Translations under genes and position numbers: made by a program
In this document: in pieces, positions 1-64,000 of the stretch
Position numbering within the stretch: the first letter of the stretch is position 1
How the letters are laid out: each line of letters starts with the position of its first letter
IMG/VR virus record: IMGVR_UViG_3300031998_002794
Span: 714-64,713 of that record
Origin: a virus
Taxonomy: Duplodnaviria; Caudoviricetes
Length of the DNA stretch: 64,000 bases
Strand: one strand, 5' to 3'
Notes under the pieces: model-generated
Told to the model about the DNA's origin: nothing
What the model saw: the letters and a program-made list of their open reading frames with translations, nothing else
The model's database searches: none

Positions 1-19
1 AAAACACTAAGGAGAAATT

Positions 20-640
20 ATGGCAAACAAATACACTAGAATGATTGACGAGATCTTCAAGAAGTGGGATCCTACTGGCACTACCAAGTACATTTATCTT
101 GGCTACTGCCATCAAGGTGATGAAGATGGTGGTTGTGATGAATATGACTACATCTGTGATGATTATTGGGAAATTGAAAATCAGTATCCTTACAAGATGG
201 AAGATGAAATCTGTTTCTTCTATGTTCCTGAAGACCGTCCTAAGTTGACTGATGAAGAAGCAGAAAAGGAAAGAGATGAATACAGAAAGGATTATGGGAA
301 CCTTTGTCATGAGCTTCTCAAATCCTTTGGTAAGGCTCTTGAGGCTGACTATTCAAGCACCAACTGTTATTGGCATCGTCATTACTTCATCACTCGTGAT
401 TACAAGATCATTTCTGATGTCTGCCGCAGTGACGGTGTTGAAGGCGGCGGTCGAGTAGAAGCACACATTGATGCACTCAATGAATTTGATGCAGAGAATG
501 CTGCTGATAAGCAGATACTTGAAAAGATTGAAGACCGCTGCAACAGCCTTTCGTCTCTCTTGAAGAAGATTCAGTATCCGAACAATAAGGCAAAGGCTAT
601 CGCTGAAATTCAGAAGGTCTTAACTGAAGTAGGATCCTAA
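20..640 (+). CDS. hypothetical protein (acidic, Tyr/Cys-rich N-terminus)
   Basis: 206-aa ORF with AAGGAG RBS; stop overlaps the next start (TAATG). Confidence 0.8.
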   Translation: MANKYTRMIDEIFKKWDPTGTTKYIYLGYCHQGDEDGGCDEYDYICDDYWEIENQYPYKMEDEICFFYVPEDRPKLTDEEAEKERDEYRKDYGNLCHELLKSFGKALEADYSSTNCYWHRHYFITRDYKIISDVCRSDGVEGGGRVEAHIDALNEFDAENAADKQILEKIEDRCNSLSSLLKKIQYPNNKAKAIAEIQKVLTEVGS

Positions 641-2394
641 TGGATAAAGAACTTATCAAAAAGCAAGCAACTGCTTGGGCTCAGAAATATCTGGACCCAG
701 CTTTTGCTTTTCGTAAATATCAGCTAGAATCTATTTGCTGTATCATCAGTAATGTCATTGACAATGTTAAGACACAGGTGATGAATGCACCGACAGGCTC
801 TGGCAAGTCGCTTACTGCTATCATTTCAGCCGGCGTCTTGTGGGAGTACTATAAGAAGAAGTCTTACATTCTTGTTTCTGACCTTTCTTTGTTTGAACAG
901 TATGAAAAGGATTTGGCGCGGTATCACCTACCTTGGGGACATCTTAAGGGAAAGGACAACTACATCTGTTCTCGAAATGGCAATGTTGTAAGTTGTGGTG
1001 ACTGCGCTATCAATTTGGTCAGTGCCAGATCTTTGGCTGACCCTGAGTCTGCAGAAAAGGCTGGGTATGACTGTGCTTGTAAATGCGAGTACATTCGTCG
1101 TCGTGCTGAAGCAGTCAATGCTCCAGTGACCGTTATGACATACCAGCTTTATCTCATCCAGATGAACTACGTCAATGAAATGATGACAGAAGAAGAACAG
1201 TCCTTCAAGGAACGTGACTTCTTAATCTGTGATGAAGCGCATAAACTCAATGACATCGTTCAAGGACACTTCGCTCCACGCATTCCAGTTGACGAGCCTG
1301 AGTTCATGAAGACATTGAACGAATATGCGAGAAAGCACGGTCTCGACATCCCCGACTCTAAACAAACAATTCGCATCGCTAATCAGGTTAGAAAGGCTCA
1401 GAATCACGCTCAAATCATTAGCGCTATGCAGAAATACTCTGACCTTCTTTCTGAGTATAACGAAATAAACAATGAGCTCAGAGAAGAAGCAAAGAAGACG
1501 AAAGACAGACGCAAGTTGATGAAGTACTTGTCAGCTGGCAATATGTCAAGAGAATGTAACTGCAAGTTCGGCGATTTTCTTGAACTTATCAAGGAACTTG
1601 GCCCGCAGATTGCAGTAAAGACTGATGGCGAAGATGAGACTATCATAAACTGCACATACGAAGGCGAGATGATTAACAAGTATGTGCATAATCATGCCAA
1701 ATGTGAACTGTTCATGTCCGCTACCTTGGGCAACCTTGCTCTATACCGTGAACTTATCGGTTTGAGGAATGCTCCTAAGGGTCAATACAAAGGACTTGAC
1801 ATTCCGTCTACATTTGACTTCACTAAGTCGCCGATTTTCTATTCTACCAAGAACCCGATGTCCTTTAAAGAAAAGGACCGTTCTATTGGACCTATCTGTT
1901 CACAGATTGAACAGATCTGCGAAATGTTCAAGGGCAGAAGAGGAATCATTCAGACAGGCAATTATGAAAACAGCCAGAAACTGCTTCAGTACTTGCCATC
2001 GTCAGTGAAGAAGCGACTTATCGTCTATTCAACCGCAAAGGAAAAGCAGATTGCCATTGAACGCTTCTTGGCTAATGACGACGCTATCCTTGTTGGTCCG
2101 ACATTGCTTGAAGGTCTTAACTTTGACGGCGATAAATGCAGATTCTCGATATGCATGAAGTTGCCGTATGCTAGCCTTGCTAACAACTTGACTGCAGCGA
2201 AGAAGGATCTTATTGAAAATTGGTATGCAGGTGACTGTGTTGCCAAACTTGAACAAGGCTTTGGACGTGGTGTCCGCTTTGACGGAGACTGGTGCGTCAA
2301 CTACATTCTTGACGGTTGCATCGCTAACCTGATAAGATATTCAGGAGATATGTTCTGTAAGAATACAGTATCTCGACTAAAGCCTATTGCCTAA
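640..2394 (+). CDS. DinG/Rad3-like SF2 helicase with putative Fe-S cluster
   Basis: Walker A APTGSGKS, DEAH box, Cys cluster (C..SCGDC..CACKC), C-terminal EGLNFDGD and QGFGRGVR motifs. Confidence 0.88.
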   Translation: MDKELIKKQATAWAQKYLDPAFAFRKYQLESICCIISNVIDNVKTQVMNAPTGSGKSLTAIISAGVLWEYYKKKSYILVSDLSLFEQYEKDLARYHLPWGHLKGKDNYICSRNGNVVSCGDCAINLVSARSLADPESAEKAGYDCACKCEYIRRRAEAVNAPVTVMTYQLYLIQMNYVNEMMTEEEQSFKERDFLICDEAHKLNDIVQGHFAPRIPVDEPEFMKTLNEYARKHGLDIPDSKQTIRIANQVRKAQNHAQIISAMQKYSDLLSEYNEINNELREEAKKTKDRRKLMKYLSAGNMSRECNCKFGDFLELIKELGPQIAVKTDGEDETIINCTYEGEMINKYVHNHAKCELFMSATLGNLALYRELIGLRNAPKGQYKGLDIPSTFDFTKSPIFYSTKNPMSFKEKDRSIGPICSQIEQICEMFKGRRGIIQTGNYENSQKLLQYLPSSVKKRLIVYSTAKEKQIAIERFLANDDAILVGPTLLEGLNFDGDKCRFSICMKLPYASLANNLTAAKKDLIENWYAGDCVAKLEQGFGRGVRFDGDWCVNYILDGCIANLIRYSGDMFCKNTVSRLKPIA

Positions 2395-2422
2395 CTGCCT
2401 TTTTCTCTGGGTGGCTCCAGTT

Positions 2423-2451
2423 GGCGTCCTCGTCTGAGGACGCCTTTTTTG
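2423..2451 (+). terminator. intrinsic terminator
   Basis: GGCGTCCTC-gtct-GAGGACGCC followed by a T run. Confidence 0.85.
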
Positions 2452-2483
2452 TGTCTCAAATAAATAATTTGAGGTATTAGAAT

Positions 2484-3347
2484 ATGGCAGATAAACCACA
2501 CATTCATTTTAATGATCCTATTCCGCCAGGTGGCAGAAGACCGCCTCATGAGCCTCCTCATGAAAAGCCTAACTACTGCAACAATATAAAGAGCTATAAG
2601 AGAATACAGAATCCGTATCATTTGAAGCAGTACATCAAGCACATGCTTGGTGCTCCAAGAATATGCGTAGAAATTGATGATGAAACTCTTGACTACATCA
2701 TTATGGACGTGGCAGACTGGTTCCAGAAGTACTATCTTAACTATGGTAACTATCACGACTACATGGTCTTGAACTTGAAGCCGGGTATTTCAAAGTATAA
2801 GCTCTGTGACGATCTTGTTTCCGTCGTTGACTTCAAGACGACAAACTGGTTTGGCTCTATCAATGAACTCTTCACAGTTCCACACGCTTTGCTTTATGAC
2901 CAAGTGATGAATATGAATACTTGGCACGGCAATACTTATGGCAACACTGCTGCTTACGGTGACGTTCTTGGCAGCTGGACAGCAACCCTTACTTGGCTTG
3001 CAGAAGCAGACCAGATGTTTGGCGAAAAGTATACGGTTAGATGGAACGAGTTAGAAAATGAACTTGAAGTCATGCCGCAGCCTCAAAAGCCTACTTTCGG
3101 ATTGATGCAGGTCTGGAAGAAACAGAAGGCAGAAAAGATGTTTAACGATCCGTTGTTCCGCAAGATGTGCGTTGCTTATGCAGGCAAGGTTTGGACTAAT
3201 GGATTAAGAAAGTACCAACTCCAGATTGCTGGTGGTGGTTCATTGAATGCAGACTCACTGTTTGCCAGCTATGAAAAAGATTATGACTGGTGCATCGAGC
3301 GAGTTGACCAAGAATCGCCAAATGGACATTGCATGGCGGTTGGGTAG
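2484..3347 (+). CDS. gp13: T4 gp13-like neck protein
   Basis: NPYHLKQYIKHMLGAPRICVEID resembles the gp13 N-terminus (LK.Y..R.LGAP.I.VE); has a Pro/His-rich N-terminal extension. Confidence 0.8.
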   Translation: MADKPHIHFNDPIPPGGRRPPHEPPHEKPNYCNNIKSYKRIQNPYHLKQYIKHMLGAPRICVEIDDETLDYIIMDVADWFQKYYLNYGNYHDYMVLNLKPGISKYKLCDDLVSVVDFKTTNWFGSINELFTVPHALLYDQVMNMNTWHGNTYGNTAAYGDVLGSWTATLTWLAEADQMFGEKYTVRWNELENELEVMPQPQKPTFGLMQVWKKQKAEKMFNDPLFRKMCVAYAGKVWTNGLRKYQLQIAGGGSLNADSLFASYEKDYDWCIERVDQESPNGHCMAVG

Positions 3348-3355
3348 TATAAATA
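3348..3355 (+). promoter_or_regulatory. T4-type late promoter TATAAATA (one of many)
   Basis: Exact TATAAATA here and at 5636, 6276, 9607, 15822, 18751, 30950, 37138, 41561 and 42461; A/G-ATAAATA variants precede many other structural genes; a gp55 homologue is in the window. Confidence 0.85.
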
Positions 3356-3375
3356 ATTTACAAGAGGGATATAAA

Positions 3376-4050
3376 ATGTCTGAACCATTAAAGTTATTGA
3401 ATGAAGATTGCTTGCTTGAGCAGACGGTTGACCAATCATCGCCTGACAAGTTCTTGTATATCACTGGACCGTTCATGGGCGCAGAAAAGCGTAACCGTAA
3501 TGGACGTATCTATAAGAGGGACATCATTGCTCGTGAAGTTGACAAGCTGCAGAAAGCAATTAAGAACCGCGAAGCAGTAGGTGAACTTGAACACCCAGAT
3601 ACCCAGAAGATCAGCTCTGACCGTGCTGCAATTCTTATTACTGACTTGCACATGGACGGTGACTTCGCTATGGGTAAGGCTCGTGTTCTTCCGACACCTT
3701 GTGGTAAGACTCTTGAGGGTCTTATTCGTGGCGGTGTTCACATGGGCGTATCATCTCGTGGTACTGGTTCCCTTGGCAATGACAACATCGTCTGTGAAGA
3801 CTTCAACCTCATCACCATTGATGCGGTATTCATGCCTTCTTGCCCAGATGCTTATGTTGAAGCAGTTAACGAATCTACACAGTGGGTTCTTGACGAGTCA
3901 ACCAACCTTTACATCGAGAAGAAAGTAAAGATTGACGAAGCAAGACAGAATTTCAATAAGAAGATTGACACTTACGGCTCTAAGGCAATTCTTTCCGCTT
4001 TCAGAGGCTACATGGGTGAAATCGCAAAGATTAACGCTAAAATTAAATAG
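3376..4050 (+). CDS. gp21: prohead core protease (gp21-like)
   Basis: GPFMGAEKRNRNGRIY, VGELEHP and GVSSRGTGSL motifs; start placed at ATG 3376, downstream of the late promoter, not at 3247. Confidence 0.93.
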   Translation: MSEPLKLLNEDCLLEQTVDQSSPDKFLYITGPFMGAEKRNRNGRIYKRDIIAREVDKLQKAIKNREAVGELEHPDTQKISSDRAAILITDLHMDGDFAMGKARVLPTPCGKTLEGLIRGGVHMGVSSRGTGSLGNDNIVCEDFNLITIDAVFMPSCPDAYVEAVNESTQWVLDESTNLYIEKKVKIDEARQNFNKKIDTYGSKAILSAFRGYMGEIAKINAKIK

Positions 4051-4058
4051 GAGATATC

Positions 4059-4367
4059 ATGCAAGAGATGGATTTGAATGAGGCACTTGACATCCTCAAG
4101 AAAAACAACGCACAGGTCATCAATGAAACTACATCAGTGACTGCGCCTACATTCATTATGGGCAGCATTGGAGTTGATGCTATTCAGAAATTCATGGAGT
4201 ACATCAAGGACGACATTAAGAGCCAAGCTATTGACCCAGATGAAGGCAATGCGTTCTATGCTAAAATTAATGATGCTCTTGATAACGTTCCCGATAACTT
4301 TGAAGAACAGCTTGGCGAAGCAATTTTTAAGGTTTTAGGCGTTGACCCATACGCTGACGGAGAATAA
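4059..4367 (+). CDS. hypothetical, putative internal head protein (shared leader)
   Basis: GGAG RBS; N-terminus MQEMDLNEALDILKKNNAQVINE. Confidence 0.7.
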   Translation: MQEMDLNEALDILKKNNAQVINETTSVTAPTFIMGSIGVDAIQKFMEYIKDDIKSQAIDPDEGNAFYAKINDALDNVPDNFEEQLGEAIFKVLGVDPYADGE

Positions 4368-4368
4368 A

Positions 4369-4905
4369 ATGAAAGTAAAAGACGCACTCAATATCATTAA
4401 GAAAGCAGGTGGTACCGCTGAACCGCTCAACGAGACCACTTGGACGCCAGGTACTAAAAGTAAGTATGATGGCGGCTATCGTAACATTGTCCCTTATGTT
4501 TCACATGGACTTCCAGCAAAGAAGAAAGGTCCAGGCGTTCGTTGGGCAGGATATACATTTACTGCCAAGCCGACTCCTGATATGAGCTACGTCAGAATTT
4601 TAAAGACCATTGCGGATTTGGGTAATAGCGCCACTAAGCGTGAGATTTATGATCATCTTGGTTGGCAGTATTCTCCGGGTAACCGCAGTGGTATTTTTGT
4701 TGCCTTGCATGACGAAGACCTCGTATCTTATGACAAGTCAACAGGCAAATGGTCAGTCACTGAAAAAGGATTTGACTTCATGAAGGATAATCCTGAGGCA
4801 TTTGCTACAGCAGAAGATAAAGCCGACGATATTCCAGTAAAAGAAGGCGAAGAAGTCGAACAGACATTTATGGACTTTATTAAGGAACAAGGATATGGCA
4901 TCTAA
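4369..4905 (+). CDS. hypothetical with a winged-helix-like central region, putative internal head protein
   Basis: Start MKVKDALNIIKKAGGTAEPLNE; segment ATKREIY...LHDEDLVSYDKSTGKWSVTEKG resembles a wHTH. Confidence 0.65.
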   Translation: MKVKDALNIIKKAGGTAEPLNETTWTPGTKSKYDGGYRNIVPYVSHGLPAKKKGPGVRWAGYTFTAKPTPDMSYVRILKTIADLGNSATKREIYDHLGWQYSPGNRSGIFVALHDEDLVSYDKSTGKWSVTEKGFDFMKDNPEAFATAEDKADDIPVKEGEEVEQTFMDFIKEQGYGI

Positions 4906-5635
4906 TATAGATGAAGGATTGTTTGGCGGCAATAGCTACGACAAGTTTAAGAGTCAAGTAATTGCCACTTTAATCAAACGTTTCGGAATTAAGATCCCAG
5001 CTGGCATGAAGCGTGCTGAGGACTGGATAAGAGATTATTTCGTCGAGAAGTATTCCGTTTGGGACACTGTAATCGCTATGAAAGACAATTTCAGAGAGTA
5101 TGCAACAAACGAATCTACTGAGCTCGATGAAGCAGTCAAGACTTTGGAAGACGCTGGTCTTGTATGCGAAGTTTTCATGAAGGACGATAGAGGCAATGTA
5201 GCTCTTACTGATTTGGTTCAGAAGATCATTGAAAAAGCCGGTCTCGTCTATGACAACGAAGACGCTGTAACATCTGCTGCATACTACATCGCTGACTTCT
5301 ACTCCAAGCAGTCTATGCCAATCAATGGTATGGTGATGTGGGGTTCAAGAGACCTTCAGAAATTCAAGAGAATGTGTGACCAGTCAATTCAGACAGCAAA
5401 TTCAAGTGAAGAAATCAATGCATGCGAGTATAAGGCAGTAACCAATACCCGTTCTATTATGCTTGGCAACCCAGGCAGAAAGGCTCAGTGGATTGAAGAA
5501 ATCAAGGCAGAATATAAGGCTGCATCTGCAGACGCTGCTGAAAAGCGTCGTCAAGCATACCTTGCTTCTGACGAACATAAACACATGAATGACCCAGGTT
5601 GGCGTGGTCCGAATGGAACATGGTCAAACGACTAA
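4895..5635 (+). CDS. hypothetical with an internal copy of the shared leader
   Basis: 246 aa; internal ELDEAVKTLEDAGLVCE at aa 76-92. Confidence 0.7.
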   Translation: MASNIDEGLFGGNSYDKFKSQVIATLIKRFGIKIPAGMKRAEDWIRDYFVEKYSVWDTVIAMKDNFREYATNESTELDEAVKTLEDAGLVCEVFMKDDRGNVALTDLVQKIIEKAGLVYDNEDAVTSAAYYIADFYSKQSMPINGMVMWGSRDLQKFKRMCDQSIQTANSSEEINACEYKAVTNTRSIMLGNPGRKAQWIEEIKAEYKAASADAAEKRRQAYLASDEHKHMNDPGWRGPNGTWSND

Positions 5636-5680
5636 TATAAATACCAAACAGTAAATCAAACCGTTTAAGGAGATGGTGAT

Positions 5681-6154
5681 ATGAATAGAGAAGATGAATT
5701 GTTTATCGCAAAGAAAACCGCTGAGAAGGCTGGTTACAAGGTTACTCTCCCGGGTGCCGCTCCTGCAGAACCTGCACCGGCAGGCGATGGCGCAGCTCCA
5801 GCACCGACTACTCAGGTGCCGAGATTCAGAACAATGAGCCGCAGTGACTATGCAGCTCGTCAGGGTCAGCAACAGGCTGGTTCGCAACGTCCTTCTATGG
5901 CCGACCGATTGGCAACCCTTGCTGCCGCTGCAAAGACTGCAGAAGCACATGGATATCATATTCGCAAGGCTACCCCGGAAGAAATCGCTGCACGTCAGGC
6001 AGCACAGACTCCTACACCTGCAGAACCTGCTCCAGCTCCAGCACCGGCTGCTCCTGCAGAACCGACACCTGCAGCTCCGGCAGCACCAGCAGCACCTGAA
6101 AAGAAGACTAACCCTTACTTGTCAGCAGCTGCTCGTTTCATGCGACAAGACTAA
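5681..6154 (+). CDS. Pro/Ala-rich low-complexity protein
   Basis: TATAAATA at 5636 and AAGGAG RBS; repeated PAEPAP units; duplicated KTAE(K/A)(A/H)GY motif. Confidence 0.7.
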   Translation: MNREDELFIAKKTAEKAGYKVTLPGAAPAEPAPAGDGAAPAPTTQVPRFRTMSRSDYAARQGQQQAGSQRPSMADRLATLAAAAKTAEAHGYHIRKATPEEIAARQAAQTPTPAEPAPAPAPAAPAEPTPAAPAAPAAPEKKTNPYLSAAARFMRQD

Positions 6155-6172
6155 TTAACATTTTTGGCTCCT

Positions 6173-6203
6173 GACCGTGGGACTCGTTCTCACGGTCTTT
6201 TTA
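6173..6203 (+). terminator. intrinsic terminator
   Basis: GACCGTG...CACGGTC followed by TTTTT. Confidence 0.75.
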
Positions 6204-6344
6204 TGTCTATTGACCAAAGGTAAGTTTTTGTGCACTGTTGACATTTCCAGAAACTTTGTTAAATTTATGGTGGAATATAAATAATTCAACCTTATTGGAA
6301 AAGAGTTTTTTGAAGTGAATTTATTAAAGAAAGAGGAACGGTTT

Positions 6345-6410
6345 ATGAGAGTACTTGTATGTGCTTTTTATGTTAAAAATGACAGGTCCCGATGCGCGGT
6401 AGAAAGGTAA
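6345..6410 (+). CDS. possible 21-aa leader peptide MRVLVCAFYVKNDRSRCAVER
   Basis: GAGGA RBS and TATAAATA (6276) upstream; the stop codon lies inside a terminator-like hairpin. Confidence 0.3.
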   Translation: MRVLVCAFYVKNDRSRCAVER

Positions 6411-6440
6411 AAGACTTACCATTGCTACCGTTTTTATTTT
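6397..6440 (+). terminator. terminator-like hairpin in the nrdD leader
   Basis: CGGTAG..GGTAA-aagac-TTACC..CTACCG followed by TTTTTATTTT. Confidence 0.6.
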
Positions 6441-6510
6441 CTATAATGAATGTCGCATAAACACAAAACAACTCTCTATAAAAGTTTATTTACAGTAACA
6501 GAGGAAACAC

Positions 6511-8994
6511 ATGATAACAAACATTATCAAGCGAGATGGTAGAAAGCGCAAGTTTAACGCTGACAAGATCTCGAGAGCTATAACTGCAGCATTTAATGAT
6601 TCTGGTGAAGCTTATGATTCTGCAGTACTTGATGACTTAGTGGACAAGGTAGTTGATAAACTTAACGAATCTGGAAACAAGACTGCAAAGGTAGAAGACA
6701 TCCAGAACACTATTGAACAGACTATTATGGAAAGCGGATTTACCAAGACCGCTAAGCACTATATCCTTTATCGTGAAGAAAGAAACCGTGTAAGAGATAC
6801 CAAATCATCTATCGTCAAGACAATTAAGGAGATTACTGAATCTGACATCAAGTCCTCAAATATCTTGAGAGACAATGCTAATGAATCAGGCGCTACTCCG
6901 GCTGGTGCATACGGCAAGATTGCTTCCGAGACGAATAAGATGTATAACCTGTTGAACAACATCAACAGAAAGTATGCTCAGGAACACAAAGACGGTTACA
7001 TTCATATTCACGACTTAAACCAATATAACCTTACATTCAACTGCTTGTTCGCTCCTGTCGGCAAACTCTTGAAGTCAGGTTTTGACAGTGGTACTGGTTT
7101 TCTTCGTGCACCGAAGTCAATTCAGACAGCAGCTGCTTTGACAGCAGTAATTTTGCAGTTGCAGTCTAATCAGCAGTATGGCGGTATTGCTGATGACAAC
7201 TTGGACTTTGATTTAGCACCGTTCGTCGACCTTTCTTTCAAGAAGAACTTGAAGAAGGAGATTGACCGTTTCTGCAAGTATGAAGGCAGACCAGACGGCG
7301 AAAAAGATATTCTTTATGCACACATTGAAGAATGCTCAATGAACTGGCCTTTGAATAAGCTCTATCAGTACTTCCCAGAATATGCTGTAGATGCTGCTTA
7401 TGACCAGACTGACGACGACACTCATCAGGCTATGGAAGGTCTTATTGGTAACTTGAACTCATTGCAGTCTCGTTCAGGTAACCAAGTTCCGTTTAGCTCA
7501 TTGAACTTCGGTCTTGATACATCAAACTGCGGACGAATGGTTTCAAAGAACTTGATTCGTTCACAGATGGAAGGTCTCGGCGACGGATTGACCGCTATCT
7601 TCCCAATCTTGATTTTCAAGTTGATGAAAGGCTATACAAAAGATGACCGTGACCCGAACTATGACTTGTATCTTTCGTCTATTGAATGTTTGGCTAGACG
7701 ATTCTATCCGAACTTCGTAAGCGTTGACTCATCATTCAACAAACCGTATGTCAAGTATGAAACACAGGAAATTGACTTGCACGGCGTTGGTAGCGTTGAA
7801 GTAAAGCAGCGCGGTGGTTCAACACTTTATGCCTTGAAAGTTGTTGATACTGACTTCTCTGAATGGATTCAGTATGAATATGATGTTGGTCAAGGTGACT
7901 ATTGGGAAGTAGTTGGAATTAAGGACACCAAGCTTCAGCTCCGTAAGCTCATTCCGAATACAACTGTATCCGCTATGGGTTGCAGAACTCGTGTTCTTGG
8001 CAACATCAACGGTGCAGAGCAAACAACTGGCCGTGGTAACTTTGCCTTCCACACAATTAACCTTCCACGCCTCGCTATTGAAGCACATATCGCTTGCGGT
8101 GACGAGACTGAAAGAATCAACAATTTCTTTGAGCGTCTTGATAACATTTTGAACGACACAAAGGGTTCGTTGCTTGACAGATTCTCTCTTATCTGTAACA
8201 AGACATACGAAAACTTCCCGTTCACTATGCAGCAGGGACTTTACCTTACTTCTGATGACAAGCCACATGAAGTCACCGACAAGATCGCAGAAGTAATGAA
8301 GCAGTCAACATTGTCTATTGGTTATGTCGGCGTTGCTGAAGCAATTACCTTGCTTACTGGCAAGACATACGGCGTTGACCACGAAGTTGACAAGTTGGCT
8401 CTCAACATCGTAAAGCGTATCCGCAAGTTTACTGACGAGTGCCAGAAAGAAACTCATTTCAACTGGTCATGCTTCGCTACTCCTGCTGAAGCAACTGCCG
8501 GTAGATTTGCTTGCATAGACAAGAACTTATTTGAGAAGGAAAAGAAGTTGCAGGACGTTGACCTTTACCGTATCTTCGGCAAAGGCTACTATACAAACTC
8601 CCACATGCTCGACTTCTCTATCAAGACAAGCCTTGCTAACAAGATTGCAGTTGAAGCTCCGTTCCACAAGATCACAAATGCGGGTCACATATTCTACTAC
8701 AAGATGAACGGTGACTTGACAAAGAACTTGCCGGCAGTAAAGGCTGTAATTGATGAAATGTATGAAGGAGATCTTGGTTACTTCACGGTAACTATGGACT
8801 CCGATGACTGCCTTGAATGTGGATATCATGGCATCATCAATGACTGTTGCCCTAAGTGCGGTTGCAAGAATGAAGACAAGTTCGTTCGTGTCCGTCGCAT
8901 CACAGGCTACTTGACAGGTTCACCTCGCAAGACTATCTTCAAGTCTTGGAACGACGCTAAACTTGCAGAGCTCAAGGACAGAGGCAACATCTAA
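6511..8994 (+). CDS. nrdD: anaerobic (class III) ribonucleoside-triphosphate reductase with ATP cone
   Basis: N-terminal IIKRDGR ATP cone, MGCRT catalytic Cys, GRGNFAFHTINLP, CxxC..CxxC Zn site, RRITGYL glycyl-radical motif. Confidence 0.97.
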   Translation: MITNIIKRDGRKRKFNADKISRAITAAFNDSGEAYDSAVLDDLVDKVVDKLNESGNKTAKVEDIQNTIEQTIMESGFTKTAKHYILYREERNRVRDTKSSIVKTIKEITESDIKSSNILRDNANESGATPAGAYGKIASETNKMYNLLNNINRKYAQEHKDGYIHIHDLNQYNLTFNCLFAPVGKLLKSGFDSGTGFLRAPKSIQTAAALTAVILQLQSNQQYGGIADDNLDFDLAPFVDLSFKKNLKKEIDRFCKYEGRPDGEKDILYAHIEECSMNWPLNKLYQYFPEYAVDAAYDQTDDDTHQAMEGLIGNLNSLQSRSGNQVPFSSLNFGLDTSNCGRMVSKNLIRSQMEGLGDGLTAIFPILIFKLMKGYTKDDRDPNYDLYLSSIECLARRFYPNFVSVDSSFNKPYVKYETQEIDLHGVGSVEVKQRGGSTLYALKVVDTDFSEWIQYEYDVGQGDYWEVVGIKDTKLQLRKLIPNTTVSAMGCRTRVLGNINGAEQTTGRGNFAFHTINLPRLAIEAHIACGDETERINNFFERLDNILNDTKGSLLDRFSLICNKTYENFPFTMQQGLYLTSDDKPHEVTDKIAEVMKQSTLSIGYVGVAEAITLLTGKTYGVDHEVDKLALNIVKRIRKFTDECQKETHFNWSCFATPAEATAGRFACIDKNLFEKEKKLQDVDLYRIFGKGYYTNSHMLDFSIKTSLANKIAVEAPFHKITNAGHIFYYKMNGDLTKNLPAVKAVIDEMYEGDLGYFTVTMDSDDCLECGYHGIINDCCPKCGCKNEDKFVRVRRITGYLTGSPRKTIFKSWNDAKLAELKDRGNI

Positions 8995-9515
8995 TGAATT
9001 ACGGACAGATTGACACTGAATCAGTGGTTGACGGAGACGGAATGAGGGTTACCCTCTTCGTTTCCGGCTGTCGTAATCACTGCAAAGGCTGCTTTAATCC
9101 TGCCACTTGGAACTTTGACTTCGGTAAAGAATTTACTCCTATTGAGGAGAATGAAATCTTTGAAGCACTGAAACCAAAGTACATTGACGGATTGTCAGTC
9201 GTTGGTGGCGAGCCCTTTGAAGAAGAAAATCAAAGGGACTTGCTTCCTTTCTTGAAGCGTTTTAAGGAAAAGTATCCTGATAAGACGTTATGGATCTTTA
9301 CAGGCTATGTCTATGATAAAGATCTTGTCCCTCTTGGAAAGAAATACATTCCAGGAGTTACTGATGAAATCGTCAAGATGGTTGATGTACTTGTTGATGG
9401 ACCTTTCATTCAGGAGCAGAGAAGCTTGGAATTGAAGTTCAGAGGCAGTGCTAACCAACGTCTTCTTGACCGTGAAACGATTCATTGGTTGCGTTTTGAT
9501 AAAGATGAGCAATAG
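8994..9515 (+). CDS. nrdG: anaerobic RNR activating enzyme (radical SAM)
   Basis: SVVDGDGMRVTLFVSGCRNHCKGCFN (CxxxCxxC), GGEP, FRGSANQR; coupled to nrdD by TAATG. Confidence 0.96.
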   Translation: MNYGQIDTESVVDGDGMRVTLFVSGCRNHCKGCFNPATWNFDFGKEFTPIEENEIFEALKPKYIDGLSVVGGEPFEEENQRDLLPFLKRFKEKYPDKTLWIFTGYVYDKDLVPLGKKYIPGVTDEIVKMVDVLVDGPFIQEQRSLELKFRGSANQRLLDRETIHWLRFDKDEQ

Positions 9516-9541
9516 TCAAGACGTAGGAAAGAAATTAAATT

Positions 9542-9569
9542 TGGGATGGTGCCAACCGTCCCATTTTTA
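9542..9569 (+). terminator. intrinsic terminator after nrdG
   Basis: TGGGATGGT-gcca-ACCGTCCCA followed by TTTTT. Confidence 0.8.
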
Positions 9570-9630
9570 GTTATATTGCTATTGAACATACTTCATAAAC
9601 TACAACTATAAATAAACAAAAGGAGATTCT

Positions 9631-11436
9631 ATGAAGTTATTAAAATACATCATCATCGCATTGGTGCTGCTTTGCTCAAGCGGATTTGCTGTGGGCCTTG
9701 CAGATGGAGCTGCCAAGTTCGTTGGCAACATCACTACTAACGGTCAGGTCCGTTCGGACTTTGGTCAGTACTGGAACCAAATCACTGCAGAGAATGAATG
9801 TAAGTGGGCGTCTATTGAAGGCAGCCGTGGAAATTATAACTGGCGTGGTTGTGACGCTGCTTATAATTGGGCAAAGCAGAATAACGCTCACTTCAAGTTT
9901 CATGCTCTCGTCTGGGGTTCTCAATATCCAAACTGGTTGAATGGACTTTCAGTTGACGAAACGAAGAAAGCAATTACAGCTTGGTTTGACGCAGTTAAGA
10001 ACCATTATCCTGATTTGGAAATGATTGACGTAGTTAATGAAGCCATCAAGTCAGGTGGTTCATATCACTCTGGATACGGTAACGGAAACAACATTATTGG
10101 TGCTCTCGGCGGAGACAATGGAAATTATGAATTCGTTGTTACTGCCTTTAAGATGGCTCGTGAACGATGGCCAGATGCTATCTTAATTTATAATGACTAT
10201 AATACTGTCCAGTGGCAGAAGAATGAAGGTATTGACCTCATCAATAAGATTAAGAAAGCTGGTGCTCCGGTAGACGCTTACGGACTTCAGGCACACGACA
10301 TGCAGAAGGCTGGTGGCGGTAACGGCGGTACTGGTGGTGGCGGTACCTGTTTGGACATTAATCAGTTGAAGTCCGCTATTGAAGAAATTTGGACAAAGAC
10401 ACAGATGCCAATGTTCATTTCAGAATATGATATTGCTTCTGACGATGACAATGACCAGAAGAACTGTTATTCTCAACAGATCTCATACTTTATGGAAAAT
10501 GAACATATCGCCGGCATTACTTTGTGGGGCTACATCTATGGCTCAACTTGGACTACTAACGGCAACTCCGGCATTATTAAGAATGGACAAGATCGTCCTG
10601 CTATGACATGGCTCAAACAGTACTTGGCAGAAAATAAAGGCGTGAACTCGACTGGTCTTCCAACAGGCGACGGCGTAACTATCGTTGAACCTGAACCTCA
10701 GAAACCTTTCAAGGGTAAGGCATTTGATTTGACTGCTCCTATTGAAGCGGAAGACTTTGACATCCCAGGAAAAGGCGCCGGTAATAATTCATATCTCGTA
10801 TCTGGTGATTGTGATGATGTATGGAACACAACCTATCGTTCTGGCACTTCTGTAAAGATTGGCGATAAGAATGGTGGAATGGTAATTGGATGTAATGCAA
10901 CAGGCAACTACTATCAGTACACAATTAAGGTTCCTGAAGCTGGTAACTACATTGTCTATGCTACCGTAGCCGCTGATGGCGAAGGCGCTATTCTGTTCAA
11001 AGTTGGCGACAAGGCAGTATCTGATACAATGAAGTTCACAGGCGACTCATGGTCTAAATTTGATAAGATTAAGGGACATGCAACCTTCAGCTCTGATGGT
11101 GAACAGATCTTGACCCTTGAAATTGCTCAGGGCTACATTGATGTTGACAACTTCGAGTTTGCAGTAACTGACTGTGCTCCAGGAGATGTAACTTGCGGTG
11201 GTCCATCATACAACTGTGATGCTTATCCTGATGATCCTATGTGCAAGACTGTTGACTTTGACTTCCGTCTCGCAGAACAGAAGGTACTTAAGCTTTGGTC
11301 TGCCTTTGACGCTAATGGGAAGTGGATGGGAAATGTATCTGCCTATACAGCAGATGACGCTATCCGTTTCATGAAGTTGAAACCGGGCCTCTATATCATC
11401 AAAGCAAACGGTAAGTGGCAGACAGTAATTAAGTAA
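9631..11436 (+). CDS. secreted GH10 endo-1,4-beta-xylanase with a CBM6-like module and a Fibrobacter-type C-terminal domain
   Basis: Signal peptide; NQITAENECKW, FHALVWGSQYP, DVVNE (acid/base Glu at 10039), YNDYN, GLQAH, ISEYD (nucleophile Glu at 10423), GITLWG; IEAEDFD-initiated beta-sandwich; C-terminal FDANGK..G.YIIK. Confidence 0.92.
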   Translation: MKLLKYIIIALVLLCSSGFAVGLADGAAKFVGNITTNGQVRSDFGQYWNQITAENECKWASIEGSRGNYNWRGCDAAYNWAKQNNAHFKFHALVWGSQYPNWLNGLSVDETKKAITAWFDAVKNHYPDLEMIDVVNEAIKSGGSYHSGYGNGNNIIGALGGDNGNYEFVVTAFKMARERWPDAILIYNDYNTVQWQKNEGIDLINKIKKAGAPVDAYGLQAHDMQKAGGGNGGTGGGGTCLDINQLKSAIEEIWTKTQMPMFISEYDIASDDDNDQKNCYSQQISYFMENEHIAGITLWGYIYGSTWTTNGNSGIIKNGQDRPAMTWLKQYLAENKGVNSTGLPTGDGVTIVEPEPQKPFKGKAFDLTAPIEAEDFDIPGKGAGNNSYLVSGDCDDVWNTTYRSGTSVKIGDKNGGMVIGCNATGNYYQYTIKVPEAGNYIVYATVAADGEGAILFKVGDKAVSDTMKFTGDSWSKFDKIKGHATFSSDGEQILTLEIAQGYIDVDNFEFAVTDCAPGDVTCGGPSYNCDAYPDDPMCKTVDFDFRLAEQKVLKLWSAFDANGKWMGNVSAYTADDAIRFMKLKPGLYIIKANGKWQTVIK

Positions 11437-11460
11437 ACTGTTTGACATTATTTACAGTAA

Positions 11461-11485
11461 GGGACGCGAAAAGCGTCCCTTTTTT
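11461..11485 (+). terminator. intrinsic terminator
   Basis: GGGACGC-gaaaa-GCGTCCC followed by a T run. Confidence 0.85.
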
Positions 11486-11585
11486 CTATTTGGAAAGTTT
11501 TTGCGGCAGTACCCATTTACAAGTTCTACAAAATTGTTTAAATTTGTTTTCAGATAGAATAAATAACTAAAAGAAAGGAAAACGA

Positions 11586-14500
11586 ATGAAAAAGATAATT
11601 CTATACATCTTGGCTTTTGCGGCCGCCCTCTTCGCAGCTGAGGCAGACGTAAAACCACTTGTCTTCACAGGAGTCGCTGACCAGCAGGCTCAATACGAGT
11701 ACATGCTACAGTATAAGCTCTATGGCTACGAATACTTGAAGATCGGCCAGAATGACACCATTCCTGATAAGTCGGGATGGAACGGTTCTGAAAAAGAAAT
11801 TACAATGAACCATCAAGTAGTTCTTGGTGGACCAATCTTGACGCAAGGCGCTTTTACAGTCGGTAACGGTACTGACTTGAAGACTGGACCTGTCAGAGCG
11901 CAGTCAATGACGATGGGTAATGACAACGGTTCTAACTTTGCGGGCAACTATTGTGTAGCCGATGGAGTTTCAACTCAAATTTCCAACATCATCACTCGAA
12001 GCGAAGGCAAAGTATCTTGTGATTCAGTACCAGCTGCCCCGTCTGGGCTTCAGATGCCTACTCTCGTCTTCCCTGACACAACAGCAATGGAAATTACCGT
12101 GCCTGACCGTGGAAAGGTCTACATAGATATTCCCGACGAGCCAACCGTTGATATGTTTATTAAGTCTATCACAACAGGTACTGAAGACACATTGTATTTC
12201 CGTATGAAGAACAAGGGAACTCTTACTCGTGTATTCGTTGAAGGCTCTATTTCCTTCGGCAACCACACGGTAGTTCAGGTTGTGTATGCCTCACCTGATG
12301 GAGACAGCGTAATTACACAAGACAAGTTCCGTGGCAACCTCATGTTCTATACACAGGAAGACTTTAACATTCGTAACACTGACTATTCCAAGCTGCAAGG
12401 AACTTATATCTCCACAAAGAAGATTAACTTAATTTCAAACATTGACTTTGCTGGACAGTTGCTTGCTAATGAACTTGAGATTGGCGATAACTTCAGTGGT
12501 AAGAATTTCAGATTCGTTAAGTTCAACCCAGATACTCTTGACTTTCCTGAGTTGAATAAGCAAGGCGGCTTGAGAGAAAATGACAGCACAGTCATTATTC
12601 CGATTGAACTTAGTGATACATCAACTATTGAGGTATTCTTTACATACTGCTTTGATATGAAGGACGGAGTCACTGTTGAAGACTTCAACCAACCGCCATT
12701 CATTCCTGTATGTGGAGATACATCAATTACCACAAAGATTCCTATCGGTTCTAAGGCGCCAGTAGATACGATTAAGGTCAATGTAAAGGTAGATACTCTC
12801 GTAGAACCAAATGAATACTTGATTATGCACATTGACAGTATTAGTGGTGCGGTTTTGCCTAACGGCGAGACTTCAGGCGAGTTGAAGATTAAGATCATTG
12901 ATGCTAAGGCTGATACGAACAGAGCTCCGAAGTTCGCTACGGAAGATACTACTTTGTTCATTCCTGAAAACACAAAGCCAGGAATTATTGGAACTATTGC
13001 AGCGACTGACCCGAATGGCGACAAGTTGTCATACACCATTCTAGGAACGGTGCCATTCATAGTAGACAGCGTTGGCAATATAAGTTCTACAAGAGAGTTT
13101 GACTTTGAGAAGGAAAAGCAGTTCACATTCAAGTTGGTCGCTTCCGATGGTAAGTTAACTGACACTTGTAAGGTAACTGTTAAAGTAACTGATGTAAATG
13201 AGCCTGTTCATGCAAAGGACACAACCTTCAGCATAGATGAAGGTAAAGTCGGCGACCTAGGAAAGATAACAGGGGAGGACGAAGATGGAAAGCCTGTTAA
13301 ATTTACTGTCAATGATACTAATGCTTATCGCATCGATAGCACTGGGATACTTACCTTGGTAACTCCGTTTGATTACGAGAAACAGAAGACCGACACTGTG
13401 ACTGTATATGTTACTGATGGAACATTTACAGATTCTGCTATCGTAATCATCAACATTAAGAATGTGAACGGTAACCCTGAACTTCAACCAAATGACAGTT
13501 TGACTGTTCCTGAGAACTGCAAGAGCTGCATCGTTGGTATCATTACTGCAACTGACCCAGATAATGACCCAATTACCTATGATGTAATTCAGCAAGGATT
13601 TACGATTGACAGCAACGGCGTGTTGAAGTTGACTGACCCGCTTGACTTTGAAACAACACCTGAAGTAAAGATCACAATTCTTGCGAAGGATCCGAACGGT
13701 GGTGCAGATACTGCTATCTACGTCGTCAAGGTTACAGACATCAATGAGCCTGTTCATACAAAGGACACTACTTGTTCTGTAAAGGAGAATTACACAGGAA
13801 AGATCTGTAAGGTGACTGGTACTGATGAAGATAAGACAACTCCGACATTCATCATTTCTGACACAACTAATTATTCTATTGACTCAACAGGAACTATCAC
13901 TATCAAGAACCCGATTGACTATGAAAAGAAGACAAAGGACACTGTAAAGGTTATCGTCACTGACGGTGAATTTGCAGATACTGCGACTATCATCATACGA
14001 GTACTTGATGAGCCTGAAACAGTCGAGATTACAAAGTGGGACGATGAAAAGCCTAAGGACACTGTAAAGACTAACGATCCTGACCATCGCTTTGAATGGC
14101 AGGTATGCGAAGGCGACACTTGTAACGGTCACATCGAGACACCTCACATCAGAAAGGACACAACAATTAAGGTATGTAACGACAAGAAGACAGTATGCGA
14201 CTCTATCGTTGTTCTGTTCAATGACGCCCCTCCTGTGGTCACATTGACAAATGCGAAGAGCACAGACGCCTACATTGACTACATCACTATTGAGGAAGTT
14301 AAAGACGATAAGATCTACGTAAACAAGAAAGATAATCAGTTGACTGTGACTGTCAAGGACACTGTCCACAAGACAACGAAGTCCTTCCCAATTGACGTCA
14401 AGCTAGATACAGTCCATGTAAGTTCCAAGAACATCAAGGACTATTCATACTTGATTGACGAAACATTGGCGACATACACATCAATTGGTAATGGTAAGTT

Positions 14501-15767
14501 CGAGAAGAAGGAAGTTATCAAGGACGGCGATGTAGTTATTACATTGACTCAAATCGTTGATAAGCATCACGACAACTTGGACACTGTGCAGACCGTTACT
14601 TACACTGTCAAGCAGGATGGAAAGGAATTGACCATTTCTTATCAGACTGACAACTTGACAGGAACACGAGTTTCTGACTACAAGGTTGCATATAAGATTG
14701 ATTCTTGCACAACAGTTTCTTACTACTTGGACGACAATAAGAAGATCTCCAAGAATAAGGAAGGCAACATCGCTTATACTGTGACATACGACTATACCGA
14801 CGATTTCGGCAACAAGGCATCTTCAAAGGTTGACATTATCTTTGACGATATTCCGCCTAAGGTTCAGATCTTGTCGCCGACTGACTTCGAGAAATTCAAC
14901 TCTAACGCTGTAAACGTAAAGTGGACAGTAAATGGAGAGGTTCAAGATACCTTGACATTGCAGCGCCTCACTAAGGGCGTGAACCACGTCGTCAGACGCT
15001 ACGTTGATAAAGCCGGCAACGTCGCTACTGATACTGTGACTGTGATTATGAATGAAGCAAAGGACATTGACATTAGCCTCGTTCATCCAGTAACAGAAGT
15101 TGACCAAGACAAGGTTGACGAATGGTATAGCGACTCGCATAACAAGTATGATCCTAAGAAGCCTTACGTCATCAAGACAGTAGACCCTAAGAATGACACT
15201 TTGCCTGACGTTATCGGCGTTGGTTTCAAGGTTGACATTGCATTGCCTTCTGTCTCGCCGACTGGTGGTTTGGCAACACTTGATGATATCGTCAAGAACG
15301 GCCAGATTCCTGTTGATGACAAGGGACATATAGTTGGTGCTTCTACTAAGGGCATTCCTGTAGACCAGTATGTTGAAGAACATTGCACAGAAGACTTCAA
15401 GAAGGACTACAAGAAGCATGGTCTCAACATTCCATTGTATGATGTGACCTACAACATGCACTTGTGGATTTACACAACTCAAGCAAACTACGTAAATGAC
15501 TTCGTTGTAGAATATACATTGAACGACGAGGACAAGGCCACATCGGCTGGTACTGTTCAGATGGTCATTGACTGGCTCTCTGACAAGGATGGAAATGTAA
15601 AGGCTAAGAATCACCATTCACTTGGAACTTCTAGCTACATTACATCGCTTTACGCAAAGTCTGTCGCTAAGCATCGCTGCGACTACAATGAACAGAAGAA
15701 AGGCGACAAGACTGTAAAGAAGGATGAAACAATGAAGGTCTTCGGTTACAAGCGTCCGAAGAAATAA
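11586..15767 (+). CDS. secreted cadherin-repeat surface protein (Calx-beta-like, 4 cadherin repeats, Ig-like domain, C-terminal FGYKRP domain)
   Basis: Signal peptide MKKIILYILAFAAALFA; four ~90-aa repeats with PEN, DxD, D(F/Y)E and DxNEP Ca-binding motifs at 12918-14018; Ig-like DIPPKV..YVDKAGN. Confidence 0.85.
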   Translation: MKKIILYILAFAAALFAAEADVKPLVFTGVADQQAQYEYMLQYKLYGYEYLKIGQNDTIPDKSGWNGSEKEITMNHQVVLGGPILTQGAFTVGNGTDLKTGPVRAQSMTMGNDNGSNFAGNYCVADGVSTQISNIITRSEGKVSCDSVPAAPSGLQMPTLVFPDTTAMEITVPDRGKVYIDIPDEPTVDMFIKSITTGTEDTLYFRMKNKGTLTRVFVEGSISFGNHTVVQVVYASPDGDSVITQDKFRGNLMFYTQEDFNIRNTDYSKLQGTYISTKKINLISNIDFAGQLLANELEIGDNFSGKNFRFVKFNPDTLDFPELNKQGGLRENDSTVIIPIELSDTSTIEVFFTYCFDMKDGVTVEDFNQPPFIPVCGDTSITTKIPIGSKAPVDTIKVNVKVDTLVEPNEYLIMHIDSISGAVLPNGETSGELKIKIIDAKADTNRAPKFATEDTTLFIPENTKPGIIGTIAATDPNGDKLSYTILGTVPFIVDSVGNISSTREFDFEKEKQFTFKLVASDGKLTDTCKVTVKVTDVNEPVHAKDTTFSIDEGKVGDLGKITGEDEDGKPVKFTVNDTNAYRIDSTGILTLVTPFDYEKQKTDTVTVYVTDGTFTDSAIVIINIKNVNGNPELQPNDSLTVPENCKSCIVGIITATDPDNDPITYDVIQQGFTIDSNGVLKLTDPLDFETTPEVKITILAKDPNGGADTAIYVVKVTDINEPVHTKDTTCSVKENYTGKICKVTGTDEDKTTPTFIISDTTNYSIDSTGTITIKNPIDYEKKTKDTVKVIVTDGEFADTATIIIRVLDEPETVEITKWDDEKPKDTVKTNDPDHRFEWQVCEGDTCNGHIETPHIRKDTTIKVCNDKKTVCDSIVVLFNDAPPVVTLTNAKSTDAYIDYITIEEVKDDKIYVNKKDNQLTVTVKDTVHKTTKSFPIDVKLDTVHVSSKNIKDYSYLIDETLATYTSIGNGKFEKKEVIKDGDVVITLTQIVDKHHDNLDTVQTVTYTVKQDGKELTISYQTDNLTGTRVSDYKVAYKIDSCTTVSYYLDDNKKISKNKEGNIAYTVTYDYTDDFGNKASSKVDIIFDDIPPKVQILSPTDFEKFNSNAVNVKWTVNGEVQDTLTLQRLTKGVNHVVRRYVDKAGNVATDTVTVIMNEAKDIDISLVHPVTEVDQDKVDEWYSDSHNKYDPKKPYVIKTVDPKNDTLPDVIGVGFKVDIALPSVSPTGGLATLDDIVKNGQIPVDDKGHIVGASTKGIPVDQYVEEHCTEDFKKDYKKHGLNIPLYDVTYNMHLWIYTTQANYVNDFVVEYTLNDEDKATSAGTVQMVIDWLSDKDGNVKAKNHHSLGTSSYITSLYAKSVAKHRCDYNEQKKGDKTVKKDETMKVFGYKRPKK
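12918..14018 (+). repeat. four tandem cadherin-like repeats (protein level)
   Basis: Repeats 2 and 4 both start VH(A/T)KDTT and contain IDS(T)G and D(F/Y)EK; repeats 1 and 3 contain PEN..ATDP. Confidence 0.85.
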
Positions 15768-15790
15768 ACGAAATAACATAAAGACTTCAA

Positions 15791-15818
15791 AGGGTTACCA
15801 GCAATGGTAACCCTTTTT
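15791..15818 (+). terminator. intrinsic terminator
   Basis: AGGGTTACCA-gcaa-TGGTAACCCT followed by TTTT, then immediately TATAAATA. Confidence 0.88.
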
Positions 15819-15833
15819 CTGTATAAATACATT

Positions 15834-16586
15834 ATGGAATTAGTAGAAGCTTTGGAAACATTAAAATCTGCAGACTTGATTGCTGAATCATTGACAGCGA
15901 ACAGACGAAAGTTCTATGTAATGATTGACAAGTTGCTTGAACCTTTCGAGACTGACTCTTACTATTATGAAGAGCCGAACGACGCTATGGGCGAAGACGC
16001 TATCGTTCTTAAGCGTTCAATTCTTAAGAAGATTTCAAAAGAACAATTACAGCACATTGTTGATGTTTGTGGATATCAGATGTCTGTTCATGCCCCGAAG
16101 AACGGCAACGACATTTGGATAACACCAGTAAACGGTGATGAATTGCATGACGATAACTTTGTCTATGAAGACGGTTATCGTATTCTTTTCCATGTTAGCC
16201 CAGTCAAAGATCTTGACAAGAAAGGCATTCGTTGTAAGTCTCGCCCTACTGACAAAGAATTTGACGTTTATCATGGCCGTATTTACTGCATGATGACTGA
16301 CGACGATGTTGACCACGCAAGATCTATGGTCACTGCTGAACACAACAAGCACAAAGCACATCTATACACATATAAGATTAAAGTACCGAAAGGATACGAA
16401 ATCTATCCTGACCCGACTACTCCTGACGGTGTCTATTTGACAAATAACATACCGCCTCAATTCATTGAACGAATTGATGACTTTGACAATGACATTGACC
16501 ACTACATTGAAAATGAAGAAAAGAGACGGCATGACCTCGCTGCACGAGCAGCCAAGATAAATAATTTAGACGGTATTAAGCTCTAA
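15834..16586 (+). CDS. putative internal head protein with a His-type ADP-ribosyltransferase-like domain
   Basis: Leader MELVEALETLKSADLIAE; LFHVS..KGI..GRIY..YKIKVP..PDP..GVY..NIPPQFI pattern. Confidence 0.55.
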   Translation: MELVEALETLKSADLIAESLTANRRKFYVMIDKLLEPFETDSYYYEEPNDAMGEDAIVLKRSILKKISKEQLQHIVDVCGYQMSVHAPKNGNDIWITPVNGDELHDDNFVYEDGYRILFHVSPVKDLDKKGIRCKSRPTDKEFDVYHGRIYCMMTDDDVDHARSMVTAEHNKHKAHLYTYKIKVPKGYEIYPDPTTPDGVYLTNNIPPQFIERIDDFDNDIDHYIENEEKRRHDLAARAAKINNLDGIKL

Positions 16587-16595
16587 AGGAATTTT

Positions 16596-18515
16596 ATGAA
16601 CGAAGAAAACAGCTTTATCAAGTATCTTGTAGATGAAGGCGTTCTCGACGGTGACATTAGCCGTTGGGATATGGCTAAGATTAACAAAGGTATTGCTCCA
16701 AAGTGGGCAAAGAAGGTGACTGAAATCGGACCTCGCCCGAAGCGTCCTGAAACAAGTTCATCACCTTCTGAAGTAGCGATGCGCAGAGTCACTGAACCGA
16801 ACTATCGCCCAGCATACCGTGAAAGCGATATGAAGGCAGACAACGCTGCAGAACAGAAAATGAATCAGCGCATAGCTGATATTCTTCAGAAGAAACTCGA
16901 CTTCCCTATCGCTGCTACAAAAGACGATATTACGATTAACACACCGCATGTAAGATTCTTCGTTTACCCATACGGTTTCGTCTACAAAGTAAAAGCAGTC
17001 TACAGTCCAACCCGTAAAGAAATGAAAGACTGCGAAAGTATTGCTGAAGTTATTCAGTTCATTCAGGCTTGCCTTTCAAAAGACATGCAGATTGAAACTG
17101 CTCTCGGCATTCTTAAGGATAATGGAGCTGAAATCATCAAGGAAGATACTGACGAATATGATGACGCTGACCTCGGTATCAACGTAAACCCTAAAGAATA
17201 CCATAAGCAAAAGGGCTTGATGAAATCCTTGAAAGACCGTATCATCGATGTCTATGAGGAATTCATTCACCGTAAAGAAAAAGAAGCTGAACAGTCCTGG
17301 AAGAAAAATGTTAAGTACCGCGCAGGTACTAACGATGAAGACAGCCTTATGGAAAACTATGAAGATTGCTGGAATGAAAAGTTCCCGCATAAGAACACAA
17401 TGACTCCATTCGAGTTCTATAAGGTAATGATGTCAAACTACGATACCCGTGACTTCATCAAGTCTAAGACTGGTAAGCAAATGGGAAATTACGTCCAGCC
17501 AGATCACGATGACGACGACGATGATGATACAAGCCTTGAAAAACCGAAAAATGGTGACTTTGAATACTGCCAGCGATGCTGTAAGAGTCCAACTAACAAG
17601 AAGAAATTCATTGCAGAAATCAAGAGCTTGTTAAGCAAAGCAAAAACTGCAAAAGAATTCATCAAGCTGGCCGCAAAGCGTGGTGACAACTACTTTGATA
17701 TGTGGGACAAGCTTGATGACAAGATTGATAATCTTGAGGATAAAGACAAACCAGTTCCTAAGGAAATGAAAGAAGAATGTCAATTCTTTAGCATCATGAA
17801 CGATTGCCTTGAATACGAAATCGGTGATGAAGACGAATGGATTGGTATGTGCTGTAAAGAAGCCGGAACAATTCAAAAAGTTAAGAAGGTATTTGAGATC
17901 TTGTTTGCTGAAAACTTCAGTACTAATGCTGCTAAAAAGGCTGCTGCATTTGTTCTAGGTAAGAGCGGCAAGGAAAAGAAAGGAACTGCAAAGAAATCAT
18001 CTGAACAACAAGTACCACCTATCGTCAAGGTGATGTATAAGTCATTCATGGAAAAGATGAAAGTCAAGTACATCTACCGTGCAGTTAACGTAGACACTGA
18101 ATGGGTTGATGACCAGCTTGATGATATGGAAGACAAGTGGAACCAAGAAGATAAAGCCGAGTACTTGCGTAAAAACAAGTATAAGGAAAGAATGGGCTTA
18201 GCAAATGTCAACCTCCACGCAGTTGGTAAATCTTGGGCTTGGGCTGAAGATGAAGCAGATGACGTTTGTGGTGGCGATGGCGATACTTACATCATTGAAG
18301 CAGAAAATGATCCTGCTAACGTTGACTTGCCAATGTCTGCCCTTTGTTTTGCTGAATGGTCTCATTTCAAGAACAACGGTACTGTAGGTGGCGGTGAATG
18401 CGAAGTTCGAGTACTTAACGAACTTGATGTTACTGTAACTGACGTATTCATCGGTAAAGGAAAGAATAAAACTCACCTTAACCGTCGTGAAACATATTAC
18501 AGAGAAGAAAATTAA
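16596..18515 (+). CDS. large putative internal protein with a C-terminal R-S-E ADP-ribosyltransferase-like domain (Alt-like role)
   Basis: YIYRA (Arg at 18078), GKSWAW (Ser at 18231), GECEV (ExE at 18396-18404); internal leader copy at 17085. Confidence 0.6.
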   Translation: MNEENSFIKYLVDEGVLDGDISRWDMAKINKGIAPKWAKKVTEIGPRPKRPETSSSPSEVAMRRVTEPNYRPAYRESDMKADNAAEQKMNQRIADILQKKLDFPIAATKDDITINTPHVRFFVYPYGFVYKVKAVYSPTRKEMKDCESIAEVIQFIQACLSKDMQIETALGILKDNGAEIIKEDTDEYDDADLGINVNPKEYHKQKGLMKSLKDRIIDVYEEFIHRKEKEAEQSWKKNVKYRAGTNDEDSLMENYEDCWNEKFPHKNTMTPFEFYKVMMSNYDTRDFIKSKTGKQMGNYVQPDHDDDDDDDTSLEKPKNGDFEYCQRCCKSPTNKKKFIAEIKSLLSKAKTAKEFIKLAAKRGDNYFDMWDKLDDKIDNLEDKDKPVPKEMKEECQFFSIMNDCLEYEIGDEDEWIGMCCKEAGTIQKVKKVFEILFAENFSTNAAKKAAAFVLGKSGKEKKGTAKKSSEQQVPPIVKVMYKSFMEKMKVKYIYRAVNVDTEWVDDQLDDMEDKWNQEDKAEYLRKNKYKERMGLANVNLHAVGKSWAWAEDEADDVCGGDGDTYIIEAENDPANVDLPMSALCFAEWSHFKNNGTVGGGECEVRVLNELDVTVTDVFIGKGKNKTHLNRRETYYREEN

Positions 18516-18550
18516 CTCCCAGCCGAAAAGCGGACACGTTTCACACTTGA

Positions 18551-18580
18551 AACCCCGGGAAATTTCCCGGGTTCTTTTTT
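18551..18580 (+). terminator. intrinsic terminator
   Basis: AACCCCGGGAAATTTCCCGGGTT followed by CTTTTTT. Confidence 0.75.
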
Positions 18581-18775
18581 TGACTTCAAAAATCACAATT
18601 TTGCGGCGAAGTCCTAAAATTACTACTGAAAATTTCGTCAAAAAACGTCATTTTATTACACATTTTGACGATTTTCGTCTGAGATTCCCACGAAATCTCC
18701 CAAAGTGGGTAATTGCCAATATATCATCAAAACCGACGAAAATAAGTGTAATATAAATACTAACGGAGAAAGTAT

Positions 18776-19672
18776 ATGTTTAAGAGAAATGAAAACCTCA
18801 GAGCTGCCGGTGAGCCAGTCGCTATGACTGCCGAACAGTTGCAAGAATACTTGAAATGTAAAAGAAGTGTTTTCTATTTTGCGAACTACTTCACAATTCG
18901 TGCTGCTGACGGCGACCACCCAATTCAGTTGAGAGAATACCAACAGCGTTTGGTAAAGTCAATTATCACAAAAGATCCTGACAAGAATAACCGAATCATT
19001 ATGATGGGTCGTCAGTCAGGTAAGACAACTATCGCTACCCTCTATTTGACGTGGTATGCGCTGTTCCACCGTTCAAAGACTATCGCTATTCTGGCTAACA
19101 AGGCTGAACAGGCTGATGAAATTATGCTTCGTATTCAGGAAGCATACATGGCCTTGCCTTTGTGGTTGCAGCAAGGAATCGTGAAGTGGAATGCTGGTGA
19201 AATGATTTTGGAGAACAAATGCAGAATGTTCTCCGCAGCATCTTCATCTTCGTCTATTCGTGGTAAGACCGTTGACATTGAACTCGTGGACGAGTTTGCT
19301 CACTTGGACAACAACGTTGCTGACTCATTCATGATGTCAGTTTTCCCTACCCAAGCTTCTAGACCTGACTCAATGCTTTTGCTTATCAGTACTCCTAACG
19401 GCATGAACCACTTCTACGACATTTGGCAAAAGGCTAAGTCTGGTCGTAATACATTCATTCCTTGTAAAGTCCAGTGGTATGAAATTGAAGGTCGTGACGA
19501 AAAGTTCAAAGAACGAGTTATTCGTGACAACGGTATTAAGTATTTCATGCAGGAATTTGCTTGCTTGACTCCAGACCAAAAGATTACGCTTAAAGACGAT
19601 AACGGCAATATCAGAACATTAACGATTGGCGAAGCGTATCAGTGGATGCGAGATTGCGGTGAGCTGGAATAA
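18776..19672 (+). CDS. terL: terminase large subunit N-terminal ATPase half fused to a split-intein N fragment
   Basis: LREYQ, GRQSGKTT (Walker A), SIRGK, LVDEFAH (Walker B), ISTPNGMNHFY; extein ends YFMQEFA; no nuclease domain. Confidence 0.95.
   Translation: MFKRNENLRAAGEPVAMTAEQLQEYLKCKRSVFYFANYFTIRAADGDHPIQLREYQQRLVKSIITKDPDKNNRIIMMGRQSGKTTIATLYLTWYALFHRSKTIAILANKAEQADEIMLRIQEAYMALPLWLQQGIVKWNAGEMILENKCRMFSAASSSSSIRGKTVDIELVDEFAHLDNNVADSFMMSVFPTQASRPDSMLLLISTPNGMNHFYDIWQKAKSGRNTFIPCKVQWYEIEGRDEKFKERVIRDNGIKYFMQEFACLTPDQKITLKDDNGNIRTLTIGEAYQWMRDCGELE
19562..19669 (+). other. atypical short split-intein N fragment (36 aa)
   Basis: CLTPDQKITLKDDNGNIRTLTIGEAYQWMRDCGELE begins with Cys1 at the QEF(A/E)|CEF site and matches the intein block A pattern. 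Confidence 0.85.
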
Positions 19673-19679
19673 ATAAAAT

Positions 19680-20000
19680 ATGGAAAACATAACCTACCGA
19701 ACAAACCTGCTTGAAACAGTCAATGTGGACAACATAGTGCAGAAAGATATGGGCTCTATGGATTTTGGCGATTTTGACTTTGGCGACGTTCGTTGGTATA
19801 GATGCTCATTCATGGATGTCGGAAGACCAGATAGAATCTCGAAGATCATTTATGATACGACTAACTACTGGCACTTCCTCATGTGGTTCAACGGAATTAG
19901 CGACTGCTGGAATGACATTCGTGAAAACATGATGATTAAGTACCCCGACATCAATTTGGTTAGAGAAGCATTTAAGCTCTACCGTAAGAAGGAGAAGTAA
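19680..20000 (+). CDS. baseplate wedge gp53-like / LysM-like protein
   Basis: RPDRISKIIYDTTNYWHFLMWFNGISD resembles the gp53 RP..A..Y....W..L..N.I.D motif. Confidence 0.65.
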   Translation: MENITYRTNLLETVNVDNIVQKDMGSMDFGDFDFGDVRWYRCSFMDVGRPDRISKIIYDTTNYWHFLMWFNGISDCWNDIRENMMIKYPDINLVREAFKLYRKKEK

Positions 20001-20354
20001 ATGGAACAGGAACTTAAAGAAGCACTTGAAACACTTGATAGTGCAGGTCTTATCGCTGAAGCTAGTGGATGGACTGCTCAAGATGTGGTCGATGAACTGT
20101 ATAGAAAATTTGACCCTGACTTTGGTGGCCTCAACGGATGGTCTTGTAATGTAGGACCTAACAACACAGTTTTCGTTTATCATAAAGACTATACATACAA
20201 AGTTTCAATAAAGCCTTCTAAACAGACTGTTGAAATTAAGATCTATGCTGGAAAGGCTCAGTTCACTGGAAAAGTTTTTGACTTCATTGAGTTTGGCACA
20301 TTTAAAGACTTTATGCAGTACATTATTAAATACATTCGTTCATGGGGAAAATAA
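20001..20354 (+). CDS. hypothetical, putative internal head protein
   Basis: Leader MEQELKEALETLDSAGLIAE. Confidence 0.7.
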   Translation: MEQELKEALETLDSAGLIAEASGWTAQDVVDELYRKFDPDFGGLNGWSCNVGPNNTVFVYHKDYTYKVSIKPSKQTVEIKIYAGKAQFTGKVFDFIEFGTFKDFMQYIIKYIRSWGK

Positions 20355-20356
20355 AA

Positions 20357-20692
20357 ATGGAATTGAATGAAGCATTAGAAACACTTGAGCAGAATGATCT
20401 CATTCCTATGAATGAGAATGAATTGTCCGATTACTTGATGGATAAAGTCTACAGAACTGCTGAAGAAATTTACGCCCGAGAGATTGACGAAAATGTTCCC
20501 GTTCTCGATGGTTCTAACCAGCCTTCTCGTGAATACTTGGAGCGTTTTGATTATCTATCTGACAATTTAAAAAATGCGGTTAAAAGGGCGTCTACAGCCT
20601 TGTATAATGACCTAAAGTCAGAAGGAATAGATATTAACGTAGAACACATACAGCATGAAATCTATGCTGCTTTGAAATTATACAGCAAATAA
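20357..20692 (+). CDS. hypothetical, putative internal head protein
   Basis: Leader MELNEALETLEQNDLIPMNE; start moved from 20342 to this Met. Confidence 0.7.
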   Translation: MELNEALETLEQNDLIPMNENELSDYLMDKVYRTAEEIYAREIDENVPVLDGSNQPSREYLERFDYLSDNLKNAVKRASTALYNDLKSEGIDINVEHIQHEIYAALKLYSK

Positions 20693-20718
20693 ATACAATA
20701 ACATAAAGGAGAATAATC

Positions 20719-21126
20719 ATGAGAGGAGAAGTTAACAAAGATTACATCCGTGGCGCTTTGAAGTTCTTGCGTGAAGATGTAGAGGACGAAGTTCCTACCT
20801 CTATTGATGATTCTGGTGTACCTGCTGACGACGTTCCTCCTGAGACAGAAGAAGGCGAAGAATGCGAAATGGTAGACTGCCCGGACTGTGGCGGTACCGG
20901 AGTCACAACTGACGAGGACGGAAACGAAGTTACATGCGAGACTTGTGGCGGCGAAGGATGCGTCTGTTTGGAAGATGCTGAATTTGACTTTGACCCAAGC
21001 ACCGGCGTTTGCCCTTGCTGCGGTTGCAAGTTGAATCTCATTGAGCCGACTGAAGACGGATTGGCTGGTGAAGAGGATTTGGGCGGTGATGATATCACAC
21101 CTGATGACCTTCCTGCAGAAATCTAA
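20719..21126 (+). CDS. acidic protein with a DnaJ-type CxxCxGxG zinc finger
   Basis: CPDCGGTG and CETCGGEG repeats plus CPCCGC; AAGGAG RBS. Confidence 0.7.
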   Translation: MRGEVNKDYIRGALKFLREDVEDEVPTSIDDSGVPADDVPPETEEGEECEMVDCPDCGGTGVTTDEDGNEVTCETCGGEGCVCLEDAEFDFDPSTGVCPCCGCKLNLIEPTEDGLAGEEDLGGDDITPDDLPAEI

Positions 21127-21150
21127 TCCATTCTTACATCGATCTTGAAG

Positions 21151-21181
21151 GCTACGGAATAAAATCCGTAGCTTTCTTTTT
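21151..21181 (+). terminator. intrinsic terminator
   Basis: GCTACGGA-ataaaa-TCCGTAGC followed by TTTCTTTT. Confidence 0.85.
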
Positions 21182-21219
21182 ATGCAAAAACTTTTTTATT
21201 ATTTACCCAAACAAAATTT

Positions 21220-21510
21220 TTAGCCGTATCCTCGGAACGAACAGCAACCCAATGCGAGTATCGGTAGAGGGACGCCATTGCCAGCTATGATGTAGGTAGC
21301 TCACAAAGGGATGAAATTACTACAAGCGAAGTGCAGACTTACAACCTGCACAATTAGCCGCCATTAGCGATAAAGGATGTAGTCGGAATACAGGATGACC
21401 GCTCCGTAAGCCTTTATGTAAGTCTACTTACAAAGTCATACAGTTATACAGATGTAAGAAAAAAGACTTTGACAGTAAGTTTCCTGGATAGGCTTACTGT
21501 CTCCAGTTAC
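21220..21510. ncRNA. candidate structured noncoding RNA or cis element
   Basis: ORF-free, with several stems: 21283-21301, 21331-21351, 21370-21417, 21431-21471, 21471-21501; family not recognised. Confidence 0.35.
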
Positions 21511-21580
21511 CAGATACAGAAAAAAGGAAATTTGACCGGAAGTTACCTTCTAAATAAATAAAATAGAGGTAAAATGTCAA

Positions 21581-22222
21581 ATGGCCAGCACTTCTATAAG
21601 ATCTATTTGGAATAACCCGTATTACCGTAACTACAAGCCCATTCCTAAGTGGGCGTTTGTGGTTGACTTCGGTAGTTTCATTTTGCATAACGACCCTGCT
21701 ATTCAGCATAATGGTCTTATTGATTCATATAAAGACATACTTAGCCAAGCACTTGTGAATGTCGTGTGGGGCAAGAGAGAAACTTCTATCGTCAAGACAT
21801 ACTATGCTGGCGTAGAGGCTAACTGTCCAGGACGAGTTCAAAATACGGGTGAATTGAACATTACATTTAATGATGACCAAGAAATGAGAATTAGTAAGTG
21901 CCTTGATGAAATTTTCAACGGCGAGTGCTCGAATGACGAGTACTTTGAAGGAAATGGCGCTTATATTGGTAATGTGAAGAGCGGATTCAATAAAGTAGAC
22001 CGTTCTATTACTGTTCATATTCTTAAGCCGCAGACTGTAATGCAGTCTGAAATAGTCGCCCCAGAATATCAAGAGGCTGGCTCGGTTACTTTCCATAACT
22101 GCATTCTTACCGGCATTAATGAAGAAGAATTTAGCTACGACAATCATGACGATATCTTGCAGAGAACCGCAAAGATTTCCTATGACTATATGATTGACAA
22201 CAGAAATAAGAAGGTTGGATAA
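21581..22222 (+). CDS. tail tube (gp19-fold) paralogue
   Basis: PIPKWAFVVDF..YYAG..CPGR..GELNITFND..FHNC..FSYD pattern. Confidence 0.6.
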   Translation: MASTSIRSIWNNPYYRNYKPIPKWAFVVDFGSFILHNDPAIQHNGLIDSYKDILSQALVNVVWGKRETSIVKTYYAGVEANCPGRVQNTGELNITFNDDQEMRISKCLDEIFNGECSNDEYFEGNGAYIGNVKSGFNKVDRSITVHILKPQTVMQSEIVAPEYQEAGSVTFHNCILTGINEEEFSYDNHDDILQRTAKISYDYMIDNRNKKVG

Positions 22223-22794
22223 TGGGAAATTTAAGAATTGCGAATTTCATGAATAAAGGACATGCGACTCCAGCACCAGTCTGGATGTTCCAAGTCTATT
22301 TCTATTTCAACGAGAATTTTCAGAACTATCACAAAGTACCGACTGATGTAACTACATTGGATACATTCACTTGCATCAAGATTGACTTGCCAAGATTTGA
22401 AGATACATTGAAGGCAGTCAATTTCTTGGGCACTGAAATGAACTGCACAGTCTATCGTGATATGACTGGTGAAACTGCGCTTGACTTCTGGTGTCAAGCT
22501 GGCGAGAAGATAGGAAACAAAGATCCGTCAGAAATTTCATTCCTGGATATGATTCTGCCTGGAACGGATGGTGGTCTTATGGACTACTTTACTCATAGCG
22601 AGTTCCTTCCGCCTTTCAGCAGAATAGATATCGTTCTTAAAAACATTAACGGCGACAACTTCAGAAAGATCCGTCTCTATAACCCTCAGATTAAAGGCTT
22701 TGAGTTCCAAGGCGCATGTAATTATGAGGGCGATGAAGGATTGAAGTGGACACTTAACGTTCACTATGATGGTTGGGAGGAGGTCAGAAACTAA
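22222..22794 (+). CDS. tail tube (gp19-fold) paralogue
   Basis: WMFQVYF..IKIDLP..NFLG..LYNPQI..LNVHYD pattern; TAATG-coupled to the previous gene. Confidence 0.55.
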   Translation: MGNLRIANFMNKGHATPAPVWMFQVYFYFNENFQNYHKVPTDVTTLDTFTCIKIDLPRFEDTLKAVNFLGTEMNCTVYRDMTGETALDFWCQAGEKIGNKDPSEISFLDMILPGTDGGLMDYFTHSEFLPPFSRIDIVLKNINGDNFRKIRLYNPQIKGFEFQGACNYEGDEGLKWTLNVHYDGWEEVRN

Positions 22795-24179
22795 TGAATG
22801 TAGCTGACATCTTTTGTGAATACATCTACGGAACATTCTTAATCGTCGAGGCAGCACTTGAGGTTGGTATTCATGCTGCCCAGTCGTTGATGCACATGCT
22901 TAACGCCTTCTTTGACGCTGTCCTTTCATGGTTCAAGTACGTCGTTGATACGGCAATGGAGGCCATCTTAAACGGTGTCAGGGTCATACAGAAAAAATTA
23001 GTAGACTTAATCTGGGACGGCTATAAGACAGGTCCAGATGGGAAGAAAGGAAGTAAGTTCTGCTCGAACTTGTTCCGATGCAACATCTTCCTTGACCAGA
23101 TGACTGACTCTAACTCGCTTATCTGTAAGACCCTCATCAAGCTCGGCGTCATGACGAAGGAACAACAGCAGTACATCAACACAATCATTCAAGACTTCAA
23201 TACATTCCAAGAAACGGTATGTAACTTCGGTTTCACTTTCAACTTCGGCCTTTCTGCATTGAAGAAAATGCTTATGTGGTATAAGGAAAAGATTGAAGAA
23301 TTCTTGAAGATGATTGAACGAAAGAAGGACCAGTTAAGACGCTTGCTTCAGACATACTTGAACAGGCTCATTGACAGTGGTATCTTTGATTTGCTGATTA
23401 AGCTCAGAAAGTTCTTCAACTGTATTCTTGCCAACAGCGATACATGCTCTAACATCGCTACTGCTAGCAACTATTATCAGAACTGCTTAGGTTTCCTTCA
23501 CATTGAAGAAAACGGACTTGGAGGCTATCGTATCAACAGCGATGACCAGAATAAGTTTACGAATGCGTTTGACTCAAGACTCAATAAGTTGAACAACAGT
23601 AAGCAGGAATTGCAGCAGCTCATTGACTCGATGATGAACCCGTCAGATGTTCTTGCTGCGTCTAAGGCATTTAACTTGGCAAGCAACGTCTTCCCTGGTG
23701 GAATGTCTTTGACTGACATCAAGAATGGCAACTGGTCTAAGAACAAGATGGTTCATTACTTCCAAGTTCGTGCTGATGAATTCATGGAAGCGTTCTGCCA
23801 TAAGCACAAGATTGAAGACTCTACTGCAGGCTCAACAGAATACTTGCTTAACGGTATGAGCATCAATGATAAAGATGGCACTATCACGATGAGAGTCAAT
23901 GACATCGTTGAAGTCATTAACCCGAATGACCCTTCCACAATGCAAGGGTATACAAACAACATGCTCGGTTACACAACCGCCGATTATGAATACTATACAC
24001 CAGTCGGCGAAAACCCAGATGCACCAGAACCGATTTACTGGAAGGGAAGAATCATTTCTGCTTTGTATGGCGCTATAAGAATTTCAGAAGGCGACAAAGA
24101 ACTAGCTGAACATTGCCAGAATACATATTCTAGAACTGTTAATACATTCAGTGAAGAGGAGCTCGTTACAGCATGGTAG
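22794..24179 (+). CDS. hypothetical helical protein
   Basis: 461 aa from the TAATG-coupled start. Confidence 0.75.
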   Translation: MNVADIFCEYIYGTFLIVEAALEVGIHAAQSLMHMLNAFFDAVLSWFKYVVDTAMEAILNGVRVIQKKLVDLIWDGYKTGPDGKKGSKFCSNLFRCNIFLDQMTDSNSLICKTLIKLGVMTKEQQQYINTIIQDFNTFQETVCNFGFTFNFGLSALKKMLMWYKEKIEEFLKMIERKKDQLRRLLQTYLNRLIDSGIFDLLIKLRKFFNCILANSDTCSNIATASNYYQNCLGFLHIEENGLGGYRINSDDQNKFTNAFDSRLNKLNNSKQELQQLIDSMMNPSDVLAASKAFNLASNVFPGGMSLTDIKNGNWSKNKMVHYFQVRADEFMEAFCHKHKIEDSTAGSTEYLLNGMSINDKDGTITMRVNDIVEVINPNDPSTMQGYTNNMLGYTTADYEYYTPVGENPDAPEPIYWKGRIISALYGAIRISEGDKELAEHCQNTYSRTVNTFSEEELVTAW

Positions 24180-24289
24180 AAGCTATGGCACAGTGGATTG
24201 CTTTGGGCGTCATGTTTGCTATTATCTGTGTAGCAGCGTATGAAGTCGTAAACTTCTTTTATTGGTTGATTGATAAGTTTAAAAAGTGA
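24173..24289 (+). CDS. small single-TM peptide (38 aa)
   Basis: MVEAMAQWIALGVMFAIICVAAYEVVNFFYWLIDKFKK fills the gap between two genes; absent from the ORF track. Confidence 0.5.
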   Translation: MVEAMAQWIALGVMFAIICVAAYEVVNFFYWLIDKFKK

Positions 24290-24296
24290 GGTGATT

Positions 24297-24749
24297 ATGT
24301 TAATAAATGAAGCAATAGAAAAACTTGGTAGAGCAGGACTCATCTGCGAAGATCATGGGATGGATCCTGAAGAAAGAGCGTGGATGGTAACGAACGCTGT
24401 CGCTGGCCTTTGGCTAGACGAATTTAAGAAGCAGTTGCCAAAAGGCTACCGCGTTGAATTTGTAGTAGGCAATAACAATGTAACCGGCATATCAGATAAA
24501 ACGCCGAACATTAACATCTATAACGACAACTATAAACCAAAAGGTCAGTTCTCGCTTCCATGTTGCGAGAACCCAAGAAACATTGCTTTTGAAAACTGCT
24601 ATTCGTCAAGTTCGTTCAAGGATCTTAAAGGCGTTCAAGTAGCAATTCATTACCCAGGCGTTCGTCGCATGGCTGACCGCTTTACTTTGCCACAAGAATA
24701 CAACATTGAGAAGACAGTCGCTAACATCATCAAGGATTTCGTAAAATGA
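24297..24749 (+). CDS. hypothetical, putative internal head protein
   Basis: GAGGTG RBS; leader MLINEAIEKLGRAGLICE. Confidence 0.7.
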   Translation: MLINEAIEKLGRAGLICEDHGMDPEERAWMVTNAVAGLWLDEFKKQLPKGYRVEFVVGNNNVTGISDKTPNINIYNDNYKPKGQFSLPCCENPRNIAFENCYSSSSFKDLKGVQVAIHYPGVRRMADRFTLPQEYNIEKTVANIIKDFVK

Positions 24750-25141
24750 GTTTGGAAAAAGAACAAAGAGACATTCTGTTTGATGCCTGCCGCTCAATAG
24801 CTACGAATAAAAGAACTCCTGAATGGATTAGCGGCTACTTGACACAAGCAGTTATGAAATGCAAACAGCTTGCAGAAAAGCAGGCATTTCCCGAGTCTTT
24901 AGATAGTCCCAATTCAAGTGACAGACCCCTCGCGTCTAATGAACCACTTAAGGTTGGCGACCGCGTAAAGACCAAGATGTTTGACAAGACCGAATACACA
25001 ATGACTATCGTAAAGGACGATGGTATTCTCGATGACGTTCAGTTGTGGAGCTGTGGCGAAATTGAAGGCCACGGTAAGAGAGCGGATATTCCTGGCTACG
25101 TCATTCCAAATGTGCCATCGCATTGGTTAAAGAAGGTATAA
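24746..25141 (+). CDS. hypothetical protein (SH3/KOW-like C-terminus)
   Basis: 131-aa ORF; LKVGDRVK motif. Confidence 0.65.
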   Translation: MSLEKEQRDILFDACRSIATNKRTPEWISGYLTQAVMKCKQLAEKQAFPESLDSPNSSDRPLASNEPLKVGDRVKTKMFDKTEYTMTIVKDDGILDDVQLWSCGEIEGHGKRADIPGYVIPNVPSHWLKKV

Positions 25142-25142
25142 A

Positions 25143-25559
25143 ATGCTCCCGTTAAATCAGAACCCAGATTTCAAGAATGAAGGACAACTTACTCGTCCAG
25201 TAGATTACATGGACATGAACGGCGACGATCTTTACACAACAAGCGTCGTCTATGGAACTGATGCTCTTGACCAAGCTATTGAAGCATGTATCGTCACTGA
25301 GCCTTGGGAACGTCTTTTTAACATTGACTTCTGGTCGCCGTTCTATCGTTTGCTTTTCAACCAAGAAGGCGAAGCAGAGACAATAGTTCAGCAGACCTTT
25401 GACGTCATTGAGAAATGGGTTGGTGTAATGATTCTTCGTAATGAGGCTGAAGTCAATGTCAATTCAGCAGAACATGTGGTAACATTGAAGATTCCTTACA
25501 TCTATGTTGATAACGGCACTAGCTATAAGCATACCTTCTCGCGTGTAATAAGCAAATAA
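25143..25559 (+). CDS. gp25: baseplate wedge gp25-like protein
   Basis: ALDQAIEACIVTEPWERLFNIDFWS..RLLF resembles the gp25 T..GER.F..FGS motif. Confidence 0.75.
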   Translation: MLPLNQNPDFKNEGQLTRPVDYMDMNGDDLYTTSVVYGTDALDQAIEACIVTEPWERLFNIDFWSPFYRLLFNQEGEAETIVQQTFDVIEKWVGVMILRNEAEVNVNSAEHVVTLKIPYIYVDNGTSYKHTFSRVISK

Positions 25560-25576
25560 ATAGAATAAAGGTCAAT

Positions 25577-26005
25577 ATGAATTTAGATGAATACACGCAG
25601 TTGCAGTTCTCTAAGGCGTTCAACAGAGCGGACATAAATGATACGCCTGCAGTCGCCGATGAATCCTCTCCTAGCCGAGAGGTTTATCATGCTGACCCGA
25701 AAAAGTGGACTGCTAAAATAATTGATGATGAAAAGCTCTTGTTCTTCAATGACCGATTCTTGAACATCTCTAAGCTTAAAGACGAAATTGAAAAGCTCTA
25801 TACATCACAGGGCTATGAGCATTATGGATTTGCTAAATTGTCTGAAACTGAGCTTGTAAGATATAAGACACTTCGTGATATCATATGTGGCGAGTTTTTG
25901 CGTGAATATGGTGGAGAGGAACTCGACCCAGCCGCAGTAGCACAGATTATCTTTGACAACGAAGCGAAGGAATTTGAGTGGAGACCAGAGCAGTTGACAG
26001 TTTAG
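25577..26005 (+). CDS. hypothetical protein
   Basis: 142-aa ORF after an ATAAATA motif. Confidence 0.7.
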   Translation: MNLDEYTQLQFSKAFNRADINDTPAVADESSPSREVYHADPKKWTAKIIDDEKLLFFNDRFLNISKLKDEIEKLYTSQGYEHYGFAKLSETELVRYKTLRDIICGEFLREYGGEELDPAAVAQIIFDNEAKEFEWRPEQLTV

Positions 26006-26012
26006 GTAAGTT

Positions 26013-26423
26013 ATGATAAATCAAAGCACGAACAAATTACTTGAAGTGAGATTGAAGGTTGATGAGTGGATCATTGAAGAGACACTTACTCGAATGGGTA
26101 TTCCCGACATCAAGAATAAAGTCTTATATCAGTCTTGCCATTTGCTCAAGCATTTCGGCTCTTACTACATTGCTCATTTTAAGCAGCTGTTCGTGCTTGG
26201 ACGTGGTAAGGACGGTTATCCTGGTTTTGGCAATGTTTCTTTGGAAGACATTGAGCGCAGAAACAGTATAGCATACTGTCTTGTCAAATGGAATATGATT
26301 GAGGTCATTGAGCCTAAGGAGATTGAAGAGCATTCAACTCGCATATTCGTTTTGCCACATGCTGAAAAGAAGAATTGGCAACTTATCAAAAAGTTTAATG
26401 TTAAGAATCTTACTAATGAATAG
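26013..26423 (+). CDS. regA: translational repressor RegA
   Basis: ETLTRMGI..LYQSCHLL..YYIAHFKQLF..EDIERRNSIA..W..HAEKKNWQLIKK. Confidence 0.93.
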   Translation: MINQSTNKLLEVRLKVDEWIIEETLTRMGIPDIKNKVLYQSCHLLKHFGSYYIAHFKQLFVLGRGKDGYPGFGNVSLEDIERRNSIAYCLVKWNMIEVIEPKEIEEHSTRIFVLPHAEKKNWQLIKKFNVKNLTNE

Positions 26424-26431
26424 AGGTTGAG

Positions 26432-27304
26432 ATGGCAAAGAAACCAAATTACAAACCGGCGCCATTTAATGAAGGATCATTCACAAACATCTTTGAAGAA
26501 CTTGGTGAATCCGCTGCTCTGCGCGGTGTCCTTTCATGGAAGAATCTCGTTGGTAAAGAAGTAAAACCTCAAGACTTGATTAACGCTACTAATCAAGTTG
26601 ATTTTAACGAAGTCTATAACCTGGCCTTTGAAAATAAAGGCTTGGGTATTCTTCAAAATGAATTTGCGAATAAGTCTCCGTATGAAGTTATGGAGAACGT
26701 CGCAGCTCGCGTCGCTGTGAAGTCATTACATGAAAATGAAAAAATTGATGACGAAACATACAGCAAGTTTGTTGTGAACGATAACGGTCAAGAAAAATTT
26801 CGCATTGACGATATAAAGAATGACCAAGCGACCCGAGAAAAGTATGCTGCAGTAAAGAACAACTTCAACAACTACTTCGAGAAAGGTGTCTTCGCTATGC
26901 AAGAACGCATTAAGAAAGGCGAAGGCAATATCGTTGACCCAATTACGAAACAGAAACTCAAAGACCCAGGAGTTTTGACCAAAGGAATGGAACTCGCTGG
27001 CAACGTAGCTGGCAAGGTCGGTGGTAAGATCGGCGAGATCGTCGGTGTAACACCTAACGCTCCTGATATTTACTCAAAGATGATTTTCGCTGCGATTGGT
27101 GGCGGCAAGAAACTTTGGGCTAACTTGAAGAACATGGCTGCTAAAAGACGCTTCACTGAATTGAAGAAAACATCAGTCAAGGACTTGAAGAAGAAAGTCT
27201 CTGAAGCGATTGAAAAGGCAAAGCCAATGGTTGAAGAAGAAAAGAAGAATGGTGGAAAGCCTGCTGAAGAAAAACCTAAAGAAGAAGATGGTGTTCAGCC
27301 TTAA
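26432..27304 (+). CDS. hypothetical protein
   Basis: 290-aa ORF with GAGG RBS. Confidence 0.75.
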   Translation: MAKKPNYKPAPFNEGSFTNIFEELGESAALRGVLSWKNLVGKEVKPQDLINATNQVDFNEVYNLAFENKGLGILQNEFANKSPYEVMENVAARVAVKSLHENEKIDDETYSKFVVNDNGQEKFRIDDIKNDQATREKYAAVKNNFNNYFEKGVFAMQERIKKGEGNIVDPITKQKLKDPGVLTKGMELAGNVAGKVGGKIGEIVGVTPNAPDIYSKMIFAAIGGGKKLWANLKNMAAKRRFTELKKTSVKDLKKKVSEAIEKAKPMVEEEKKNGGKPAEEKPKEEDGVQP

Positions 27305-27312
27305 GGAGAAAT

Positions 27313-28602
27313 ATGAAAGAAGAACTTGTTAACATCGTAAACGAAATTTCAGAAGAATGCTGGAAGTGCATTGACAAGTATTCTCTCGCAGGATTCTCAA
27401 GAATTTCTGGTGAACTCGCTACTGCTGGTGGCGAAGGCAACGGTGTCTATTCTTTGACACTTACACCAAACGAAAGCGGTTCACTTGTGCTTGGTGAAGA
27501 CTATCGTCGCCTTCTTCTGCAGGCTATCGGCGAGTATCAAAGATTCTATAAAGAAATCATTTCACAGTTGCCTGAACTTCAGAAGATGAAGGTTTTGAAA
27601 GAACCAGCAAAGGCTGAGCAATATCCGCTTAGGGGTTTTGAGTTCTTGAAGAACTTGACATTCCAAGACAATGAAGCAAAGGCTGCTTGTGAAAAGTACT
27701 ATGACCTTGCTAAGACTATTGAGGAAATTAACTTCCCTGCTTTGACAAAGTTGACACACGGCGAGTTTGCTAAAAAGATGAACGACATCAAGTCACTTCT
27801 TGAAGGTAAATCAGTGCCGCTCGTTAAAGACGCAAAAGTCAAAGGCGACATGGAGAATGCTCCAGACTCTATCAAGACTGAGGAAGGCAAGAACGCTGAA
27901 CAACAGCAAGAAGAAGCACCAAAAGATATTCCTGCTGAAATCAAGCAAGATTCTGTTAAGTCTGTAAAAGGCTTTAATGCTATGATTGAAAACCCAGCTA
28001 ACTGGGGTGCTTTCAAGAATAACATTTCTGCACTCAATGACGAACTTAAGCAAAAGAATCCGGAGCTTGCTAAGGCAGCATCACAATTCGCAAAGCAGAT
28101 GGGTGGTGCTAACCGTCTAGCATATTTGTGGAAGACACTTCAAGGCTTAGGCATTAAGGACGCTATTCTTGAATCTGCTGAAATTGACTTTGACATCACT
28201 TCTGCTGAATTGCTTATGCTTATTGAAGAAGAGGAAGCAGCTCAGAATCAGCCAGAAGAAAAGAAGCCAGAACAGGCAGAGCCTGAAAAGACTGATGAAC
28301 CAAAAGAAGAGCCTAAGCAGGAAGGCGGCGACACCGCTGCTGCAAAACTTCTTGCTGCTGCAAAGGATCTTTTGAAGATTGATGATGAGTCTAGGTTCGT
28401 CGCTGCCTATAAGGAATGGCGTGGCAAAATCTCTCAGTTAGCACAGAAAGCAAACAAGAAAGAGCTTGCAGAATTGAAATACGCAGATAGCGATGATCCG
28501 TTGCTTAAACTTGCTAAGTTGAATAAAGTCCTTAAAGAAGCAGCAGAATATGGACCTATTGAGGCTGAATTCTTGAAGAGACTGCATGAACGATTAGACT
28601 AA
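27313..28602 (+). CDS. hypothetical Glu/Lys-rich helical protein
   Basis: 429-aa ORF with AAGGAG RBS. Confidence 0.75.
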   Translation: MKEELVNIVNEISEECWKCIDKYSLAGFSRISGELATAGGEGNGVYSLTLTPNESGSLVLGEDYRRLLLQAIGEYQRFYKEIISQLPELQKMKVLKEPAKAEQYPLRGFEFLKNLTFQDNEAKAACEKYYDLAKTIEEINFPALTKLTHGEFAKKMNDIKSLLEGKSVPLVKDAKVKGDMENAPDSIKTEEGKNAEQQQEEAPKDIPAEIKQDSVKSVKGFNAMIENPANWGAFKNNISALNDELKQKNPELAKAASQFAKQMGGANRLAYLWKTLQGLGIKDAILESAEIDFDITSAELLMLIEEEEAAQNQPEEKKPEQAEPEKTDEPKEEPKQEGGDTAAAKLLAAAKDLLKIDDESRFVAAYKEWRGKISQLAQKANKKELAELKYADSDDPLLKLAKLNKVLKEAAEYGPIEAEFLKRLHERLD

Positions 28603-28624
28603 TAGAAACACAATCATTCTAAAG

Positions 28625-28655
28625 GCACGGAAATAAAATCCGTGCTTTTATTTTC
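28625..28655 (+). terminator. intrinsic terminator
   Basis: GCACGGA-aataaaa-TCCGTGC followed by TTTT; near-identical core to the 21151 terminator. Confidence 0.8.
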
Positions 28656-28691
28656 TTTAAATCTTTGTTATATTTTACCAAGGGTAGAATT

Positions 28692-29021
28692 ATGAAGAAA
28701 ACAGAAATTATTGAAACGATTAAAGAATTTGTTGACTTACTACCGATTTATGCTAAGAATAAGAATTGCCTGCCGCCGACAATTTCTATGCAGCAGATAT
28801 GTGCTATAAATCTGCACAAAGAAATCATCATGAACATTTACTACTGGAAGTTGGCGCCAGAAAGTCCAGACGTTGTAGAATGGTGCTCTGATATGGTAGA
28901 AGATGAAAACTTTGAATATGTCTATAAGAAAATCAGCGACATTTGGGAGAAAAGGGCTAGAGCAGAAATCAAAGAAGTAATTAAGGAATTGGAAAGCACA
29001 CCCATAGAAGACTGCAAATAA
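28692..29021 (+). CDS. hypothetical protein
   Basis: 109 aa from ATG 28692. Confidence 0.65.
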   Translation: MKKTEIIETIKEFVDLLPIYAKNKNCLPPTISMQQICAINLHKEIIMNIYYWKLAPESPDVVEWCSDMVEDENFEYVYKKISDIWEKRARAEIKEVIKELESTPIEDCK

Positions 29022-29046
29022 ATATAAAAAATAGGAATTGAAGTCT

Positions 29047-30171
29047 ATGTGGAGAGCATCACCAGAATTTTACGGCAAGCCTATGGAGTACTGTCACCCG
29101 CATCATCGCATACCGAGTGACATTGAACATGCTCCAGTGATACCGCCTTGGGAAGAATGTTGCCCGGGTGGTGATGATAATTGCGAATGCGTCACATCTG
29201 GTGACGTAGCTCGTTGGAACTACGCTTACGAAGAACTTTCTGCATTTTCTGGTGTTGACCTCCAGAAGATTGCTGAAGACGTTCAAAAATATGATGAATT
29301 TGCAGCCAGCGCTGATAAGTGGAATTGGACTTATGGCGAAGTTTCTGGCAATGAAGATGAATGGAATAAGATCCGTGAGTTGTCAGGCGTTCCTGCACAT
29401 CTCGAACTCCACGATGAACAAATTGCAGAACTTTCTGCTGGACAAGCAGCTTTAAGCGCTGACCTTGATAAGAAGGCAGACGCTATCAAGTATGATATCT
29501 ATGACCGTGAGACAAATCCTGAAGGCTCGTTCATACTTGACGATGATCTATTGAAAGTTAAAGACTATCCTAAGCTCGCTATTTCAAAGCAAGCACTTGA
29601 GGATATTCAAAAGCACTTAAAGCCAATTCCAAACACACCTGCTCTATATGAATTGTATCAGAGCCCTGAGTTCAGTGCTTGGAGTGGTTATTCCGCATTT
29701 GGTCCTTACCCAACACGCCTTGAAGATGTTTACATTACTGATGGCGTTGCTTGGTGGATCTTGGCTAACGACAGACGACTTTCTGCAATGGACGTCAAGA
29801 ATGTTACTCAAGATGGACTCTTAGACCAGCATTGGTCTGCTATTGACGAATTATGGCGCCGTTATCGCGGTATGTCTGGTGAGTTCAGCAACATCAGATG
29901 GTACACAGGCGATGGCAAGACTATCTCCGCTACAAAGACGCATAACAGAAGCGGGGCAACCCCTGAGATTTATAAGCTAGAAGTTATTGACCTCCCTGAA
30001 GAATGGAAGACAAAGGTCGCTTCTGGTGTAGACGCTCGTAAAAGAACAGATGTTCTTTCCGCAGAAATAGACAAGATAAACGCTAAGTCGTTCTTCGAGT
30101 TCAAGCCTCGTGAAGGCCGTGATATTTCTGCTTGCACAGGTGATAACATTATTTGGTATGACGGAGAGTAG
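29047..30171 (+). CDS. hypothetical virion-associated protein (Pro/His/Cys-rich N-terminus, coiled-coil segments)
   Basis: ORF after an AATAAATA motif; start could be TTG 29038. Confidence 0.65.
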   Translation: MWRASPEFYGKPMEYCHPHHRIPSDIEHAPVIPPWEECCPGGDDNCECVTSGDVARWNYAYEELSAFSGVDLQKIAEDVQKYDEFAASADKWNWTYGEVSGNEDEWNKIRELSGVPAHLELHDEQIAELSAGQAALSADLDKKADAIKYDIYDRETNPEGSFILDDDLLKVKDYPKLAISKQALEDIQKHLKPIPNTPALYELYQSPEFSAWSGYSAFGPYPTRLEDVYITDGVAWWILANDRRLSAMDVKNVTQDGLLDQHWSAIDELWRRYRGMSGEFSNIRWYTGDGKTISATKTHNRSGATPEIYKLEVIDLPEEWKTKVASGVDARKRTDVLSAEIDKINAKSFFEFKPREGRDISACTGDNIIWYDGE

Positions 30172-30173
30172 TA

Positions 30174-30557
30174 ATGGAACAAATAGCAACCTTGATTTTG
30201 CAGAGCGGTAACATAACAGCTATTATCTGTTTTGTTATATGCTATGTAGTCATCTGGGCACAGCGAAACAAGACAAAGAAAACTCGTGACGCTGCAACAG
30301 AACTCATAGAACAGACTATGAAGACTATGAAGGATCGTCAAGATGCATTTGACGAAACCGTCGAGTACCTTAAAGAACAGGTTACAACATTAAAGACGGA
30401 GAAGGAGCTTATGCAGAAAGATATCCAATTCCTTAAGACTGAACAGTCTGACGTTAAATCAGACGTTAAGGAAATTAAGAATACTTTACAGACTATGGCT
30501 CTTGCGCTTGAACGTCTCGCAACTGCCGCAGACATCAACAATAAGAAGGACAAATAA
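30174..30557 (+). CDS. single-TM plus coiled-coil protein, holin-like candidate
   Basis: Hydrophobic N-terminus (ITAIICFVICYVVIW) followed by heptad repeats. Confidence 0.45.
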   Translation: MEQIATLILQSGNITAIICFVICYVVIWAQRNKTKKTRDAATELIEQTMKTMKDRQDAFDETVEYLKEQVTTLKTEKELMQKDIQFLKTEQSDVKSDVKEIKNTLQTMALALERLATAADINNKKDK

Positions 30558-30558
30558 A

Positions 30559-30954
30559 ATGCTAAGTGAATTTATCAAAGAAAGCAAAGAATTTGGACCT
30601 AAGGAAGATAACCCGCTTATCTACACTTTGGTCATCGCTAAAATCGCTACTTCCTGCAAAGAAACAGCAAAAGAAGACGAGAAACTTTTTGCGGTGATTG
30701 ACAAAGTTGAGAAGATGCTGCCGAAGATTGACACAAAGCGCATTAAAGCTGATTACTCACCGATTGGTCTGTTTGGCGTCATGGAAAACCGCAAGGGAAG
30801 CGACGTAAGGGAATACGTCAAGCAGTATTTTGAAACATTTGAGGCCCTTGCTGCAGATGATGAGAAGTCATTCTCAAGCGCCTACGAAGTACATCATTTG
30901 TTCAAAGAGTTAAAAGACTCAAACGAATTTAAAGATTTTCTCAAGTCTTTATAA
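30559..30954 (+). CDS. hypothetical with a T4-CTS-like N-terminus
   Basis: Starts MLSEFIKE; start moved from 30502. Confidence 0.65.
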   Translation: MLSEFIKESKEFGPKEDNPLIYTLVIAKIATSCKETAKEDEKLFAVIDKVEKMLPKIDTKRIKADYSPIGLFGVMENRKGSDVREYVKQYFETFEALAADDEKSFSSAYEVHHLFKELKDSNEFKDFLKSL

Positions 30955-30987
30955 ATAAAATATAGAAAAGGTTTTAGGAGATAAAAC

Positions 30988-31806
30988 ATGGCAAGAACAC
31001 AAGCAAAAAATCGTAAGAAAGTAAGTCTTTCAGAAGGATTCCTTGACGGAGAGGAAGAGGAAATCCAGACTGCTGAAACTACAGCACCGGAAGTACCTCC
31101 TGAGGACGATCCTACAAATATCCCTGACGACGATCCTGAGAACGATATCTCAGATGAACCGGAAGGCGATGTTCCACCTGAAGACACACCGGCTGACGAC
31201 ACACCGGCGGCAACTGAAGACGAAACTGGCGTTGAGTCTGGCCGTGAGGAAACAGCACAGGAAACACTTGATGCTTTGCAGACATTGACTGCAAACATTC
31301 AGGAATTGACTGCTGCAGTAAAGGATTTGAAAGACCAACAGGCAGCTGGTGCAGAAGAGCCTGCAGCTGATGCTGGTTTTGACGACACCTCTCTTGAGGA
31401 ACCTCCTGCTGAAGGCGAGACCTCAGATATCTCTGGCGACGAAGGCGGAGAAGAAACATCTACCGAAGGTGGCGAGGAAACTTCCACTGAAGGTGGTGAG
31501 GGAGAAGGTGGCGAAGGCGAGTCTACTGAAGATAACACCGACTTTGAAGGCGATGAAGGCGGCGAGGGTGAGGAAACAAGCGAAGAGACAAGCACCACAG
31601 CAGAAGCTCTTATTAAGTCATTCACAGAACCCGGCAAGCAACTTAACGAAAATGGCCCAACTCTTATTGGTAAGGTATACAACTACCGTATGGATAAGCT
31701 TGAACCAATCGTTATGGGCATCGTAAAATCAAAGATTAGAAACCGTATAGAAGGTGCCAGAAAAGAATTCAGAGCACAAGCATATAAAGACCAATACGGC
31801 GAATAA
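30988..31806 (+). CDS. highly acidic prohead core/scaffold-like protein
   Basis: TATAAATA at 30950; very high Glu/Asp content; EETSTEGG repeats at 31441-31530; LSE and LNE sites. Confidence 0.6.
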   Translation: MARTQAKNRKKVSLSEGFLDGEEEEIQTAETTAPEVPPEDDPTNIPDDDPENDISDEPEGDVPPEDTPADDTPAATEDETGVESGREETAQETLDALQTLTANIQELTAAVKDLKDQQAAGAEEPAADAGFDDTSLEEPPAEGETSDISGDEGGEETSTEGGEETSTEGGEGEGGEGESTEDNTDFEGDEGGEGEETSEETSTTAEALIKSFTEPGKQLNENGPTLIGKVYNYRMDKLEPIVMGIVKSKIRNRIEGARKEFRAQAYKDQYGE

Positions 31807-31830
31807 TCGCTTAAATTCTTAAAACCTAGA

Positions 31831-31857
31831 GCGGTAGCAGAAATGCTACCGTTTTTT
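31831..31857 (+). terminator. intrinsic terminator
   Basis: GCGGTAGCA-gaaa-TGCTACCGT followed by a T run. Confidence 0.85.
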
Positions 31858-31874
31858 GCTCTAATAAATACCGT

Positions 31875-32462
31875 ATGGAAAATCAGTTCAAATCTTTATG
31901 TGATGAATTTAACATCGAGCCTACGTCCGATGAAAAAGTTCTTAGTGAAATTACCCCTCAAGCAGTTCAAGAATTGAGGGATGAAAGAAATGATGACGAT
32001 GCAGTCATTGACTATAAGGGACAGAAGTATACCTTAAAGCATCTTAAACTTCTTGAGACCTATTGGCAAGAGAAGATTGCTGCTGACGGTGATGTCCTTG
32101 AGACTTTGCGACAAATGTGTAAAGTCGGTGCAGCTCCAAGATATTTTGAAGTATACTCCTCGTTGTCAACTACACAAGCATCTCACCTTAAAGAACTTGA
32201 GTTGCTCAACAAGATCATAACTGACTATCAAGTCCAAGAAAGTAAAGAAAAGATGCAAAAGGAGTCAATGGACCAGAAGGAGCGTTTGCTGCAGATGAAG
32301 GCAGACCAGAATGCTGCTCTTCTTGGTGGAGGCGACACTTACAACATCCAGAACAACAACTTTGTCGTTACATCGTCCCAGCTTCTTGAAATGTCTCAAA
32401 AGGCAGATGAAGAGGCTAAGGCGTTGGAGGACAGTATTCATGCGGAGTTTAACTTAGAATAA
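31875..32462 (+). CDS. terS: terminase small subunit (gp16-like)
   Basis: APRYFEVYSSL and NNNFVVTSSQLLEM resemble the gp16 PRA.EV...L and NN.FVGST.EL motifs. Confidence 0.65.
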   Translation: MENQFKSLCDEFNIEPTSDEKVLSEITPQAVQELRDERNDDDAVIDYKGQKYTLKHLKLLETYWQEKIAADGDVLETLRQMCKVGAAPRYFEVYSSLSTTQASHLKELELLNKIITDYQVQESKEKMQKESMDQKERLLQMKADQNAALLGGGDTYNIQNNNFVVTSSQLLEMSQKADEEAKALEDSIHAEFNLE

Positions 32463-33523
32463 TGCTGTTTTCAGTCTTTTACAGAATCCAGAACCGTGAT
32501 AAATTCTTTACACGCTTCTGCAATAGATATATAAAAATAACGGATGGCGCCCTCCGTGAGTCAATGGTTGACACATGTGAGGAGCTTATGGAACTTATTG
32601 TTAAGATGATACTTGATAGCGACAAACGAAATTTGACCGCTATTCTTGCAAAGCAAAATTCAAAGAATGCTAGAATTTTCTTTGACTACATTACTGGCTC
32701 AAAGACAAAGCACATGAAGAAGCAAGATATCATCAAGGCAGTGGATGAGTATTTCAAAAAGGAGAATGAAATGAAGAACATATCTGACTTTCTCTGTGAG
32801 GCAGTAAAGCCTGTTAAACTTACCGAGTTTAAGTATAAGCCTTTTAAACTCACAGAAGCTGATGATGATGCTGACTTTGGCGAAACTGATGCAGGAGGAG
32901 ATGATGCAGATTTTGGAGACACTGGCGGGGACGATGATTTCGGCGGTGGCGATGATTTTGGCGATGATTTCGGTGGCGATATGGGCGGTGATGACGCTGA
33001 CCCGTTCGGTGATGACGCTGGTGGCGATACCGATGGTGGAGATAATTCTGATACCGATGCTGCTACTGGAGAAGACAACCCAGACGATCCGTATGATATT
33101 GAGGGTCACGAAGACGATCCTGACTTCACTAAAGGACAAACTTCTGGCGGTGATTTAGGTGAGCCTGTTCCTGCTGGTGCTTGCGTCTATGATGCTGAAG
33201 GAATCTTCAAGTCTATTGACGCTGTAGTTCAGTCACTCCCTGACCTTGAACTCGCAGAAATTGACGCAGTAAAGAAAGCAGTCACACTTATCTTCAATGG
33301 TAAGATTCTTAATCCTGAGGATGTAACATTCCAGAATCCTAAGAATGCAATGTATCTTGTCAAGAAGATCGGTGAAAATGTTGATGAAAGAACTTGCCGC
33401 TACTTGTTCCTTAAAATCAAGCAGCCTCTTATCAAGCTCCGCGATGCTCGTAAGGAAGAACTTGCTAAGATGAAGAACGACACTCAGAATATCAGAAATA
33501 CATTGTCTGCAATAGACAAATAA
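32462..33523 (+). CDS. hypothetical with an acidic GGDD repeat and a probable internal start at 32771
   Basis: AAGGAG directly before in-frame ATG 32771 (MKNISDFLCE); DDF-GG repeats at 32860-33070. Confidence 0.65.
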   Translation: MLFSVFYRIQNRDKFFTRFCNRYIKITDGALRESMVDTCEELMELIVKMILDSDKRNLTAILAKQNSKNARIFFDYITGSKTKHMKKQDIIKAVDEYFKKENEMKNISDFLCEAVKPVKLTEFKYKPFKLTEADDDADFGETDAGGDDADFGDTGGDDDFGGGDDFGDDFGGDMGGDDADPFGDDAGGDTDGGDNSDTDAATGEDNPDDPYDIEGHEDDPDFTKGQTSGGDLGEPVPAGACVYDAEGIFKSIDAVVQSLPDLELAEIDAVKKAVTLIFNGKILNPEDVTFQNPKNAMYLVKKIGENVDERTCRYLFLKIKQPLIKLRDARKEELAKMKNDTQNIRNTLSAIDK

Positions 33524-33552
33524 ATAAGTTATAAAATTGATGTGAGGTTATT

Positions 33553-34716
33553 ATGTTAAACGCCGATACGGCTAAGTGGGATGGGAAAAATCTTGTTCTC
33601 ATCCAAGCCGCTGATGCTTCTGGCTGCAGCCATTATAGATTGAGATGGAATGCCCTCTACTGTGCGGGCATTGACTCTCTCGGGTTCATTCCTATTGTGT
33701 TGCCATTCGCGATGTTTGATGCGATGTACTTGATGCACACAAAGGCTATCATTTTCCAGCGCCCAATTTTCAATGAAAAGAAAGAGCTTATTGAACGCTA
33801 TAAGGCGCTGCAGCCTAAATTTGGCTACAAGTTAATTTGTGAACTTGATGACCAAGTCTTTATGATTGATGGTCAGACAGTGCCAAAATACAACTCAGCT
33901 TATGAAACATTCAAGAGTCAAGACTTGACAGATAACTGTCGTAAACTCTTCCCGTTGTTTGATGAGATTGTAGTTTCAACGCCTTATCTTAAGCGAAAGA
34001 TTGAAGAAATTTTCGATGTCCATAATGTGACAGTGATTAAGAACGTAGTTCCTCGCTTCTTGTGGAGCTATCCTCGTAAGCAGCACATTACAGAAGACAT
34101 CAAGAAACCGACTGTCGTCTATTCGGGTTCGCCTACACACTATGCTAACCCGATACCGAAGTGCCCAGCCTGTCCTAATGGCGTTGAGCCAGACAAAGGC
34201 GATCTTGAAGGTGCTTGGTGCGATTGGGTTATCAAGAACGTCCGTGAAGAAAAGATTAACTTCATCGTGATGGGAACTCTCCCTTGGTTCTGGGAATCTA
34301 TTCGTGACCGCATCACAATCATTCCTTGGGTAGACTGTAACTCGTTCCCACGACAGGTTATGGAAACAAAGGCAGACTTCTCTATCGCTCCTTTAGTAGA
34401 GAATACATTCAATAAGTGCAAGTCAAGCCTTCGCTTCACTGAAGCATGTGCTGCTGGTATGGTCTTCCTTGGTACTACTTTTGAAGATTCTCCTTATAAT
34501 GAAGTACACAAGGACGAACAGGTACCGCTTGGCTCGACTATTGAAGAAATTGATGCTAAGTTCTGGCCTTTGACTAAGAAAGACAAGTATAACGAATTGC
34601 TTGACTGGCAGTATAAGTACATCAACTCAAGTGGTTGCTGGCTTGAATCCGATAAGCACATTAACGCTTGGCTTGATATGATTGATAATCAGTCAGTAGG
34701 CAAATCGTTCATCTAA
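33553..34716 (+). CDS. GT-B-type glycosyltransferase-like protein
   Basis: GCSHYRL, IIFQR, ELDD, DEIVVSTPYL, VIKNVVP, YSGS.TH, APL..N.FNKCKS motifs typical of phage GT4-like proteins. Confidence 0.7.
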   Translation: MLNADTAKWDGKNLVLIQAADASGCSHYRLRWNALYCAGIDSLGFIPIVLPFAMFDAMYLMHTKAIIFQRPIFNEKKELIERYKALQPKFGYKLICELDDQVFMIDGQTVPKYNSAYETFKSQDLTDNCRKLFPLFDEIVVSTPYLKRKIEEIFDVHNVTVIKNVVPRFLWSYPRKQHITEDIKKPTVVYSGSPTHYANPIPKCPACPNGVEPDKGDLEGAWCDWVIKNVREEKINFIVMGTLPWFWESIRDRITIIPWVDCNSFPRQVMETKADFSIAPLVENTFNKCKSSLRFTEACAAGMVFLGTTFEDSPYNEVHKDEQVPLGSTIEEIDAKFWPLTKKDKYNELLDWQYKYINSSGCWLESDKHINAWLDMIDNQSVGKSFI

Positions 34717-34728
34717 GATAAATAATAT

Positions 34729-35523
34729 ATGAATCTAGATGAATACGCATTGCAAGAAGCCCTTCGTGTAAAGTATGTAGTTCGTAATGGCAAACGAGTA
34801 AAGAAGTGGGTCACTACTCGAAAAGGCAAGTACCGTGTCGAGTATGATGAAAACGGAAAGCCTCGTGAAGTCAGAATTACAGCGACTGAAAGACGCAAAA
34901 GAAAATTGGGCCAACGTCGTGGTAAGTTGAAAAGACTTGCTAAGATGGGTCGCATTGAACTTAAACGTAAGAAGTCATTCATTACACGTCGTAATATCGG
35001 CATGCAGTATAACAAGAAGTTACCTGACATCGTAACCGCCCGTGGTCCTAACGGGCGTGTTTCTGGTGCACCGACTGGCGCTCCAAAGATGGATACTTTG
35101 CATCCAGTCAAAGAGTCATTGATTCTTGAAGCACCACATGCATATCTTTTTAGCGATGCAGATAACGATTACTGCTGGGACTTCTATGCTGAAACCATTG
35201 ACGATTCAAGCTGGCTAGAACAGGTCATTGACATCTATACGAAACGTCAAATAATTACTATCAACCCTGACGGTTCAAACCCGAACGAAGGCGAACTAAA
35301 CGGGTTGAGTGACGAACATATAGAAGACATCACAGAAAATCTGATGTATAGTTTGGAATTTATCAACTATGCAGCAGACGCATTCGTAAATGCTGATGAA
35401 GACCTTAAGGAAAGATTTAGAAACGCGGTTCCAGCAAAGCTCTTTAACGCTATGCTGCCGATGATTAACTCTTTGACTGTCAAGAAGGACAAACAGAGTA
35501 AGATAAATAAACTAGAGGTATAA
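34729..35523 (+). CDS. gp68-like basic prohead core protein
   Basis: LQE site followed by a very Arg/Lys-rich segment (VRNGKRV..ERRKRK..KRKKS); lies immediately before the portal gene. Confidence 0.5.
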   Translation: MNLDEYALQEALRVKYVVRNGKRVKKWVTTRKGKYRVEYDENGKPREVRITATERRKRKLGQRRGKLKRLAKMGRIELKRKKSFITRRNIGMQYNKKLPDIVTARGPNGRVSGAPTGAPKMDTLHPVKESLILEAPHAYLFSDADNDYCWDFYAETIDDSSWLEQVIDIYTKRQIITINPDGSNPNEGELNGLSDEHIEDITENLMYSLEFINYAADAFVNADEDLKERFRNAVPAKLFNAMLPMINSLTVKKDKQSKINKLEV

Positions 35524-35526
35524 TAG

Positions 35527-37128
35527 ATGGATTTTAATTTAATGAACCCGTTCTCACCGAAGTTCTTGCAGGTACTTCCTGACAAGGTTCAGACTCGTGA
35601 ATTGACTGCGCGTTTGAACTCATACGGCGTTGGTGAGGACACGCTTGACATAAGCCGCTATATTAGAAGTATCTCTGGTCAGGCAGCTCCGGCATATCCG
35701 TTCGAGCAGAACAACATTATCTTCGAGACCGTTTTTGCCTCAAAGAGACAGCGCATCAACTTCTATCGTAACATGGCTTTGTATGCCTTCGTTAAGAAGT
35801 GCTTGAACATTATCGTATCAGAATGCTGCTCAAAGACCGTTACTGGTGAAGTGGCTACATTTGACATTGACCCTGCTTACAAGAGCGAGTTCACAAAGAC
35901 TGAATACAACTCGTTGCTTGAAGAATTTAACTGGGTCATCAACTGCGTCATTAAGAAAAAGCAAGTAAAGGAACTCTTCCGTAAGTGGTTGATTGACGGA
36001 GAACTCTTCCTTGAAATCTGTCTTAACGACCAGAAGAACTCTGTTGCTGGCATTAAGATTTTGCCACCTTACTGCACGCTTTGCGTTTATGAAGATGGCG
36101 TCAGAACAGGTTTCGTTCAGGATCCTACTCTTGTAGACCCAAACACACCGAACAAAGAAATTAAGAAATTCACAACCACACAGATTGCATATTCTTGCTA
36201 TGGCCTCTATAACGGCAATAACCTTAATGACGTAAGAGGTCACCTTGAAGCAGCCATCAAGCCTATTAACCAGCTTCGTGCTATTCAAGATGCACAGACA
36301 GTTTACTTCATTGTTCGTGCTCCTGAAAAGAGAATCTGGAAAATTTATGGCGGCGGCATGGCAACATCAAAGCAGCCAGAATACTTGCAGCAAGTTATCG
36401 CACAGTATCGTCGAGACTTGAATCTTGATCCACATACTGGTCTTGTCAATGGCTCTGCTAATACACAGGCATTGTCTCAGGACATTTGGTTCATGCAGGA
36501 CCGTAACGGTCAAGGTTCATCTGTTGAAACACTCAAGGGCTCTACCGAGTTCCAGGGTATTCAAGAAGCATTGAGCGGTTTCAAGGAAGAAGTCGCTGAC
36601 GCTCTTGAAGTACCGCCTACACGCTGGAAGACTGACCCAGGTGGTTCGCAATATGTTCAAGGCTTGGACGGTTTGTCTATTGACGAAAAACAGTTCCAAG
36701 AACGCTGTGCTGAATTTGCAGATAGATTCTGTGAAGTCATTTACCAGATCTTTATGGTTCAACTCCAAGTTTCTGGTTATGACGAAAAGTATCTCGACTC
36801 TGCCAAGTATGATATTCGTCTTGTCCCAGCAACCGATACACGCAAGTTCCGTGCTATGGGTGAGGCTGAAAAGAGAAGCGGTATTCTTGGTACTGTCTCT
36901 ACTATGCTTCCTACTCGTGGCAACATTAAGGACGATGGCGAAGAAGCACCACCGATCTTCTCTAAGCAATTCGTATTTGAGGAAATGCTTGGCTATAACA
37001 CAGAGCAGTATCTTAAGAATGAGGCTATGCTTGACCGAGAGATTGCTGCCTTGAAGGAGAAGGTTGACGCCGCTAAGAAGGAAGGCGGAGATTCGGAAGA
37101 GGTGGACGAAGGAGATATGGACTATTAA
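35527..37128 (+). CDS. gp20: portal protein (gp20)
   Basis: FYRNMA, FRKWLIDG, LEAAIKPINQLR..DA..VRAPEKRI, VETLKG. Confidence 0.93.
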   Translation: MDFNLMNPFSPKFLQVLPDKVQTRELTARLNSYGVGEDTLDISRYIRSISGQAAPAYPFEQNNIIFETVFASKRQRINFYRNMALYAFVKKCLNIIVSECCSKTVTGEVATFDIDPAYKSEFTKTEYNSLLEEFNWVINCVIKKKQVKELFRKWLIDGELFLEICLNDQKNSVAGIKILPPYCTLCVYEDGVRTGFVQDPTLVDPNTPNKEIKKFTTTQIAYSCYGLYNGNNLNDVRGHLEAAIKPINQLRAIQDAQTVYFIVRAPEKRIWKIYGGGMATSKQPEYLQQVIAQYRRDLNLDPHTGLVNGSANTQALSQDIWFMQDRNGQGSSVETLKGSTEFQGIQEALSGFKEEVADALEVPPTRWKTDPGGSQYVQGLDGLSIDEKQFQERCAEFADRFCEVIYQIFMVQLQVSGYDEKYLDSAKYDIRLVPATDTRKFRAMGEAEKRSGILGTVSTMLPTRGNIKDDGEEAPPIFSKQFVFEEMLGYNTEQYLKNEAMLDREIAALKEKVDAAKKEGGDSEEVDEGDMDY

Positions 37129-37165
37129 AATCTTTGGTATAAATATACAAAAGGAGATTTAAATT

Positions 37166-37747
37166 ATGGCCGAAAATGCAATGTCTGTATTTACTACTAA
37201 GATTAAGAATAACCAGGATTTGGCTAAGTCATGGCTTTTCTTGGTCAACTTCAAGTTTGACAACAAGGACCTTGAAGATTTGCTTGATGCTGAGGAAATG
37301 TTGCTTCGTGCTAAGACTGGTACTATCCCGGGTAAGTCATTCGGTGAATTGGTAACCGAGTTCATGGGCTCAAAGCTCGTCTATCCTGGTAAGGCAACTG
37401 TTGATGGTGACTTGTCCATCACATTTGATGAATTCCAAGATCTTAAGATCACCAAGATTCTTCACCGCTGGTCTAACTTGATGTTCAACCACGCTATTGA
37501 CGACGATATTGACGCAACTGGTGTTACTGGTGGCGCTTATTCAAATTATCTTAAGGACTATTCCGCAACGATTATCATCGACTGCTATGACTCAACATTG
37601 ACTCATAAGTTGCCGGTATCGTTCAAGTTCCGTTTCGCTTGGCCGAAGGAAATTCCTCAGACCGAACTTAACATGGAAGGCGACTCTAAGATTCAGCGTC
37701 AAGTAACATTCAAGTATTCAACATTTGAAGTTATCTCAAACGTCTAA
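37166..37747 (+). CDS. gp19: tail tube protein (gp19)
   Basis: AK..TIPG..FMG..YPG..DLSITF..W..AWP..L..F.Y pattern; TATAAATA at 37138. Confidence 0.8.
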   Translation: MAENAMSVFTTKIKNNQDLAKSWLFLVNFKFDNKDLEDLLDAEEMLLRAKTGTIPGKSFGELVTEFMGSKLVYPGKATVDGDLSITFDEFQDLKITKILHRWSNLMFNHAIDDDIDATGVTGGAYSNYLKDYSATIIIDCYDSTLTHKLPVSFKFRFAWPKEIPQTELNMEGDSKIQRQVTFKYSTFEVISNV

Positions 37748-37757
37748 TAGGTAATAC

Positions 37758-38114
37758 ATGAAAAAGAATTTAGAAACATACTTGAAGAGTGAGGTTGAGG
37801 CTGTTCAGCACCTTGACGAAAGTGTCGTTTCCATTGGCGAGACTGATTCTTTCAAGGGTGATGAATATACAGGACCTCACCGTCATGAATACATTCTTTG
37901 GGATCCTAACACAGGTTGGGGAAAGACCGGTGGTCCGATTGACGAACCTGATGGTAAGGTAAGACTCAATGCCGGTGTTCATGAACATATGATTGTGGAC
38001 GGAAAGGTTCTTGAGGTAGCTGGACATACTCACGAATTGAAGAAGCCAGTTTACACAGGCGACCATAGCCGCTATACTCCACAGGCAGTTCAAGTTAAAG
38101 AGGTTGATGACTAA
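37758..38114 (+). CDS. His-motif (HxH x3) putative metal-binding protein
   Basis: PHRHEY, VHEHMI and GHTHEL repeats. Confidence 0.6.
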   Translation: MKKNLETYLKSEVEAVQHLDESVVSIGETDSFKGDEYTGPHRHEYILWDPNTGWGKTGGPIDEPDGKVRLNAGVHEHMIVDGKVLEVAGHTHELKKPVYTGDHSRYTPQAVQVKEVDD

Positions 38115-38581
38115 TGAACGAAATTGAGAACACAGTCACTGATGAAGTTCCAGATGATTTCTTGAGTTTTATCGCTCAAGATGAACCGACCAATGACCTC
38201 AAGCCGCTCTATCAGTTTGCGATGGACAGTTTGATGTTTGCGAACAAGGTTCATATCTGGCATTGGAGCTGCAGCAGTGGATTCCAGCATACTCACTTTG
38301 AAGCGGTTTACGACGCTATTCGTGACTTTGCTGATGCGCTTGTTGAAACGGCAATGTCTATGGGCGGTCAAAATTCTTTCGGCCTTGAACAGTCCAAGCA
38401 GTACCAAATCAACAACGAACCGTTCTCAATTGACACTGCTATCTTGAGACTCGAGGCTTACCGAGACGAGCTCACAGCCAAGAAGAAGCAGTATTCATTG
38501 AAAGTATCGTTAGAGAATCTTTTTGCTGACATAATCGAGAAACTCGACAAGGAAATAGGTCTATTGAAGAACTTCTCGTAA
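38114..38581 (+). CDS. Dps/ferritin-like four-helix protein
   Basis: KVHIWHW...H..FEAVYD.IRDFADALVE ferroxidase-like pattern. Confidence 0.7.
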   Translation: MNEIENTVTDEVPDDFLSFIAQDEPTNDLKPLYQFAMDSLMFANKVHIWHWSCSSGFQHTHFEAVYDAIRDFADALVETAMSMGGQNSFGLEQSKQYQINNEPFSIDTAILRLEAYRDELTAKKKQYSLKVSLENLFADIIEKLDKEIGLLKNFS

Positions 38582-38593
38582 TAAGAATCTATA

Positions 38594-38620
38594 CCGGAGG
38601 TGACAAGCCTCCGGATTCTT
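38594..38620 (+). terminator. hairpin/terminator
   Basis: CCGGAGG-tgacaag-CCTCCGG followed by ATTCTTT. Confidence 0.6.
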
Positions 38621-38714
38621 TATGCCAGAAAATAGAAAAAAATGGGTTTGACCTGAGATAAATAAAATAAGAGATGGTGGTACCACTCGTTGTTAAAACA
38701 AATTGGAGGATTAA

Positions 38715-39677
38715 ATGGATAAGATTTACGAAAAACTCTCCGCTTGCCTTACACCAGAGGACTTGAACGAAGTAAAAGAAATCTTCGAGAAGCATGTTGA
38801 TGATAAGGTTCAAGCAAAACTCGATGAAGAAACCAAGAATCTTGCCAAGAAAGCTGACGAATTCTGTCAGAAGAAAATCAATGAGGCTGTAGCTCAGAAA
38901 ACAGCAGAACTCGAAGAACTTGCTAACACATATTGCGAAAAGCGTTGTAAGGATATTACAGAACGTGCCCAGAAGAAGTTGGATTCACAACGTAAGAAGT
39001 TGGAGGAAGCAGCTCAGCAGTATATCGTAGAAAACTTTGAAGCAAGTTACGTCGAACGTCTCGGAAAGGATCTCGATGATCTCGAAGAGGCACTCTTGAC
39101 AAATCTTGACAGATGGCTTGAACAGACTATTACTGAAAAGATTAGTCCAGATTTAATTCAGAAGCAAGCAGTTAACGAAACATACGCACCGATCATTGAG
39201 GCAATTAAAAGTGCATTCCAAGATCAGTATGTGGCTCTTGATTGCTCTGGAACTGCAAAAATTCAACAGGCAGTTTCTGAAGCAGCTGAATTGAGAAAGG
39301 ATTTGAAACTTCAAGTAGAATCCAGCTATGCTTTGAGCAAGAAACTCGAGGAAGCTGAAAAGCGTGCTTTGATTGCAGAGAAGTCTGCAGGCTTGGACGC
39401 TAATAAGCGTGCCCGTGTAAAGAACATGTTTGAAAGTAGAAAGTATTCCGATGTAAAGAATTCTATTGACGAATATGTATCTATGCTCAATGAAAGCGCT
39501 CCGGTTATGAAGCGCCCAACTGCTCAGCGTTTGACCGAGCAAAAGTTGAACACTCAAACTTTGAAGGTTGAAGACACAACTCAGGAAACAATTACTGAGA
39601 AGTATCATCCGAAGAAGAATTTGAATGCTCAAGAAAACTTCCTCTTGACTGCTGCTCGCTTCTCTAAGGGCGAATAG
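38715..39677 (+). CDS. prohead scaffolding protein (gp22-like)
   Basis: Glu-rich coiled coil directly upstream of the capsid gene, with multiple LxE sites. Confidence 0.7.
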   Translation: MDKIYEKLSACLTPEDLNEVKEIFEKHVDDKVQAKLDEETKNLAKKADEFCQKKINEAVAQKTAELEELANTYCEKRCKDITERAQKKLDSQRKKLEEAAQQYIVENFEASYVERLGKDLDDLEEALLTNLDRWLEQTITEKISPDLIQKQAVNETYAPIIEAIKSAFQDQYVALDCSGTAKIQQAVSEAAELRKDLKLQVESSYALSKKLEEAEKRALIAEKSAGLDANKRARVKNMFESRKYSDVKNSIDEYVSMLNESAPVMKRPTAQRLTEQKLNTQTLKVEDTTQETITEKYHPKKNLNAQENFLLTAARFSKGE

Positions 39678-39782
39678 TTAAGTTTTTAAGAGAAAAATCA
39701 AAAAGACACAAATAAATAAAATAAAATGATAAAGGATTTCATCTAAATCATTACATTTTCACAAAACTCATCGGAGGAAATA

Positions 39783-41075
39783 ATGAAAGGAATCAGAAAG
39801 GAAATTGTTGACTACTGGTCAAACGTTGAAGAAGGTTTGTCAGTTGCCGACATTGGTAACAAGTATATCAAGGAAAACGTTGCTCAGTTGATGGAAAACC
39901 AGGTTACCCAGGACATCTACTCTGGCGCTTTGCTTGAAGATTTCGGTATTGGCGTTGGTGCTCCTACTGGCGCTGACCAGGGTATCCCACATGGCGGTGA
40001 TGCTAAGGCAGTATTTGCCCCTGTATCTCTCGCACTTGTTCGTCGTGTTTATCCGCAGTTGTTCGCTAACGTTCTTGTTGGTGTTCAGGCAATGCAGGGT
40101 CCTGTTGGTCTCGCATACGCTATGAGAACTGTTTATAAGGACGAGCTTGATAAGGGCCGCGTTGTTGAAGCAGCATGGAAGGACGTTCCGGAGTATTCAG
40201 GCTTCACTGGTTCTCAGAACGGTACACATGGTCCGGCTGACTCTGGTCTCGGCGTTGAAACTCAGGAAGCAGAAAAGTGGTCAGTAAATAACCACGACGG
40301 TCTCGGCAAGATTCCTGAACTTGCTATCATGTTCAGCCGTCAGCCGATCGTTGCTAAGACTCGTAAGATTGCATCTAGCTTCTCTCTTGAATCTATTGAC
40401 GATATCAAGAAGATGCAGGGTGTGGACATGGTTAACGACATGGTTAACACTCTCCAGTACGAGCTTACTGCAGAAATCGACCGTGAGACTATCGCTCGTT
40501 GTAAGGCTTTGACTAAGGTCAAGGTTCTTAAGCCGAAGGAAAACGTTGAGGAAGAGAGAAACAACGAATGGTCTGGCCGTTGGTCTCAGGAAAGAATCTC
40601 TAACATCATCACCCACATCGTAGCTGCTTCTAACGACATTGCTATCGCAACTCGTAAGGCTCCGGGTAACATCGCTGTTGTATCTCCGGCTGTTGCTACT
40701 GCTCTTCAGAGCTCTACACAGTTCTTCAACAAGATCACAACTGATGTAACTGGTTCTACTGCTACATGCGAAGTTGGTACTTTGAATGGTGGTTCTTTGA
40801 AGGTCTACCGCGATGCTTACGCTGTCAACCACGGTGTTGATAACTGCGAAGTTCTTATCGCTTACAAGGGTGCATCTAACGATGACGCTGGTGTAATCTT
40901 CTGCCCATACGTAACAGGCGTTGTAAACCAGGCTATTGACCCGAATACCTTCTCACCACGCATCGGCATCATGACAAGATACGCCTTTGCCAACAACCTT
41001 CTCGGTGCAGATAACTACTATCGCACATTGAAGTTCGAAGGCCTTGACAAGAAGATTGCAGGTGACGTATACTAA
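39783..41075 (+). CDS. gp23: major capsid protein (gp23)
   Basis: QLMENQ, LVRRVYPQLFA, VGVQAMQGPVGLAYAMR, AKTRK, EIDRE, FCPY, PRIGIMTRY. Confidence 0.96.
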   Translation: MKGIRKEIVDYWSNVEEGLSVADIGNKYIKENVAQLMENQVTQDIYSGALLEDFGIGVGAPTGADQGIPHGGDAKAVFAPVSLALVRRVYPQLFANVLVGVQAMQGPVGLAYAMRTVYKDELDKGRVVEAAWKDVPEYSGFTGSQNGTHGPADSGLGVETQEAEKWSVNNHDGLGKIPELAIMFSRQPIVAKTRKIASSFSLESIDDIKKMQGVDMVNDMVNTLQYELTAEIDRETIARCKALTKVKVLKPKENVEEERNNEWSGRWSQERISNIITHIVAASNDIAIATRKAPGNIAVVSPAVATALQSSTQFFNKITTDVTGSTATCEVGTLNGGSLKVYRDAYAVNHGVDNCEVLIAYKGASNDDAGVIFCPYVTGVVNQAIDPNTFSPRIGIMTRYAFANNLLGADNYYRTLKFEGLDKKIAGDVY

Positions 41076-41124
41076 TAGTTAACTGGGAAACAGAAACAAT
41101 TAACACAAAGGAGAAGTATAGAAT

Positions 41125-41508
41125 ATGAAACCTACAGTTCAGAATCCGGACCTTTATTTGGTTGGTAACGATTACGTTCAGGCACCTGTTTCAGCTTTCT
41201 ACAAGACTGGTTCCGCTTTTAGCGGCATCGGTCCTGACGGCGAACCATACGTTGATGACACATACCGTGACGGTATCTATCGCGTATTGTCCGACGAATT
41301 GACACAGGGCGCTTGGTCTGCAGATCCTTGGAAGGACCCACATGGATTTAACAAGAGAACAATTCTTGTTGACCCACAGTCTCCGATCCCGACTTACGCT
41401 TCTGGCGATAAGGGTGACTTGTACTCAGTCGCTGACGTCGTTTACGGCGTTGGTAAGGAAGACAAGAAGGACATCGATCCGAAGACACAGTCTCCGGTTA
41501 AAGACTAA
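41125..41508 (+). CDS. hypothetical, possible capsid decoration protein
   Basis: Co-transcribed directly after gp23, before the terminator. Confidence 0.6.
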   Translation: MKPTVQNPDLYLVGNDYVQAPVSAFYKTGSAFSGIGPDGEPYVDDTYRDGIYRVLSDELTQGAWSADPWKDPHGFNKRTILVDPQSPIPTYASGDKGDLYSVADVVYGVGKEDKKDIDPKTQSPVKD

Positions 41509-41530
41509 TCCTTAACCAATAAAGAATTAA

Positions 41531-41557
41531 AACGGAGTACTTCGGTACTCCGTTTTT
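41531..41557 (+). terminator. intrinsic terminator with UUCG loop
   Basis: AACGGAGTAC-ttcg-GTACTCCGTT followed by TTT. Confidence 0.92.
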
Positions 41558-41594
41558 CTGTATAAATATAGAAAATTCCATTTGAGGTGATGAT

Positions 41595-42407
41595 ATGAAA
41601 AGTTCAAAGAATGTACCTCAGTCAGGCGATTTGGCAGACATTGCTAAACAAGTCATGGCTGAACAAAAAGAAAATCCTATTCCTGCCAATGCCGTGATGG
41701 TCAACACGGAAATGATGCCATCTAAGGGCGTCGGATATAATACAGCGATGTATGTTACTCCGTTGACTACACAGGATCTTAAGAACCTTAACACAATGAC
41801 TGAGGAAAATGCTACCGCTCGTATCAACGGTGTGCTTGCTTCATGCGTTCATGGCGTGCCCCTCAAGGACATTCTACAAGGCGATAAGCTCTGGCTATTG
41901 TTCTATATTAGATCTGTCACTTATGACGATTTTCCGATCTTTATTAAGTATAAATGCAAGGATTGCGGACGTCAAGGCGTTCATAAAGTAACAATGAAAA
42001 ACCTCAACGTCAGATACTATAAAGACACATACGAAAAGTTCTTGGAACTCCCGAAGTCTGGTGCTAAGGTTGAACTCCGTTTGCCGACTATTCGTTACGA
42101 AGACCGTGCTAACAGCCTTAAGAATCAGGCAGACTTGAAGCAAGCCTTTGACCCTGAGATTCTCGACTTGTGCATCTACATCGAGTCTATCAATGGCGAG
42201 CGAGCATCTGTCATTGAAGCGTATAACTTCTTGTTCAATATGAACGCATACGACTTCTCTGTATTCAGCAACTACCTGCTTGACAACAACTTTGGTATCG
42301 TTCCTACCGTCAAGATTCCTTGCGAGTGCGGTATGGAAATTGAGCAAGGCATTGGATTCACACCTGACTTCTTCATGCCGAACTTTGCCAAGTATAAGGA
42401 CATGTAA
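41595..42407 (+). CDS. baseplate hub assembly protein (gp26-like)
   Basis: MPSKG.GY..LTT.D.K..GDKLWLLFYIRSVTY..CKDCG..C.CG. Confidence 0.65.
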   Translation: MKSSKNVPQSGDLADIAKQVMAEQKENPIPANAVMVNTEMMPSKGVGYNTAMYVTPLTTQDLKNLNTMTEENATARINGVLASCVHGVPLKDILQGDKLWLLFYIRSVTYDDFPIFIKYKCKDCGRQGVHKVTMKNLNVRYYKDTYEKFLELPKSGAKVELRLPTIRYEDRANSLKNQADLKQAFDPEILDLCIYIESINGERASVIEAYNFLFNMNAYDFSVFSNYLLDNNFGIVPTVKIPCECGMEIEQGIGFTPDFFMPNFAKYKDM

Positions 42408-42430
42408 ACCAAGGAACATAGATGAAACCG

Positions 42431-42457
42431 AACTGGCTGTTCTTACAGCCAGTTTTT
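42431..42457 (+). terminator. intrinsic terminator
   Basis: AACTGGCTGT-tctt-ACAGCCAGTT followed by TTT. Confidence 0.88.
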
Positions 42458-42492
42458 GTGTATAAATATAAAAAGAAAAGAAGGATCTCTTT

Positions 42493-45216
42493 ATGGCTTT
42501 TAATACACATTACACTCGTTTCACATATCAAGAAATGATTGATGACTTCACTAACCGATTGAAGTCAGATGAAAGATTTAAGAAGTTGCCAGCAGCGTCC
42601 ATCTATCAGATGTTTATGGAAATGCTCACAGCAACGATGGACATGACTAACTTTTATATGCAGCGAACTGCAGAAGAGGGTTTCATTGATACCGCTAGAC
42701 TTGACTCTAGCATCATTAAGCATGCAAAGACTTTGGGCTACTGTCCGAAGAAACCTTCTCCGGCTGAAGCAGAAATCGCTATTACCATCAAAGGACCGCT
42801 TCCTAAAGCCTTGAATGCTGGAGCTACTGTCTACTTCTCTCAAGAAGACACACCGCTCTCATTCAACAGCAACAAGTATATGTTCGCTACTGACTATTCA
42901 TATACATTCACTGCTGACGATATTATGCAAGGCCGTGATTCTTCAACATGGCAGAAGAAACTAGTCTTCAGTAAGAAATCCGACGACATGAAGTACATGA
43001 CTCTTGCAGGCATTAAGTACTACAAGGCAGGCAACGTTGAGCCTATCAAGGTCATTCAGGGCGAAGTAACTACTGCTGAAATCAAAGGCATAGCAAATCT
43101 TCGCAAGCTCGGTAAGAATTATCAGTTCTATGACATTGACGATCTTGAATTTTCTAACTGGTATGGCAGACGAGATCCTACTGCCTACAACTACGGAAAA
43201 TACAAGAAGCTCTCTGGCTTTACCAAAGTCGGTATTGGTAGAACAAAGGAAGAGGCATTCAACGAAAGCGAAACCGCAAAGACGAACTTGTTTGATATTG
43301 AAGACTACTCAATTTACTTGAACCCAGCTGTTCTTGCATACGAAGTTGGTGATGATTCAGACGACGTCCTTCAGGTCTGTGCTATCACAACAAACAGCGA
43401 CAAGACTACTCGTATTCAGTTCGGCGATGGCGCTATCGTTCGTAACGGTTTGATTTCTTCTGATGAAAATCTTTATGTTCAGTACCTCAAGACCAAAGGC
43501 TCAAAGGCAAATGCCGTTGGCACTACAGGCTCTATCCTTTCAACAAGCAGCGACTTCTTCGCTACTCAGGCAGGATCTGTTGTTGACATTACTCCGAACA
43601 TCCAGATTACTTTTAACAGCGACATCACAAACGGTACTGATTTTGAAACAAGTGATTCCATCAAGAATCAGGCACCTCGCTACTATGCATCTGCTGGTAG
43701 ATTGGTAACTAAGCCTGACTTCCTTGCTTACTTCAACTCCTTGACTGCACCAGTAAAAGTAAAGAACGCTGCTGCATGGGGACAGGAAGATGTTGAAGAA
43801 TTGTTTGAAGGTGGTCACACAACATTTAAGTACTTGCAGAATATCATTCTTTACTGTATTGCTTCAAGTACATATAACATCAATGGTAAGTTGAACAGCT
43901 ACAGAAACGTTCTTGACGATGATGACAATTCATTCGGAGCATTCACTGTATTTGGTTCGGGCACCACATATCTTGAACACTTGACGGACTACATCAAGCT
44001 CTTGCTCAGCTACGATTCATTTAGCAAGACACAGTATGAGAAGAACCCGTCAACTCAATGGCAGAAGAACATCAAGAAGATTCGTGAGAATGTTCAAGAT
44101 AAGATGATTATGAACACTAAGATTTACGCTATGCCGCCATTCGTGCAGTACTTTGACGTAGTCGGTACTGTTGAAGTGGATTCGTTGGCAAAGCTCCAGA
44201 ACTTCAAGGTAGAGGTTGAAAACAAGATCTATGAGTGGTTGGAAGATAACACATCATTCAATACCAAGATCTTCAAGTCTGACTTCTCTAAGTTCTTCCA
44301 GCAGCGTCCAGAAACAAAGTCAGTCAACCTTGACATTAAGGTATCAGAGATTATTAAGTCTACTGACGCTACATTCATTTTCAAGCCAAGACTTTTGACT
44401 GAGCTTTACTCAATTAACCGCAACCTTCCTGGTTCTCCTACTTCTATCACAACTTCTAATTACAGCAACTATAACACGATTACCATTCCGAAGGTTGACG
44501 CTAACGGCGTTGCGGTAGATCTTGACGCATTCAAGGACAAGAACATTGCAGTTAAGCTCTATAACAACGGACAGTTCTATAACGAGTTCCAGTTCACACC
44601 TTATGAAGTGACTGAGACTGCAACGAACATCATCTTGTCAATGTATGGTTATCAAACAAGCCAGTTGAGAGCCATCTCCGATGACGCTACATTCTATATC
44701 ACGATTGCTTCATCTGATGACTTCGCTTCAACTTCAAACTTCTCAACTGCAAATGCAAGATCATACGGCTTGACATCAGCACAGGTTGCTTCTATTCAGC
44801 AAGATCTTGTTGACTGGATTGAGAACGCAAACGTAGTCAATACTGCAGAACGTCCAATCGTGCTTCCTTACTTCATCGAGTCAATGAACAAGACAACTCG
44901 TGAGGAAGTCATTACAAGAGTTGGCGCAGTTCAGTCTGGATATGAAACTGAATTGACTGAAAAGGCATTCTGGCAGTACATGGTTCCGCAGATTATCAGT
45001 AAGTACTACAACAGCACTTATAATGATATGAATGATGAATCAGTTGACGGAGATAAGTGGCAACATATCACAAATCTTGTCGTTGACATCTACAAGCAGA
45101 TGAAACCGACATTCTGTGACTCTGTTCTTGACGATAACAACAACATTGTAAATTATTCAATGGACAATGAATTGCCAGTTATCCGCTTGAACATTACATA
45201 TAAGTATAGGGCATAA
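42493..45216 (+). CDS. gp6: baseplate wedge subunit (gp6-like)
   Basis: EGFIDTARLDSSIIKHAKTLGY.P, IQFGDG..G, YLKTKG..AN, IKNQAPRYYAS.GRLVT..DF. Confidence 0.88.
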   Translation: MAFNTHYTRFTYQEMIDDFTNRLKSDERFKKLPAASIYQMFMEMLTATMDMTNFYMQRTAEEGFIDTARLDSSIIKHAKTLGYCPKKPSPAEAEIAITIKGPLPKALNAGATVYFSQEDTPLSFNSNKYMFATDYSYTFTADDIMQGRDSSTWQKKLVFSKKSDDMKYMTLAGIKYYKAGNVEPIKVIQGEVTTAEIKGIANLRKLGKNYQFYDIDDLEFSNWYGRRDPTAYNYGKYKKLSGFTKVGIGRTKEEAFNESETAKTNLFDIEDYSIYLNPAVLAYEVGDDSDDVLQVCAITTNSDKTTRIQFGDGAIVRNGLISSDENLYVQYLKTKGSKANAVGTTGSILSTSSDFFATQAGSVVDITPNIQITFNSDITNGTDFETSDSIKNQAPRYYASAGRLVTKPDFLAYFNSLTAPVKVKNAAAWGQEDVEELFEGGHTTFKYLQNIILYCIASSTYNINGKLNSYRNVLDDDDNSFGAFTVFGSGTTYLEHLTDYIKLLLSYDSFSKTQYEKNPSTQWQKNIKKIRENVQDKMIMNTKIYAMPPFVQYFDVVGTVEVDSLAKLQNFKVEVENKIYEWLEDNTSFNTKIFKSDFSKFFQQRPETKSVNLDIKVSEIIKSTDATFIFKPRLLTELYSINRNLPGSPTSITTSNYSNYNTITIPKVDANGVAVDLDAFKDKNIAVKLYNNGQFYNEFQFTPYEVTETATNIILSMYGYQTSQLRAISDDATFYITIASSDDFASTSNFSTANARSYGLTSAQVASIQQDLVDWIENANVVNTAERPIVLPYFIESMNKTTREEVITRVGAVQSGYETELTEKAFWQYMVPQIISKYYNSTYNDMNDESVDGDKWQHITNLVVDIYKQMKPTFCDSVLDDNNNIVNYSMDNELPVIRLNITYKYRA

Positions 45217-45220
45217 GTTT

Positions 45221-46189
45221 ATGATGACAGTGAATACTGAATACGATGGGTTTATAGCAAAGGTTCTTATTACCTCCGATAGCGGTAATGAGATTGACTT
45301 GCTTTCAAGAGAGTTCCGAATTGACATCGGTGACCGTTTGAAGGCTATGGGAAGTTTGACTGACTTCCTTAACAACCAACCCACAGACGAAGACACTGAC
45401 GAGGAAAAGGCAGCAAAACATACAGCTCAGATGGACCTCATCAAAGAACTGTCAACTCCTATTCTTCAAATTTCGTCAGAGAACTACAGAGAGTACTGTA
45501 ACTCTGATGATGAGTCGCTCGCAAGAAACGGCGTTCAGTTCTGGCTATCAAATGACAAGCGTGAAATGTCAATGCGCTTCATTCCGAAGAACATCATTCA
45601 TGGCGAAGTCTATGATTTTTCATGGGCTGCTTTGCTTGTCATTGTTGGATTTGACTTCAAGAATACAGTAAAATTTGACTTGGCTTTGATGCCTCGCTTG
45701 ATTACAGGACCAATCGTTGTTGCAGAAAACAACCCATATTCTGAGCCCGTTCTTTCAGCAGCATCTGCCCGTCCCGACTATCCATTCAACGGTGAACTCG
45801 ATGTGGATAACTTGTATTTGAATAACGGTGACGAATGTGCTTCTCAACATACGCCGCTCTATACAGTCAAATCTTCAGCATTCATGTGTGACGATCTTAG
45901 AGAATTTGGTGCAGAAGATTTTGATTGGACAAAATTCAGATCTGACTTGTTTGACGGTGCTGCACAAAGCGGTATTCCTATACCGTATCGTATTTGCGGC
46001 TCTGACAATGTTGAAGATTTCCCAAGACCTGAAAAGCAGAATATCGAGATGATCCCAGGTGTTCCTGCTTCAACGCTTTCAGGCGTTTATGTTTATGACA
46101 TCGAGCAAGATGTTGAAGTTTCCGCTGCTGAGGGTCAAAACCCGATAACATTCGCAAAGAACAGCGTAAGATTGAGTCTTGCTATCTAA
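45221..46189 (+). CDS. hypothetical protein in the baseplate cluster
   Basis: 322-aa ORF between gp6 and gp3. Confidence 0.7.
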   Translation: MMTVNTEYDGFIAKVLITSDSGNEIDLLSREFRIDIGDRLKAMGSLTDFLNNQPTDEDTDEEKAAKHTAQMDLIKELSTPILQISSENYREYCNSDDESLARNGVQFWLSNDKREMSMRFIPKNIIHGEVYDFSWAALLVIVGFDFKNTVKFDLALMPRLITGPIVVAENNPYSEPVLSAASARPDYPFNGELDVDNLYLNNGDECASQHTPLYTVKSSAFMCDDLREFGAEDFDWTKFRSDLFDGAAQSGIPIPYRICGSDNVEDFPRPEKQNIEMIPGVPASTLSGVYVYDIEQDVEVSAAEGQNPITFAKNSVRLSLAI

Positions 46190-46201
46190 GTGAGGTGATT
46201 T

Positions 46202-46753
46202 ATGGCTGGTATGACAACAGAGATAAACAATTTTAATAAGAACAAGTGGCTTATTCGTTTTAGCAATGTGCCGAACATGACTGGACGTAATGACATTGAT
46301 GTTCATGTGCTCAACAACTACATCAAGTCTATTAACATTCCGGACATCTCAATTCCGATGCTTGAGTCTATCATGCTTCATCACCGTCAGTTGCATCCAG
46401 CGACTACTGGTGATAGAAACCTTCAGACTATCAACATCGAGTTCAACATTGATGAAAAGATGAAGAACTGGTTCTTGCTTTATTGCTGGCTTTACTACAT
46501 GAAGCACGGTCAAACATGTGGTAGAACGAATCTTGATGGAATTGAGCTCGTTCGTGAAGACGCTATTGATGTAATAGAACTTTGCATGCTCAACAACGAT
46601 GACGAGGTTATCTCGAAGTTGAAATTCCATCACTGCATCATCAATAATCTCAGCTCGCTTGACCTCAAGTATGGCAGCTCTGAGATTGGAACGATTATCG
46701 CAACATTTGAGGTTGAGTCACTTTCGTTTGACCTCGAGACAGAAGAGGAATAA
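46202..46753 (+). CDS. gp3: tail completion/sheath stabiliser (gp3-like)
   Basis: SINIPDISIP..L.TINIEFNIDEKMKNWFLLYCW resembles the gp3 V.IPG..L.V.F.VDE.L..W..MY.W motif. Confidence 0.7.
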   Translation: MAGMTTEINNFNKNKWLIRFSNVPNMTGRNDIDVHVLNNYIKSINIPDISIPMLESIMLHHRQLHPATTGDRNLQTINIEFNIDEKMKNWFLLYCWLYYMKHGQTCGRTNLDGIELVREDAIDVIELCMLNNDDEVISKLKFHHCIINNLSSLDLKYGSSEIGTIIATFEVESLSFDLETEEE

Positions 46754-47463
46754 TGAAACTCAAGTTTGACGCTAAATGCCGTGTCTGTGGACACGACTGC
46801 AAAGATAAAGACGACTTAGCTATTCATCTCAACACAATTCATGGGATGAACGCCCACGTCTATTATGACCAGTATGTAGCAGATGCTAATACTGGTAAAT
46901 GTGCTAACTGCGGCAAGCCTACCAACTGGCGTAACTTGCTTTACGGTTATGACAGATTCTGTTCAGCCCAGTGTTCTCGTCAGTTCATGGAAAAGAACGG
47001 AACGACAACGAATATTCCTTGCCCGATATGCGGGGCAATGGTATCAGGAGACAATGCAAACCGTGCGTCTATTGCTTTCAACAGACACTTGAAAGACATT
47101 CACGATTTGACTCCGAAAGAGTATTACGACCAGTACTTGAAAACACCTGAAGAAGGTACCTGCCCTGAATGTGGCAAGCCTACTGAGTTCAAGAAGATCT
47201 CTGTGGGTTATCAGAAGTTCTGCTGTAACGCTTGCTCTATCAAGTATTCACACCGTAAGCGTAGAGAACAGCTAGACGCCATTCAAGACTTTAAAGACGA
47301 ACAGCAGTTGAAGGCTGAAAAGGAACAGGCAGTTCAAGAGGCTTGGCAGGAAGAAATGAAACAGCGCCTTGCTGAATTTGATTATGAAGGCGAACGTGCT
47401 TCATTGACATATACTGACTGGGCATTTGAAAGGACCTATCCATCAGAAATTACATTCTTCTAA
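46753..47463 (+). CDS. tandem zinc-finger protein (C2H2 plus C4 unit, x2)
   Basis: Two copies of CxxCG..H...H..YYDQY..G.CxxCGKPT..GY..FCxxxCS. Confidence 0.75.
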   Translation: MKLKFDAKCRVCGHDCKDKDDLAIHLNTIHGMNAHVYYDQYVADANTGKCANCGKPTNWRNLLYGYDRFCSAQCSRQFMEKNGTTTNIPCPICGAMVSGDNANRASIAFNRHLKDIHDLTPKEYYDQYLKTPEEGTCPECGKPTEFKKISVGYQKFCCNACSIKYSHRKRREQLDAIQDFKDEQQLKAEKEQAVQEAWQEEMKQRLAEFDYEGERASLTYTDWAFERTYPSEITFF

Positions 47464-47488
47464 TAAATACTATTGGAGAAGTTAGATT

Positions 47489-49117
47489 ATGGCTAGTATG
47501 ACAGACAAGATGAAGGAATTCCTTGCTAATCAGAATCAAGCGAACAATAATAAGACATCGTTTGACATTTCTGAATCTGCAAAGGAAGTAAATGAAAAGC
47601 TTAGCGACATCCACGCTTTGTTTGTCAATACAGACGATGAAGTAACAGACTTGTCTGACAATGTATTTGACTTGACTAACATTGTCAAGATGGTCGCTGT
47701 CGAGATTGATGACTATGGCGAGATAATGTGTCATAGCCTTTTGTCAATGCAGGCGTCACTTCAGACTTTGCTTAATTCACATGAGTTCGCTATGATGTCT
47801 AGCATCGAGTCAACACTCGAGCGTGGCATGACAAGATTGATTAGAAATAGCAACGATATGCTCAGAATGGAAAAGTCTGAGGCAAAGGCTAATCGTGACG
47901 CTCGTAAATTGACTACACAAGCCAAGACGAATGTGCTTGTTTCAAAGAAGAAGGAACTTACATCTAACAAGCCAGAACCTGGTAAGCAAGGCATTGACTC
48001 AAAGATGATTGCTGACCAGATGAAGCAAGGCTTGATGACTGCACTTAACCCAGTAACCCTTGTAAAGACATTCTTCTCATTCATTCTTCCTAAGCTTATC
48101 GTATTAGGATTGCTTCTTTACGGATTCATCGTTGGATTCTTAGGAGGTGATGTATATGACTTTGTCTGCGCTATGGGAGCGGTCGTGATAGGTCTCTTCG
48201 TGGCGTTCATAGCCTTCCAGATAAGTAAGCAACTTATCTTACTTGGCATTCAGATAGCGTGTGAATGGATTAAGGTCGCATTGGCTGCTCAACCGGCGGC
48301 GATAGCAATAGTTGCGATAGGCATCATTCTTGTTGCCTTCTTAGCGGTCGCTGCACTTATTGCGGTAACCATAATTGCAGCAGTGCTTGGTATCGTCGTG
48401 GCAATGTATGTACTTACCAAAGCAATGAAAGCGATGGTCACATCAATGATTGAAGGAATCATGGGCGTCTTCCAAGAACAACTTGTGAAGACTGAATCTA
48501 TGATAAAAGAAACGATGACCATCATCAGCACCGTTATTCCGTTGTTGACTGAAAAGATGCTTGAGATGACTAACACTTTGTCTGTTGGTTTGAATAAAGT
48601 AATCGGCAACCTCGCAAGTTCGTTCTTGGTGATGGAACAGACTATGGACGGTCTTGCTTCTGAAATGTCCAAGATCTTCAATGGATTGGCTGCTGCAATT
48701 ATTTCATCTGCTTTGTTTAAGTCAGTCGAGAAGGCAAAGGCTGAAGGTGAAGATTTTACTGCTCGTCTTAGCCCGCTTCACGATACTGTCAGAAGTATTG
48801 AGAAGTTGTTAAGAGAAGTCGTCAAGGGTGTCAGAAACAACAGAACAAAGATTGCTCGCTCGACTTACAACAGCAATTCGTCTAATACATATAATGGCGG
48901 CGACGTCTATAACACAGCACGAGTAAGTGATGGTATGAAGTCTGTTGGCGAAACAGCAGTACTTGGAAGACCAAGCGATTATGTAACCAATGATAAACTC
49001 GATGAGTTGAAGACATCACTTACAACTGCACTTGCTGAAGTTGTTGCTGCTATCAAGAACATTCAAATTAACGTTCCTGAACAGAAGAGCTCAGGACCTT
49101 GGAGCTTGTTTGGTTAA
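47489..49117 (+). CDS. tape-measure-like protein with a long hydrophobic segment
   Basis: 542-aa helical protein with an extended TM-like stretch (aa ~200-310), in the tail cluster. Confidence 0.5.
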   Translation: MASMTDKMKEFLANQNQANNNKTSFDISESAKEVNEKLSDIHALFVNTDDEVTDLSDNVFDLTNIVKMVAVEIDDYGEIMCHSLLSMQASLQTLLNSHEFAMMSSIESTLERGMTRLIRNSNDMLRMEKSEAKANRDARKLTTQAKTNVLVSKKKELTSNKPEPGKQGIDSKMIADQMKQGLMTALNPVTLVKTFFSFILPKLIVLGLLLYGFIVGFLGGDVYDFVCAMGAVVIGLFVAFIAFQISKQLILLGIQIACEWIKVALAAQPAAIAIVAIGIILVAFLAVAALIAVTIIAAVLGIVVAMYVLTKAMKAMVTSMIEGIMGVFQEQLVKTESMIKETMTIISTVIPLLTEKMLEMTNTLSVGLNKVIGNLASSFLVMEQTMDGLASEMSKIFNGLAAAIISSALFKSVEKAKAEGEDFTARLSPLHDTVRSIEKLLREVVKGVRNNRTKIARSTYNSNSSNTYNGGDVYNTARVSDGMKSVGETAVLGRPSDYVTNDKLDELKTSLTTALAEVVAAIKNIQINVPEQKSSGPWSLFG

Positions 49118-50031
49118 TGCTTAGAGTTGGAAGACCGACATATCGTCCTACTGAAACACAAAGAACTCCGATGCAGAAAACATCGGAGGTAGTCTTCGAG
49201 TTGTCAAGCCAGTCGCAGCAAGCGAAGAACTGGGTTCCGTTCAGAGATGTGCGTTTCTGCGTTACTTTGTCAGAACCTGTTTCATTTGAGATTGCTACTA
49301 AATGGAAAGAATCTGGTGGTGCTTCAATAGCAAACAAGTTGAACGACATCTTTAACTCAAACTTGATTAAGATGATCGGTGGCGCTAATGCTGTCGCTGG
49401 AACGCCTACTGATGCGTGGTCACAAAAGATTACAGAAATCGGTGACCCGATTGGAATGAAACTCAAGTTCAGAATTTACCATAAGAACGCTCAAGAACAT
49501 AACTCGTATGCTGAAGCAGGTGCGGGCGAGGTTGACTATACTTATACAGACCTCATCAAGTTCTTTACGATTGTCTGCGCTCCACCTCAGATATACACTT
49601 TGAAGAATGATACGATTGGTCCTCTTGTTGCTGCTGCACAAACCGCAAACAAGATAATGACCAAATCACGAGAGGTTTATGATAGCAGAAGAGCCGCTGG
49701 TCAAGGCGTTGTTTCTTCATCTATTGACGCTGGACTTGGACTTATCAAGACCGCAGCTGCTCAGGGTGGCCTTGATGGAGTCACCAGCGGTCCAAGACTA
49801 AACTACACATTGCTTTTTACTCGTGTAGGTACATTCAATTTTCCAAGAGAAATTGACTGGATAGTTAAATCATTCACATGGACACCAAGTACCCAAATGA
49901 TTGTCGGCGAGACTGACTGCCCCGAACCGCTTTGGGTTGACTTTGATGTAGATGTTGAGACTAACTTCGCTCCATCTAATGCATTCGTTACTAGAATGTT
50001 TACGCCGTTGAAACACGCGGCTACTGATTAA
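49117..50031 (+). CDS. baseplate hub/tube-cap-like protein
   Basis: TAATG-coupled start; shares K(L/F)(K/R)F(R/C).Y and W..P..W..F patterns with 50028-51437. Confidence 0.45.
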   Translation: MLRVGRPTYRPTETQRTPMQKTSEVVFELSSQSQQAKNWVPFRDVRFCVTLSEPVSFEIATKWKESGGASIANKLNDIFNSNLIKMIGGANAVAGTPTDAWSQKITEIGDPIGMKLKFRIYHKNAQEHNSYAEAGAGEVDYTYTDLIKFFTIVCAPPQIYTLKNDTIGPLVAAAQTANKIMTKSREVYDSRRAAGQGVVSSSIDAGLGLIKTAAAQGGLDGVTSGPRLNYTLLFTRVGTFNFPREIDWIVKSFTWTPSTQMIVGETDCPEPLWVDFDVDVETNFAPSNAFVTRMFTPLKHAATD

Positions 50032-51437
50032 GCATAGAATAGATGATCATCTAGCTGTTTATTGAACAGCTTTAACTGCCAAGTCTGTGCGGCAGGCTTT
50101 TGGTCCATTGTGCAGTTAAGCGTAAAGTCATAATAGTAATGATCATTCACTGATTCATTCCATTCTTTTGATGGAACGACATTCCAACTGCTTACATAGA
50201 CGATAAGCGGCTCTTTGAAAAGCCAAGGATAAATTCTTAAACCAAACAAGTTGGCGCCGAATACTTTTGGATTGCTCAAACGAACGTTTTCTTGATTATA
50301 CTTGTCAAGCGAGATTGCGTTCTGGCTTCCGAATACTTGATTCATTCCAGTTACGGCTGCTTCTGCATTGACCTGAGTCTTAGAGCCGTCACTGTTTGTT
50401 CTTTCGCCTTTAATGGCGTCCTTCAAGTCTTCAAATGCTTTTGCTGCACCATCCGCAGCTCTTGCTAATGTACCGATTGCATTGTTCACACTGAATGAAC
50501 ATGCACTGTTGATAGGCGTAGTCATAGCAAGTGTCAAGAGCCATTCTTTTGCAGAAGTCATAGGCTTAGAACCTACTAACTGTCCAGGATAGCATCTAAA
50601 CTTGATTGAGAATGAAATGTCACCAGTGTCCTTGTAAGAACGAGCAGTCAACTGGTCTTTACGTCTCATGACTGCATACTGCGATGTAGCTGTCTTCTGT
50701 CCAAGGAACTCAAGAAATTCATTGTTGAGCAACTTATCGAGTTCTTCGCCAACAGAACCGGCAGGCGAGTTGGCCCATTCAGTTGACATTGAGAACGGCG
50801 GCAATTCAGTCATGATTCCGTCGCATACTAACTGTTGCTTTACTTCAGGATAGCCAGTGAACATTACGAAATAGTTGTTTCCGTATTCTTTAAACTTCTG
50901 CTTAACGGTATCGCCGTTGAAGTTGAAGTTCTTGCCATCAAGTTGGCCGTTTTGAGCGATGAGCTTTTTCCAAGCATCATAATAGTTCTTATCAGAAGTG
51001 ATAATTCCGTTTGGACCTATCTGGGTGTAGCTGTGACCTTTATCAACCATTCCCTGAGCAATGGTAAGATGGTCAACATACTTGCCTTCTGCTTGGGCTT
51101 GACGAGCTTTATCGTATTCTTGCTTAAGATCTTTATTGAACTGGTCTTTACTAGCCAGTTCTTTATTACGAGCATTTATTTCAATGTTTGCATAACGCAA
51201 CATTAATGTTTCATCAAGCGTGCCTTTCTGAATCTTTTCTTCATCTTCTAAAACTGCTTGATAAACCGCATTGTCTTTAAGAAAACGCTCAATACTTTTA
51301 TCTGATGTGTCTTTACCCTGCTCCTGCAGAGTTTTGAACGCATCATGCTTCATAGCCTCTCGCTTGTGCTTTATGTATTGCCCAGCTTGATGCTTGCTGT
51401 AATCATCATTTGCGTTTTCAGCTCGTCTCATTGCCAT
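50028..51437 (-). CDS. baseplate hub/tube-cap-like paralogue with an N-terminal helical extension
   Basis: 469 aa; AGGAGAGG RBS and GATAAATA on the - strand. Confidence 0.55.
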   Translation of the reverse strand: MAMRRAENANDDYSKHQAGQYIKHKREAMKHDAFKTLQEQGKDTSDKSIERFLKDNAVYQAVLEDEEKIQKGTLDETLMLRYANIEINARNKELASKDQFNKDLKQEYDKARQAQAEGKYVDHLTIAQGMVDKGHSYTQIGPNGIITSDKNYYDAWKKLIAQNGQLDGKNFNFNGDTVKQKFKEYGNNYFVMFTGYPEVKQQLVCDGIMTELPPFSMSTEWANSPAGSVGEELDKLLNNEFLEFLGQKTATSQYAVMRRKDQLTARSYKDTGDISFSIKFRCYPGQLVGSKPMTSAKEWLLTLAMTTPINSACSFSVNNAIGTLARAADGAAKAFEDLKDAIKGERTNSDGSKTQVNAEAAVTGMNQVFGSQNAISLDKYNQENVRLSNPKVFGANLFGLRIYPWLFKEPLIVYVSSWNVVPSKEWNESVNDHYYYDFTLNCTMDQKPAAQTWQLKLFNKQLDDHLFYA

Positions 51438-51451
51438 GTATATTCCTCTCC

Positions 51452-51475
51452 TTTTATTTATCCGAATAAATAAAA
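51452..51475. promoter_or_regulatory. back-to-back divergent late promoters
   Basis: TTTTATTTAT-ccga-ATAAATAAAA palindrome between divergent genes. Confidence 0.7.
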
Positions 51476-51488
51476 TAAAGAGAGTATT

Positions 51489-52289
51489 ATGTTAAATTAT
51501 AGTGAGATTTTTGACATTCGTAAAACGACTTTACCGCTTGGAAAGAAGGACCTTTCCGGGGTTTTGGCTAAAAGATCGTTCATGGGATATGTTCAGTGTC
51601 CGTATAACCGATTGGTTGACACGCTGAAGGAAATATCTCAAGCAGAGGTTTATCAGATTTCAGTTAACCCGCAGGCTCTTTATGCCGCAGGCAACAACCC
51701 GTTCAGTCATGCTGACGTAGTCATTCAGGTAGAAGGTCTAAGATCTTACGATGAATTCGTTGATAAGATCATCAACTCGCAGGATGGCAAGGAATGGACT
51801 GACTTCATGACTTATTCAAGAACCTTCCAAGATGAAGTCAAGAACATCAAGATAGCAGCTATCAAGAAGTACTTATGGAATGAACTGAACATCAACAACT
51901 GGTTTGAAGAAGCAAATGTTCGCCTTCCGCCTGCCAGCAAAATGAACCTTGTCTCTGACTTTGAATTGTTCAAGAAGAACGTTCTTTTGACTGACGACTT
52001 GCAGTCATTCATTGATGCATGCGATGAAGGTGAACTCAAGACTGCTTCTGCTGTTTTGACTGCGACATTGGTAAAGATGTTTGACAAGTACCGCGGTGAA
52101 CTTAATCACCACATTTACAACAATACACGCCGCGAACAGAGCATAATGATTAAAAATCCGGTAATTAACAGAATCTTCATTGTCTCTAACTACGCAAGAC
52201 AATGTGAGAAGGACTGGCCGAAAATCAAGTTTACTTCGCTTGATAGACGTAGCTTTGAAAGTATCAGTTTGTGGAATGAGGAAACGTAA
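51489..52289 (+). CDS. hypothetical protein
   Basis: 266-aa ORF. Confidence 0.75.
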   Translation: MLNYSEIFDIRKTTLPLGKKDLSGVLAKRSFMGYVQCPYNRLVDTLKEISQAEVYQISVNPQALYAAGNNPFSHADVVIQVEGLRSYDEFVDKIINSQDGKEWTDFMTYSRTFQDEVKNIKIAAIKKYLWNELNINNWFEEANVRLPPASKMNLVSDFELFKKNVLLTDDLQSFIDACDEGELKTASAVLTATLVKMFDKYRGELNHHIYNNTRREQSIMIKNPVINRIFIVSNYARQCEKDWPKIKFTSLDRRSFESISLWNEET

Positions 52290-55021
52290 TGATAAGACAT
52301 AACTTCTTTGATTTCAATTACGATTACCTAAGATTTGACACCACTTGGGCATTTGAGTGGGACGTAGAAAAAGAGGGCAATGGAACCATCCAGTTTGACC
52401 CGTTTACTCGTGCGATTGACGGAGAAGCTGGAAATAGTCTTGTTTGGCGTTTTAACGGTGATGTTGCTTCAACTGTTCATAACGAATTTGAATGGAATCA
52501 AGATCAGCCTTGGCTAGAGTATCATGGAGCAAATGAAGATGGCACAGATACTGACGGCACTGGCCCGAATAGCTATACAGACTTATGGGACGCTTCGCAT
52601 CCGGACAACTTGACCCGATACTTGTCCCCATTCGGTTCAACCGGCATGATGACATTGACGAATACAGTTGAGACTGTTATCATTGATACAGTCCCTCCTC
52701 GTTTCGTATCTGATGCTGGCACTGAATACATTATGATAGCAACGCCTGACGATAAAGATAAGACAGGCAAAATCAGAGAAGACTTGTCTCGTGAAGTAGA
52801 ACTTGTATTCCAAGATCAAGCTGGACTTGACTTCAAGTACTTCACTATTCAAGTACCTGGGTATGGCGTCATTTATGATTATGACAGACAGACAGAAACA
52901 CAGACTGTCTTTGATGAAGACGTAATCGTCAAGAAGTCAATGAAGGTCTATTCTGACGGTTTCAATACATACAAGATCAAGTTCAAGATGAAGTATGTAT
53001 CTCAAGACTTCCAAGATACTCTTTCTGAACATGGACTTGTAATTCAAGTCTGGGACAAGGCAGCAAACCATCAGTCATATACATTCGGCGATGGATCTCT
53101 TAATGATAAGAAATGGATTTTTATAGATGCAAGCCGTGCTTTAGACGAGTTTGAACCGTTGGTGATTAAATTCACTGACATAAACCCGCCTTCCGGGATC
53201 CTGGAATCCTCTGTAGAGGGTGAAGCGTGGGTAACTATATACAACCCAAATGACGAATTGTGGGTCCTTGGAATGAATTCTATCGTGGAGCAACTTTCCG
53301 AGATTTCCAACGGCTGGATAAATCCGTCTACTCTTACTGACCAATGGGTTGACCCTGAGTTAGGCGACATTTCTGGATACGAAAAGACAGGAATGGTCCG
53401 CTTCAAGATAGAGCATATCAATAAGTCAGGTTTAACAGAAGTTGAAGTTTGGTGCAAGACTGGCCTTGCTAAGTTTGACGATATCTTGAAGACAGTCACT
53501 TACGCAAAGAACAGCATTTCTTGGATGGTGATGGATCCTGATGGACGTCGCTATAACCTCAAGCCTTATGTTCCGAATTACTTGAAGAATACTGACTACT
53601 ATGACTTCATCAAGTTCTTTGAACTTTACTTGAACACAGTCTATACGAACATGACTCGTGGAACCAACATTTCAATTCTTGAGAAGATTGCAGAAATTGG
53701 TGACTTCCTTGACATTGACAAGATTGAGAACTATCTTGTTCGAGAATATGCTCGTCATCGTGGCACAGAGTTCAGCATTGACCTTGAGACTATGCTCAAC
53801 ATGAACCTCGGTTTCTTCAACCCAGGCGTAATTGCTTCACGTGACGAAGATGATGTTCTTGACATCGTTAAGTATGCCTTGAAGAATCTTCCAATGTATA
53901 ACCAGTTGAAAGGTACTGATAAAGGCATGATCATGGCTTTGAAGATGTTCTCGTTCGTCTGTAAGTTAGTACCGCTCTGGGTAAAGATGGAACCGCAGGT
54001 TGAAGACAACCCGAACTTCATTGAAGAAGATCGTCTTTATTCATTCACTGGCTATTTCATGACTTCAAGATTCAACCTCGAAGTTGATGCGACTAACTGT
54101 GACTTCAAGGACTTCAATAACAACATTGATGCGTTCATCAATTTCATCAAGAGCATCAAGCCTATCACACGAATCTTGAACTTGATTAAGTACACAATTA
54201 TCTCGAACGCCGATGTTCAGATTGCTATGGACACTACTAATACACAAAAGACTGAAGGCGAATACAAAGATTATGTACTTATCTACAATTACGCTGACAT
54301 TCAAGAAATGGCAAAGCGTTCAAGACTTAATGAAAGCACTGGTCATGTTGAACGCCTTTGGTTCGGTTTCCGTCCAGGCAATACATCAACTATTGCTGAC
54401 GAGAATGTACCTAATATGTACACAACTCTCGGAACATTGCTTGAGAAGTACCGTGGTAAATTTAAGTTCACATACAAAGCAAGATCTAAAACTATCTCAC
54501 TTCAATACTGGGTATATGATGAAAGCACTCAGCAAATGAACGCAGACACTATTTGGTTCACATACAGTGACCCGTCAGGATTAGATGACCGAATAAATGC
54601 AGCATTCGTTCAGCTTACTGGCTATGATGAAGCATACGTCGCTAGCTTGACTACTCCAGCACAGAGAGCTAACTACAACGCAGCCAAGGCAAACTTCACT
54701 AAGGAATATAAAGTTCTTCAGGCTAAGATTAATGAAAGCACTGATATCGTGAAGGAATTTTCATTGAAGAACGTAAAGCCTATGATTCTTGACAGCGGCT
54801 TCTTCTTCGTTCCGTATGAAGGTTCTGTTGAAACTTATCTTGCTAGCATCTTCAAGTATATGTTCGTTGAGAATGACTGCCTTGAGTTCTTCAACAAGTG
54901 GTCAAAGGTTTCTATCGGCGACCCTTGGCTCTACTTTGGTCACGGCGGAACACAAATCGGCGATACAGTAGAAGTCAAATTCAGTCACATCCCTGGTACC
55001 GAGCTTTATACCTTTGAATAA
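52289..55021 (+). CDS. baseplate wedge subunit (gp7 / P2 gpI-like domain)
   Basis: NLKPYVPNYL..F.KFFELYL..DIDK..YARHRG..LPMYNQLKGT..ALKMF. Confidence 0.6.
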   Translation: MIRHNFFDFNYDYLRFDTTWAFEWDVEKEGNGTIQFDPFTRAIDGEAGNSLVWRFNGDVASTVHNEFEWNQDQPWLEYHGANEDGTDTDGTGPNSYTDLWDASHPDNLTRYLSPFGSTGMMTLTNTVETVIIDTVPPRFVSDAGTEYIMIATPDDKDKTGKIREDLSREVELVFQDQAGLDFKYFTIQVPGYGVIYDYDRQTETQTVFDEDVIVKKSMKVYSDGFNTYKIKFKMKYVSQDFQDTLSEHGLVIQVWDKAANHQSYTFGDGSLNDKKWIFIDASRALDEFEPLVIKFTDINPPSGILESSVEGEAWVTIYNPNDELWVLGMNSIVEQLSEISNGWINPSTLTDQWVDPELGDISGYEKTGMVRFKIEHINKSGLTEVEVWCKTGLAKFDDILKTVTYAKNSISWMVMDPDGRRYNLKPYVPNYLKNTDYYDFIKFFELYLNTVYTNMTRGTNISILEKIAEIGDFLDIDKIENYLVREYARHRGTEFSIDLETMLNMNLGFFNPGVIASRDEDDVLDIVKYALKNLPMYNQLKGTDKGMIMALKMFSFVCKLVPLWVKMEPQVEDNPNFIEEDRLYSFTGYFMTSRFNLEVDATNCDFKDFNNNIDAFINFIKSIKPITRILNLIKYTIISNADVQIAMDTTNTQKTEGEYKDYVLIYNYADIQEMAKRSRLNESTGHVERLWFGFRPGNTSTIADENVPNMYTTLGTLLEKYRGKFKFTYKARSKTISLQYWVYDESTQQMNADTIWFTYSDPSGLDDRINAAFVQLTGYDEAYVASLTTPAQRANYNAAKANFTKEYKVLQAKINESTDIVKEFSLKNVKPMILDSGFFFVPYEGSVETYLASIFKYMFVENDCLEFFNKWSKVSIGDPWLYFGHGGTQIGDTVEVKFSHIPGTELYTFE

Positions 55022-55051
55022 ATATAAAAAGGAATAAAGTAAGGTGTCATT

Positions 55052-55831
55052 GTGAATAGTTACGATAAGACAAAACGTAGATTAGTTTTTACCGATGAAG
55101 GCAGAACTACCGTTTTCAAGCAAGGAAACGGTCTTAAGTTCGCCAACATCGGTTTTGCTTTAGTGAAAGATTCCCGAAAGTACTTGTTCAAGAAGGTTCG
55201 CGGCGGATCTTCTGAAGAAACAATTACACCAGATTTTAGCAAGTTAAAGGATTTAACAATTTCTGATATTTTAACTAACTGCGATGTTATATTCAACAAA
55301 GTTAGTTATAAAGATGTTGGAGGCTCGCTGCAGCCTGTAAGTTACAAGCAGCAGTCAAATGCTAAGAAGTCACTCGCTAGCTATCTGTTCCCAATCTATT
55401 ACAGCTACCAATTTGATGAAGATGAGGAGGCTGACAAGAAGGCTTACATCTCATACGATGTTTACATCAAGCCCGGAATGATTTCTATTGCTGATTGGGC
55501 AAATGATCTTGAGTTTGATGCGATAATCTACTTCGCATTGCCATTCAAGCCAGAGCGTCAAAATAAAGGCTTAGGCGATAAACAGACAGCAGCGATGTTT
55601 GGTATTAACTACTTCACTGACGATAAGGTGATGATTCTTAAAGACCAGAATGCGCGTCTAGTGTTCAATGTAGAAGCTCATTTCCACTTTGATACATTTG
55701 ACCCAGTGCCGGTTAGCTTGCCAGCTGACTATAATCCTAACTGCTTGCATATTGTAAATAATAAGGTAACGAACACCGTGCTTACAGACGCTAATACTTT
55801 GGGCACGACAGATAATCTTTTGATTATGTAG
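55052..55831 (+). CDS. baseplate/tail-fibre-associated protein
   Basis: GTG start with AAGGTG RBS; N-terminus resembles that of 57374. Confidence 0.55.
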   Translation: MNSYDKTKRRLVFTDEGRTTVFKQGNGLKFANIGFALVKDSRKYLFKKVRGGSSEETITPDFSKLKDLTISDILTNCDVIFNKVSYKDVGGSLQPVSYKQQSNAKKSLASYLFPIYYSYQFDEDEEADKKAYISYDVYIKPGMISIADWANDLEFDAIIYFALPFKPERQNKGLGDKQTAAMFGINYFTDDKVMILKDQNARLVFNVEAHFHFDTFDPVPVSLPADYNPNCLHIVNNKVTNTVLTDANTLGTTDNLLIM

Positions 55832-55839
55832 GTGATGAA

Positions 55840-57372
55840 ATGGACTCAAAGCTTTATGAAACATTTGCGAAATTGAACATCATGTCTCCCGCTGCTGACT
55901 CTTATGAAGAGTCTCAGCCGCAGTTGATGTTTACTTTTGTGAACAACAAGAATAAGTCGTGGAAAGGCCAGATGATGGCCTTCAACTACACTGACGGTGA
56001 CCCGGACAGCGAATGTCCGCCTTTGTTCCGCATTCACGAAAAGACATCAAAGACCAAGTCAAACATGAACTTTGACTTGCTTGGTAACAACAACCTTTAC
56101 AGAAGTGGTAAAGGCACAAGCGGTAGCATTAGCCGAAATTCATTCATCTATTCTCAAGACAACGAATTAGAGAATTTCGTTCATGACACGACTTTCATTA
56201 ACTCCGATGACAACTATGTAGAGAAGCACCTCTACAACCTTGATGTATTTGACTCAAACGGCAACACATTCCGCGGTGGCTGGGATATTCACGGCAATAC
56301 TCCAGTTACACACGATATGAACTTGTTCTGCACTGACAATTCTATCTTCACTCCTGCTTATCATTACGTCAAGGGATTGGTCACTCAGCCTAACGGAACA
56401 AAGAAAGAAGTTTGGAGATATTCTGGTGGTGACCTTCAAGGCCAGACTTTGATTGACTCTGACCAGACTCAAGTTTACGGATTTACGAATAAGAATTATC
56501 ACGGCGTCGCAATTTCTTCACCGCGTAACCGTCATACTCTTGCTGACACTGCTTCTTATGAAGTTCAGATTGGTAACGAATACGGTTACACTCAATATGT
56601 TTCTGGCGGTCTTATTGCTATCGGTCGTGGTTTGACATACATCAAAGGTCAAGGCGACAAGATCATCTTAGGTAACTGGAACGCAAACGATACGAATGAT
56701 AACGCAGTGCTTATCGTTGGCGACGGTTTCGCAATTGACCCATACATCACAAAGAACCTTCCTAAGTTGAAGAAAAATGATAACTCATTCTGGAGAGCAT
56801 TCTCAGGAACAGGCGATAGAGTCAATTATTATCGTCATAACTTGATGCAGGTCAACCGTAAAGGCTACATCGGTATCTACAGCTTTGATAACCCACAGAC
56901 ACAGTGGGCTCAGTATGGCTTTGACGGCATTACTGCTCGTGATGGCAATAACGTCTTCAAGATTAAGTATCAAGATGTCTATGCTAAGTTGAACGCATAC
57001 GACACAATGTCTGAATATCAGGCACTTATTGACAGTTACACAGAAAAGGTTAGAGAATATACACAAGCTGTTCCGAAAGCAAAGATGATCATCTTGTCTG
57101 AGTCTACTAACCTTAATACTTACTATGATGGTAACCCATCGTTCAGAGCTGGACTTTCTAATAACACTGTTGTAACGGTTACAGTTCAGAATCCTAATGC
57201 GGGTGCTGAATTCTCTTGCAGCATCACAGGCCAGATTAAGTATGGCGATGATAATGCAAGAACTGAAACGGTTACAGTAAAGAACTATAACTCTGTTCAA
57301 TTCTTGTATGTAGATAGCAAAGACACTTCAACTGGCACTCGCATTGTCGGTTTTTCAAAGATAAATAATTAA
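55840..57372 (+). CDS. tail fibre/spike-like protein
   Basis: AIGRGL..ILGNWNA..VLIVGDG..R.NL..V motif typical of beta-roll fibre proteins. Confidence 0.55.
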   Translation: MDSKLYETFAKLNIMSPAADSYEESQPQLMFTFVNNKNKSWKGQMMAFNYTDGDPDSECPPLFRIHEKTSKTKSNMNFDLLGNNNLYRSGKGTSGSISRNSFIYSQDNELENFVHDTTFINSDDNYVEKHLYNLDVFDSNGNTFRGGWDIHGNTPVTHDMNLFCTDNSIFTPAYHYVKGLVTQPNGTKKEVWRYSGGDLQGQTLIDSDQTQVYGFTNKNYHGVAISSPRNRHTLADTASYEVQIGNEYGYTQYVSGGLIAIGRGLTYIKGQGDKIILGNWNANDTNDNAVLIVGDGFAIDPYITKNLPKLKKNDNSFWRAFSGTGDRVNYYRHNLMQVNRKGYIGIYSFDNPQTQWAQYGFDGITARDGNNVFKIKYQDVYAKLNAYDTMSEYQALIDSYTEKVREYTQAVPKAKMIILSESTNLNTYYDGNPSFRAGLSNNTVVTVTVQNPNAGAEFSCSITGQIKYGDDNARTETVTVKNYNSVQFLYVDSKDTSTGTRIVGFSKINN

Positions 57373-57373
57373 G

Positions 57374-59938
57374 ATGGCAATTAAGTTTACAAAAGAATTT
57401 CGAGAGAAAGCAATTTTCGCGGAGAACGGCACTAAGTTCGTTCTTCGTGGTTTTGCATTGCTTCCGCATTTTAATTATTCAGAGGAAGAGATTGTAGATC
57501 TTACGCTCAAGCAGATCGTTGATGATGAAAATGAAATCATCACAAATGAGACAAAGCGTGCTACTGACCTTCTTGACAAATTATTTGATGTTCAGTACAT
57601 TCCTAACCTTGAGTTGAAAGGCGATAACTGCGAACGATTCGGTTCATACAAGTTTCACTTGAACCGTTTGCTTAACAGTGCTGCAGTTTCACGAAATGAA
57701 AAGCTCAGTACTGATAGAGACATTGAAGCTGTCATTCTTATTGGCGAAACCTATAAGGAATCAGCAACACAGGTTGAGTCAACTGGCAAGTCATTCCTTG
57801 CTGCAGTTCTTACAGGACCATTCACACTTACTGATGGTAATGACATCACCATCAACCTTCAGTTCACGCTTGCTATTCTTCAGCAAGGCGAGACTTTGGC
57901 AAGTGCAGAACTTGATGAGAACTACTGGCACCCAACTGTGACTGAATTGAACCCAAGCGAAATTCATTGGGAGACTGGTGAAAAGAGTACTTGGTTTATT
58001 CCGTCTGCTTCTAAGACAGCGTTACCAAAGAAAATTGACCGCTACACAAATATCCTTAAGAAGCAAGGACTTGACGCTGCTCATATCGAGAACATTGATT
58101 GGCAGCCTTACACATTGGTAATAGCGCCAGTTACAGAAAGAAATGAAAACATCTATAACATCAAGTGCCGCATTAACATTTGGGACGATCGTTCTGTTCG
58201 CTGCACAAAGCCACAGATGTTGCTTTCAGTTGATGACCAAGATAGAGGACATATTGGTTTTGAAGCAGACGAATCATTCTTCTCTTTGAATGAAAAGGCT
58301 GGCGATGGAAATACATGCTTTGACTTGTTCAGCAGAGACAAAAACTTCCAAAGCAGCGCCTTCCAAGGTTATGGCGTTGGTAGAATCTGTGGTCAAGATG
58401 ACAAGATCTTAAAAGATCGTGATAATGCTCGTGATACATTCTTGATGGACACAAAGAATAACACAATCTTTGATGGCAACTGGAATGGATTCTATGCTTC
58501 TGATAATAATACATTCAGAGGTTCAAGTAACGTATTCACCTATGCTGCTAATGAAAACAATATAAGTGAACTTAACGCTATCGATGATCTTAACGATAAG
58601 ATCAATGCACGTCATAATGTATTCATTGACTCGACTGGCATAAATGTTGGTGACGGAAGATCTGGCGCTGCCAATGTAACAATGATAGGTGCTGAAGGCT
58701 CTATGGGACATGGCCTTAACACACATATCCAAGGTTCAACTGTAAATAACACCGGCATTGGTGAGAACCAGTTCTTGGTCGTTGATGAACTCTCTAAGAA
58801 TAACATTTTTATTGGACATAAAGGCTTGCTTTCAATTAAGAAGCCTTATAACGATATGTCCGTTATCTTTGGTAAGTTCAACGCTGATGATAATCGTTAT
58901 GGAACTTATTACGGTGGCGGAGTAATCCCTTATAACCGAATCATGATGGCAGTCGGTGACGGCTACTATCGTCCAGGACGCATACTTGACCCAGAAAATT
59001 ATGATAAGTTCGGTGAGGCTACTTCCGGCAATAACGATACATGGGCACAAGCTGGTCGCGGTGACGTGACAAAGCGTCTTAACGTCTTCTCTGTTGAAAG
59101 CCGCTCATACATTCCTGTCGTTCACTTCAACGATTATGATGCTCGTCCAGATGGCAATGACTATAATCATCAAGTTGATTCATACTTCGCCGTTCGCGGA
59201 TGGTGGGATAAAGAAGCAGATAAGATTGTTCAAGGCAACATGGCTAACCAGCATAACGCTTTGTTCTCACCAACGACTATCTACTTCACTAAGGATAGAG
59301 CACATAACGAAGAATGGAAGATCCGTATTAAGGAACTTGAACTTCTTGTCAAGGACAACTACATCAAGGACCCGAATACATCGCTCAACACATCAGATCT
59401 TGATAAGATGATGAAGAAGAGCGTTAAGGGTACTAACGTCTTCACCTTGCCGCTTGAACCGAAGTTCCACTATACTATCACAAGACCTGGCCGTAAAATT
59501 GAAGGCTACACAAAGGGTATTTGCGGTAAGTATGGAGTCAAAGGCGTTTATGCTCGTCGTGACGCTCTCCCAGGTGATGACTGGAAGATTCACTTTGACG
59601 AGAAGGACGACATCATTACGTTAGGCGATATGGTTCGTGCTATCAACACAATTCATAACCGCAAGATCGGCTATGACATGCTCAATGGCACTGACAGAAA
59701 TCTTTATACCATCTATGCTTATAACGGTAGCCTTGAACAGTTGTGGATAAAGGGTATCAGAACAAGAGCCTATTCCGCTAACAATGACAAGCGCTATCAG
59801 ACTTTGGTTAAGATGAACTACGTTGACCCAGCTCAAACTTACAGCATCGTTTACTCGAACGATGGACATCATGACAGTTTCGGCGTCATGAACTGGAACT
59901 TTAATACCGGCGACGAAGAGAGCCATTTCTTGACCTAA
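57374..59938 (+). CDS. tail fibre/spike-like protein
   Basis: Asn/Gly-rich beta-helix repeats; IFGKFNA..MAVGDG..RLNVFSV motif. Confidence 0.55.
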   Translation: MAIKFTKEFREKAIFAENGTKFVLRGFALLPHFNYSEEEIVDLTLKQIVDDENEIITNETKRATDLLDKLFDVQYIPNLELKGDNCERFGSYKFHLNRLLNSAAVSRNEKLSTDRDIEAVILIGETYKESATQVESTGKSFLAAVLTGPFTLTDGNDITINLQFTLAILQQGETLASAELDENYWHPTVTELNPSEIHWETGEKSTWFIPSASKTALPKKIDRYTNILKKQGLDAAHIENIDWQPYTLVIAPVTERNENIYNIKCRINIWDDRSVRCTKPQMLLSVDDQDRGHIGFEADESFFSLNEKAGDGNTCFDLFSRDKNFQSSAFQGYGVGRICGQDDKILKDRDNARDTFLMDTKNNTIFDGNWNGFYASDNNTFRGSSNVFTYAANENNISELNAIDDLNDKINARHNVFIDSTGINVGDGRSGAANVTMIGAEGSMGHGLNTHIQGSTVNNTGIGENQFLVVDELSKNNIFIGHKGLLSIKKPYNDMSVIFGKFNADDNRYGTYYGGGVIPYNRIMMAVGDGYYRPGRILDPENYDKFGEATSGNNDTWAQAGRGDVTKRLNVFSVESRSYIPVVHFNDYDARPDGNDYNHQVDSYFAVRGWWDKEADKIVQGNMANQHNALFSPTTIYFTKDRAHNEEWKIRIKELELLVKDNYIKDPNTSLNTSDLDKMMKKSVKGTNVFTLPLEPKFHYTITRPGRKIEGYTKGICGKYGVKGVYARRDALPGDDWKIHFDEKDDIITLGDMVRAINTIHNRKIGYDMLNGTDRNLYTIYAYNGSLEQLWIKGIRTRAYSANNDKRYQTLVKMNYVDPAQTYSIVYSNDGHHDSFGVMNWNFNTGDEESHFLT

Positions 59939-59959
59939 TAAATATCCCTAGAGGGATAA

Positions 59960-60568
59960 ATGAGTTTTGCTACACACATGGCTAAATACTTGGTTGTGTC
60001 AGACAACCCGCCTTTAGATTTTTATCTACAGGCAACAACGAATGCACTAAATGACTACATGGCTGAGCTTGAGTCTATAATGACAGTGCCGCACTTATAC
60101 ATCAACGGCACTTACATTATTCCTGGCTCGCCTCCAGTCACAATCCCTCTTGTTAATCATCCTGTTGGTTTTTGGCGAAATAATCATATAAGATTTACGC
60201 TAAGTGAAGTGAAAGCTGCGATGTGGTGCGGAAATCCCGCAATGTCCTACATCAATTTGTTTACTCTTATCGGTCAAAAGATAAGTCTGAATTTTAATCG
60301 TCTATCGGCTATGCCTATCATCAATGGCCCAGACGCTCCTGTAGTTCTGAACACGGCTCACTTTGCTGCAATAGGATTGGAATTTTTCAATAAGCTCCAG
60401 ATATTGGGCAAAGTATTGACACCAAAAATGACATACCAGTATGAGAGCTTTTACATCAAAAAGGCAATTAAGTTAATCTTGCCTATGCCTTCCGCTCTTG
60501 CTGGCTTCTGCAGTTATGGCGGACCGTTCACAGGCACTATAGGAGGATCCCTTGCTCGAGCAACCTAA
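59960..60568 (+). CDS. hypothetical protein
   Basis: 202-aa ORF after an AATAAATA motif. Confidence 0.7.
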   Translation: MSFATHMAKYLVVSDNPPLDFYLQATTNALNDYMAELESIMTVPHLYINGTYIIPGSPPVTIPLVNHPVGFWRNNHIRFTLSEVKAAMWCGNPAMSYINLFTLIGQKISLNFNRLSAMPIINGPDAPVVLNTAHFAAIGLEFFNKLQILGKVLTPKMTYQYESFYIKKAIKLILPMPSALAGFCSYGGPFTGTIGGSLARAT

Positions 60569-61442
60569 CTATCTCGAAATTCCAATGACAGACCTTCCAT
60601 CGAGTGGTCTGATGTATGGTAGAAATGCCAAAGTTGAAGGACGTTTTCTCAACGTAGGCGATGTAAAGTTTCTTTCATTGCTTACACCTGAAAACGCATC
60701 TGATATCATCAACGCTTTGTTGCGTCGTTGTTTCAGATTTACAAACTTGAGTCTTGACTCATTGCTTCTCTGCGACCGCACCTATCTTATCTTCTGGTTG
60801 AGAGCTAACTCTTATACACAGGACGGTGGATATAAGATAAACATCAAGGAGTGCAGTCATTGTGGAAAGCAGTTTGTTTCACAGATGTACATTGATGAAC
60901 TCAAGACGCTTCATTTGAAGGAAAGACCAAGCACAGTCATTCTTCCGCATGCTAAGTGGCGTTTGGAAATAAAGATGCCTCGTGTTGAAGACTTGCGCAT
61001 TACTGATGAAGACAAAGATCTTGAACTTGTCTGCCGTATGGTCAATGCTGGTACACAGGATCCTAAGAGCTTAATCATGCAGCTTGACGCAAATGACTAC
61101 GTATTCCTTCTTGACTACTGCAAACAGTTCAAGGCTGGATTTGATATGAACGTAGAACTTGAGTGCCCGCATTGTCACGGAACCCATACAGTTGAACTTC
61201 AACTTACAGAAGACTCGCTGTTTGCTGCACATGAACTCAAGGACATTATCAGAATGACAACGCTCATCACCAAGCATACGAACGTCCAGATACCTGACTA
61301 CATGCCTTGGCCTGAACTTGAAATCTTGCATGACATTACAGACGATATCATTAAGGAAGAAAACGAAGAAAACGCTAAGGCGGAAGCAAAGGCTAAAGCA
61401 AAGGCATCTTCGCAGGCTGCTGCACACGGCGTCCACATCTAA
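60552..61442 (+). CDS. second gp26-like baseplate hub assembly protein
   Basis: TTG start after AGGAGG; DLPSSG..Y..L.CDR.YL.FWLRANSY..CxxCG..CxxC; paralogous to 41595. Confidence 0.65.
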   Translation: MLEQPNYLEIPMTDLPSSGLMYGRNAKVEGRFLNVGDVKFLSLLTPENASDIINALLRRCFRFTNLSLDSLLLCDRTYLIFWLRANSYTQDGGYKINIKECSHCGKQFVSQMYIDELKTLHLKERPSTVILPHAKWRLEIKMPRVEDLRITDEDKDLELVCRMVNAGTQDPKSLIMQLDANDYVFLLDYCKQFKAGFDMNVELECPHCHGTHTVELQLTEDSLFAAHELKDIIRMTTLITKHTNVQIPDYMPWPELEILHDITDDIIKEENEENAKAEAKAKAKASSQAAAHGVHI

Positions 61443-61464
61443 TAAAGACTAACAGAGAAAATTA

Positions 61465-61494
61465 TTAGGATTCTTGATGGATCCTAATTTTTTA
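61465..61494 (+). terminator. intrinsic terminator
   Basis: TTAGGAT..ATCCTAA followed by a T run. Confidence 0.6.
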
Positions 61495-61532
61495 GTTATA
61501 TTTTAACTATAAACATTTGCGTTGAGGAAAAC

Positions 61533-62135
61533 ATGGCACAGTATGTAAACAATAAAAGATTAAAGGAAGTGTTGAAGTTATACAACACTATGAACATAAA
61601 TGATACAGGTGACTGGTGCCCAGAATACTTAGTGCGTCAAGAAAAGAAATATCTTCTTGGAAAGATGTCAAAGGATGACTGGGAGCAGTGTAAGGAATTC
61701 ATTCATAAGCGAGTCAAAGCGATTGAAGAACTTCAAGAACGTTATGCGAAGTTCACGCCTGAAGAACGAAGGGCATTTGACAAAGAGTTTGACAAGATTA
61801 AGAATGAATTGTGCGATATGATTGTTCTGATGGCTATCGGACGCATCAATTCTTTTGGCCTCCGAAATCAGCTCAAGAATCCCGATGATATACAAGATAT
61901 CCAACAAGACGCAGTCATCAACGCATTCCGCTACCTAAATCGTTTTGATGAGAACAGAGGTACTTCTGCTTTTGCTTACGTTACCCAGCAGATTACCAAC
62001 AGCATCGTTCTCAACCTTAAGAAAATCAAAGACCACGAAAATACCTATCTTTCAGGTTGTGATTGGTTTGATAACATCAACACTGTTGACGATCCACATG
62101 ACGGCGTCAGCGGCTTAGCAAATTTCATAGAATAG
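61533..62135 (+). CDS. gp55: late-transcription sigma factor (gp55-like)
   Basis: QYVNNK, D..QDAVINAFRYLNRFDE..SAFAYVTQ..N. Confidence 0.85.
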   Translation: MAQYVNNKRLKEVLKLYNTMNINDTGDWCPEYLVRQEKKYLLGKMSKDDWEQCKEFIHKRVKAIEELQERYAKFTPEERRAFDKEFDKIKNELCDMIVLMAIGRINSFGLRNQLKNPDDIQDIQQDAVINAFRYLNRFDENRGTSAFAYVTQQITNSIVLNLKKIKDHENTYLSGCDWFDNINTVDDPHDGVSGLANFIE

Positions 62136-62143
62136 GAGTAAAC

Positions 62144-62665
62144 ATGAAGAACATTAAAGTCAAAGCGTCTCTTTTCGAAATTCAGGCAGTCTACGAATGG
62201 CTCAGAGCTAATTTCGCAAATACGACACTTCACCCAGAAGTAGCATTGATGATCTATCACAACATCAACTTGCTCTCTAAGCCTTATGAACAGATTCTTA
62301 AGGGACTATACAACGAAAACAACGACCCGCAGTTTAAGGAATACACCGATAAGATGCGTGCTCTTTATATGCAGTATGTTGACCGTGACGAGCAGGCCAA
62401 GCCTAAGCTCGATGAAAGAGGCAACCCGTTGATTACCGAAATGACTGTTGAGTTTGCTGAAGCAAGAGCTAAACTTGACAAGGAATACGATGAACTCAAC
62501 AAGAAGTTGCTCAAGAAGAATGAAGCAAACTTCAACTACTTGAACCAGCTTGTTGACATTGAAATCGTAACAATTCCGTGGGAACGATTGAGCGAAATTG
62601 GTCAAGGCCTTCCGCCACTCATGATTGGGTTCATCTCAAAGGAACCTGTTCCTGAAAAGAAGTAA
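62144..62665 (+). CDS. hypothetical protein
   Basis: 173-aa ORF with AGGAG RBS. Confidence 0.75.
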   Translation: MKNIKVKASLFEIQAVYEWLRANFANTTLHPEVALMIYHNINLLSKPYEQILKGLYNENNDPQFKEYTDKMRALYMQYVDRDEQAKPKLDERGNPLITEMTVEFAEARAKLDKEYDELNKKLLKKNEANFNYLNQLVDIEIVTIPWERLSEIGQGLPPLMIGFISKEPVPEKK

Positions 62666-62682
62666 AATTATTTCTTTAGGCC

Positions 62683-62722
62683 AAATAAAAACCGAGGTGA
62701 AGAACCTCGGTTATTTTATTTT
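62683..62722. terminator. bidirectional terminator between convergent genes
   Basis: AAATAAAA-ACCGAGG-tgaagaa-CCTCGGT-TATTTTATTTT. Confidence 0.85.
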
Positions 62723-63978
62723 GTAAGGAATGTGAACGTTGACTTACTGTTAAGGTGACTTGTTCCAAGACCAGTAAGGTTACCGTTTCTATTTCCACTT
62801 GAGTCAATGCGTCCAGTGGACTGTGTGTCAGATACGGTATAAAGTTCACCTTTGTCATTACGAAGAACTGTAATGATGTGACCAGCTTCGCCGGCGCCTT
62901 TCTTACCATCATAATCAATGATAATCTTATCGCCTTCCTTCAACTTACCGCTCTTCATAGCAGCAGTAATCTGATTGTTGAGAGCTGCCAAGTCACCGCC
63001 GAATGTCTTAGTCTCTTGAGCCTTATAACCAAGTTTCTTCCAAGTATCAACAGAACCAGCTGCGTTAGGCGTTACTGAATAAAGTTTAGCATCTTGATGA
63101 ACGATTGCTTCAAGAAGCATGTTACCAGCCTGACACATACCGTCTGTATGAATACCCGATGCACCGACAATACCCATTCTAACAAGAGCATCTGAAACAT
63201 CAGAGTAGTCATTGATGTTGACGCCTTCATCTTTGAGTCGCTTAATGATATCATTGATGTTCTTTGTTCTAGCTGCTTCACCGTTCTGTGTGAGTTCACG
63301 AACACGGTTTCTACCAGTACCAATGTCAGGTACTGTATAGTCAATGTCAAAGGTCTTTTCAACTCTTGTCTTATCAGCGACTGCAAGCAACTGTCTGCCT
63401 GTCGCAGAATAATCATCTTGTCTTACTGTATTTGCTCCAACCAACGAATTCTTTACTTTGCTGAGCTTTGCTTTCAACTGTTCATCATCAACAGCAAAAT
63501 CTTCACTGATTGCTTTGACGATAAAGTTCATTGTGATGCTTACTACTGAAGGACCACCTGTTCTTGCGAACTGTGGTTCATCATAGTCCAGAAGTTCAAC
63601 CCAATAGCATCTGCCCTTGAGAATCTTATACATCATGTTGTCATATTCACGAACGATGACTGCCAAACGCAACGGAGTGCTGTTGAAGCTAAGTGCTGCT
63701 ATATCGTCAGCGAACTTCGTGACAAACATATCATCTGTTTCTTCAAATGTGATAGACAATGAACGAGCGGTAATATCCCAAACTGGAATTGTGAATGAGC
63801 CGTTACCATAATAGATAGCGCCTTCGCTTGTATTGCCTTCTGCATCCGTGAACTTTACAGAACGAACTGCATACTTCAACTTTTCAGGCAGATTGCCGTC
63901 GCCTTTCGCAAAATCCACAACGAATCTAAAAGGAAGTTGTGGAAGCGTATGAAAGAATTTCTTAACTGCTAATCCCAT
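62716..63978 (-). CDS. tail-tube-fold (gp19/gp54-like) protein fused to a CHAP/NlpC-P60-like C-terminal domain
   Basis: N-terminal PFRFVVDF..LSITFEE..YDEP; C-terminal GMC...GY...GDKIII..GHI. Confidence 0.6.
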   Translation of the reverse strand: MGLAVKKFFHTLPQLPFRFVVDFAKGDGNLPEKLKYAVRSVKFTDAEGNTSEGAIYYGNGSFTIPVWDITARSLSITFEETDDMFVTKFADDIAALSFNSTPLRLAVIVREYDNMMYKILKGRCYWVELLDYDEPQFARTGGPSVVSITMNFIVKAISEDFAVDDEQLKAKLSKVKNSLVGANTVRQDDYSATGRQLLAVADKTRVEKTFDIDYTVPDIGTGRNRVRELTQNGEAARTKNINDIIKRLKDEGVNINDYSDVSDALVRMGIVGASGIHTDGMCQAGNMLLEAIVHQDAKLYSVTPNAAGSVDTWKKLGYKAQETKTFGGDLAALNNQITAAMKSGKLKEGDKIIIDYDGKKGAGEAGHIITVLRNDKGELYTVSDTQSTGRIDSSGNRNGNLTGLGTSHLNSKSTFTFLTK

Positions 63979-64000
63979 CTTATTCCTTTGTGTATTCGTC

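What the first reader, a model, noticed from the sequence alone, without database searches (positions are those of the whole stretch)
4059..24350. Shared N-terminal leader 'EAL..L..AG.I.E' on many unrelated ORFs: candidate new capsid-targeting signal
Seen in the sequence: MDLNEALDILKKNNAQVINE (4059), MKVKDALNIIKKAGGTAEPLNE (4369), MELVEALETLKSADLIAE (15834), MEQELKEALETLDSAGLIAE (20001), MELNEALETLEQNDLIPMNE (20357) and MLINEAIEKLGRAGLICE (24297). The sequences downstream of the leader are unrelated to each other. Established: T4 internal proteins carry a short N-terminal capsid-targeting sequence (MKTYQEFIAE) removed by gp21 at (I/L)-X-E. Inference: this is a longer (~18-22 aa) amphipathic targeting leader ending in a gp21-type site. 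It would mark a payload of proteins packaged into the head and ejected into the host, and could serve as a portable packaging tag.
Basis: partly seen in the sequence, partly recalled or inferred. Interest (0 to 1): 0.8.

Follow-up and report, generated by a model that had tools for sequence, protein, structure and literature searches.

The report
Shared capsid-cargo leader in jumbo phage
An uncultured T4-type jumbo phage puts the same 18-22-residue tag, ending in its head protease's cutting motif, on many unrelated proteins, most likely to load them into the capsid as T4 does; this is not yet shown by experiment.

Summary
The window holds eight copies of one peptide, all in real + strand ORFs. 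Six are N-terminal (4059, 4369, 15834, 20001, 20357, 24297) and two are internal (5114, 17085). The consensus is M-E-L-N-E-A-L-x-x-L-x-x-A-G-(0-4 aa)-hydrophobic-x-E.

It is selected at the peptide level, not the DNA level. It is the only shared N-terminal motif among 304 genes of this phage and a 184-kb relative.

A profile search of 1.84 billion proteins gave 80 hits. Of these, 77 carry the full leader and 72 have it at residue 1-8. The downstream sequences checked (72, the window's eight included) fall into 48 BLAST-unrelated families.

The first three copies sit directly after a T4 gp21-type prohead protease (Peptidase_S77) in a late operon. Every copy ends in the gp21 rule (I/L/V/M)-x-E.

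In two cargo families the leader varies or is swapped while the residues after the Glu stay invariant. One cargo has an ADP-ribosyltransferase (Tpt1/KptA-like) fold, recalling T4 Alt.

Best reading (about 0.65): a lineage-specific, longer variant of the T4 capsid-targeting sequence. Cleavage and packaging remain untested.

This scan has found the same kind of tag, with other sequences, in other T4-like lineages. I class it as a new variant of a known kind.

The parts
3348..3355 (+). T4-type late promoter TATAAATA ahead of the protease / leader-gene operon
   Evidence: 10 exact copies in the window, all on the + strand, against 2.1 expected
3373..4050 (+). Prohead core protease, T4 gp21 family (Peptidase_S77); the presumed enzyme that removes the leader
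   Evidence: PF03420 at 5.4e-33. phrog_207 at 2.2e-56. T4 gp21 structure 5JBL at 1.7e-19, with His (G-E-L-E-H-P) and Ser (G-V-S-S-R-G) present.
4059..4127 (+). Leader copy 1 (ends I-N-E) on ORF 4059-4367, a 102-aa acidic small protein
   Evidence: HMM 35.7 bits. Orthologue in G001 keeps the junction N-E|T-T.
4369..4434 (+). Leader copy 2, divergent with a 4-aa insertion (ends L-N-E), on ORF 4369-4905. The mature part is weakly winged-helix-like.
   Evidence: HMM 30.3 bits, but not recovered in leave-one-out. Orthologues carry a canonical leader (P0255). The wHTH lead rests.
5114..5170 (+). Internal leader copy (ends V-C-E) at residues 74-92 of ORF 4895-5635
   Evidence: HMM 32.4 bits. The orthologue in L003/L004 is a 100-aa protein that stops 7 residues after the motif.
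15822..15829 (+). Late promoter TATAAATA ending 4 nt before the start codon at 15834
15834..15887 (+). Leader copy (ends I-A-E) on ORF 15834-16586, whose body has an ART (Tpt1/KptA-like) fold
   Evidence: HMM 31.2 bits. AF2 gives helix 3-12 then a coil of pLDDT about 57. Fold match Z 8.0-8.7. Orthologues swap the leader at an invariant E18-S19-L20.
17085..17144 (+). Internal leader copy (ends I-K-E) at residues 164-183 of ORF 16596-18515. It marks the joint of an in-frame fusion.
   Evidence: Homologues of residues 183-639 are stand-alone 462-493-aa proteins that begin with the leader. The junction E|D-T-D-E-Y is invariant.
20001..20060 (+). Leader copy (ends I-A-E) on ORF 20001-20354
   Evidence: HMM 35.1 bits. 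Orthologues P0198 and P0241.
20357..20416 (+). Leader copy (ends M-N-E) on ORF 20357-20692
   Evidence: HMM 30.4 bits. The G001 orthologue (82% identical body) has two leaders in tandem.
24297..24350 (+). Leader copy (ends I-C-E) on ORF 24297-24749
   Evidence: HMM 35.4 bits. Orthologue P0201.
38715..39677 (+). T4 gp22-type scaffolding (core) protein, the presumed docking partner and a protease substrate
   Evidence: PF25623 T4_CASP at 5.2e-12. It has 18 [LI]-x-E sites, 5.6 per 100 aa against 1.2 in the proteome.
39783..41075 (+). Major capsid protein, T4 gp23 family
   Evidence: PF07068 at 1e-67. The Pfam match starts at residue 77, and an L-L-E site lies at residue 52.
35527..37128 (+). Portal protein, T4 gp20 family
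   Evidence: PF07230 at 1e-61

Best explanation
The peptide is a lineage-specific capsid-targeting propeptide. It has two halves.

Residues 1-13 form a short amphipathic helix (M-E-L-N-E-A-L-x-x-L-x-x-A) capped by Gly. I infer that this half docks the protein onto the gp22-type scaffolding core while the prohead assembles.

The tail (hydrophobic-hydrophobic-x-Glu) is an exposed linker. I infer that the gp21-type protease cuts it after the Glu once the shell has closed.

The leader would then leave the head. The mature protein would stay inside with the DNA and be ejected into the host at infection.

Because the tag is self-contained, evolution has moved it onto dozens of unrelated proteins, so it marks the phage's injected payload. 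Where it lies inside a protein it would act as a protease joint.

Shown here: the motif, its N-terminal position, its modularity, the protease, the scaffold and the late operons. Inferred by analogy with T4: docking, cutting, packaging and ejection.
For: 1. The motif is real and N-terminal. It is the only large cluster (20 members) in an all-against-all comparison of 304 N-termini.
2. Selection acts on the peptide: synonymous codons differ and the upstream DNA is unrelated.
3. An S77/gp21 protease with His and Ser present lies directly upstream of three copies, behind one late promoter.
4. All 8 window copies end in I/L/V/M-x-E. So do 76 of the 80 database hits by my regex, with P3 = I 64, L 9, V 2, M 1. 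This is the published gp21 rule L/I-x-E (PMC9026906).
5. The scaffold is 4.6-fold enriched in [LI]-x-E, as expected of a gp21-type substrate.
6. AF2 models of two cargo proteins put the leader in helix 3-12, followed by a low-confidence coil that contains the Glu, before the folded body.
7. Modularity. Orthologues of ORF 15834 carry either this leader or an unrelated N-terminus of about the same length (16-18 aa) that also ends in hydrophobic-x-E, before invariant S-L. Orthologues of the 16596 cargo have very different leader variants before an invariant D-T-D-E-Y. Tandem double leaders exist.
8. Breadth. There are about 14 copies in the 184-kb relative G001, including a tandem array of small tagged ORFs. 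Full leaders sit on nine or more further IMG/VR contigs that were seeded with only the first 8 residues. Of 80 hits among 1.84e9 proteins, 77 are true and 72 are N-terminal. The 72 downstream sequences checked (the window's eight included) form 48 BLAST-unrelated families.
9. Cargo. ORF 15834 residues 100-216 match Tpt1/KptA at Z 8.0-8.7, and other ART-fold chains (toxins, Arr) fill much of the list at Z 5.5-7.4. This parallels T4 Alt, a CTS-tagged packaged ART (PMC9026906).
Against: - There is no virion proteome, cleavage assay or packaging assay for this phage or any relative, and no cultured relative. The nearest cultured MCP is about 32% identical.
- The helix half has no detectable similarity to the T4 CTS. 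The leader profile finds nothing in a T4-type, a Pelagibacter-phage or a cyanophage genome.
- Two window copies are internal. In relatives the motif can sit a few residues from the C-terminus, where cutting would release almost nothing.
- A few copies in G001 lack the terminal Glu.
- The identity of the docking partner is pure analogy.
Confidence: 0.65

Rival explanations
1. The peptide is a protease-recognition cassette only. The helix would be an exosite that presents the hydrophobic-x-Glu to the prohead protease, which has very low intrinsic specificity. Incorporation into the head would be decided by something else, or the proteins would be scaffold or core components rather than ejected cargo.
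For: - The motif works in any position: N-terminal, internal at fusion joints, near-C-terminal.
- Three copies are adjacent to the protease gene.
- The small acidic ORF 4059 sits next to the protease gene, as the small T4 core genes 67 and 68 do.
Against: - The T4 precedent places targeting in the N-terminal half of the CTS and processing in its last residues (PMC9026906).
- 72 of 80 database hits are strictly N-terminal. An exosite would not need that.
- Copies without the Glu keep the helix.
- The scaffold carries many [LI]-x-E sites without any such helix.
Confidence: 0.15
2. The peptide is a stable N-terminal helix with another function that is never removed, for example oligomerisation or binding of a common host or phage factor.
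For: - The helix is short, amphipathic and conserved across many proteins.
- No experimental evidence of cleavage exists.
Against: - Glu at the end and I/L/V/M two residues before it are near-invariant, and an S77 protease is present.
- In the AF2 models the leader is detached from the fold by a low-confidence linker.
- Orthologues replace the leader with an unrelated sequence but keep the hydrophobic-x-E junction.
Confidence: 0.08
3. The peptide is a recognition leader for a modifying enzyme, RiPP-like. This scan concluded that for a shared tag in phage RB43 (e1-127136).
For: A shared N-terminal tag on unrelated small proteins is also the signature of one-maturase-many-substrates systems.
Against: - No maturase-like gene neighbours the tagged genes. 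The only radical-SAM gene in the window is NrdG, next to NrdD.
- The conserved partner next to the tags is the protease.
- The tag has no Cys, Ser or Thr pattern typical of modified cores.
Confidence: 0.03
4. The shared peptide reflects chance, hidden paralogy or a DNA-level repeat.
For: The motif is short.
Against: - Scores are bimodal: 27-36 bits against 6 or less.
- Shuffled controls do not reproduce it.
- Synonymous codons vary.
- The mature parts are unrelated.
- The full motif was recovered independently from a partial seed in other contigs.
Confidence: 0.01

Closest known systems
Phage T4 capsid-targeting sequence (CTS) of internal proteins IPI, IPII, IPIII and Alt, removed by gp21 (Mullaney and Black 1996, as reviewed in PMC9026906, PMC3012670, PMC5694885)
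   Same: - A short N-terminal propeptide shared by otherwise unrelated proteins.
- It ends in (L/I)-x-E.
- The phage encodes a gp21-family protease, a gp22-family scaffold, a gp23 MCP and a gp20 portal.
- The tagged set includes an ART-fold enzyme, as T4's includes Alt.
- The last four residues are often (L/F)-I-A-E, as in T4.
   Different: - It is 18-22 residues long against 10 in IPII/IPIII.
- The targeting half is a Leu-rich helix capped by A-G, with no detectable similarity to the aromatic T4 CTS.
- About 8 copies occur in 64 kb and about 14 in 184 kb of a roughly 340-kb genome, against 4 in T4.
- It is also used internally, in tandem and near C-termini.
Propeptides of giant phages phiKZ, 201phi2-1 and SPN3US, cut by their prohead proteases (PMC5694885, PMC10052503)
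   Same: A jumbo phage in which many head proteins are processed after Glu. Propeptides are thought to target proteins into the prohead, and multiple sites occur per propeptide.
   Different: - Those propeptides are mostly over 100 residues, are not a shared sequence, and use a small residue (A/S/G)-x-E rule.
- Here the protease is S77 (5e-33) and not S80 (0.08).
- The P3 residue here is I/L/V/M.
Lineage-specific CTS-like leaders noted by this scan in other uncultured T4-like phages (e1-3862018, e1-5862810, e1-5826867, e1-6033753, e1-5756021, e1-5702602)
   Same: The same logic: one short leader ending in hydrophobic-x-E on many unrelated proteins, sometimes acting as polyprotein joints.
   Different: The leader sequences differ (for example a 10-residue tag in e1-3862018) and so do the phage lineages (marine or freshwater). 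I did not re-test those notes.
Encapsulin cargo-loading peptides
   Same: A short portable peptide that loads diverse enzymes into an HK97-fold shell.
   Different: Those peptides are usually C-terminal, bind the shell protein directly and are not cleaved. There is no protease and no scaffold.

Membership tests
T4-type CTS / internal-protein system | One short N-terminal peptide shared by proteins whose remaining sequences are unrelated | tested here: met
   Database-wide, 72 of 80 hits are N-terminal, and the 72 downstream sequences checked (the window's eight included) form 48 unrelated families.
T4-type CTS / internal-protein system | The peptide ends in the gp21 cleavage rule (L/I)-x-E | tested here: met
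   The 8 window copies end in IAE, IAE, ICE, VCE, INE, LNE, MNE and IKE. In the database hits P3 = I 64, L 9, V 2, M 1.
T4-type CTS / internal-protein system | The phage encodes a gp21-family protease and a gp22-type scaffolding core | tested here: met
   PF03420 at 5.4e-33, phrog_207 at 2.2e-56, 5JBL at 1.7e-19. PF25623 at 5.2e-12.
T4-type CTS / internal-protein system | Sequence homology of the leader to the T4 CTS | tested here: not met
   The leader profile finds nothing in a Tequatrovirus genome, Pelagibacter phage Mosig or S-RIM2. Only the last 3-4 residues resemble T4. It therefore works like the T4 CTS but is not a sequence relative of it.
T4-type CTS / internal-protein system | The leader is necessary and sufficient for incorporation into proheads and is removed by the protease; the mature protein is ejected | not testable with these tools
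   No virion proteome exists and no host is cultured. Indirect support only: a disordered linker at the junction and an invariant junction with a swappable leader.
phiKZ-like giant-phage propeptides | S80-family protease and an (A/S/G)-x-E rule with long, protein-specific propeptides | tested here: not met
   S80 scores only 0.08 against S77 at 5e-33. P3 is hydrophobic, and the leader is short and shared.
ADP-ribosyltransferase superfamily (cargo of ORF 15834) | ART beta-sandwich fold | tested here: met
   AF2 mean pLDDT is 75. Foldseek matches KptA/Tpt1 at E 4e-4 with probability 0.99-1.0. VIA gives Z 8.0-8.7, rmsd about 2.7 A over about 89 residues, with other ART-fold chains (toxins, Arr) at Z 5.5-7.4. 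Catalytic residues were not mapped.
R-S-E ADP-ribosyltransferases such as T4 Alt (cargo of ORF 16596, C-terminal domain) | ART fold with an Arg, Ser, Glu-x-Glu triad | tested here: inconclusive
   R332, S383 and E438-x-E440 are invariant in 20 homologues. The fold match to pertussis-type ARTs is only Z 3.8-4.0 on a 476-residue model, and whole-model Foldseek found nothing at E of 0.001 or better.

The most novel reading that the evidence does not exclude
The leader is a self-contained, position-independent address label for a whole clade of uncultured jumbo T4-type phages of roughly 330-380 kb. Under this reading:
- it alone suffices to load any protein into the prohead;
- its Glu joint lets the phage string, swap and release cargo modules;
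- the proteins that carry it (48 unrelated families in this first sample, including two ART-like enzymes) are the phage's injected effector arsenal.
That would give both a sequence key for mining ejected anti-host proteins from metagenomes and a new orthogonal packaging tag.
Probability: 0.45. Interest if true: 0.62.

Novelty: new variant of a known kind. Interest (0 to 1): 0.5.

Why it matters
If the tag does what the T4 CTS does, a plain sequence profile would list the proteins that an uncultured clade of jumbo phages carries in its heads and injects into its hosts. Such proteins are otherwise invisible in metagenomes, because they have no homologues and no annotation.

In this first sample those proteins already form 48 unrelated families. 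They include ADP-ribosyltransferase-fold enzymes, which are natural candidates for host take-over or anti-defence functions.

It would also show that the targeting half of a CTS can be replaced by a quite different peptide while the protease rule is kept. That bears on how cargo docks onto the T4-type core. It would also offer a second packaging tag, possibly orthogonal, for phage-capsid engineering.

The principle itself has been known since 1996 and recurs in other lineages, so this extends it rather than breaking new ground.

Tried and rejected
1. Homology of the leader to the N-terminus of the T4 core protein gp67. This was a resemblance I recalled and then read from a Tequatrovirus record. 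The 38-sequence leader HMM scores it at about 0 bits, and 39 of 200 shuffles do as well. Rejected.
2. A second shared leader. The alternative N-terminus seen on orthologues of ORF 15834 is private to that family: one hit in G001 and none in the window or other loci.
3. Complex prediction of the scaffold (alignment A4) with the leader (alignment A5) gave no answer, with score 0.00. This is no evidence either way.
I replaced it with a degenerate DNA seed.
5. For ORF 16596, the ESM Atlas, a PDB sequence search and whole-model Foldseek were uninformative.
6. tblastn of a 21-residue leader against 50,697 GenBank phage records found no match at E of 10 or less. Sensitivity is low for so short a query.
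7. The predicted winged-helix nature of the ORF 4369 cargo stays a weak lead: phrog_2440 at E 0.016 and Atlas TM 0.4-0.5.
I rebuilt the alignment from stored hits instead.

Full report
OBSERVATION

A strict regex over all six frames hit only the + strand and only inside real ORFs. An HMM built from the copies separates eight sites (27-36 bits) from everything else in the 64.7-kb record (next best 6 bits). The two extra sites are internal: residues 74-92 of ORF 4895-5635 and residues 164-183 of ORF 16596-18515.

Leave-one-out models recover six of the eight at 11-23 bits against noise of 7 or less. The copies at 4369 and 17085 are divergent, with short insertions after the Gly.

Shuffled proteomes give 0.16 regex hits against 5 observed. 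The chance of six of eight copies lying in the first 8 residues of a protein is 6e-9.

Codon usage at synonymous positions differs between copies and the upstream DNA is unrelated. So the peptide is what is conserved, not a DNA repeat. The sequences after the leader show no significant BLASTP similarity to each other.

An unbiased all-against-all comparison of the first 24 residues of 304 predicted genes (window plus a 184-kb relative) produced one large cluster of 20, which is this leader. Otherwise it gave small clusters of 2-6, most of them orthologue pairs.

CONTEXT

The window is about one fifth of an uncultured T4-superfamily jumbo phage.
- Its head module is T4-type: Peptidase_S77 protease (PF03420 5.4e-33; phrog_207 2.2e-56; T4 gp21 structure 5JBL 1.7e-19, with the His and Ser motifs present), portal PF07230 (1e-61), scaffold PF25623 T4_CASP (5.2e-12) and MCP PF07068 (1e-67).
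- The nearest cultured phages are cyanophage and Pelagibacter T4-likes, at about 32% (MCP) and 39% (protease) identity.
- Related IMG/VR contigs reach 184,671 bp at a CheckV completeness of 54%, and 139,105 bp at 37%. That implies genomes of roughly 330-380 kb.
- The T4 late-promoter octamer TATAAATA occurs 10 times, all on the + strand (2.1 expected). One copy (3348) lies just before the protease, with leader ORFs 4059, 4369 and 4895 following in the same orientation. One (15822) ends 4 nt before the start codon of ORF 15834. One (18752) lies ahead of the terminase ATPase gene, which is followed by 20001 and 20357.

The tagged genes are therefore probably expressed late, together with head genes. 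That last step is an inference from promoter position.

ANATOMY OF THE LEADER

Thirty-eight distinct copies from the window and its relatives align to the following pattern:
M-E-L-N-E-A-L-x-x-L-x-x-A-G-(0 to 4 residues)-hydrophobic-hydrophobic-x-E

AF2 models of two tagged proteins, each built with alignments of 20-22 homologues, both place residues 3-12 in a helix. A low-confidence coil that contains the terminal Glu follows, before the folded body begins.

All eight window copies end in I/L/V/M-x-E. This is the rule established for T4 gp21, L/I-x-E with cleavage after Glu (PMC9026906).

The phage's own scaffold carries 18 [LI]-x-E sites, 5.6 per 100 residues against 1.2 for the proteome. That fits a gp21-type enzyme that shreds its scaffold.

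EVOLUTIONARY EVIDENCE FOR A SEPARABLE, PROCESSED MODULE

(a) Orthologues of ORF 15834 (40 found) are highly conserved from residue 18 onward, with E18, S19 and L20 invariant. The preceding 16-18 residues are either this leader or a quite different sequence that also ends in hydrophobic-x-E. That other N-terminus is private to this family.

(b) Homologues of residues 183-639 of ORF 16596 are stand-alone proteins of 462-493 residues. They start with leader variants that differ strongly from one another, and an invariant D-T-D-E-Y-D-D-A-D follows directly. The 639-residue ORF of the window is thus an in-frame fusion of an upstream gene with a leader-tagged gene, and the leader is the joint. The fused form is on record on three contigs.

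(c) In the relative G001 the same upstream domain is instead fused to the ORF 15834 homologue, and it ends in a degenerate copy of the motif followed by a stop. In L003/L004 the homologue of the first 92 residues of ORF 4895 is a 100-residue protein that stops 7 residues after the motif.

(d) Tandem double leaders occur, in the G001 orthologue of ORF 20357 and in P0266.

BREADTH

- G001 has about 14 copies, 11 of them N-terminal, including an array of small tagged ORFs at G001:1975-3858.
- A degenerate DNA seed that covered only the first eight residues recovered the complete motif on nine or more further IMG/VR contigs, often several copies per contig.
- A 36-column profile searched against 1.84 billion representative proteins gave 80 hits at E of 0.001 or better. 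Of these, 77 carry the full leader, 72 start within the first 8 residues, and P3 is I (64), L (9), V (2) or M (1).
- I took the downstream sequences of at least 50 residues from those hits and added the window's eight. The resulting 72 fall into 48 BLAST-unrelated families.
- The profile finds nothing in a Tequatrovirus, a Pelagibacter-phage or a cyanophage genome. A 21-residue tblastn finds nothing in GenBank phage records (low sensitivity).

CARGO

- None of the tagged proteins has a Pfam or PHROG family.
- The body of ORF 15834 (residues 100-216) has an ADP-ribosyltransferase fold closest to Tpt1/KptA. Foldseek gives E 4e-4 with probability 0.99-1.0. VIA gives Z 8.0-8.7 at rmsd about 2.7 A over about 89 residues, with other ART-fold chains (toxins, Arr) at Z 5.5-7.4.
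- The C-terminal domain of the ORF 16596 cargo keeps an invariant Arg, Ser and Glu-x-Glu. It matches ART toxins only weakly, at Z 3.8-4.0. That is suggestive and not settled.
- The ORF 4369 cargo is weakly winged-helix-like.
- An ART among the tagged proteins parallels T4 Alt, which is CTS-tagged, packaged and ejected (PMC9026906).

MECHANISM

I infer the following by analogy with T4, where the first half of the CTS decides targeting and the last residues decide processing (PMC9026906):
1. The helix docks the protein onto the gp22-type core during prohead assembly.
2. The protease cuts after the Glu.
3. The leader leaves the head.
4. The mature protein stays with the DNA and is ejected into the host.

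Internal copies would act as protease joints of fused cargo. Copies without the Glu (two in G001 flanking the protease gene) may be targeted but uncut. In T4 an Asp at that position blocks processing but not targeting (PMC9026906).

No step of docking, cutting or packaging has been measured.

RIVALS

- A pure protease-recognition cassette (0.15) is hard to exclude, because the motif works in any position. It does not explain the strict N-terminal bias or the copies that lack Glu.
- A stable functional helix (0.08) conflicts with the invariant protease rule, the detached linker and the leader swap.
It lacks any maturase here.
- Chance or DNA repeats are excluded.

COMPARISON AND NOVELTY

The system works like the T4 CTS / internal-protein system and meets its structural criteria. 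The targeting half, however, has no sequence similarity to the T4 CTS. The tag is about twice as long, far more widely deployed, and also used internally.

It differs from phiKZ-type propeptides, which are long and protein-specific, follow an A/S/G-x-E rule and are cut by an S80 protease.

This scan has already reported the same kind of lineage-specific tag, with other sequences, in other uncultured T4-like phages. I found no paper describing this leader in the held library.

Verdict: the feature is real and robust. It is a new variant of a known kind, and the interest is moderate.

Noticed in passing
window 16596-18515; G001:115225-116530 (L014): Gene fusion and fission happen around the leader. 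The window fuses an upstream 163-aa domain to a leader-tagged 476-aa gene. G001 instead fuses that same domain to the ORF 15834 homologue (435 aa) and ends it with a degenerate motif plus a stop.
   Followed up: partly
window 18776-19672: The terminase large subunit ORF holds only the ATPase half: 298 aa, with phrog_5989 matching profile positions 94-345 of 347. The nuclease half is not adjacent.
   Followed up: no
window 22794-24179: A 461-aa protein has a sub-threshold Pfam hit to MavL-like ADP-ribosylhydrolase (E 0.0086, 15 bits against a cut-off of 27). This is of interest given the ART-fold cargo nearby, but may be chance.
   Followed up: no
window 5681-6154: A Pro/Ala-rich 157-aa protein sits behind its own late promoter (5636). 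It has two short repeats of the type A-K-x-T-A-E-x-x-G-Y-x-(V/I), vaguely leader-like but without the terminal Glu. It is conserved next to the protease in relatives.
   Followed up: no
window 9631-15767: A signal-peptide GH10-like glycoside hydrolase ORF and a 1393-aa repeat protein lie between nrdDG-like genes and the tagged genes.
   Followed up: no
G001:1975-3858 (L009): A tandem array of five to six small ORFs (93-131 aa), each starting with the leader and with unrelated bodies. It is reminiscent of the hyperplastic internal-protein loci of T-even phages.
   Followed up: partly
window 38715-39677: The scaffold protein is 4.6-fold enriched in [LI]-x-E (18 sites). The MCP has an L-L-E site at residue 52, ahead of the Pfam Gp23 match that starts at residue 77, so it is a likely propeptide cut.
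   Followed up: partly
scaffold homologues P0159 and P0178: Close scaffold homologues are deposited as proteins of Methanobrevibacter MAGs, on contigs of over 400 kb. This is probably jumbo-phage contigs mis-binned into archaeal genomes.
   Followed up: no

Follow-up and report, generated by a model that had tools for sequence, protein, structure and literature searches.

This study identified, in a fragment of a jumbo myovirus (about 420 kb) whose core genes are of the T4 type, two adjacent genes that derive from Fibrobacter and are predicted to encode exported proteins, namely a multidomain xylanase and a cadherin-repeat adhesin. On balance, and with moderate confidence, we favour the reading that a Fibrobacter phage employs these two genes by way of the export mechanism set out below, which suggests that it re-equips the surface of the infected cell. 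The sequence analysed, hereafter the window, is a 64,000-nt fragment of the virus contig IMGVR_UViG_3300031998_002794:714-64713 (completeness 17% by CheckV).

The hallmark proteins of a T4-type myovirus were all recognized. Profile searches matched Gp23 for the major capsid protein (E 1e-67) and Portal_T4 for the portal (E 1e-61), the large terminase gave a Terminase_6N match in the window (E 1.3e-18), and the prohead protease (Peptidase_S77) is present on an ENA contig of identical gene order; tail tube and baseplate wedge genes are also present. The first-pass annotation, which had called the phage T4-like, was thus right about the core genes but not about the scale, as this is a jumbo phage rather than one of ordinary T4 size: the genomes of two relatives, both complete and with terminal repeats, are 424,163 and 415,750 bp long (major capsid protein identity 58-59%), each of them with both a xylanase and an adhesin gene. 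Homologs of the two genes were found on many metagenome contigs, several of them 250-424 kb long, pointing to a widespread family of T4-core phages of about 420 kb that probably infect Fibrobacter. Among the INPHARED reference phages only two weak partial matches to the xylanase were seen (29% identity). The phylogeny of the two genes, both of Fibrobacter origin, supports a rumen Fibrobacter as the host, as had been proposed. No CRISPR spacer match to Fibrobacter was found in a DNA search of 20 kb of the window against 101 Fibrobacter genomes; four DNA matches from that search (29-33 nt, 88-93% identity, E 0.002-0.009), none of them in a repeat array, were treated as chance.

ORF calling confirmed that two adjacent signal-peptide genes, both intact, lie between nrdG and the terminase gene (Table 1), with two unnamed ORFs separating the adhesin gene from the latter. 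Neither these two ORFs nor the xylanase and the adhesin have a PHROG family match. The claim that each gene has its own late-type motif, ribosome-binding site and terminator was also borne out, the hairpins being strong and the motif enriched. In the xylanase cassette the order is terminator, ATAAATA-type motif, ribosome-binding site, gene and terminator, and the first of these isolates the cassette on its upstream side.

Table 1. Genes and predicted expression signals at the xylanase-adhesin locus (positions in the window).
Feature	Position	Strand	Description
nrdG	8994..9515		upstream neighbour
Intrinsic terminator after nrdG	9542..9563	+	9-bp stem, T-run; -15.6 kcal/mol, z -4.4
TATAAATA, T4-late-type promoter-like motif	9607..9614	+	16 nt before xylanase ATG
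Xylanase Shine-Dalgarno	9620..9625		AAGGAG
Xylanase, 601 aa	9631..11436	+	signal peptide, GH10, CBM6, Cys-rich linker, basic C-terminal domain
Intrinsic terminator of xylanase cassette	11459..11481	+	perfect 9-bp stem, T-run; -16.6 kcal/mol, z -5.1
Candidate sigma-70-like promoter upstream of adhesin	11516..11544	+	TTTACA, 17-nt spacer, TAAATT; consensus match 9/12
AATAAATA, promoter-like motif	11558..11565	+	20 nt before adhesin ATG
Adhesin ribosome-binding site	11575..11579		AAGGA
Cadherin-repeat surface protein (adhesin), 1393 aa	11586..15767	+	multidomain, signal peptide to FGYKRP end
Intrinsic terminator of adhesin gene	15789..15816	+	12-bp stem, T-run; -18.2 kcal/mol, z -5.9
TerL, ATPase half	18776..19672		follows two unnamed ORFs

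The motif TATAAATA occurs 10 times in the window against 2.1 expected and AATAAATA 14 times against 3.4, in every case on the plus strand, while the core ATAAATA was counted 29 times on the plus strand and once on the minus strand. Although the window is 96% coding, 25 of the 29 plus-strand copies are intergenic, usually 4-37 nt ahead of a start codon. ATAAATA also precedes TerL, the major capsid gene and tail genes, and TATAAATA itself precedes TerL (at 18752) and other structural genes. The adhesin gene has ATAAATA upstream in each of the four lineages compared. The upstream signals of the xylanase differ between phage lineages, and its timing is therefore not conserved. The sigma-70-like candidate ahead of the adhesin gene is on its own no better a match than chance would give; at the matching position the complete relative G002 has TTGACA-N17-TATATT.

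Given that both genes are of host type and that IMG/VR contigs can hold host DNA, it might be supposed that host sequence was mis-joined into a phage contig, or that a passenger gene without a role is decaying there. Such an artefact is extremely improbable. The gene order is identical on a 92-kb ENA contig and on one IMG/VR contig, so that both junctions are common to independent assemblies, and synteny is kept at 74-83% identity in the diverged relatives L040 and L051. The contig is no chimera, as its gene order recurs both in an independent ENA contig and in diverged phage relatives. The reading frames are intact, the base composition is that of a phage, and dN/dS is about 0.1 (0.06-0.16 between phage copies of the xylanase and 0.13 between those of the adhesin), indicating purifying selection. 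Near-identity to a host locus together with its flanks, which the first-pass annotation had named as a refuting outcome, was not found either: the best Fibrobacter xylanases are at most 69% identical to the phage copy, and the match is confined to the gene, the host flanks being absent from the phage. Host contamination was thus rejected, as it is contradicted by junctions, synteny, composition and selection.

The xylanase begins with a signal peptide (residues 1 to about 21), followed by a GH10 domain at residues 26-328 (PF00331, E 1.4e-55; 189 bits, cut-off 22.1; profile positions 18-308 of 311) and a CBM6 at residues 402-510 (PF03422, E 1e-9; 39.2 bits, cut-off 28.9; 42.6 bits in the genome search). 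Its basic C-terminal domain (about residues 540-601) resembles the Fibrobacter BTD/Fpm-1 domain. Across an alignment of 17 phage and Fibrobacter sequences DVVNEA does not vary, and each of them has ISEYDI (ITEYDI in the host ortholog L025); we take the glutamates of VVNE and SEYD to be the GH10 acid/base and nucleophile, respectively. With the catalytic motifs invariant and dN/dS low, the xylanase is predicted to have retained its activity. As for other fibre enzymes, neither a GH5 cellulase nor a second CBM6 protein was found in five related phage records, of which two are complete genomes. The tail of the protein scored 17.2 and 19 bits against TIGR04183 (T9SS type A sorting), below the cut-off of 23 that the ortholog in G004 just reaches. 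Although alignable with the C-terminal domain of the host proteins, it has fewer residues and has diverged further, and in the G001 and G003 lineages it is truncated. T9SS sorting of the xylanase is therefore not secured, and it may be unneeded.

Likened by description, the Xyn10 cluster of F. succinogenes S85 (FSU_2292-2294: GH10-CBM6-CBMnc-Fpm-1/BTD) agrees with the phage protein in domain order, signal peptide, basic C-terminal domain and a length of about 590-620 aa (PMC6851124). The GH10-CBM6-BTD xylanases of S85 are envelope proteins, and the BTD has been proposed as a T9SS signal (PMC6851124). Compared with the Fibrobacter xylanases, the phage copy is phage-encoded, has phage composition and a phage motif, shares no more than the above identity with host genes and has a shorter C-terminal domain.

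Comparison with Fibrobacter orthologues, one of the checks suggested at the outset, placed the phage xylanases in a single clade (support 88/100) nested within a clade of rumen Fibrobacter xylanases with support of 100/100. The GC3 of the phage xylanase is 0.42 compared with 0.60-0.71 in five of the six host orthologs examined. A single capture from a rumen Fibrobacter brought the gene into the phage family, and it has since ameliorated to phage base composition. In the complete relatives G001 and G002 over 100 kb separate the xylanase from the adhesin gene, and in a close relative, G108, the order is nrdD, adhesin and TerL, with no xylanase between nrdD and the adhesin. Having its own signals, lying between phage genes and being absent from this site in relatives, the xylanase is a mobile, accessory and self-contained cassette of the moron/AMG type, which in the lineage of the window has come to lie between nrdG and the adhesin gene. 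Glycoside hydrolase AMGs (GH16 and GH114) have been reported in the rumen virome (PMC10465536), and GH-encoding AMGs or morons of rumen and soil phages are similar in combining a host-derived enzyme with phage flanks and with a promoter and terminator of its own. The xylanase described here differs from them as a full multidomain GH10, predicted to be secreted, that has kept its secretion signals, can be traced to a single capture and is under selection in many members of the family.

The adhesin also has a signal peptide (residues 1 to about 20), after which come a head (about 36-316) predicted as a beta-helix of the DUF3494/ice-binding type, a Calx-beta-like domain (about 314-442), four cadherin repeats (about 458-806), Ig/FN3-like sandwich domains and a terminal domain that ends in FGYKRP (coded at 15741-15758). 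The cadherin assignment is secure in PF00028 (E 2e-26; 92.7 bits, cut-off 28.8; four repeats in frame, two of the four individually above the cut-off), and PDB cadherins match at E values down to 3e-13. An AF2 model of the N-terminal part (pLDDT 81, pTM 0.72) was aligned by VIA with the ice-binding proteins 3wp9 and 7bwx (Z 16.1, 187-197 residues, rmsd 2.8-3.3 A), and it also matched Calx-beta (Z 9.5) and the C-domains of Caldicellulosiruptor tapirins (Z 10-12). The modelled head thus has the DUF3494/ice-binding beta-helix at the level of fold. Tapirins bind cellulose, but the head has no Pfam sequence-family match at E 0.01 or better, and a common fold does not tell the ligand. No Fibrobacter-specific domain model in NCBIfam matched the adhesin. 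Towards the other end, Foldseek and VIA searches with the C-terminal 564 residues gave generic Ig/FN3 sandwiches (Z below 8) and no anchor or barrel fold, and in the ESM Atlas residues 1040-1393 matched only Big_13-type Ig domains with scores below 0.9; an alignment of PorU to this part (rmsd 12 A) was not meaningful.

Tandem homologs of the adhesin, 1500-3200 aa in length, were found in Fibrobacter genomes. They match the phage protein from head through repeats to tail, with 31-39% identity along the entire architecture (31-35% in the diverged head), and have the FGYKRP ending in common with it. The adhesin is best described as a shortened homolog of the giant cadherin-domain envelope proteins of Fibrobacter. 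One such protein, a 318-kDa outer-membrane protein, was found in S85 only on cellulose (PMC4619616); by description these proteins (e.g. FSU_2932, 318 kDa) also start with a signal peptide and a head followed by cadherin repeats. In contrast to them, the phage adhesin is about half as long or less, is encoded once per phage genome and has ATAAATA upstream. Its gene adjoins nrd genes in G001, G002 and G108, is resident at its current position in the lineage of the window and in G108, and is kept in every checked relative that covers the region. Unlike the xylanase, therefore, the adhesin is not of the moron/AMG type; its gene belongs to the conserved core of this phage family. The 'module' of the first-pass annotation stands in so far as two adjacent cassettes are present here, but they are not one insertion, and their adjacency is a lineage-specific juxtaposition rather than an obligate two-gene unit.

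An N-terminal hydrophobic core was seen in three of the 63 main ORFs of the window, and only the xylanase and the adhesin have the layout of a signal peptide, the third being a 127-aa membrane protein with its core starting at residue 16. Among the structural genes of the window, none encodes an N-terminus of this type. The signal peptides are kept across phage lineages, the mature N-terminus is conserved, and both proteins retain putative C-terminal sorting regions of host type. Judged from these sequence features, export to the surface of the infected cell would be the best-supported mechanism. Both genes would be transcribed during infection from phage-specific promoters, their products would leave the cytoplasm by the Sec pathway, and host sorting machinery would deliver them to the outer membrane or to vesicles, the xylanase perhaps via a T9SS-type route. 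There they may supplement attachment to fibre and help to remove hemicellulose so that cellulose becomes accessible, as host expression is taken over. Late timing and a benefit on plant fibre are both presumed. F. succinogenes is not known to use xylan products for growth, and any gain from the xylanase would therefore be indirect. Nor would a late-type promoter allow much time for a metabolic pay-off, which counts against this mechanism.

A related view is that the phage family keeps its exported core adhesin to control the position or adhesion of the infected cell and not for metabolic help: the cell would be glued to fibre or to its neighbours before lysis, progeny would be released among dense hosts, and the optional xylanase would open the plant-wall matrix. 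We consider this unlikely. Somewhat less probable is that the adhesin protects the phage by replacing or masking the giant cadherin adhesins of the host, thereby excluding superinfection if those are the receptor or keeping newly released phages from adhering to the remains of lysed cells. Receptor blocking by an exported phage lipoprotein has a precedent in Llp of T5, and the adhesin is a paralog, in shortened form, of a family of host surface proteins, with the same targeting ends and a diverged head; its retention throughout the relatives would fit, and the candidate sigma-70-like promoters beside ATAAATA would permit early expression. The conserved signal is nevertheless the late-type motif, nothing ties the adhesin to adsorption, and the xylanase is left unexplained.

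Lower still is the probability we give to the proposal that the adhesin, either by itself or together with the xylanase, is associated with the virion. A cadherin/Ig-type decoration or fibre would then anchor phage particles to plant fibre or to host cells in the manner of the Hoc-type adherence model, and the xylanase would be a virion-borne depolymerase. Phages commonly display Ig-like and cadherin-like domains on their surfaces, the core adhesin gene has the same ATAAATA motif as TerL, the major capsid gene and tail genes and adjoins the packaging and structural block, and there were weak fold matches to Hoc and tailspikes. With the Ig-like decoration proteins such as Hoc of T4 it indeed shares a string of beta-sandwiches, a T4-type phage and a late-type motif upstream; Hoc, however, lacks a signal peptide and binds the capsid. 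The conserved, cleavable-looking signal peptides would remove both proteins from the cytoplasm, where tailed-phage virions are assembled, and the whole adhesin architecture, including the sorting-like FGYKRP end, copies host envelope proteins. Moreover, there was no match to a PHROG structural family, no adhesin domain is common to any other protein of the window, and the viral fold library returned nothing at E 0.001 or better for the N-terminal domain.

A literature search found no description of a xylanase-adhesin phage system, and no paper describing Fibrobacter phages. In one paper a pig-gut jumbo phage family is assigned to Fibrobacterota, xylanase and adhesin genes being unmentioned there. 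It is unusual for a tailed phage to have an adhesin with a signal peptide among its core genes, and the locus is a clean case of a phage with complete predicted secreted proteins for fibre degradation and for binding to fibre or cells. Fibrobacter is one of the principal cellulose degraders in the rumen. If the two proteins are exported, infection would directly change fibre colonisation and hemicellulose removal, with a bearing on rumen fibre digestion; if the adhesin controls the position of the cell, this would amount to a phage-directed remodelling of host adhesion behaviour.

The window corresponds to a 64.7-kb IMG/VR virus record minus its first 713 bases, with an estimated completeness of 17% (CheckV), and nearly all of its genes lie on the + strand (Table). 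Two relatives rated as complete, with direct terminal repeats, measure 424,163 and 415,750 bp and have capsid proteins with 58-59% identity to that of the window; the phage family is therefore a jumbo one with a T4-type core. The first-pass annotation had described a T4-like phage, which is right for the core, but with complete relatives of this size the phage is not an ordinary T4-like one. Base composition varies widely inside the family, the loci of the two complete relatives having about 34% GC compared with 42% in the window. The large terminase (TerL) gene encodes 298 aa, the N-terminal ATPase half only. Since the same 298-aa gene was called on an independent ENA contig and aligns over its full length in relatives, this split is real and conserved.

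Features of the window around the xylanase and adhesin genes
Feature	Position	Remarks
T4-type prohead protease	upstream	
nrdD	6511-8994	
nrdG	8994-9515	
xylanase, 601 aa	9631-11436	GH10 (E 1.4e-55) and CBM6 domains
adhesin (putative), 1393 aa	11586-15767	cadherin repeats (E 2e-26)
ORF (250 aa from 15834)	15804 or 15834-16586	no family match
ORF	16596-18515	no family match
T4-type large terminase (TerL)	18776-19672	ATPase half
T4-type portal, tail tube, Gp23-type capsid and baseplate wedge genes	downstream of TerL	

The proximity of a xylanase and an adhesin gene to phage genes could have arisen by chimeric assembly or from a host chromosomal locus carried along with its flanks. An independent 92-kb ENA contig encodes an identical adhesin, flanked on either side by the genes that adjoin it in the window, and an IMG/VR contig from a separate assembly matches at 99-100% over nrdG, xylanase and adhesin. 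The gene order nrdD, xylanase, adhesin, TerL is also kept in two diverged relatives, with identities of 75-76% for nrdD, 74% for TerL, 80-83% for the xylanase and 74-80% for the adhesin (depending on the aligner). In the Fibrobacter loci bearing the nearest host xylanases, the xylanase gene is the sole similarity to the window. The independent contigs, the shared order in diverged relatives and the absence of host flanks rule out an artefact.

The two genes had been proposed to form one inserted module, a claim that the relatives contradict. In both complete relatives the adhesin adjoins nrdD and nrdG, as in the window, and over 100 kb separates it from the xylanase. A closer relative, G108, whose capsid protein is 93% identical to that of the window, has the order nrdD, adhesin, two small ORFs, TerL, and a xylanase is absent both at the adhesin site and throughout its 185 kb. 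One cadherin gene was found per phage record. Because the position and presence of the xylanase vary while the adhesin stays beside the nrd genes, the xylanase behaves as a mobile, self-contained accessory cassette and the adhesin is a core gene of the phage family; their adjacency in the window is an insertion accident and does not testify to a coupled two-gene system. The nrdD gene of G108 seems to be interrupted (14890-18651 of its locus, L086), a 516-aa N-terminal part being followed by ORFs of 261 and 476 aa and then by the adhesin, which may reflect an intron, homing-endonuclease or intein-type insertion. In the 40 kb of G108 examined, nrdG had no match.

All full-length matches of the xylanase in GTDB, searched with one genome per species, were from Fibrobacter or Fibrobacteraceae (45-69% identity), and 14 loci were found in IMG/VR (65-100% identity). 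In a maximum-likelihood tree, ten phage xylanases formed one group (support 88/100) nested in a rumen Fibrobacter clade (support 100/100), and this topology fits a single capture. The GC3 of the window xylanase is 0.42, like that of neighbouring genes, compared with 0.60-0.71 in five of the six host orthologs examined, and it falls to 0.26-0.35 in the relatives with 34% GC; the gene thus follows the composition of each phage genome and is an old resident. Among phage copies dN/dS is 0.06-0.16, with dS near or past saturation, and both catalytic glutamate motifs are invariant. The published architecture of the Fibrobacter succinogenes S85 envelope xylanases FSU_2292-2294 is the same, with a GH10 and a CBM6 domain ahead of a basic terminal domain that the authors of that work propose as a T9SS signal (PMC6851124). 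The C-terminal domain of the window xylanase can be aligned with the host domain, is shorter, and scores under the cut-off of the T9SS sorting profile TIGR04183. In the xylanases of one complete and one further relative (L041 and L043), which end in LHTRVILI(N/K)K, the final strands of this sorting-like domain are missing, and T9SS-type sorting may therefore be dispensable or lost in these lineages.

The best 120 of 483 database relatives of the adhesin share 61-80% identity with it; almost all of them are metagenome proteins without a name, many from contigs of 250-424 kb. Five Fibrobacter genomes each encode several homologs of 1500-3200 aa, grouped on one contig, with 31-39% identity spanning head, repeats and tail, and the terminal motif FGY(K/S/R)RP is common to the phage and host proteins. 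The N-terminal region is predicted (pLDDT 81) to form an ice-binding/DUF3494-type beta-helix (Z 16), a fold also found in tapirins (Z 10-12), which bind cellulose. A predicted Calx-beta domain (Z 9.5), four cadherin repeats and generic beta-sandwich domains follow. This layout, with a calcium-binding stalk between a head and a sorting-like C-terminal end, supports the label of putative adhesin. In S85, a 318-kDa cadherin-domain outer-membrane protein was detected only during growth on cellulose (PMC4619616).

Both genes also carry their own transcription signals, and the positions of the promoter-like motifs in the first-pass annotation were confirmed. The motifs TATAAATA (10 occurrences, 2.1 expected) and AATAAATA (14, 3.4 expected) occur in the window on the + strand only. 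Their common core, ATAAATA, is found 29 times on the + and once on the - strand, and 25 of the 29 are intergenic despite a coding fraction of 96% in the window, an enrichment far beyond chance. Most copies end 4-37 nt 5' of a start codon, and among the genes that follow are those for TerL, capsid and tail proteins. Since the core sequence agrees with the consensus of T4 late promoters and the phage itself has a T4-type core, ATAAATA can reasonably be read as a predicted phage promoter. At four genes (15823, 19669, 31864 and 34718) only 4 nt separate ATAAATA from the ATG. T4 late promoters initiate a few bases past the motif, and a similar start site here would give mRNAs with little or no leader. 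Three stable hairpins, located at 9542, 11459 and 15789, have folding energies from -15.6 to -18.2 kcal/mol with z scores between -4.4 and -5.9, and each precedes a T-run. The listed start of the next ORF, 15804, falls within the last of these hairpins; ATG 15834, directly 3' of TATAAATA at 15822-15829, is the likelier start and gives a 250-aa protein.

ATAAATA precedes the adhesin gene by 20-30 nt in all four lineages examined. A sigma-70-like candidate, TTTACA-N17-TAAATT, lies 5' of it (11516-11544), with the counterpart TTGACA-N17-TATATT in the complete relative G002 (L056); such candidate tandem promoters would permit early and late expression. The xylanase gene is preceded by ATAAATA only in the window and one relative; in other lineages a terminator plus an element of the TGTATAAT type lie 5' of it. 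It has a strong AAGGAG site in every lineage and a terminator-like hairpin 3' in nearly all.

The xylanase and adhesin N-termini have a basic start followed by a hydrophobic core and a cleavage region of small residues, a layout limited to these two among the 63 main ORFs of the window. Only one other ORF has an N-terminal hydrophobic core (30174-30557; 127 aa; core from residue 16); with one strong transmembrane segment, it may encode a holin or other membrane protein.

Both genes are thus intact, host-derived and under selection, with host-type export signals. The signal peptides and the end-to-end copying of a host envelope protein argue against decoration of the virion by their products; masking of receptors by the adhesin is possible. 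We infer instead export, sorting and a benefit on fibre: Sec would export both proteins during infection, and sorting as for their host counterparts would take them to the outer membrane or vesicles. F. succinogenes is not known to use xylan products for growth, and help from the xylanase would therefore lie in cellulose exposure or plant-wall opening rather than in sugar supply.

General reports exist of glycoside hydrolase genes in rumen phages (PMC10465536), and a preprint warns that most viral CAZyme annotations represent core viral functions (bioRxiv 10.1101/2024.12.20.629349). The orthologs of the phage xylanase are fibre-active host xylanases rather than lysins. A literature search found no description of the phage family, its xylanase or its adhesin. 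We rate the locus as of the moron/AMG type, the conserved adhesin, predicted to be exported, being its less expected part. Once exported, the two proteins would maintain fibre attachment and hemicellulose stripping under phage-controlled gene expression.

Follow-up and report, generated by a model that had tools for sequence, protein, structure and literature searches.

A xylanase gene of Fibrobacter origin in T4-like jumbo phages

Background

Why does a T4-like phage carry, with genes for a helicase, NrdD and NrdG upstream and for portal, major head protein and baseplate downstream, a gene for what appears to be a secreted xylanase of cellular type? The question is raised by a 64,000-nucleotide stretch of DNA (hereafter the window) from an IMG/VR virus record that is about 17% complete and belongs to a T4-like jumbo phage with a genome of about 400 kb. 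A sequence-only reading of the locus had described an intact multimodular enzyme and had regarded it as an auxiliary metabolic gene. Fibrobacter, the genus to which the present results lead, ranks among the chief degraders of cellulose in the rumen and its phages are, to our knowledge, essentially undescribed.

The window also displayed a tape-measure match, and no tRNAs were found in it. For its major head protein, identity amounted to 86% with the counterpart on a 139-kb fragment and to 58-59% with the counterparts in two complete phages, whose genomes of 424 and 416 kb have terminal repeats. Each phage genome, including both complete ones, contained one GH10 and no second CBM6. A neighbour of the xylanase gene codes for a 1393-aa adhesin-like protein with cadherin repeats and a signal peptide, and is syntenic with GH10 in group A phages; its single relative in cellular genomes, from a Clostridia bin (4.5-kb contig), gave no independent host clue. 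The GenBank phage collection yielded two weak partial matches (29% identity) and no isolated phage with this gene.

Results and discussion

Catalytic domain

The layout of the locus is summarized in Table 1. Pfam profile Glyco_hydro_10 (PF00331) matched residues 26-328 with an E value of 1.4e-55 and 189.2 bits (curated cut-off 22.1 bits), over profile positions 18-308 of 311. HMM annotation, which the sequence-only reading had named as the way of checking its GH10 assignment, was thus carried out and placed the catalytic domain inside this family, not outside it. Motif VVNE started at residue 134 (nt 10030) and ISEYD at residue 263 (nt 10417), so that the codons of Glu137 and Glu265 occupy positions 10039-10041 and 10423-10425; both catalytic glutamates had been reported as intact at 10039 and 10423, and this proved correct. 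The ENECKW and HALVW motifs, previously noted as substrate-binding, were likewise present, at residues 54 and 91. Among 50 homologues, the invariant positions comprised E54, N55, K58, W59, H91, W95, N136 and E137 as well as Q220, H222, D223, E265, D267, W299 and W307.

The best solved relative of the GH10 domain was XynB from Xanthomonas axonopodis pv. citri (4pmx, 4pn2 and 4pmy; E 2e-50, 32% identity), a bacterial enzyme that differs in having one domain only (about 305 residues in the crystal) and neither CBM6 nor sorting tail. HMMER aligned VVNE and ISEYD of the window copy with VVNE and ITEFD of XynB (4pmx/4pn2), which we take, from general knowledge of GH10, to be the acid/base and nucleophile motifs, respectively. 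By this motif alignment, Glu137 is the predicted acid/base and Glu265 the predicted nucleophile. The AF2 model displayed a pLDDT of 82 overall and of 85-97 across the GH10 domain. Its best PDB matches (Foldseek) were all GH10 xylanases, either natural or as engineered derivatives, and the top fold match of the GH10 domain was XynB 4pn2 (TM 0.88 on target, E 2.9e-27). The 601-aa protein can thus be classed as a GH10 member by its profile match, its putative catalytic Glu pair and its predicted (beta/alpha)8 barrel, and would be expected to have endo-beta-1,4-xylanase activity.

Table 1. Features of the xylanase locus (window coordinates)
Feature	Position	Strand	Basis
Terminator-like hairpin and T-run (9 pairs, 5 GC, then TTTTT), end of upstream nrdD-nrdG unit	9542..9563	+	
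Promoter-like region: TTGAAC (9582-9587), 19-nt spacer, TATAAATA (9607-9614)	9582..9614	+	
Ribosome-binding site AAGGAG, 5 nt before ATG	9620..9625	+	
Xylanase CDS, 601 aa plus stop, ATG start	9631..11436	+	ORF call, Pfam
Predicted Sec-type signal peptide, aa 1-21, likely cleavage after GFA	9631..9693	+	Sequence rule
GH10 (beta/alpha)8 catalytic domain, aa 26-335	9706..10635	+	Pfam, XynB alignment, AF2 model
Linker, aa 336-400, partly conserved (PEPQKPFKG...EAEDFD)	10636..10830	+	Homologue alignment, model
CBM6 beta-sandwich, aa 402-510	10834..11160	+	Pfam PF03422, model
Four-cysteine linker, phage-clade-specific, aa 513-538 (C515, C522, C529, C538)	11167..11244	+	
C-terminal domain, aa 540-601, candidate T9SS type A sorting signal	11248..11433	+	Homology to Fibrobacter BTD/FPm-1 tail
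Terminator-like hairpin and T-run (9 pairs, 6 GC), end of xylanase unit	11459..11481	+	

Accessory modules and signal peptide

The CBM6-like module of the sequence-only reading was recovered by profile CBM_6 (PF03422) at residues 402-510, above cut-off (E 1e-9, 39.2 bits versus 28.9). The model of this segment is all-strand with a pLDDT of about 90, and weak sequence matches linked it to solved modules 2cdo and 2y8k. It is assigned to the CBM6 family by profile and predicted beta-sandwich, and may bind hemicellulose.

The linker that follows, 26 residues long and containing four cysteines (aa 513-538), had escaped the sequence-only reading. It was found in 12/12 phage copies and in 0/73 Fibrobacter copies, as well as in about 117 of the best 120 database matches (113 by strict pattern, four by eye), and was modelled with low pLDDT.

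At the N-terminus, the n-region of MKLLKYIIIALVLLCSSGFA/VG is, by eye, basic and its core hydrophobic, and positions -3 and -1 carry small residues, which makes the Sec-type signal peptide claimed earlier a likely prediction. It was modelled as a low-pLDDT helix (aa 2-16), and a hydrophobic N-terminus is kept in every phage and Fibrobacter copy despite fast evolution. A lipoprotein signal at Cys15 was considered and rejected, since the cysteine follows V-L-L, which leaves position -1 without a small residue, and its position is not conserved among copies.

C-terminal tail and secretion route

The 62-aa tail (aa 540-601) aligned as a homologue of the tail of Fibrobacter paralogues, in shortened form. 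Phage tails measured 54-62 aa versus about 70 in Fibrobacter, and that of the window is 8-10 residues shorter. The Fibrobacter tail was proposed by Raut et al. as a T9SS signal cleaved from mature enzymes (PMC6851124). TIGR04183 (T9SS type A sorting domain, curated cut-off 23 bits) scored 17-19 bits on the window copy, which is below cut-off, 23.1 bits on the orthologue from G005 and 22.9 bits on that from G004 (23.2 with neighbours); it matched 16 of 50 members of the xylanase family at E <= 0.01. Of the sorting-like C-terminal domain described earlier, the relationship to the Fibrobacter tail was therefore retained, but the TIGR04183 threshold was not reached by the window copy.

The tail model (pLDDT 86.5) comprises about 50 ordered residues in four strands and one helix. 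Solved T9SS type A CTDs (RgpB 5ag9 and 5hfs; substrate CTDs 8gl6, 8gl8, 8glj and 8glk) are, like the phage tail, C-terminal, small and beta-rich, and share with it D..G, G.Y and terminal basic strand motifs. Yet, they form a seven-strand sandwich, whereas the phage tail model is shorter. Fold matches of the tail to solved T9SS CTDs spanned Z scores of 3.4-4.3: RgpB CTD 5ag9_B gave Z 4.3 and an rmsd of 2.2 over 44 residues, not above unrelated entries, and 8glk_D (Z 4.3), 8glj_D (Z 3.8) and 8gl8_D (Foldseek E 0.15) did not rise above background either. No fold match of the tail reached Foldseek E <= 0.001 or Z >= 5, and its profile met RgpB CTDs 5hfs and 7pq4 among PDB sequences at a non-significant E of 0.4-0.8. 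The tail evolves fast (dN/dS 0.3-0.6), and its last strand region is truncated in two phage copies (L041 and L043). Homology and weak scores make it a candidate T9SS sorting signal. SprA (TIGR04189) scored 1103-1154 bits in 4/4 Fibrobacter genomes tested and occurred in 0/14 controls; if the host is Fibrobacter, as we infer, the producing cell would have a T9SS. Besides the xylanase, no T9SS-tailed or CBM6 proteins were found in the phage genomes searched.

Origin in Fibrobacter and exchange with host genes

The phage gene derives from the tandem GH10-CBM6-CTD family of Fibrobacter (Xyn10 cluster type). All 34 close cellular relatives of the phage xylanase were from Fibrobacter or Fibrobacteraceae, and 10 phage copies formed one clade (SH-aLRT 100) nested in the Fibrobacter family in the full-length tree. 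The Fibrobacter copies covered 97-100% of the window protein at 52-69% identity and occurred in tandem, with 2-5 paralogues per array, the chromosomal neighbours being conserved. No such array with its neighbours surrounds the phage xylanase. Being a single copy among phage genes, the latter is a xenologue of the Xyn10 family and not a chromosomal cluster member.

FSU_2292-2294 of F. succinogenes S85 display a GH10-CBM6-BTD/FPm-1 organization (PMC3079729, PMC6851124), and xylanase activity was characterised for FSU_2293 and FSU_2294 (PMC3079729 Table 3, PMC6851124). This S85 cluster, likened here by architecture, is laid out in the same way, from signal peptide through GH10 and CBM6 to a short C-terminal domain; Xyn10-type copies from Fibrobacter MAGs are co-linear with the window protein at up to 69% identity, and all their GH10 catalytic and substrate-site residues are the same as in the phage copy. 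The latter differs from the Xyn10 cluster by being phage-encoded and single, by the added four-Cys linker and by a shorter tail. Likewise, the GC3 of phage xylanases lies about 20-30 points under that of Fibrobacter Xyn10-type copies.

Descent was not that of an undivided unit. Between complete phage G002 (L044) and a chromosomal Fibrobacter gene (L008_5962), the GH10 domains were 84-89% identical at the nucleotide level, whereas signal peptides, CBM6 modules and tails of the two genes were just 36-67% identical. In L008_5962, GC3 amounted to 30-45% in the GH10 segment versus 59-76% in CBM6 and tail, and to 61-72% in the GH10 of its tandem neighbour. In the catalytic-domain tree, phage copies fell into two groups, each including Fibrobacter copies; CBM6 and full-length trees displayed one phage clade. 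At the level of sequence comparison, these patterns demonstrate recombination between phage and host xylanase genes in both directions. Single vertical descent of the whole xylanase gene in phages was ruled out by the split catalytic-domain tree.

A more far-reaching proposal would be that this jumbo-phage lineage displays a phage-evolved xylanase via the host T9SS, as the first phage-encoded T9SS cargo, and that phage copies act as a reservoir returning diverged catalytic domains to Fibrobacter, thereby shaping its fibrolytic repertoire. We put it forward tentatively, as a possibility that is at present rather doubtful.

As for direct traces of infection, comparison of 20 kb of the window with 101 Fibrobacter genomes revealed no CRISPR-spacer link to Fibrobacter. 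Four matches (29-33 nt, 88-93% identity, E 0.002-0.009 per genome) were attributed to chance because none lay in a repeat array.

Transcription signals and role during infection

The flanking signals predict that the xylanase gene forms its own promoter-to-terminator transcription unit. The TATAAATA motif corresponds to the T4 late-promoter consensus. It occurred 10 times in exact form in the window, always on the + strand, versus 2.1 expected; nine of these sites lie 12-37 nt 5' of a start codon, several of them immediately past a terminator. A sigma-70-like reading (TTGAAC-19-TATAAA) fits the xylanase promoter region too, and orthologue L062 displayed TTGACT-17-TATTTT upstream, without TATAAATA. 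The promoter class, late or sigma-70-like, is therefore ambiguous.

We regard as the probable answer, with reasonable but by no means full confidence, that the gene, a self-contained cassette in a roughly 400-kb T4-like jumbo phage of rumen Fibrobacter, codes for a Fibrobacter Xyn10-type endo-1,4-beta-xylanase, and that it serves host fibrolysis. The gene would be transcribed from its own phage promoter during infection. The pre-protein would cross the inner membrane via Sec, as its putative signal peptide suggests, and the C-terminal domain, judging from homology, may then direct it through host type IX secretion to the outer membrane or vesicles. For the host's fibrolytic enzymes, the T9SS route to the surface is likewise only proposed (PMC6851124). 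Once outside, CBM6 would anchor on hemicellulose and GH10, whose catalytic and substrate-site residues are intact, would cut xylan. F. succinogenes hydrolyses xylan and cannot use the products (PMC3079729), so that the pay-off would be cellulose access or fibre-matrix loosening and not sugar supply. Most likely, stripping of hemicellulose would keep cellulose and energy flowing through the long infection of a jumbo phage; a looser fibre matrix in the surroundings of the infected cell may be an added benefit.

A role in dispersal or access is a less probable, yet serious, alternative. A late xylanase, freed at the surface, in vesicles or by lysis, would loosen the hemicellulose matrix that encloses fibre-attached Fibrobacter cells, and the very large virions could thereby escape and spread to cells nearby. 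The TATAAATA motif, 16 nt ahead of the xylanase ATG and also found upstream of terminase and baseplate genes, suggests late transcription, which would leave little time for a metabolic pay-off. The lack of sugar gain from xylan for Fibrobacter (PMC3079729) and the syntenic adhesin-like neighbour in group A phages point in the same direction. These arguments are weakened by the ambiguous promoter class, one orthologue being sigma-70-like without the motif, and the retained C-terminal domain speaks for an ordered export and not for simple release by lysis; otherwise, the sequence fits the dispersal and metabolic readings alike.

Selection, composition and mobility

The phage xylanase is under strong purifying selection. 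Although dS between phage copies was saturated (1 to >2), dN/dS amounted to 0.04-0.10 in GH10, 0.05-0.14 in the linker at aa 336-400 (versus other phage copies) and 0.06-0.25 in CBM6. GC3 of the xylanase was 42% in the window and 26-35% in phages of 34% GC, versus 62-71% in most Fibrobacter copies, and its composition matched each carrier phage genome. Such purifying selection and phage-matched composition fit a retained auxiliary gene. On the other hand, a syntenic relative (L060) lacked the xylanase at this site through a clean indel, no GH10 was found in a 98%-complete relative (G107), and the gene occurred in four different genomic contexts. It is an accessory, mosaic cassette and does not belong to a fixed core of genes in the phage family. 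Its absence from G107 and from the site of the syntenic relative indicates that the benefit is conditional.

Host origin, viral flanks and this dispensability (G107, L060) define a viral auxiliary gene. The designation of the sequence-only reading, auxiliary metabolic gene, thus holds in that a host-type gene is carried by a phage and selected there; its "metabolic" part is loose, since Fibrobacter cannot use xylan.

The same mobility, together with the domain exchange with host genes, would suit a passenger of no benefit to the phage, i.e. a host cassette that drifts in and out and is shuttled between Fibrobacter strains. We consider this unlikely. Between phage copies, dN/dS remained at 0.04-0.15 despite saturated dS, composition was fully adjusted to phage genomes about 8% GC apart, the phage-only linker was kept in all 12 copies, and exactly one copy was present in each of the two complete genomes, in spite of the distance between their major head proteins and that of the window. 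Saturated dS, low dN/dS, adjusted composition, the kept linker and single copies indicate long residence under selection in phages.

Less probable still is a virion-associated depolymerase, i.e. a structural or tail-fibre enzyme digesting polysaccharide on the way to the receptor. The late-type promoter motif and the adjoining large, repeat-rich surface-type protein would agree with it. However, the signal peptide and export tail would direct the protein out of the cytoplasm, where virions are assembled, no tail, fibre or baseplate domain is fused to it, and the GH10 substrate is plant xylan rather than a bacterial envelope polymer. Moreover, the protein is co-linear with host enzymes from first to last residue, which, with the lack of a tailspike fusion, bears out the earlier description of an intact host-type multimodular enzyme as opposed to a tailspike depolymerase.

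Misassembly or misbinning of host DNA into a phage contig, to which the restriction of the nearest cellular relatives to one bacterial genus might point, is refuted by the presence of the gene on 12 or more independent virus contigs, two of them closed genomes with terminal repeats, by non-syntenic virus loci that match Fibrobacter loci in GH10 only and not in their flanks, and by phage-like GC3, the phage-only linker and phage-type signals on both sides.

Relation to known virus-encoded glycoside hydrolases

Virus-encoded GH genes as such are an already known kind. A GH10 xylanase was listed among CAZymes of mangrove soil viruses (PMC6460857), and GH16 and GH114 were recorded in rumen viral genomes (PMC10465536). 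Like the present gene, these are host-type, virus-borne and directed at plant polymers. They differ in being annotations on virome contigs, whereas here closed jumbo phages of about 420 kb carry the xylanase; beyond those studies, the donor family was traced, selection was measured, export signals were found to be kept and evidence of return transfer was obtained. A literature search on Fibrobacter phages, jumbo phages with xylanase and phage-encoded T9SS cargo found no description.

Should the preferred reading of a phage enzyme serving host fibrolysis be true, giant phages would add a secreted hemicellulase, and infection could alter fibre breakdown and not merely kill degraders. With its export tail kept, the xylanase would then be a naturally occurring case in which to test whether phages exploit type IX secretion. 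Exchange of catalytic domains would mean that phages have a part in how host fibrolytic genes evolve, and would also offer a sequence-based host assignment for phages. Finally, grouping of phage-type xylanase sequences at 90% identity gave more than 100 clusters, and these GH10-CBM6 enzymes, having diverged in nature, are a resource for enzyme work.

Xylanase identity and phage setting

The ORF encoded a GH10 xylanase of 601 aa (Table), and HMM annotation placed it in GH10 with a CBM_6 module, both Pfam matches exceeding their curated cut-offs (E 1.4e-55 and 1e-9). The motifs named in the sequence-only reading were all recovered, and its two positions mark the codons for Glu137 (10039) and Glu265 (10423). 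The nearest solved relative was XynB, a GH10 endo-xylanase of Xanthomonas axonopodis (4pmx, E 2e-50), whose VVNE and ITEFD motifs aligned with VVNE and ISEYD of the window. Residues E54, N55, K58, W59, H91, W95, N136, E137, Q220, H222, D223, E265, D267, W299 and W307 were invariant across 50 aligned homologues. The AlphaFold2 model (mean pLDDT 82, about 85-97 in the barrel) retrieved GH10 xylanases, natural or engineered from such, as top PDB matches (4pn2, target TM 0.88, E 2.9e-27). The N-terminus, MKLLKYIIIALVLLCSSGFA/VG, fits a Sec signal peptide under the n/h/c and -3/-1 rules.

Table. Coordinates of the xylanase, its parts and surrounding elements
Feature	Window position	Residues (aa)	Strand
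Xylanase ORF	9631-11436	1-601	+
Glyco_hydro_10		26-328	
ENECKW		54	
HALVW		91	
VVNE		134-137	
ISEYD		263-267	
CBM_6		402-510	
Four-cysteine linker	11167-11244	513-538	
C-terminal tail		540-601	
Terminator-like hairpin, one side of xylanase	9542-9563		
Terminator-like hairpin, other side of xylanase	11459-11481		
TATAAATA copies	3348, 5636, 6276, 9607, 15822, 18752, 30950, 37138, 41561, 42461		+
Cadherin-repeat protein	11586-15767		+

The source IMG/VR virus record (64.7 kb, the window being its bases 714-64713) was rated 17% complete, and nearly all long ORFs of the window lay on a single strand. According to PHROG and Pfam matches, a DNA helicase, NrdD and NrdG directly preceded the xylanase, while portal, major head protein, baseplate wedge and a tape-measure-like protein were encoded 3' of it. 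The major head protein was 86% identical to its counterpart on a 139-kb virus contig. Two virus genomes (424,163 and 415,750 bp), both with direct terminal repeats and rated 100% complete, encoded major head proteins 58-59% identical to that of the window. Related genomes compared through this protein carried a single GH10 gene each, whose CBM6 was the sole one of the genome. Misassembly of host DNA into a phage contig was excluded, as at least 12 independent virus contigs carried the gene, and non-syntenic ones matched Fibrobacter loci in GH10 only, their flanks being without match.

Directly 3' of the xylanase, a cadherin-repeat protein of 1393 aa displayed a signal peptide and cadherin/Big_9 repeats. 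It was syntenic with the xylanase in phages sharing the window's gene order (59-80% identity). Its only relative in species-representative prokaryote contigs was on L054, a 4.5-kb contig binned as Clostridia that is probably a phage fragment.

Origin and residence in phages

Searches of one-genome-per-species prokaryote contigs yielded 38 cellular loci, the 34 close ones, largely from rumen MAGs, all belonging to Fibrobacter or Fibrobacteraceae; the top match was 69% identical to the window xylanase over its full length. Fibrobacter copies sat in tandem, in arrays of 2-5 paralogues each 590-650 aa long and next to conserved chromosomal genes, in genomes of 2.9-3.6 Mb harbouring 4-6 GH10 genes each. 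These arrays correspond to cluster FSU_2292/2293/2294 of F. succinogenes S85, tabulated as GH10-CBM6-BTD with signal peptides, of which FSU_2293 and FSU_2294 are listed as characterised xylanases (PMC3079729); on cellulose, the cluster was found up-regulated in the cell envelope (PMC6851124). Maximum-likelihood analysis of 80 sequences grouped all 10 phage copies in one clade (SH-aLRT 100), several nodes deep inside the Fibrobacter family.

The gene has resided in phages for a long time and under selection. Among phage copies dS was saturated (about 1 to over 2.5), with dN/dS of 0.04-0.10 for GH10, 0.06-0.25 for CBM6 and 0.3-0.6 for the tail, the latter resembling that of Fibrobacter pairs. 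Xylanase GC3 tracked each phage, at 42% in the window (itself 42% GC) and 26-35% in phages of 34% GC; most Fibrobacter copies displayed 62-71%. A linker with four cysteines (TDCAPGD..CGGPS.NC....DP.C, modelled with low confidence) separated CBM6 and tail in 12/12 phage copies as against 0/73 Fibrobacter copies. It recurred in about 117 of the best 120 matches from a 5.8-billion-protein collection (68-100% identity, some from contigs 270-415 kb long), so that the phage form is both common and varied in metagenomes.

A mobile and mosaic cassette

Within phages the xylanase gene is an accessory, mobile and mosaic cassette, found in four distinct contexts. The window's own group displayed the order NrdD-(NrdG)-GH10-cadherin-repeat protein. 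On syntenic contigs L060 and L061 (NrdD 76% identical), NrdD directly adjoined the cadherin-repeat gene, without GH10 in between, and alignment with orthologue-bearing L062 delimited a clean 2.35-kb differing block containing GH10 and an 82-aa ORF. Likewise, no GH10 occurred anywhere in G107, an IMG/VR record of 411,059 bp rated 98% complete (locus L073, NrdD 72% identical), which provides a natural minus-gene comparison among related jumbo phages.

The 82-aa ORF (L062:12550-12798), missing from L060 and L061 together with GH10, encoded a hydrophobic stretch. The nrdG activase gene was present between nrdD and GH10 in the window and in loci L053/L083 but not found there in L051/L062 and L040/L080, where it is either elsewhere or absent from the stretch examined.

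Exchange with Fibrobacter

Phages formed one clade in the CBM6 tree (support 99); in the catalytic-domain tree they separated into two groups, both of which clustered with Fibrobacter copies (support 98 and 100). There, L044 from a complete 416-kb phage was sister to chromosomal Fibrobacter gene L008_5962 (support 99). The two shared 84-89% nucleotide identity over the GH10 domain, as against 37% in the signal peptide, 66-67% in CBM6 and 36% in the tail. Compared with Fibrobacter gene L004_1897, L008_5962 was 98% identical in CBM6 and only 66-76% in the catalytic domain. Its GC3 was 30-45% in the GH10 segment, versus 59-76% in its own CBM6 and tail and 61-72% in the GH10 of its tandem neighbour. 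On the simplest reading, this looks like phage-to-host gene conversion, a phage-evolved catalytic domain having been copied back into the Fibrobacter chromosome. DNA of these phages thus meets Fibrobacter DNA, and this contact is the best evidence obtained for Fibrobacter as host. A CRISPR-spacer search of 101 Fibrobacter genomes against 20 kb of the window gave nothing convincing.

On its 179,672-bp MAG contig, this chromosomal gene (L008:5962-7728) also had a tail 98% identical to that of another Fibrobacter gene.

C-terminal tail and proposed role

The tail aligned with the C-terminal domain of Fibrobacter paralogues, retaining D..G, G.Y and a basic last strand, yet was 8-10 residues shorter. 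This domain, named BTD or FPm-1, was proposed by Raut et al. as a type IX secretion signal since it overlaps TIGR04183 (T9SS type A sorting domain) in some enzymes and its peptides are not detected in mature proteins (PMC6851124). The resemblance to sorting tails noted in the sequence-only reading was supported by this homology, although TIGR04183 scored only 17-19 bits on the window copy, below the cut-off of 23. Orthologues in two related phages reached 23.1 and 22.9 bits, and 16/50 family members matched at E <= 0.01. Modelled alone (pLDDT 86.5), the tail displayed four strands and one helix. Solved T9SS CTDs (5ag9, 8glk, 8glj, 8gl8, 8gl6 and 8qb1) were among the highest-ranked results in each of the two fold searches, with Z 4.3 and rmsd 2.2 over 44 residues for RgpB 5ag9, none rising above background. 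The T9SS translocon SprA was found in 4/4 Fibrobacter genomes tested. By homology, the tail likely belongs to the T9SS CTD family.

The pre-protein would be synthesised in the infected Fibrobacter cell and carried over the inner membrane by Sec, after which the tail would hand it to the T9SS for delivery to the outer membrane or vesicles. There, CBM6 would hold hemicellulose while GH10 cleaves xylan. F. succinogenes hydrolyses xylan without means for xylose uptake or use (PMC3079729); thus the gain would be the host's own one, namely uncovering cellulose, and the matrix around the infected cell may additionally be loosened. Virome surveys list virus-borne glycoside hydrolases, one GH10 annotation among them, as auxiliary genes (PMC6460857, PMC10465536). 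Our literature search found no report of Fibrobacter phages, of jumbo phages carrying a GH10-CBM6-CTD xylanase, or of phage-encoded T9SS cargo.

Transcription signals

Terminator-like hairpins flanked the xylanase, which was preceded by ribosome site AAGGAG. The T4 late-promoter consensus TATAAATA occurred in 10 exact copies, versus 2.1 expected (0/100 shuffles reached 10). Nine of the ten sat 12-37 nt 5' of a start codon, several directly after a terminator. Such sites precede, among others, the terminase N-half, one baseplate gene and the xylanase, the last at a distance of 16 nt. Judged on their sequence and placement, the ten copies constitute a putative T4-like late promoter set. The xylanase site can alternatively be read as TTGAAC-19-TATAAA, and the L062 orthologue displayed TTGACT-17-TATTTT without TATAAATA.

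A further candidate element, TATTGAC, may be the -35-like part of promoters of an early or middle class. The window has 16 copies on the + strand versus 4 on the - strand, and the motif also lies 5' of the cadherin-repeat gene in L060 and 5' of GH10 in L062.

Follow-up and report, generated by a model that had tools for sequence, protein, structure and literature searches.

A large terminase gene probably split by an atypical intein, with its two halves about 50 kb apart, in a T4-like jumbo phage of apparent rumen origin

A T4-type large terminase (TerL) gene that stops at the hinge between its ATPase and nuclease domains raises the question of where the rest of the packaging motor is encoded, and of how the two parts become one protein. 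Such a gene lies in the 64,000-nucleotide stretch of viral DNA analysed here (the window; positions 714 to 64,713 of IMG/VR record IMGVR_UViG_3300031998_002794). The open reading frame, at 18776..19672 on the plus strand, encodes 298 aa. Residues 1-262 (18776..19561, +) make up the N-extein, a T4 gp17-type packaging ATPase domain that ends at the hinge motif QEFA, and the remaining 36 aa (19562..19669, +) correspond to the N-terminal fragment (IntN) of an atypically split intein, which comprises block A only and has Cys263 as intein residue 1. The TAA stop codon (19670..19672, +) marks the natural split point of the intein. Rereading of the sequence confirmed the ending given in a preliminary description of this DNA, with YFMQEFA followed by the tail and the stop.

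The identity of the ATPase half is well supported. Pfam Terminase_6N covers residues 74-264 (E 1.3e-18) and matches only this protein in the contig, cyanomyophage gp17 is approximately 43% identical over residues 5-263, and the A2 profile of split N-halves matches the T4 gp17 structures 3ezk, 2o0h and 3cpe with E values of 2e-81 to 2e-79. The gene has a GGAGA ribosome-binding site (18765-18769, +) and, 17 nt upstream of its start codon, the T4 late-promoter-like motif TATAAATA (18752..18759, +). The window contains 10 copies of this octamer, none of them on the minus strand, against 2.1 expected (0 of 100 shuffles reached 10), and it may function as a late promoter.

A truncated terL might result from misassembly of, or a frameshift in, a gene carrying a contiguous cis-intein, or it might be the dead 5' remnant left in a defective phage, and the contig, a 64,713-b fragment that CheckV rates as about 17% complete, does show a truncated terL when taken alone. 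Recurrence of the product argues against both. An identical 298-aa protein is called on 11 contigs, the places listed for it representing six samples (two ENA, three JGI and one Logan), indicating that the stop codon is real and not an assembly error; the frameshift or misassembly that the preliminary description had named as one way in which its reading could fail is contradicted by the same observation. The truncated form with its tail is shared by 36 of 47 related loci in IMG/VR, none of which has a C-half within 10 kb; the C-half is present within that distance at the 11 others, which are more distant and have a contiguous terL. In addition, the ORF that begins downstream at 19680 lies in another reading frame, is conserved and is unrelated to terL, the partner gene described below is equipped with a start codon, a ribosome-binding site and a promoter-like motif of its own, and three relatives (G001, G002 and G003) each carry exactly one of each half. 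An artefact or a decayed gene thus has very little probability left and can be considered effectively refuted.

A frameshifted cis-intein and a pseudogene were accordingly rejected, and so was readthrough into the next ORF, which is read in another frame and belongs to a conserved gene with no relation to terL. The next gene itself (19680-20000, +; 106 aa) had been described as gp53-like and not a homing endonuclease. The second half of that description stands, as no endonuclease family matches it, but the first does not: it has no Pfam match, and its only hit is phrog_15542, labelled "tail sheath" (E 1.2e-10; profile of 110 positions). The gene is too small to encode a real sheath, which makes the label doubtful. 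The gp53-like gene (PF12322) of this phage is located near window 60.5-61.4 kb.

The 36-aa tail had been assigned to the short N-fragments of the AceL-TerL, GOS-TerL and Cat type of split intein, and family profiles, which match both Cat chains (PDB 6DSL) and cover both fragments end to end, bear this assignment out. Positions 262-294 of the A2 profile align with residues 1-32 of CatN (6DSL chain A, 33 aa; E 0.0029), in register with Cys263. The block A-like motif of the tail is kept among 22 split N-halves, in which Gln259 and Glu260 never vary and conservation of Cys263 is 90% or higher, some relatives having Ser or Thr at the Cys1 position. Contiguous cis-inteins at the same site in four relatives (P0006, P0021, P0041 and P0053) open with the same motif and end in (S)HN, followed by C-x-F-(I/L/V)-G-S. 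Intein-less homologs (P0002, P0018, P0019 and P0079) run from QE(F/Y)x straight into x-x-F-x-G-(S/G), in agreement with the earlier statement that T4-like TerL continues from QEF. into CEF(L)G. The fragment therefore has the features of its class, namely a T4-type TerL host (a Terminase_6N N-half and a Terminase_6C partner), insertion at the ATPase-nuclease hinge and a short IntN (about 25-37 aa) with block A only and a Cys/Ser start. The extein context of AceL, GOS and Cat, which we take to be EFE before the intein Cys and CEFL after the terminal Asn, places them at the same hinge.

Recognition of the intein rests on these family profiles because searches with single sequences gave no significant intein match. 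Against the PDB, the 36-aa tail by itself returned no significant intein and a spurious TALE-repeat match, the intein part of the partner protein P0155 reached CatC at a non-significant E of 0.38, and that of G001 produced spurious WD40-repeat matches from one short motif. On the partner proteins, Pfam Intein_splicing remained below threshold.

The preliminary description had noted the absence of an ORF combining an intein C-part (IntC) with the nuclease domain in the 18.7 kb upstream or 44 kb downstream of the truncated gene, and this absence extends to the whole 64,713-b contig. The Terminase_6C profile returned nothing at E<=10, a profile of 37 IntC-TerL-C proteins (A1) had no match, and tblastn with P0155 retrieved only a 10-residue chance match, the positive control, L057, being recovered at 100% identity. 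Given that the contig holds about 17% of the genome, absence from it says little about the genome.

The search that had been proposed, for an IntC ending in (H)N followed by C-x-F and a Terminase_6C domain, succeeded in a near-identical strain and in G001-G003, upholding the earlier view that the partner is encoded far away. The strain is represented by a Logan contig (L057; SRR17418358) that shares 97.4% DNA identity with window 59973-62717 and 95% with 63480-64000 and runs beyond the window end. Its P0155 gene (L057:7097-8203; minus strand in window orientation; 368 aa) lies past the window end, at 5.9-7.0 kb beyond base 64000; about 50.2 kb separate it from the TerL-N stop, and it encodes a 111-aa IntC ending NHN, followed by CSFLGS and the 257-aa nuclease domain. 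The gene has its own start codon and ribosome-binding site, and TATAAATA at L057:7063-7070, 26 nt upstream of the ATG. P0155 comes from another sample and from a strain 95-97% identical, and is the presumed partner of exactly this IntN.

The partner family shows the complementary set of intein features. Positions 1-106 of A1 align with residues 17-117 of CatC (6dsl_B; E 1.6e-11), with the N-terminal LT-x-GF motif, the block B His and the terminal (H)N-C junction all lined up. Weaker matches were obtained to the gp41-1 intein (4e-7), to VidaL (1.4e-3) and to DnaX and DnaE inteins, and the extein part of A1 matches the gp17 nuclease domain at approximately 1e-41. P0155, from the 95-97% identical strain, accordingly presents the long IntC of the class (about 104-122 aa), with blocks B/F/G, a terminal Asn, a +1 Cys and fusion to the nuclease.

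The partner is missing from the window because the contig ends about 6 kb short of its gene. The window ends 44,328 b past the TerL-N stop, as does, by its listed coordinates, a JGI contig from another sample (Ga0400026_0000227), and the break common to both falls 22 b upstream of the start of an NlpC/P60 gene (L057:14120). Window and L057 diverge at 62.7-63.5 kb, beside the window end; a strain-variable stretch there probably breaks assemblies, which would explain why the contig stops before the partner gene. Two ENA contigs of 92,293 b (ERZ27257204) and 85,236 b (ERZ27256849) encode the identical TerL-N and probably carry both halves. When metagenome contigs were searched for exact copies of the final 39 bases of the window, nothing was returned, and a related-loci search with the single G001 C-half recovered only itself; P0155 was reached by way of homologous proteins and the contigs encoding them.

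These results also bear on a repair at the RNA level. In T4-like jumbo gut phages terL is often split by a group I intron (PMC12880540), and the present gene could be the first exon of such an arrangement, as in the Jug phages, with the second exon nearby. Against this stand the absence of any Rfam intron family in the window and in a permissive scan of 19400-21700, the absence of a group I intron or other Rfam family directly after the TerL-N stop, and the absence of nuclease-domain coding sequence from the contig. Neither an intron RNA after the first exon nor a second exon downstream on the same strand was found; instead, the tail represents block A of an intein, whereas intein blocks open the partner, on the opposite strand. 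The probability of an intron-split gene is vanishingly small, and we regard this explanation, too, as effectively refuted.

The layout of the two halves was compared across relatives. The closest, G001, has a TerL-N 79% identical to that of the window and lies on a 184,671-b contig that is collinear with the window from about 0.6 to 63.7 kb. Its TerL-N gene (116556-117449, +) is separated by 46.5 kb from an IntC-nuclease gene (163953-165089, -; 378 aa), and the window end corresponds to approximately 158.7 kb of G001, roughly 5 kb short of that gene. G001, G002 and G003 each have a single Terminase_6N and a single Terminase_6C match, 46.5-52 kb apart and on opposite strands, so that the split gene is the only terL seen on these partial genomes (31-54% complete). 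The halves are convergent in this phage and in G001. Those of G002 and G003 are instead divergent, at a distance of 50-52 kb, with different genes in between. In the outgroup with an intact terL (P0002, L067), terL is followed by a gp5-like hub gene; in this phage the hub gene follows the C-half, and the tube and gp13 homologs are elsewhere. We infer that a rearrangement broke the gene within the intein and parted the halves, which were shuffled further at a later stage.

An N-terminal motif of the type E-A-L-E-T-L-x-x-A-G-L-I opens otherwise unrelated ORFs at 15840-15881, 20013-20054 and 20363-20404 and occurs internally at 5123-5164, and a gene beside the G001 C-half opens with a similar E-A-L-E-T-L-type motif.

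Taken together, we consider it highly probable that this phage encodes a two-gene large terminase, one gene specifying the ATPase with its 36-aa IntN and the other, about 50 kb away, an IntC-nuclease partner, the products of which are joined by trans-splicing. The first polypeptide would comprise the gp17-type ATPase (262 aa) and an IntN of a class-1 intein of the AceL-TerL/GOS-TerL/Cat family, and the second, whose gene is on the other strand about 50 kb further downstream, the 111-aa IntC and the 257-aa nuclease. Both genes carry TATAAATA and a strong ribosome-binding site and hence are probably expressed together late in infection. The short IntN would then dock into the nearly complete IntC to form the HINT fold, in which Cys263, the block B His, the terminal Asn and the +1 Cys would carry out protein trans-splicing, joining ...QEFA to CSFLGS... 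in a contiguous 519-aa TerL. Co-expression, fragment association and splicing are all steps that this model presumes. The predicted product, with the junction QEFA-CSFLGSS, resembles the intein-less P0002 protein (524 aa; QEYA-CNFAGSS), and the tryptic junction peptide of the spliced protein would be YFMQEFA-CSFLGSSETLISGECLDK.

Trans-splicing to the 519-aa product is judged likely, on sequence grounds, because the residues that would perform it are conserved. In the A1 alignment of C-halves, His45 (block B) and the terminal Asn111 never vary, and Cys112, at position +1, shows at least 90% conservation, as Cys1 does among the N-halves. The alternative is a non-covalent, two-subunit terminase in which the intein fragments are kept only as a dimerisation module and do not splice. 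Intein fragments could physically associate and yet not be ligated, the layout varying between lineages implies that the halves have long been unlinked, and some relatives lack the penultimate His or have Ser/Thr at Cys1. Residues needed only for the chemistry would nevertheless be expected to drift in a mere docking module, and all of them are kept (His and Asn without exception, the +1 Cys and Cys1 at 90% or above), which favours retained chemistry; the closest characterised homologs, moreover, do splice. Docking without ligation is for these reasons an improbable explanation. In G002 and G003 the penultimate intein residue is Tyr and not His, and thus the chemistry may differ across the clade within which trans-splicing is proposed.

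The phage apparently comes from the rumen, as judged from an Rfam match and from gene content. A full-length cow-rumen-2 RNA (RF02947) is found at 21325-21430 (+; 102 bits against a gathering threshold of 66, E 1.5e-18), within the non-coding interval 21181-21560 and 1.65 kb past TerL-N, and is conserved at the syntenic place in three related phage contigs (L002:13658-13763, L006:12768-12874 and L052:3917-4023). The match places this motif in T4-like jumbo phages, backs a rumen origin and accounts for the hairpin-rich block noted earlier. A NrdG-type radical-SAM activase is encoded at window 8994-9515 (+; Fer4_12, E 1e-46), and the gene table of a contig that carries the identical gene lists NrdD upstream of it; an anaerobic ribonucleotide reductase fits an anaerobic host. 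Beside nrdG, a 601-aa protein (window 9631-11436, +) combines a GH10 xylanase (E 1.4e-55) with a CBM6 domain (E 1e-9) and is probably an auxiliary fibre-degrading enzyme; its gene is preceded by TATAAATA at 9607. A 1393-aa cadherin/Big_9-repeat protein is encoded at window 11586-15767 (+).

If trans-splicing does take place, the sole packaging motor of a widespread clade of large T4-like phages is the product of two genes separated by about 50 kb. In these genomes, automated annotation will report terL as truncated or absent if it fails to recognise both parts. The two fragments would also represent a natural, atypically split Cys1/Cys+1 pair (36 + 111 aa), probably from a 39 °C habitat, and this pair and roughly 40 related clusters are candidates to be screened for fast splicing at 37 °C; AceL-TerL, which has been characterised, is cold-adapted. 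Our understanding of how such inteins work is unchanged by the finding. A more far-reaching proposal is that the rumen-type T4-like jumbo clade depends obligately on trans-splicing for packaging, that the halves have been unlinked long enough to shuffle independently and that the split has acquired a function that goes beyond selfish persistence. We regard this as unlikely; were it correct, the split may act as a late-stage assembly checkpoint, and failure of cross-splicing with the IntN or IntC of a co-infecting relative would constitute an incompatibility barrier limiting productive recombination between lineages.

Split terminases of this kind are common. When the 150 top-ranking cluster representatives (clusters at 50% identity) were sorted roughly by motif, approximately 41 were assigned to the split type, ending 27-60 aa past the hinge, at least 7 to the cis-intein type and at least 58 to the intein-less type, leaving 44 unsorted. 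The split architecture is therefore present in roughly a quarter of the nearest TerL clusters and is common in metagenomes. At E<=1e-20, the C-half search yielded 125 proteins, the majority of which measure 340-400 aa. The preliminary description had presented the locus as a candidate new split-intein pair; the sequence pair is indeed distinct, but its kind has been known since 2009 and is common in metagenomes.

Linkage of the halves is not required for such a system, since in cyanobacteria the split DnaE intein rejoins by trans-splicing an essential enzyme encoded by two distant genes. The DnaE intein is cut at the canonical site, which leaves IntN long and IntC short, and serves a cellular replicase, whereas the intein described here is found in a phage packaging motor. 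The Jug jumbo gut phages (PMC12880540) resemble this phage in being T4-like, jumbo, gut-dwelling and endowed with a fragmented terL, but their fragments are adjacent, co-transcribed and repaired at the RNA level, whereas here the genes are unlinked and rejoining would occur at the protein level.

The first description of a terminase intein broken here dates from 2009, among the fractured genes of Dassa et al. (PMC2677866), in which one gp17 terminase locus is split at the same unusual point and its C-part, of 122 aa, holds all motifs except N1; several members have since been characterised (PMC11766414). The present locus shares with those fractured genes a phage terminase split by an intein and a C-part with all motifs except N1, but it lacks their arrangement of adjacent halves with a free-standing homing endonuclease gene between them. 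Its closest counterparts are AceL-TerL, GOS-TerL, Cat (PDB 6DSL) and VidaL (PDB 6VGV), with which it has in common the T4-type TerL host, the hinge reading QE(F/Y)x before the intein and C-x-F-(L)-G-S after it, the unusual split point after block A and Cys1/Cys+1 chemistry. In-vitro trans-splicing has been reported for AceL-TerL, GOS-TerL and Cat, the last of these being an engineered consensus of the other two, and the fragment sizes of the AceL/GOS/Cat/VidaL group (25/104, 37/115 and 30/104 aa) compare with 36 and 111 aa here (PMC11766414). The system described here differs from this group in its sequence, in its T4-like jumbo clade, with the cow-rumen RNA motif, an anaerobic ribonucleotide reductase and a xylanase, and in the placement of its halves about 50 kb apart on opposite strands. 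The architecture is thus already known; what is unusual is the separation of approximately 50 kb, the opposite strands and the clade, probably one of rumen jumbo phages, in which it occurs.
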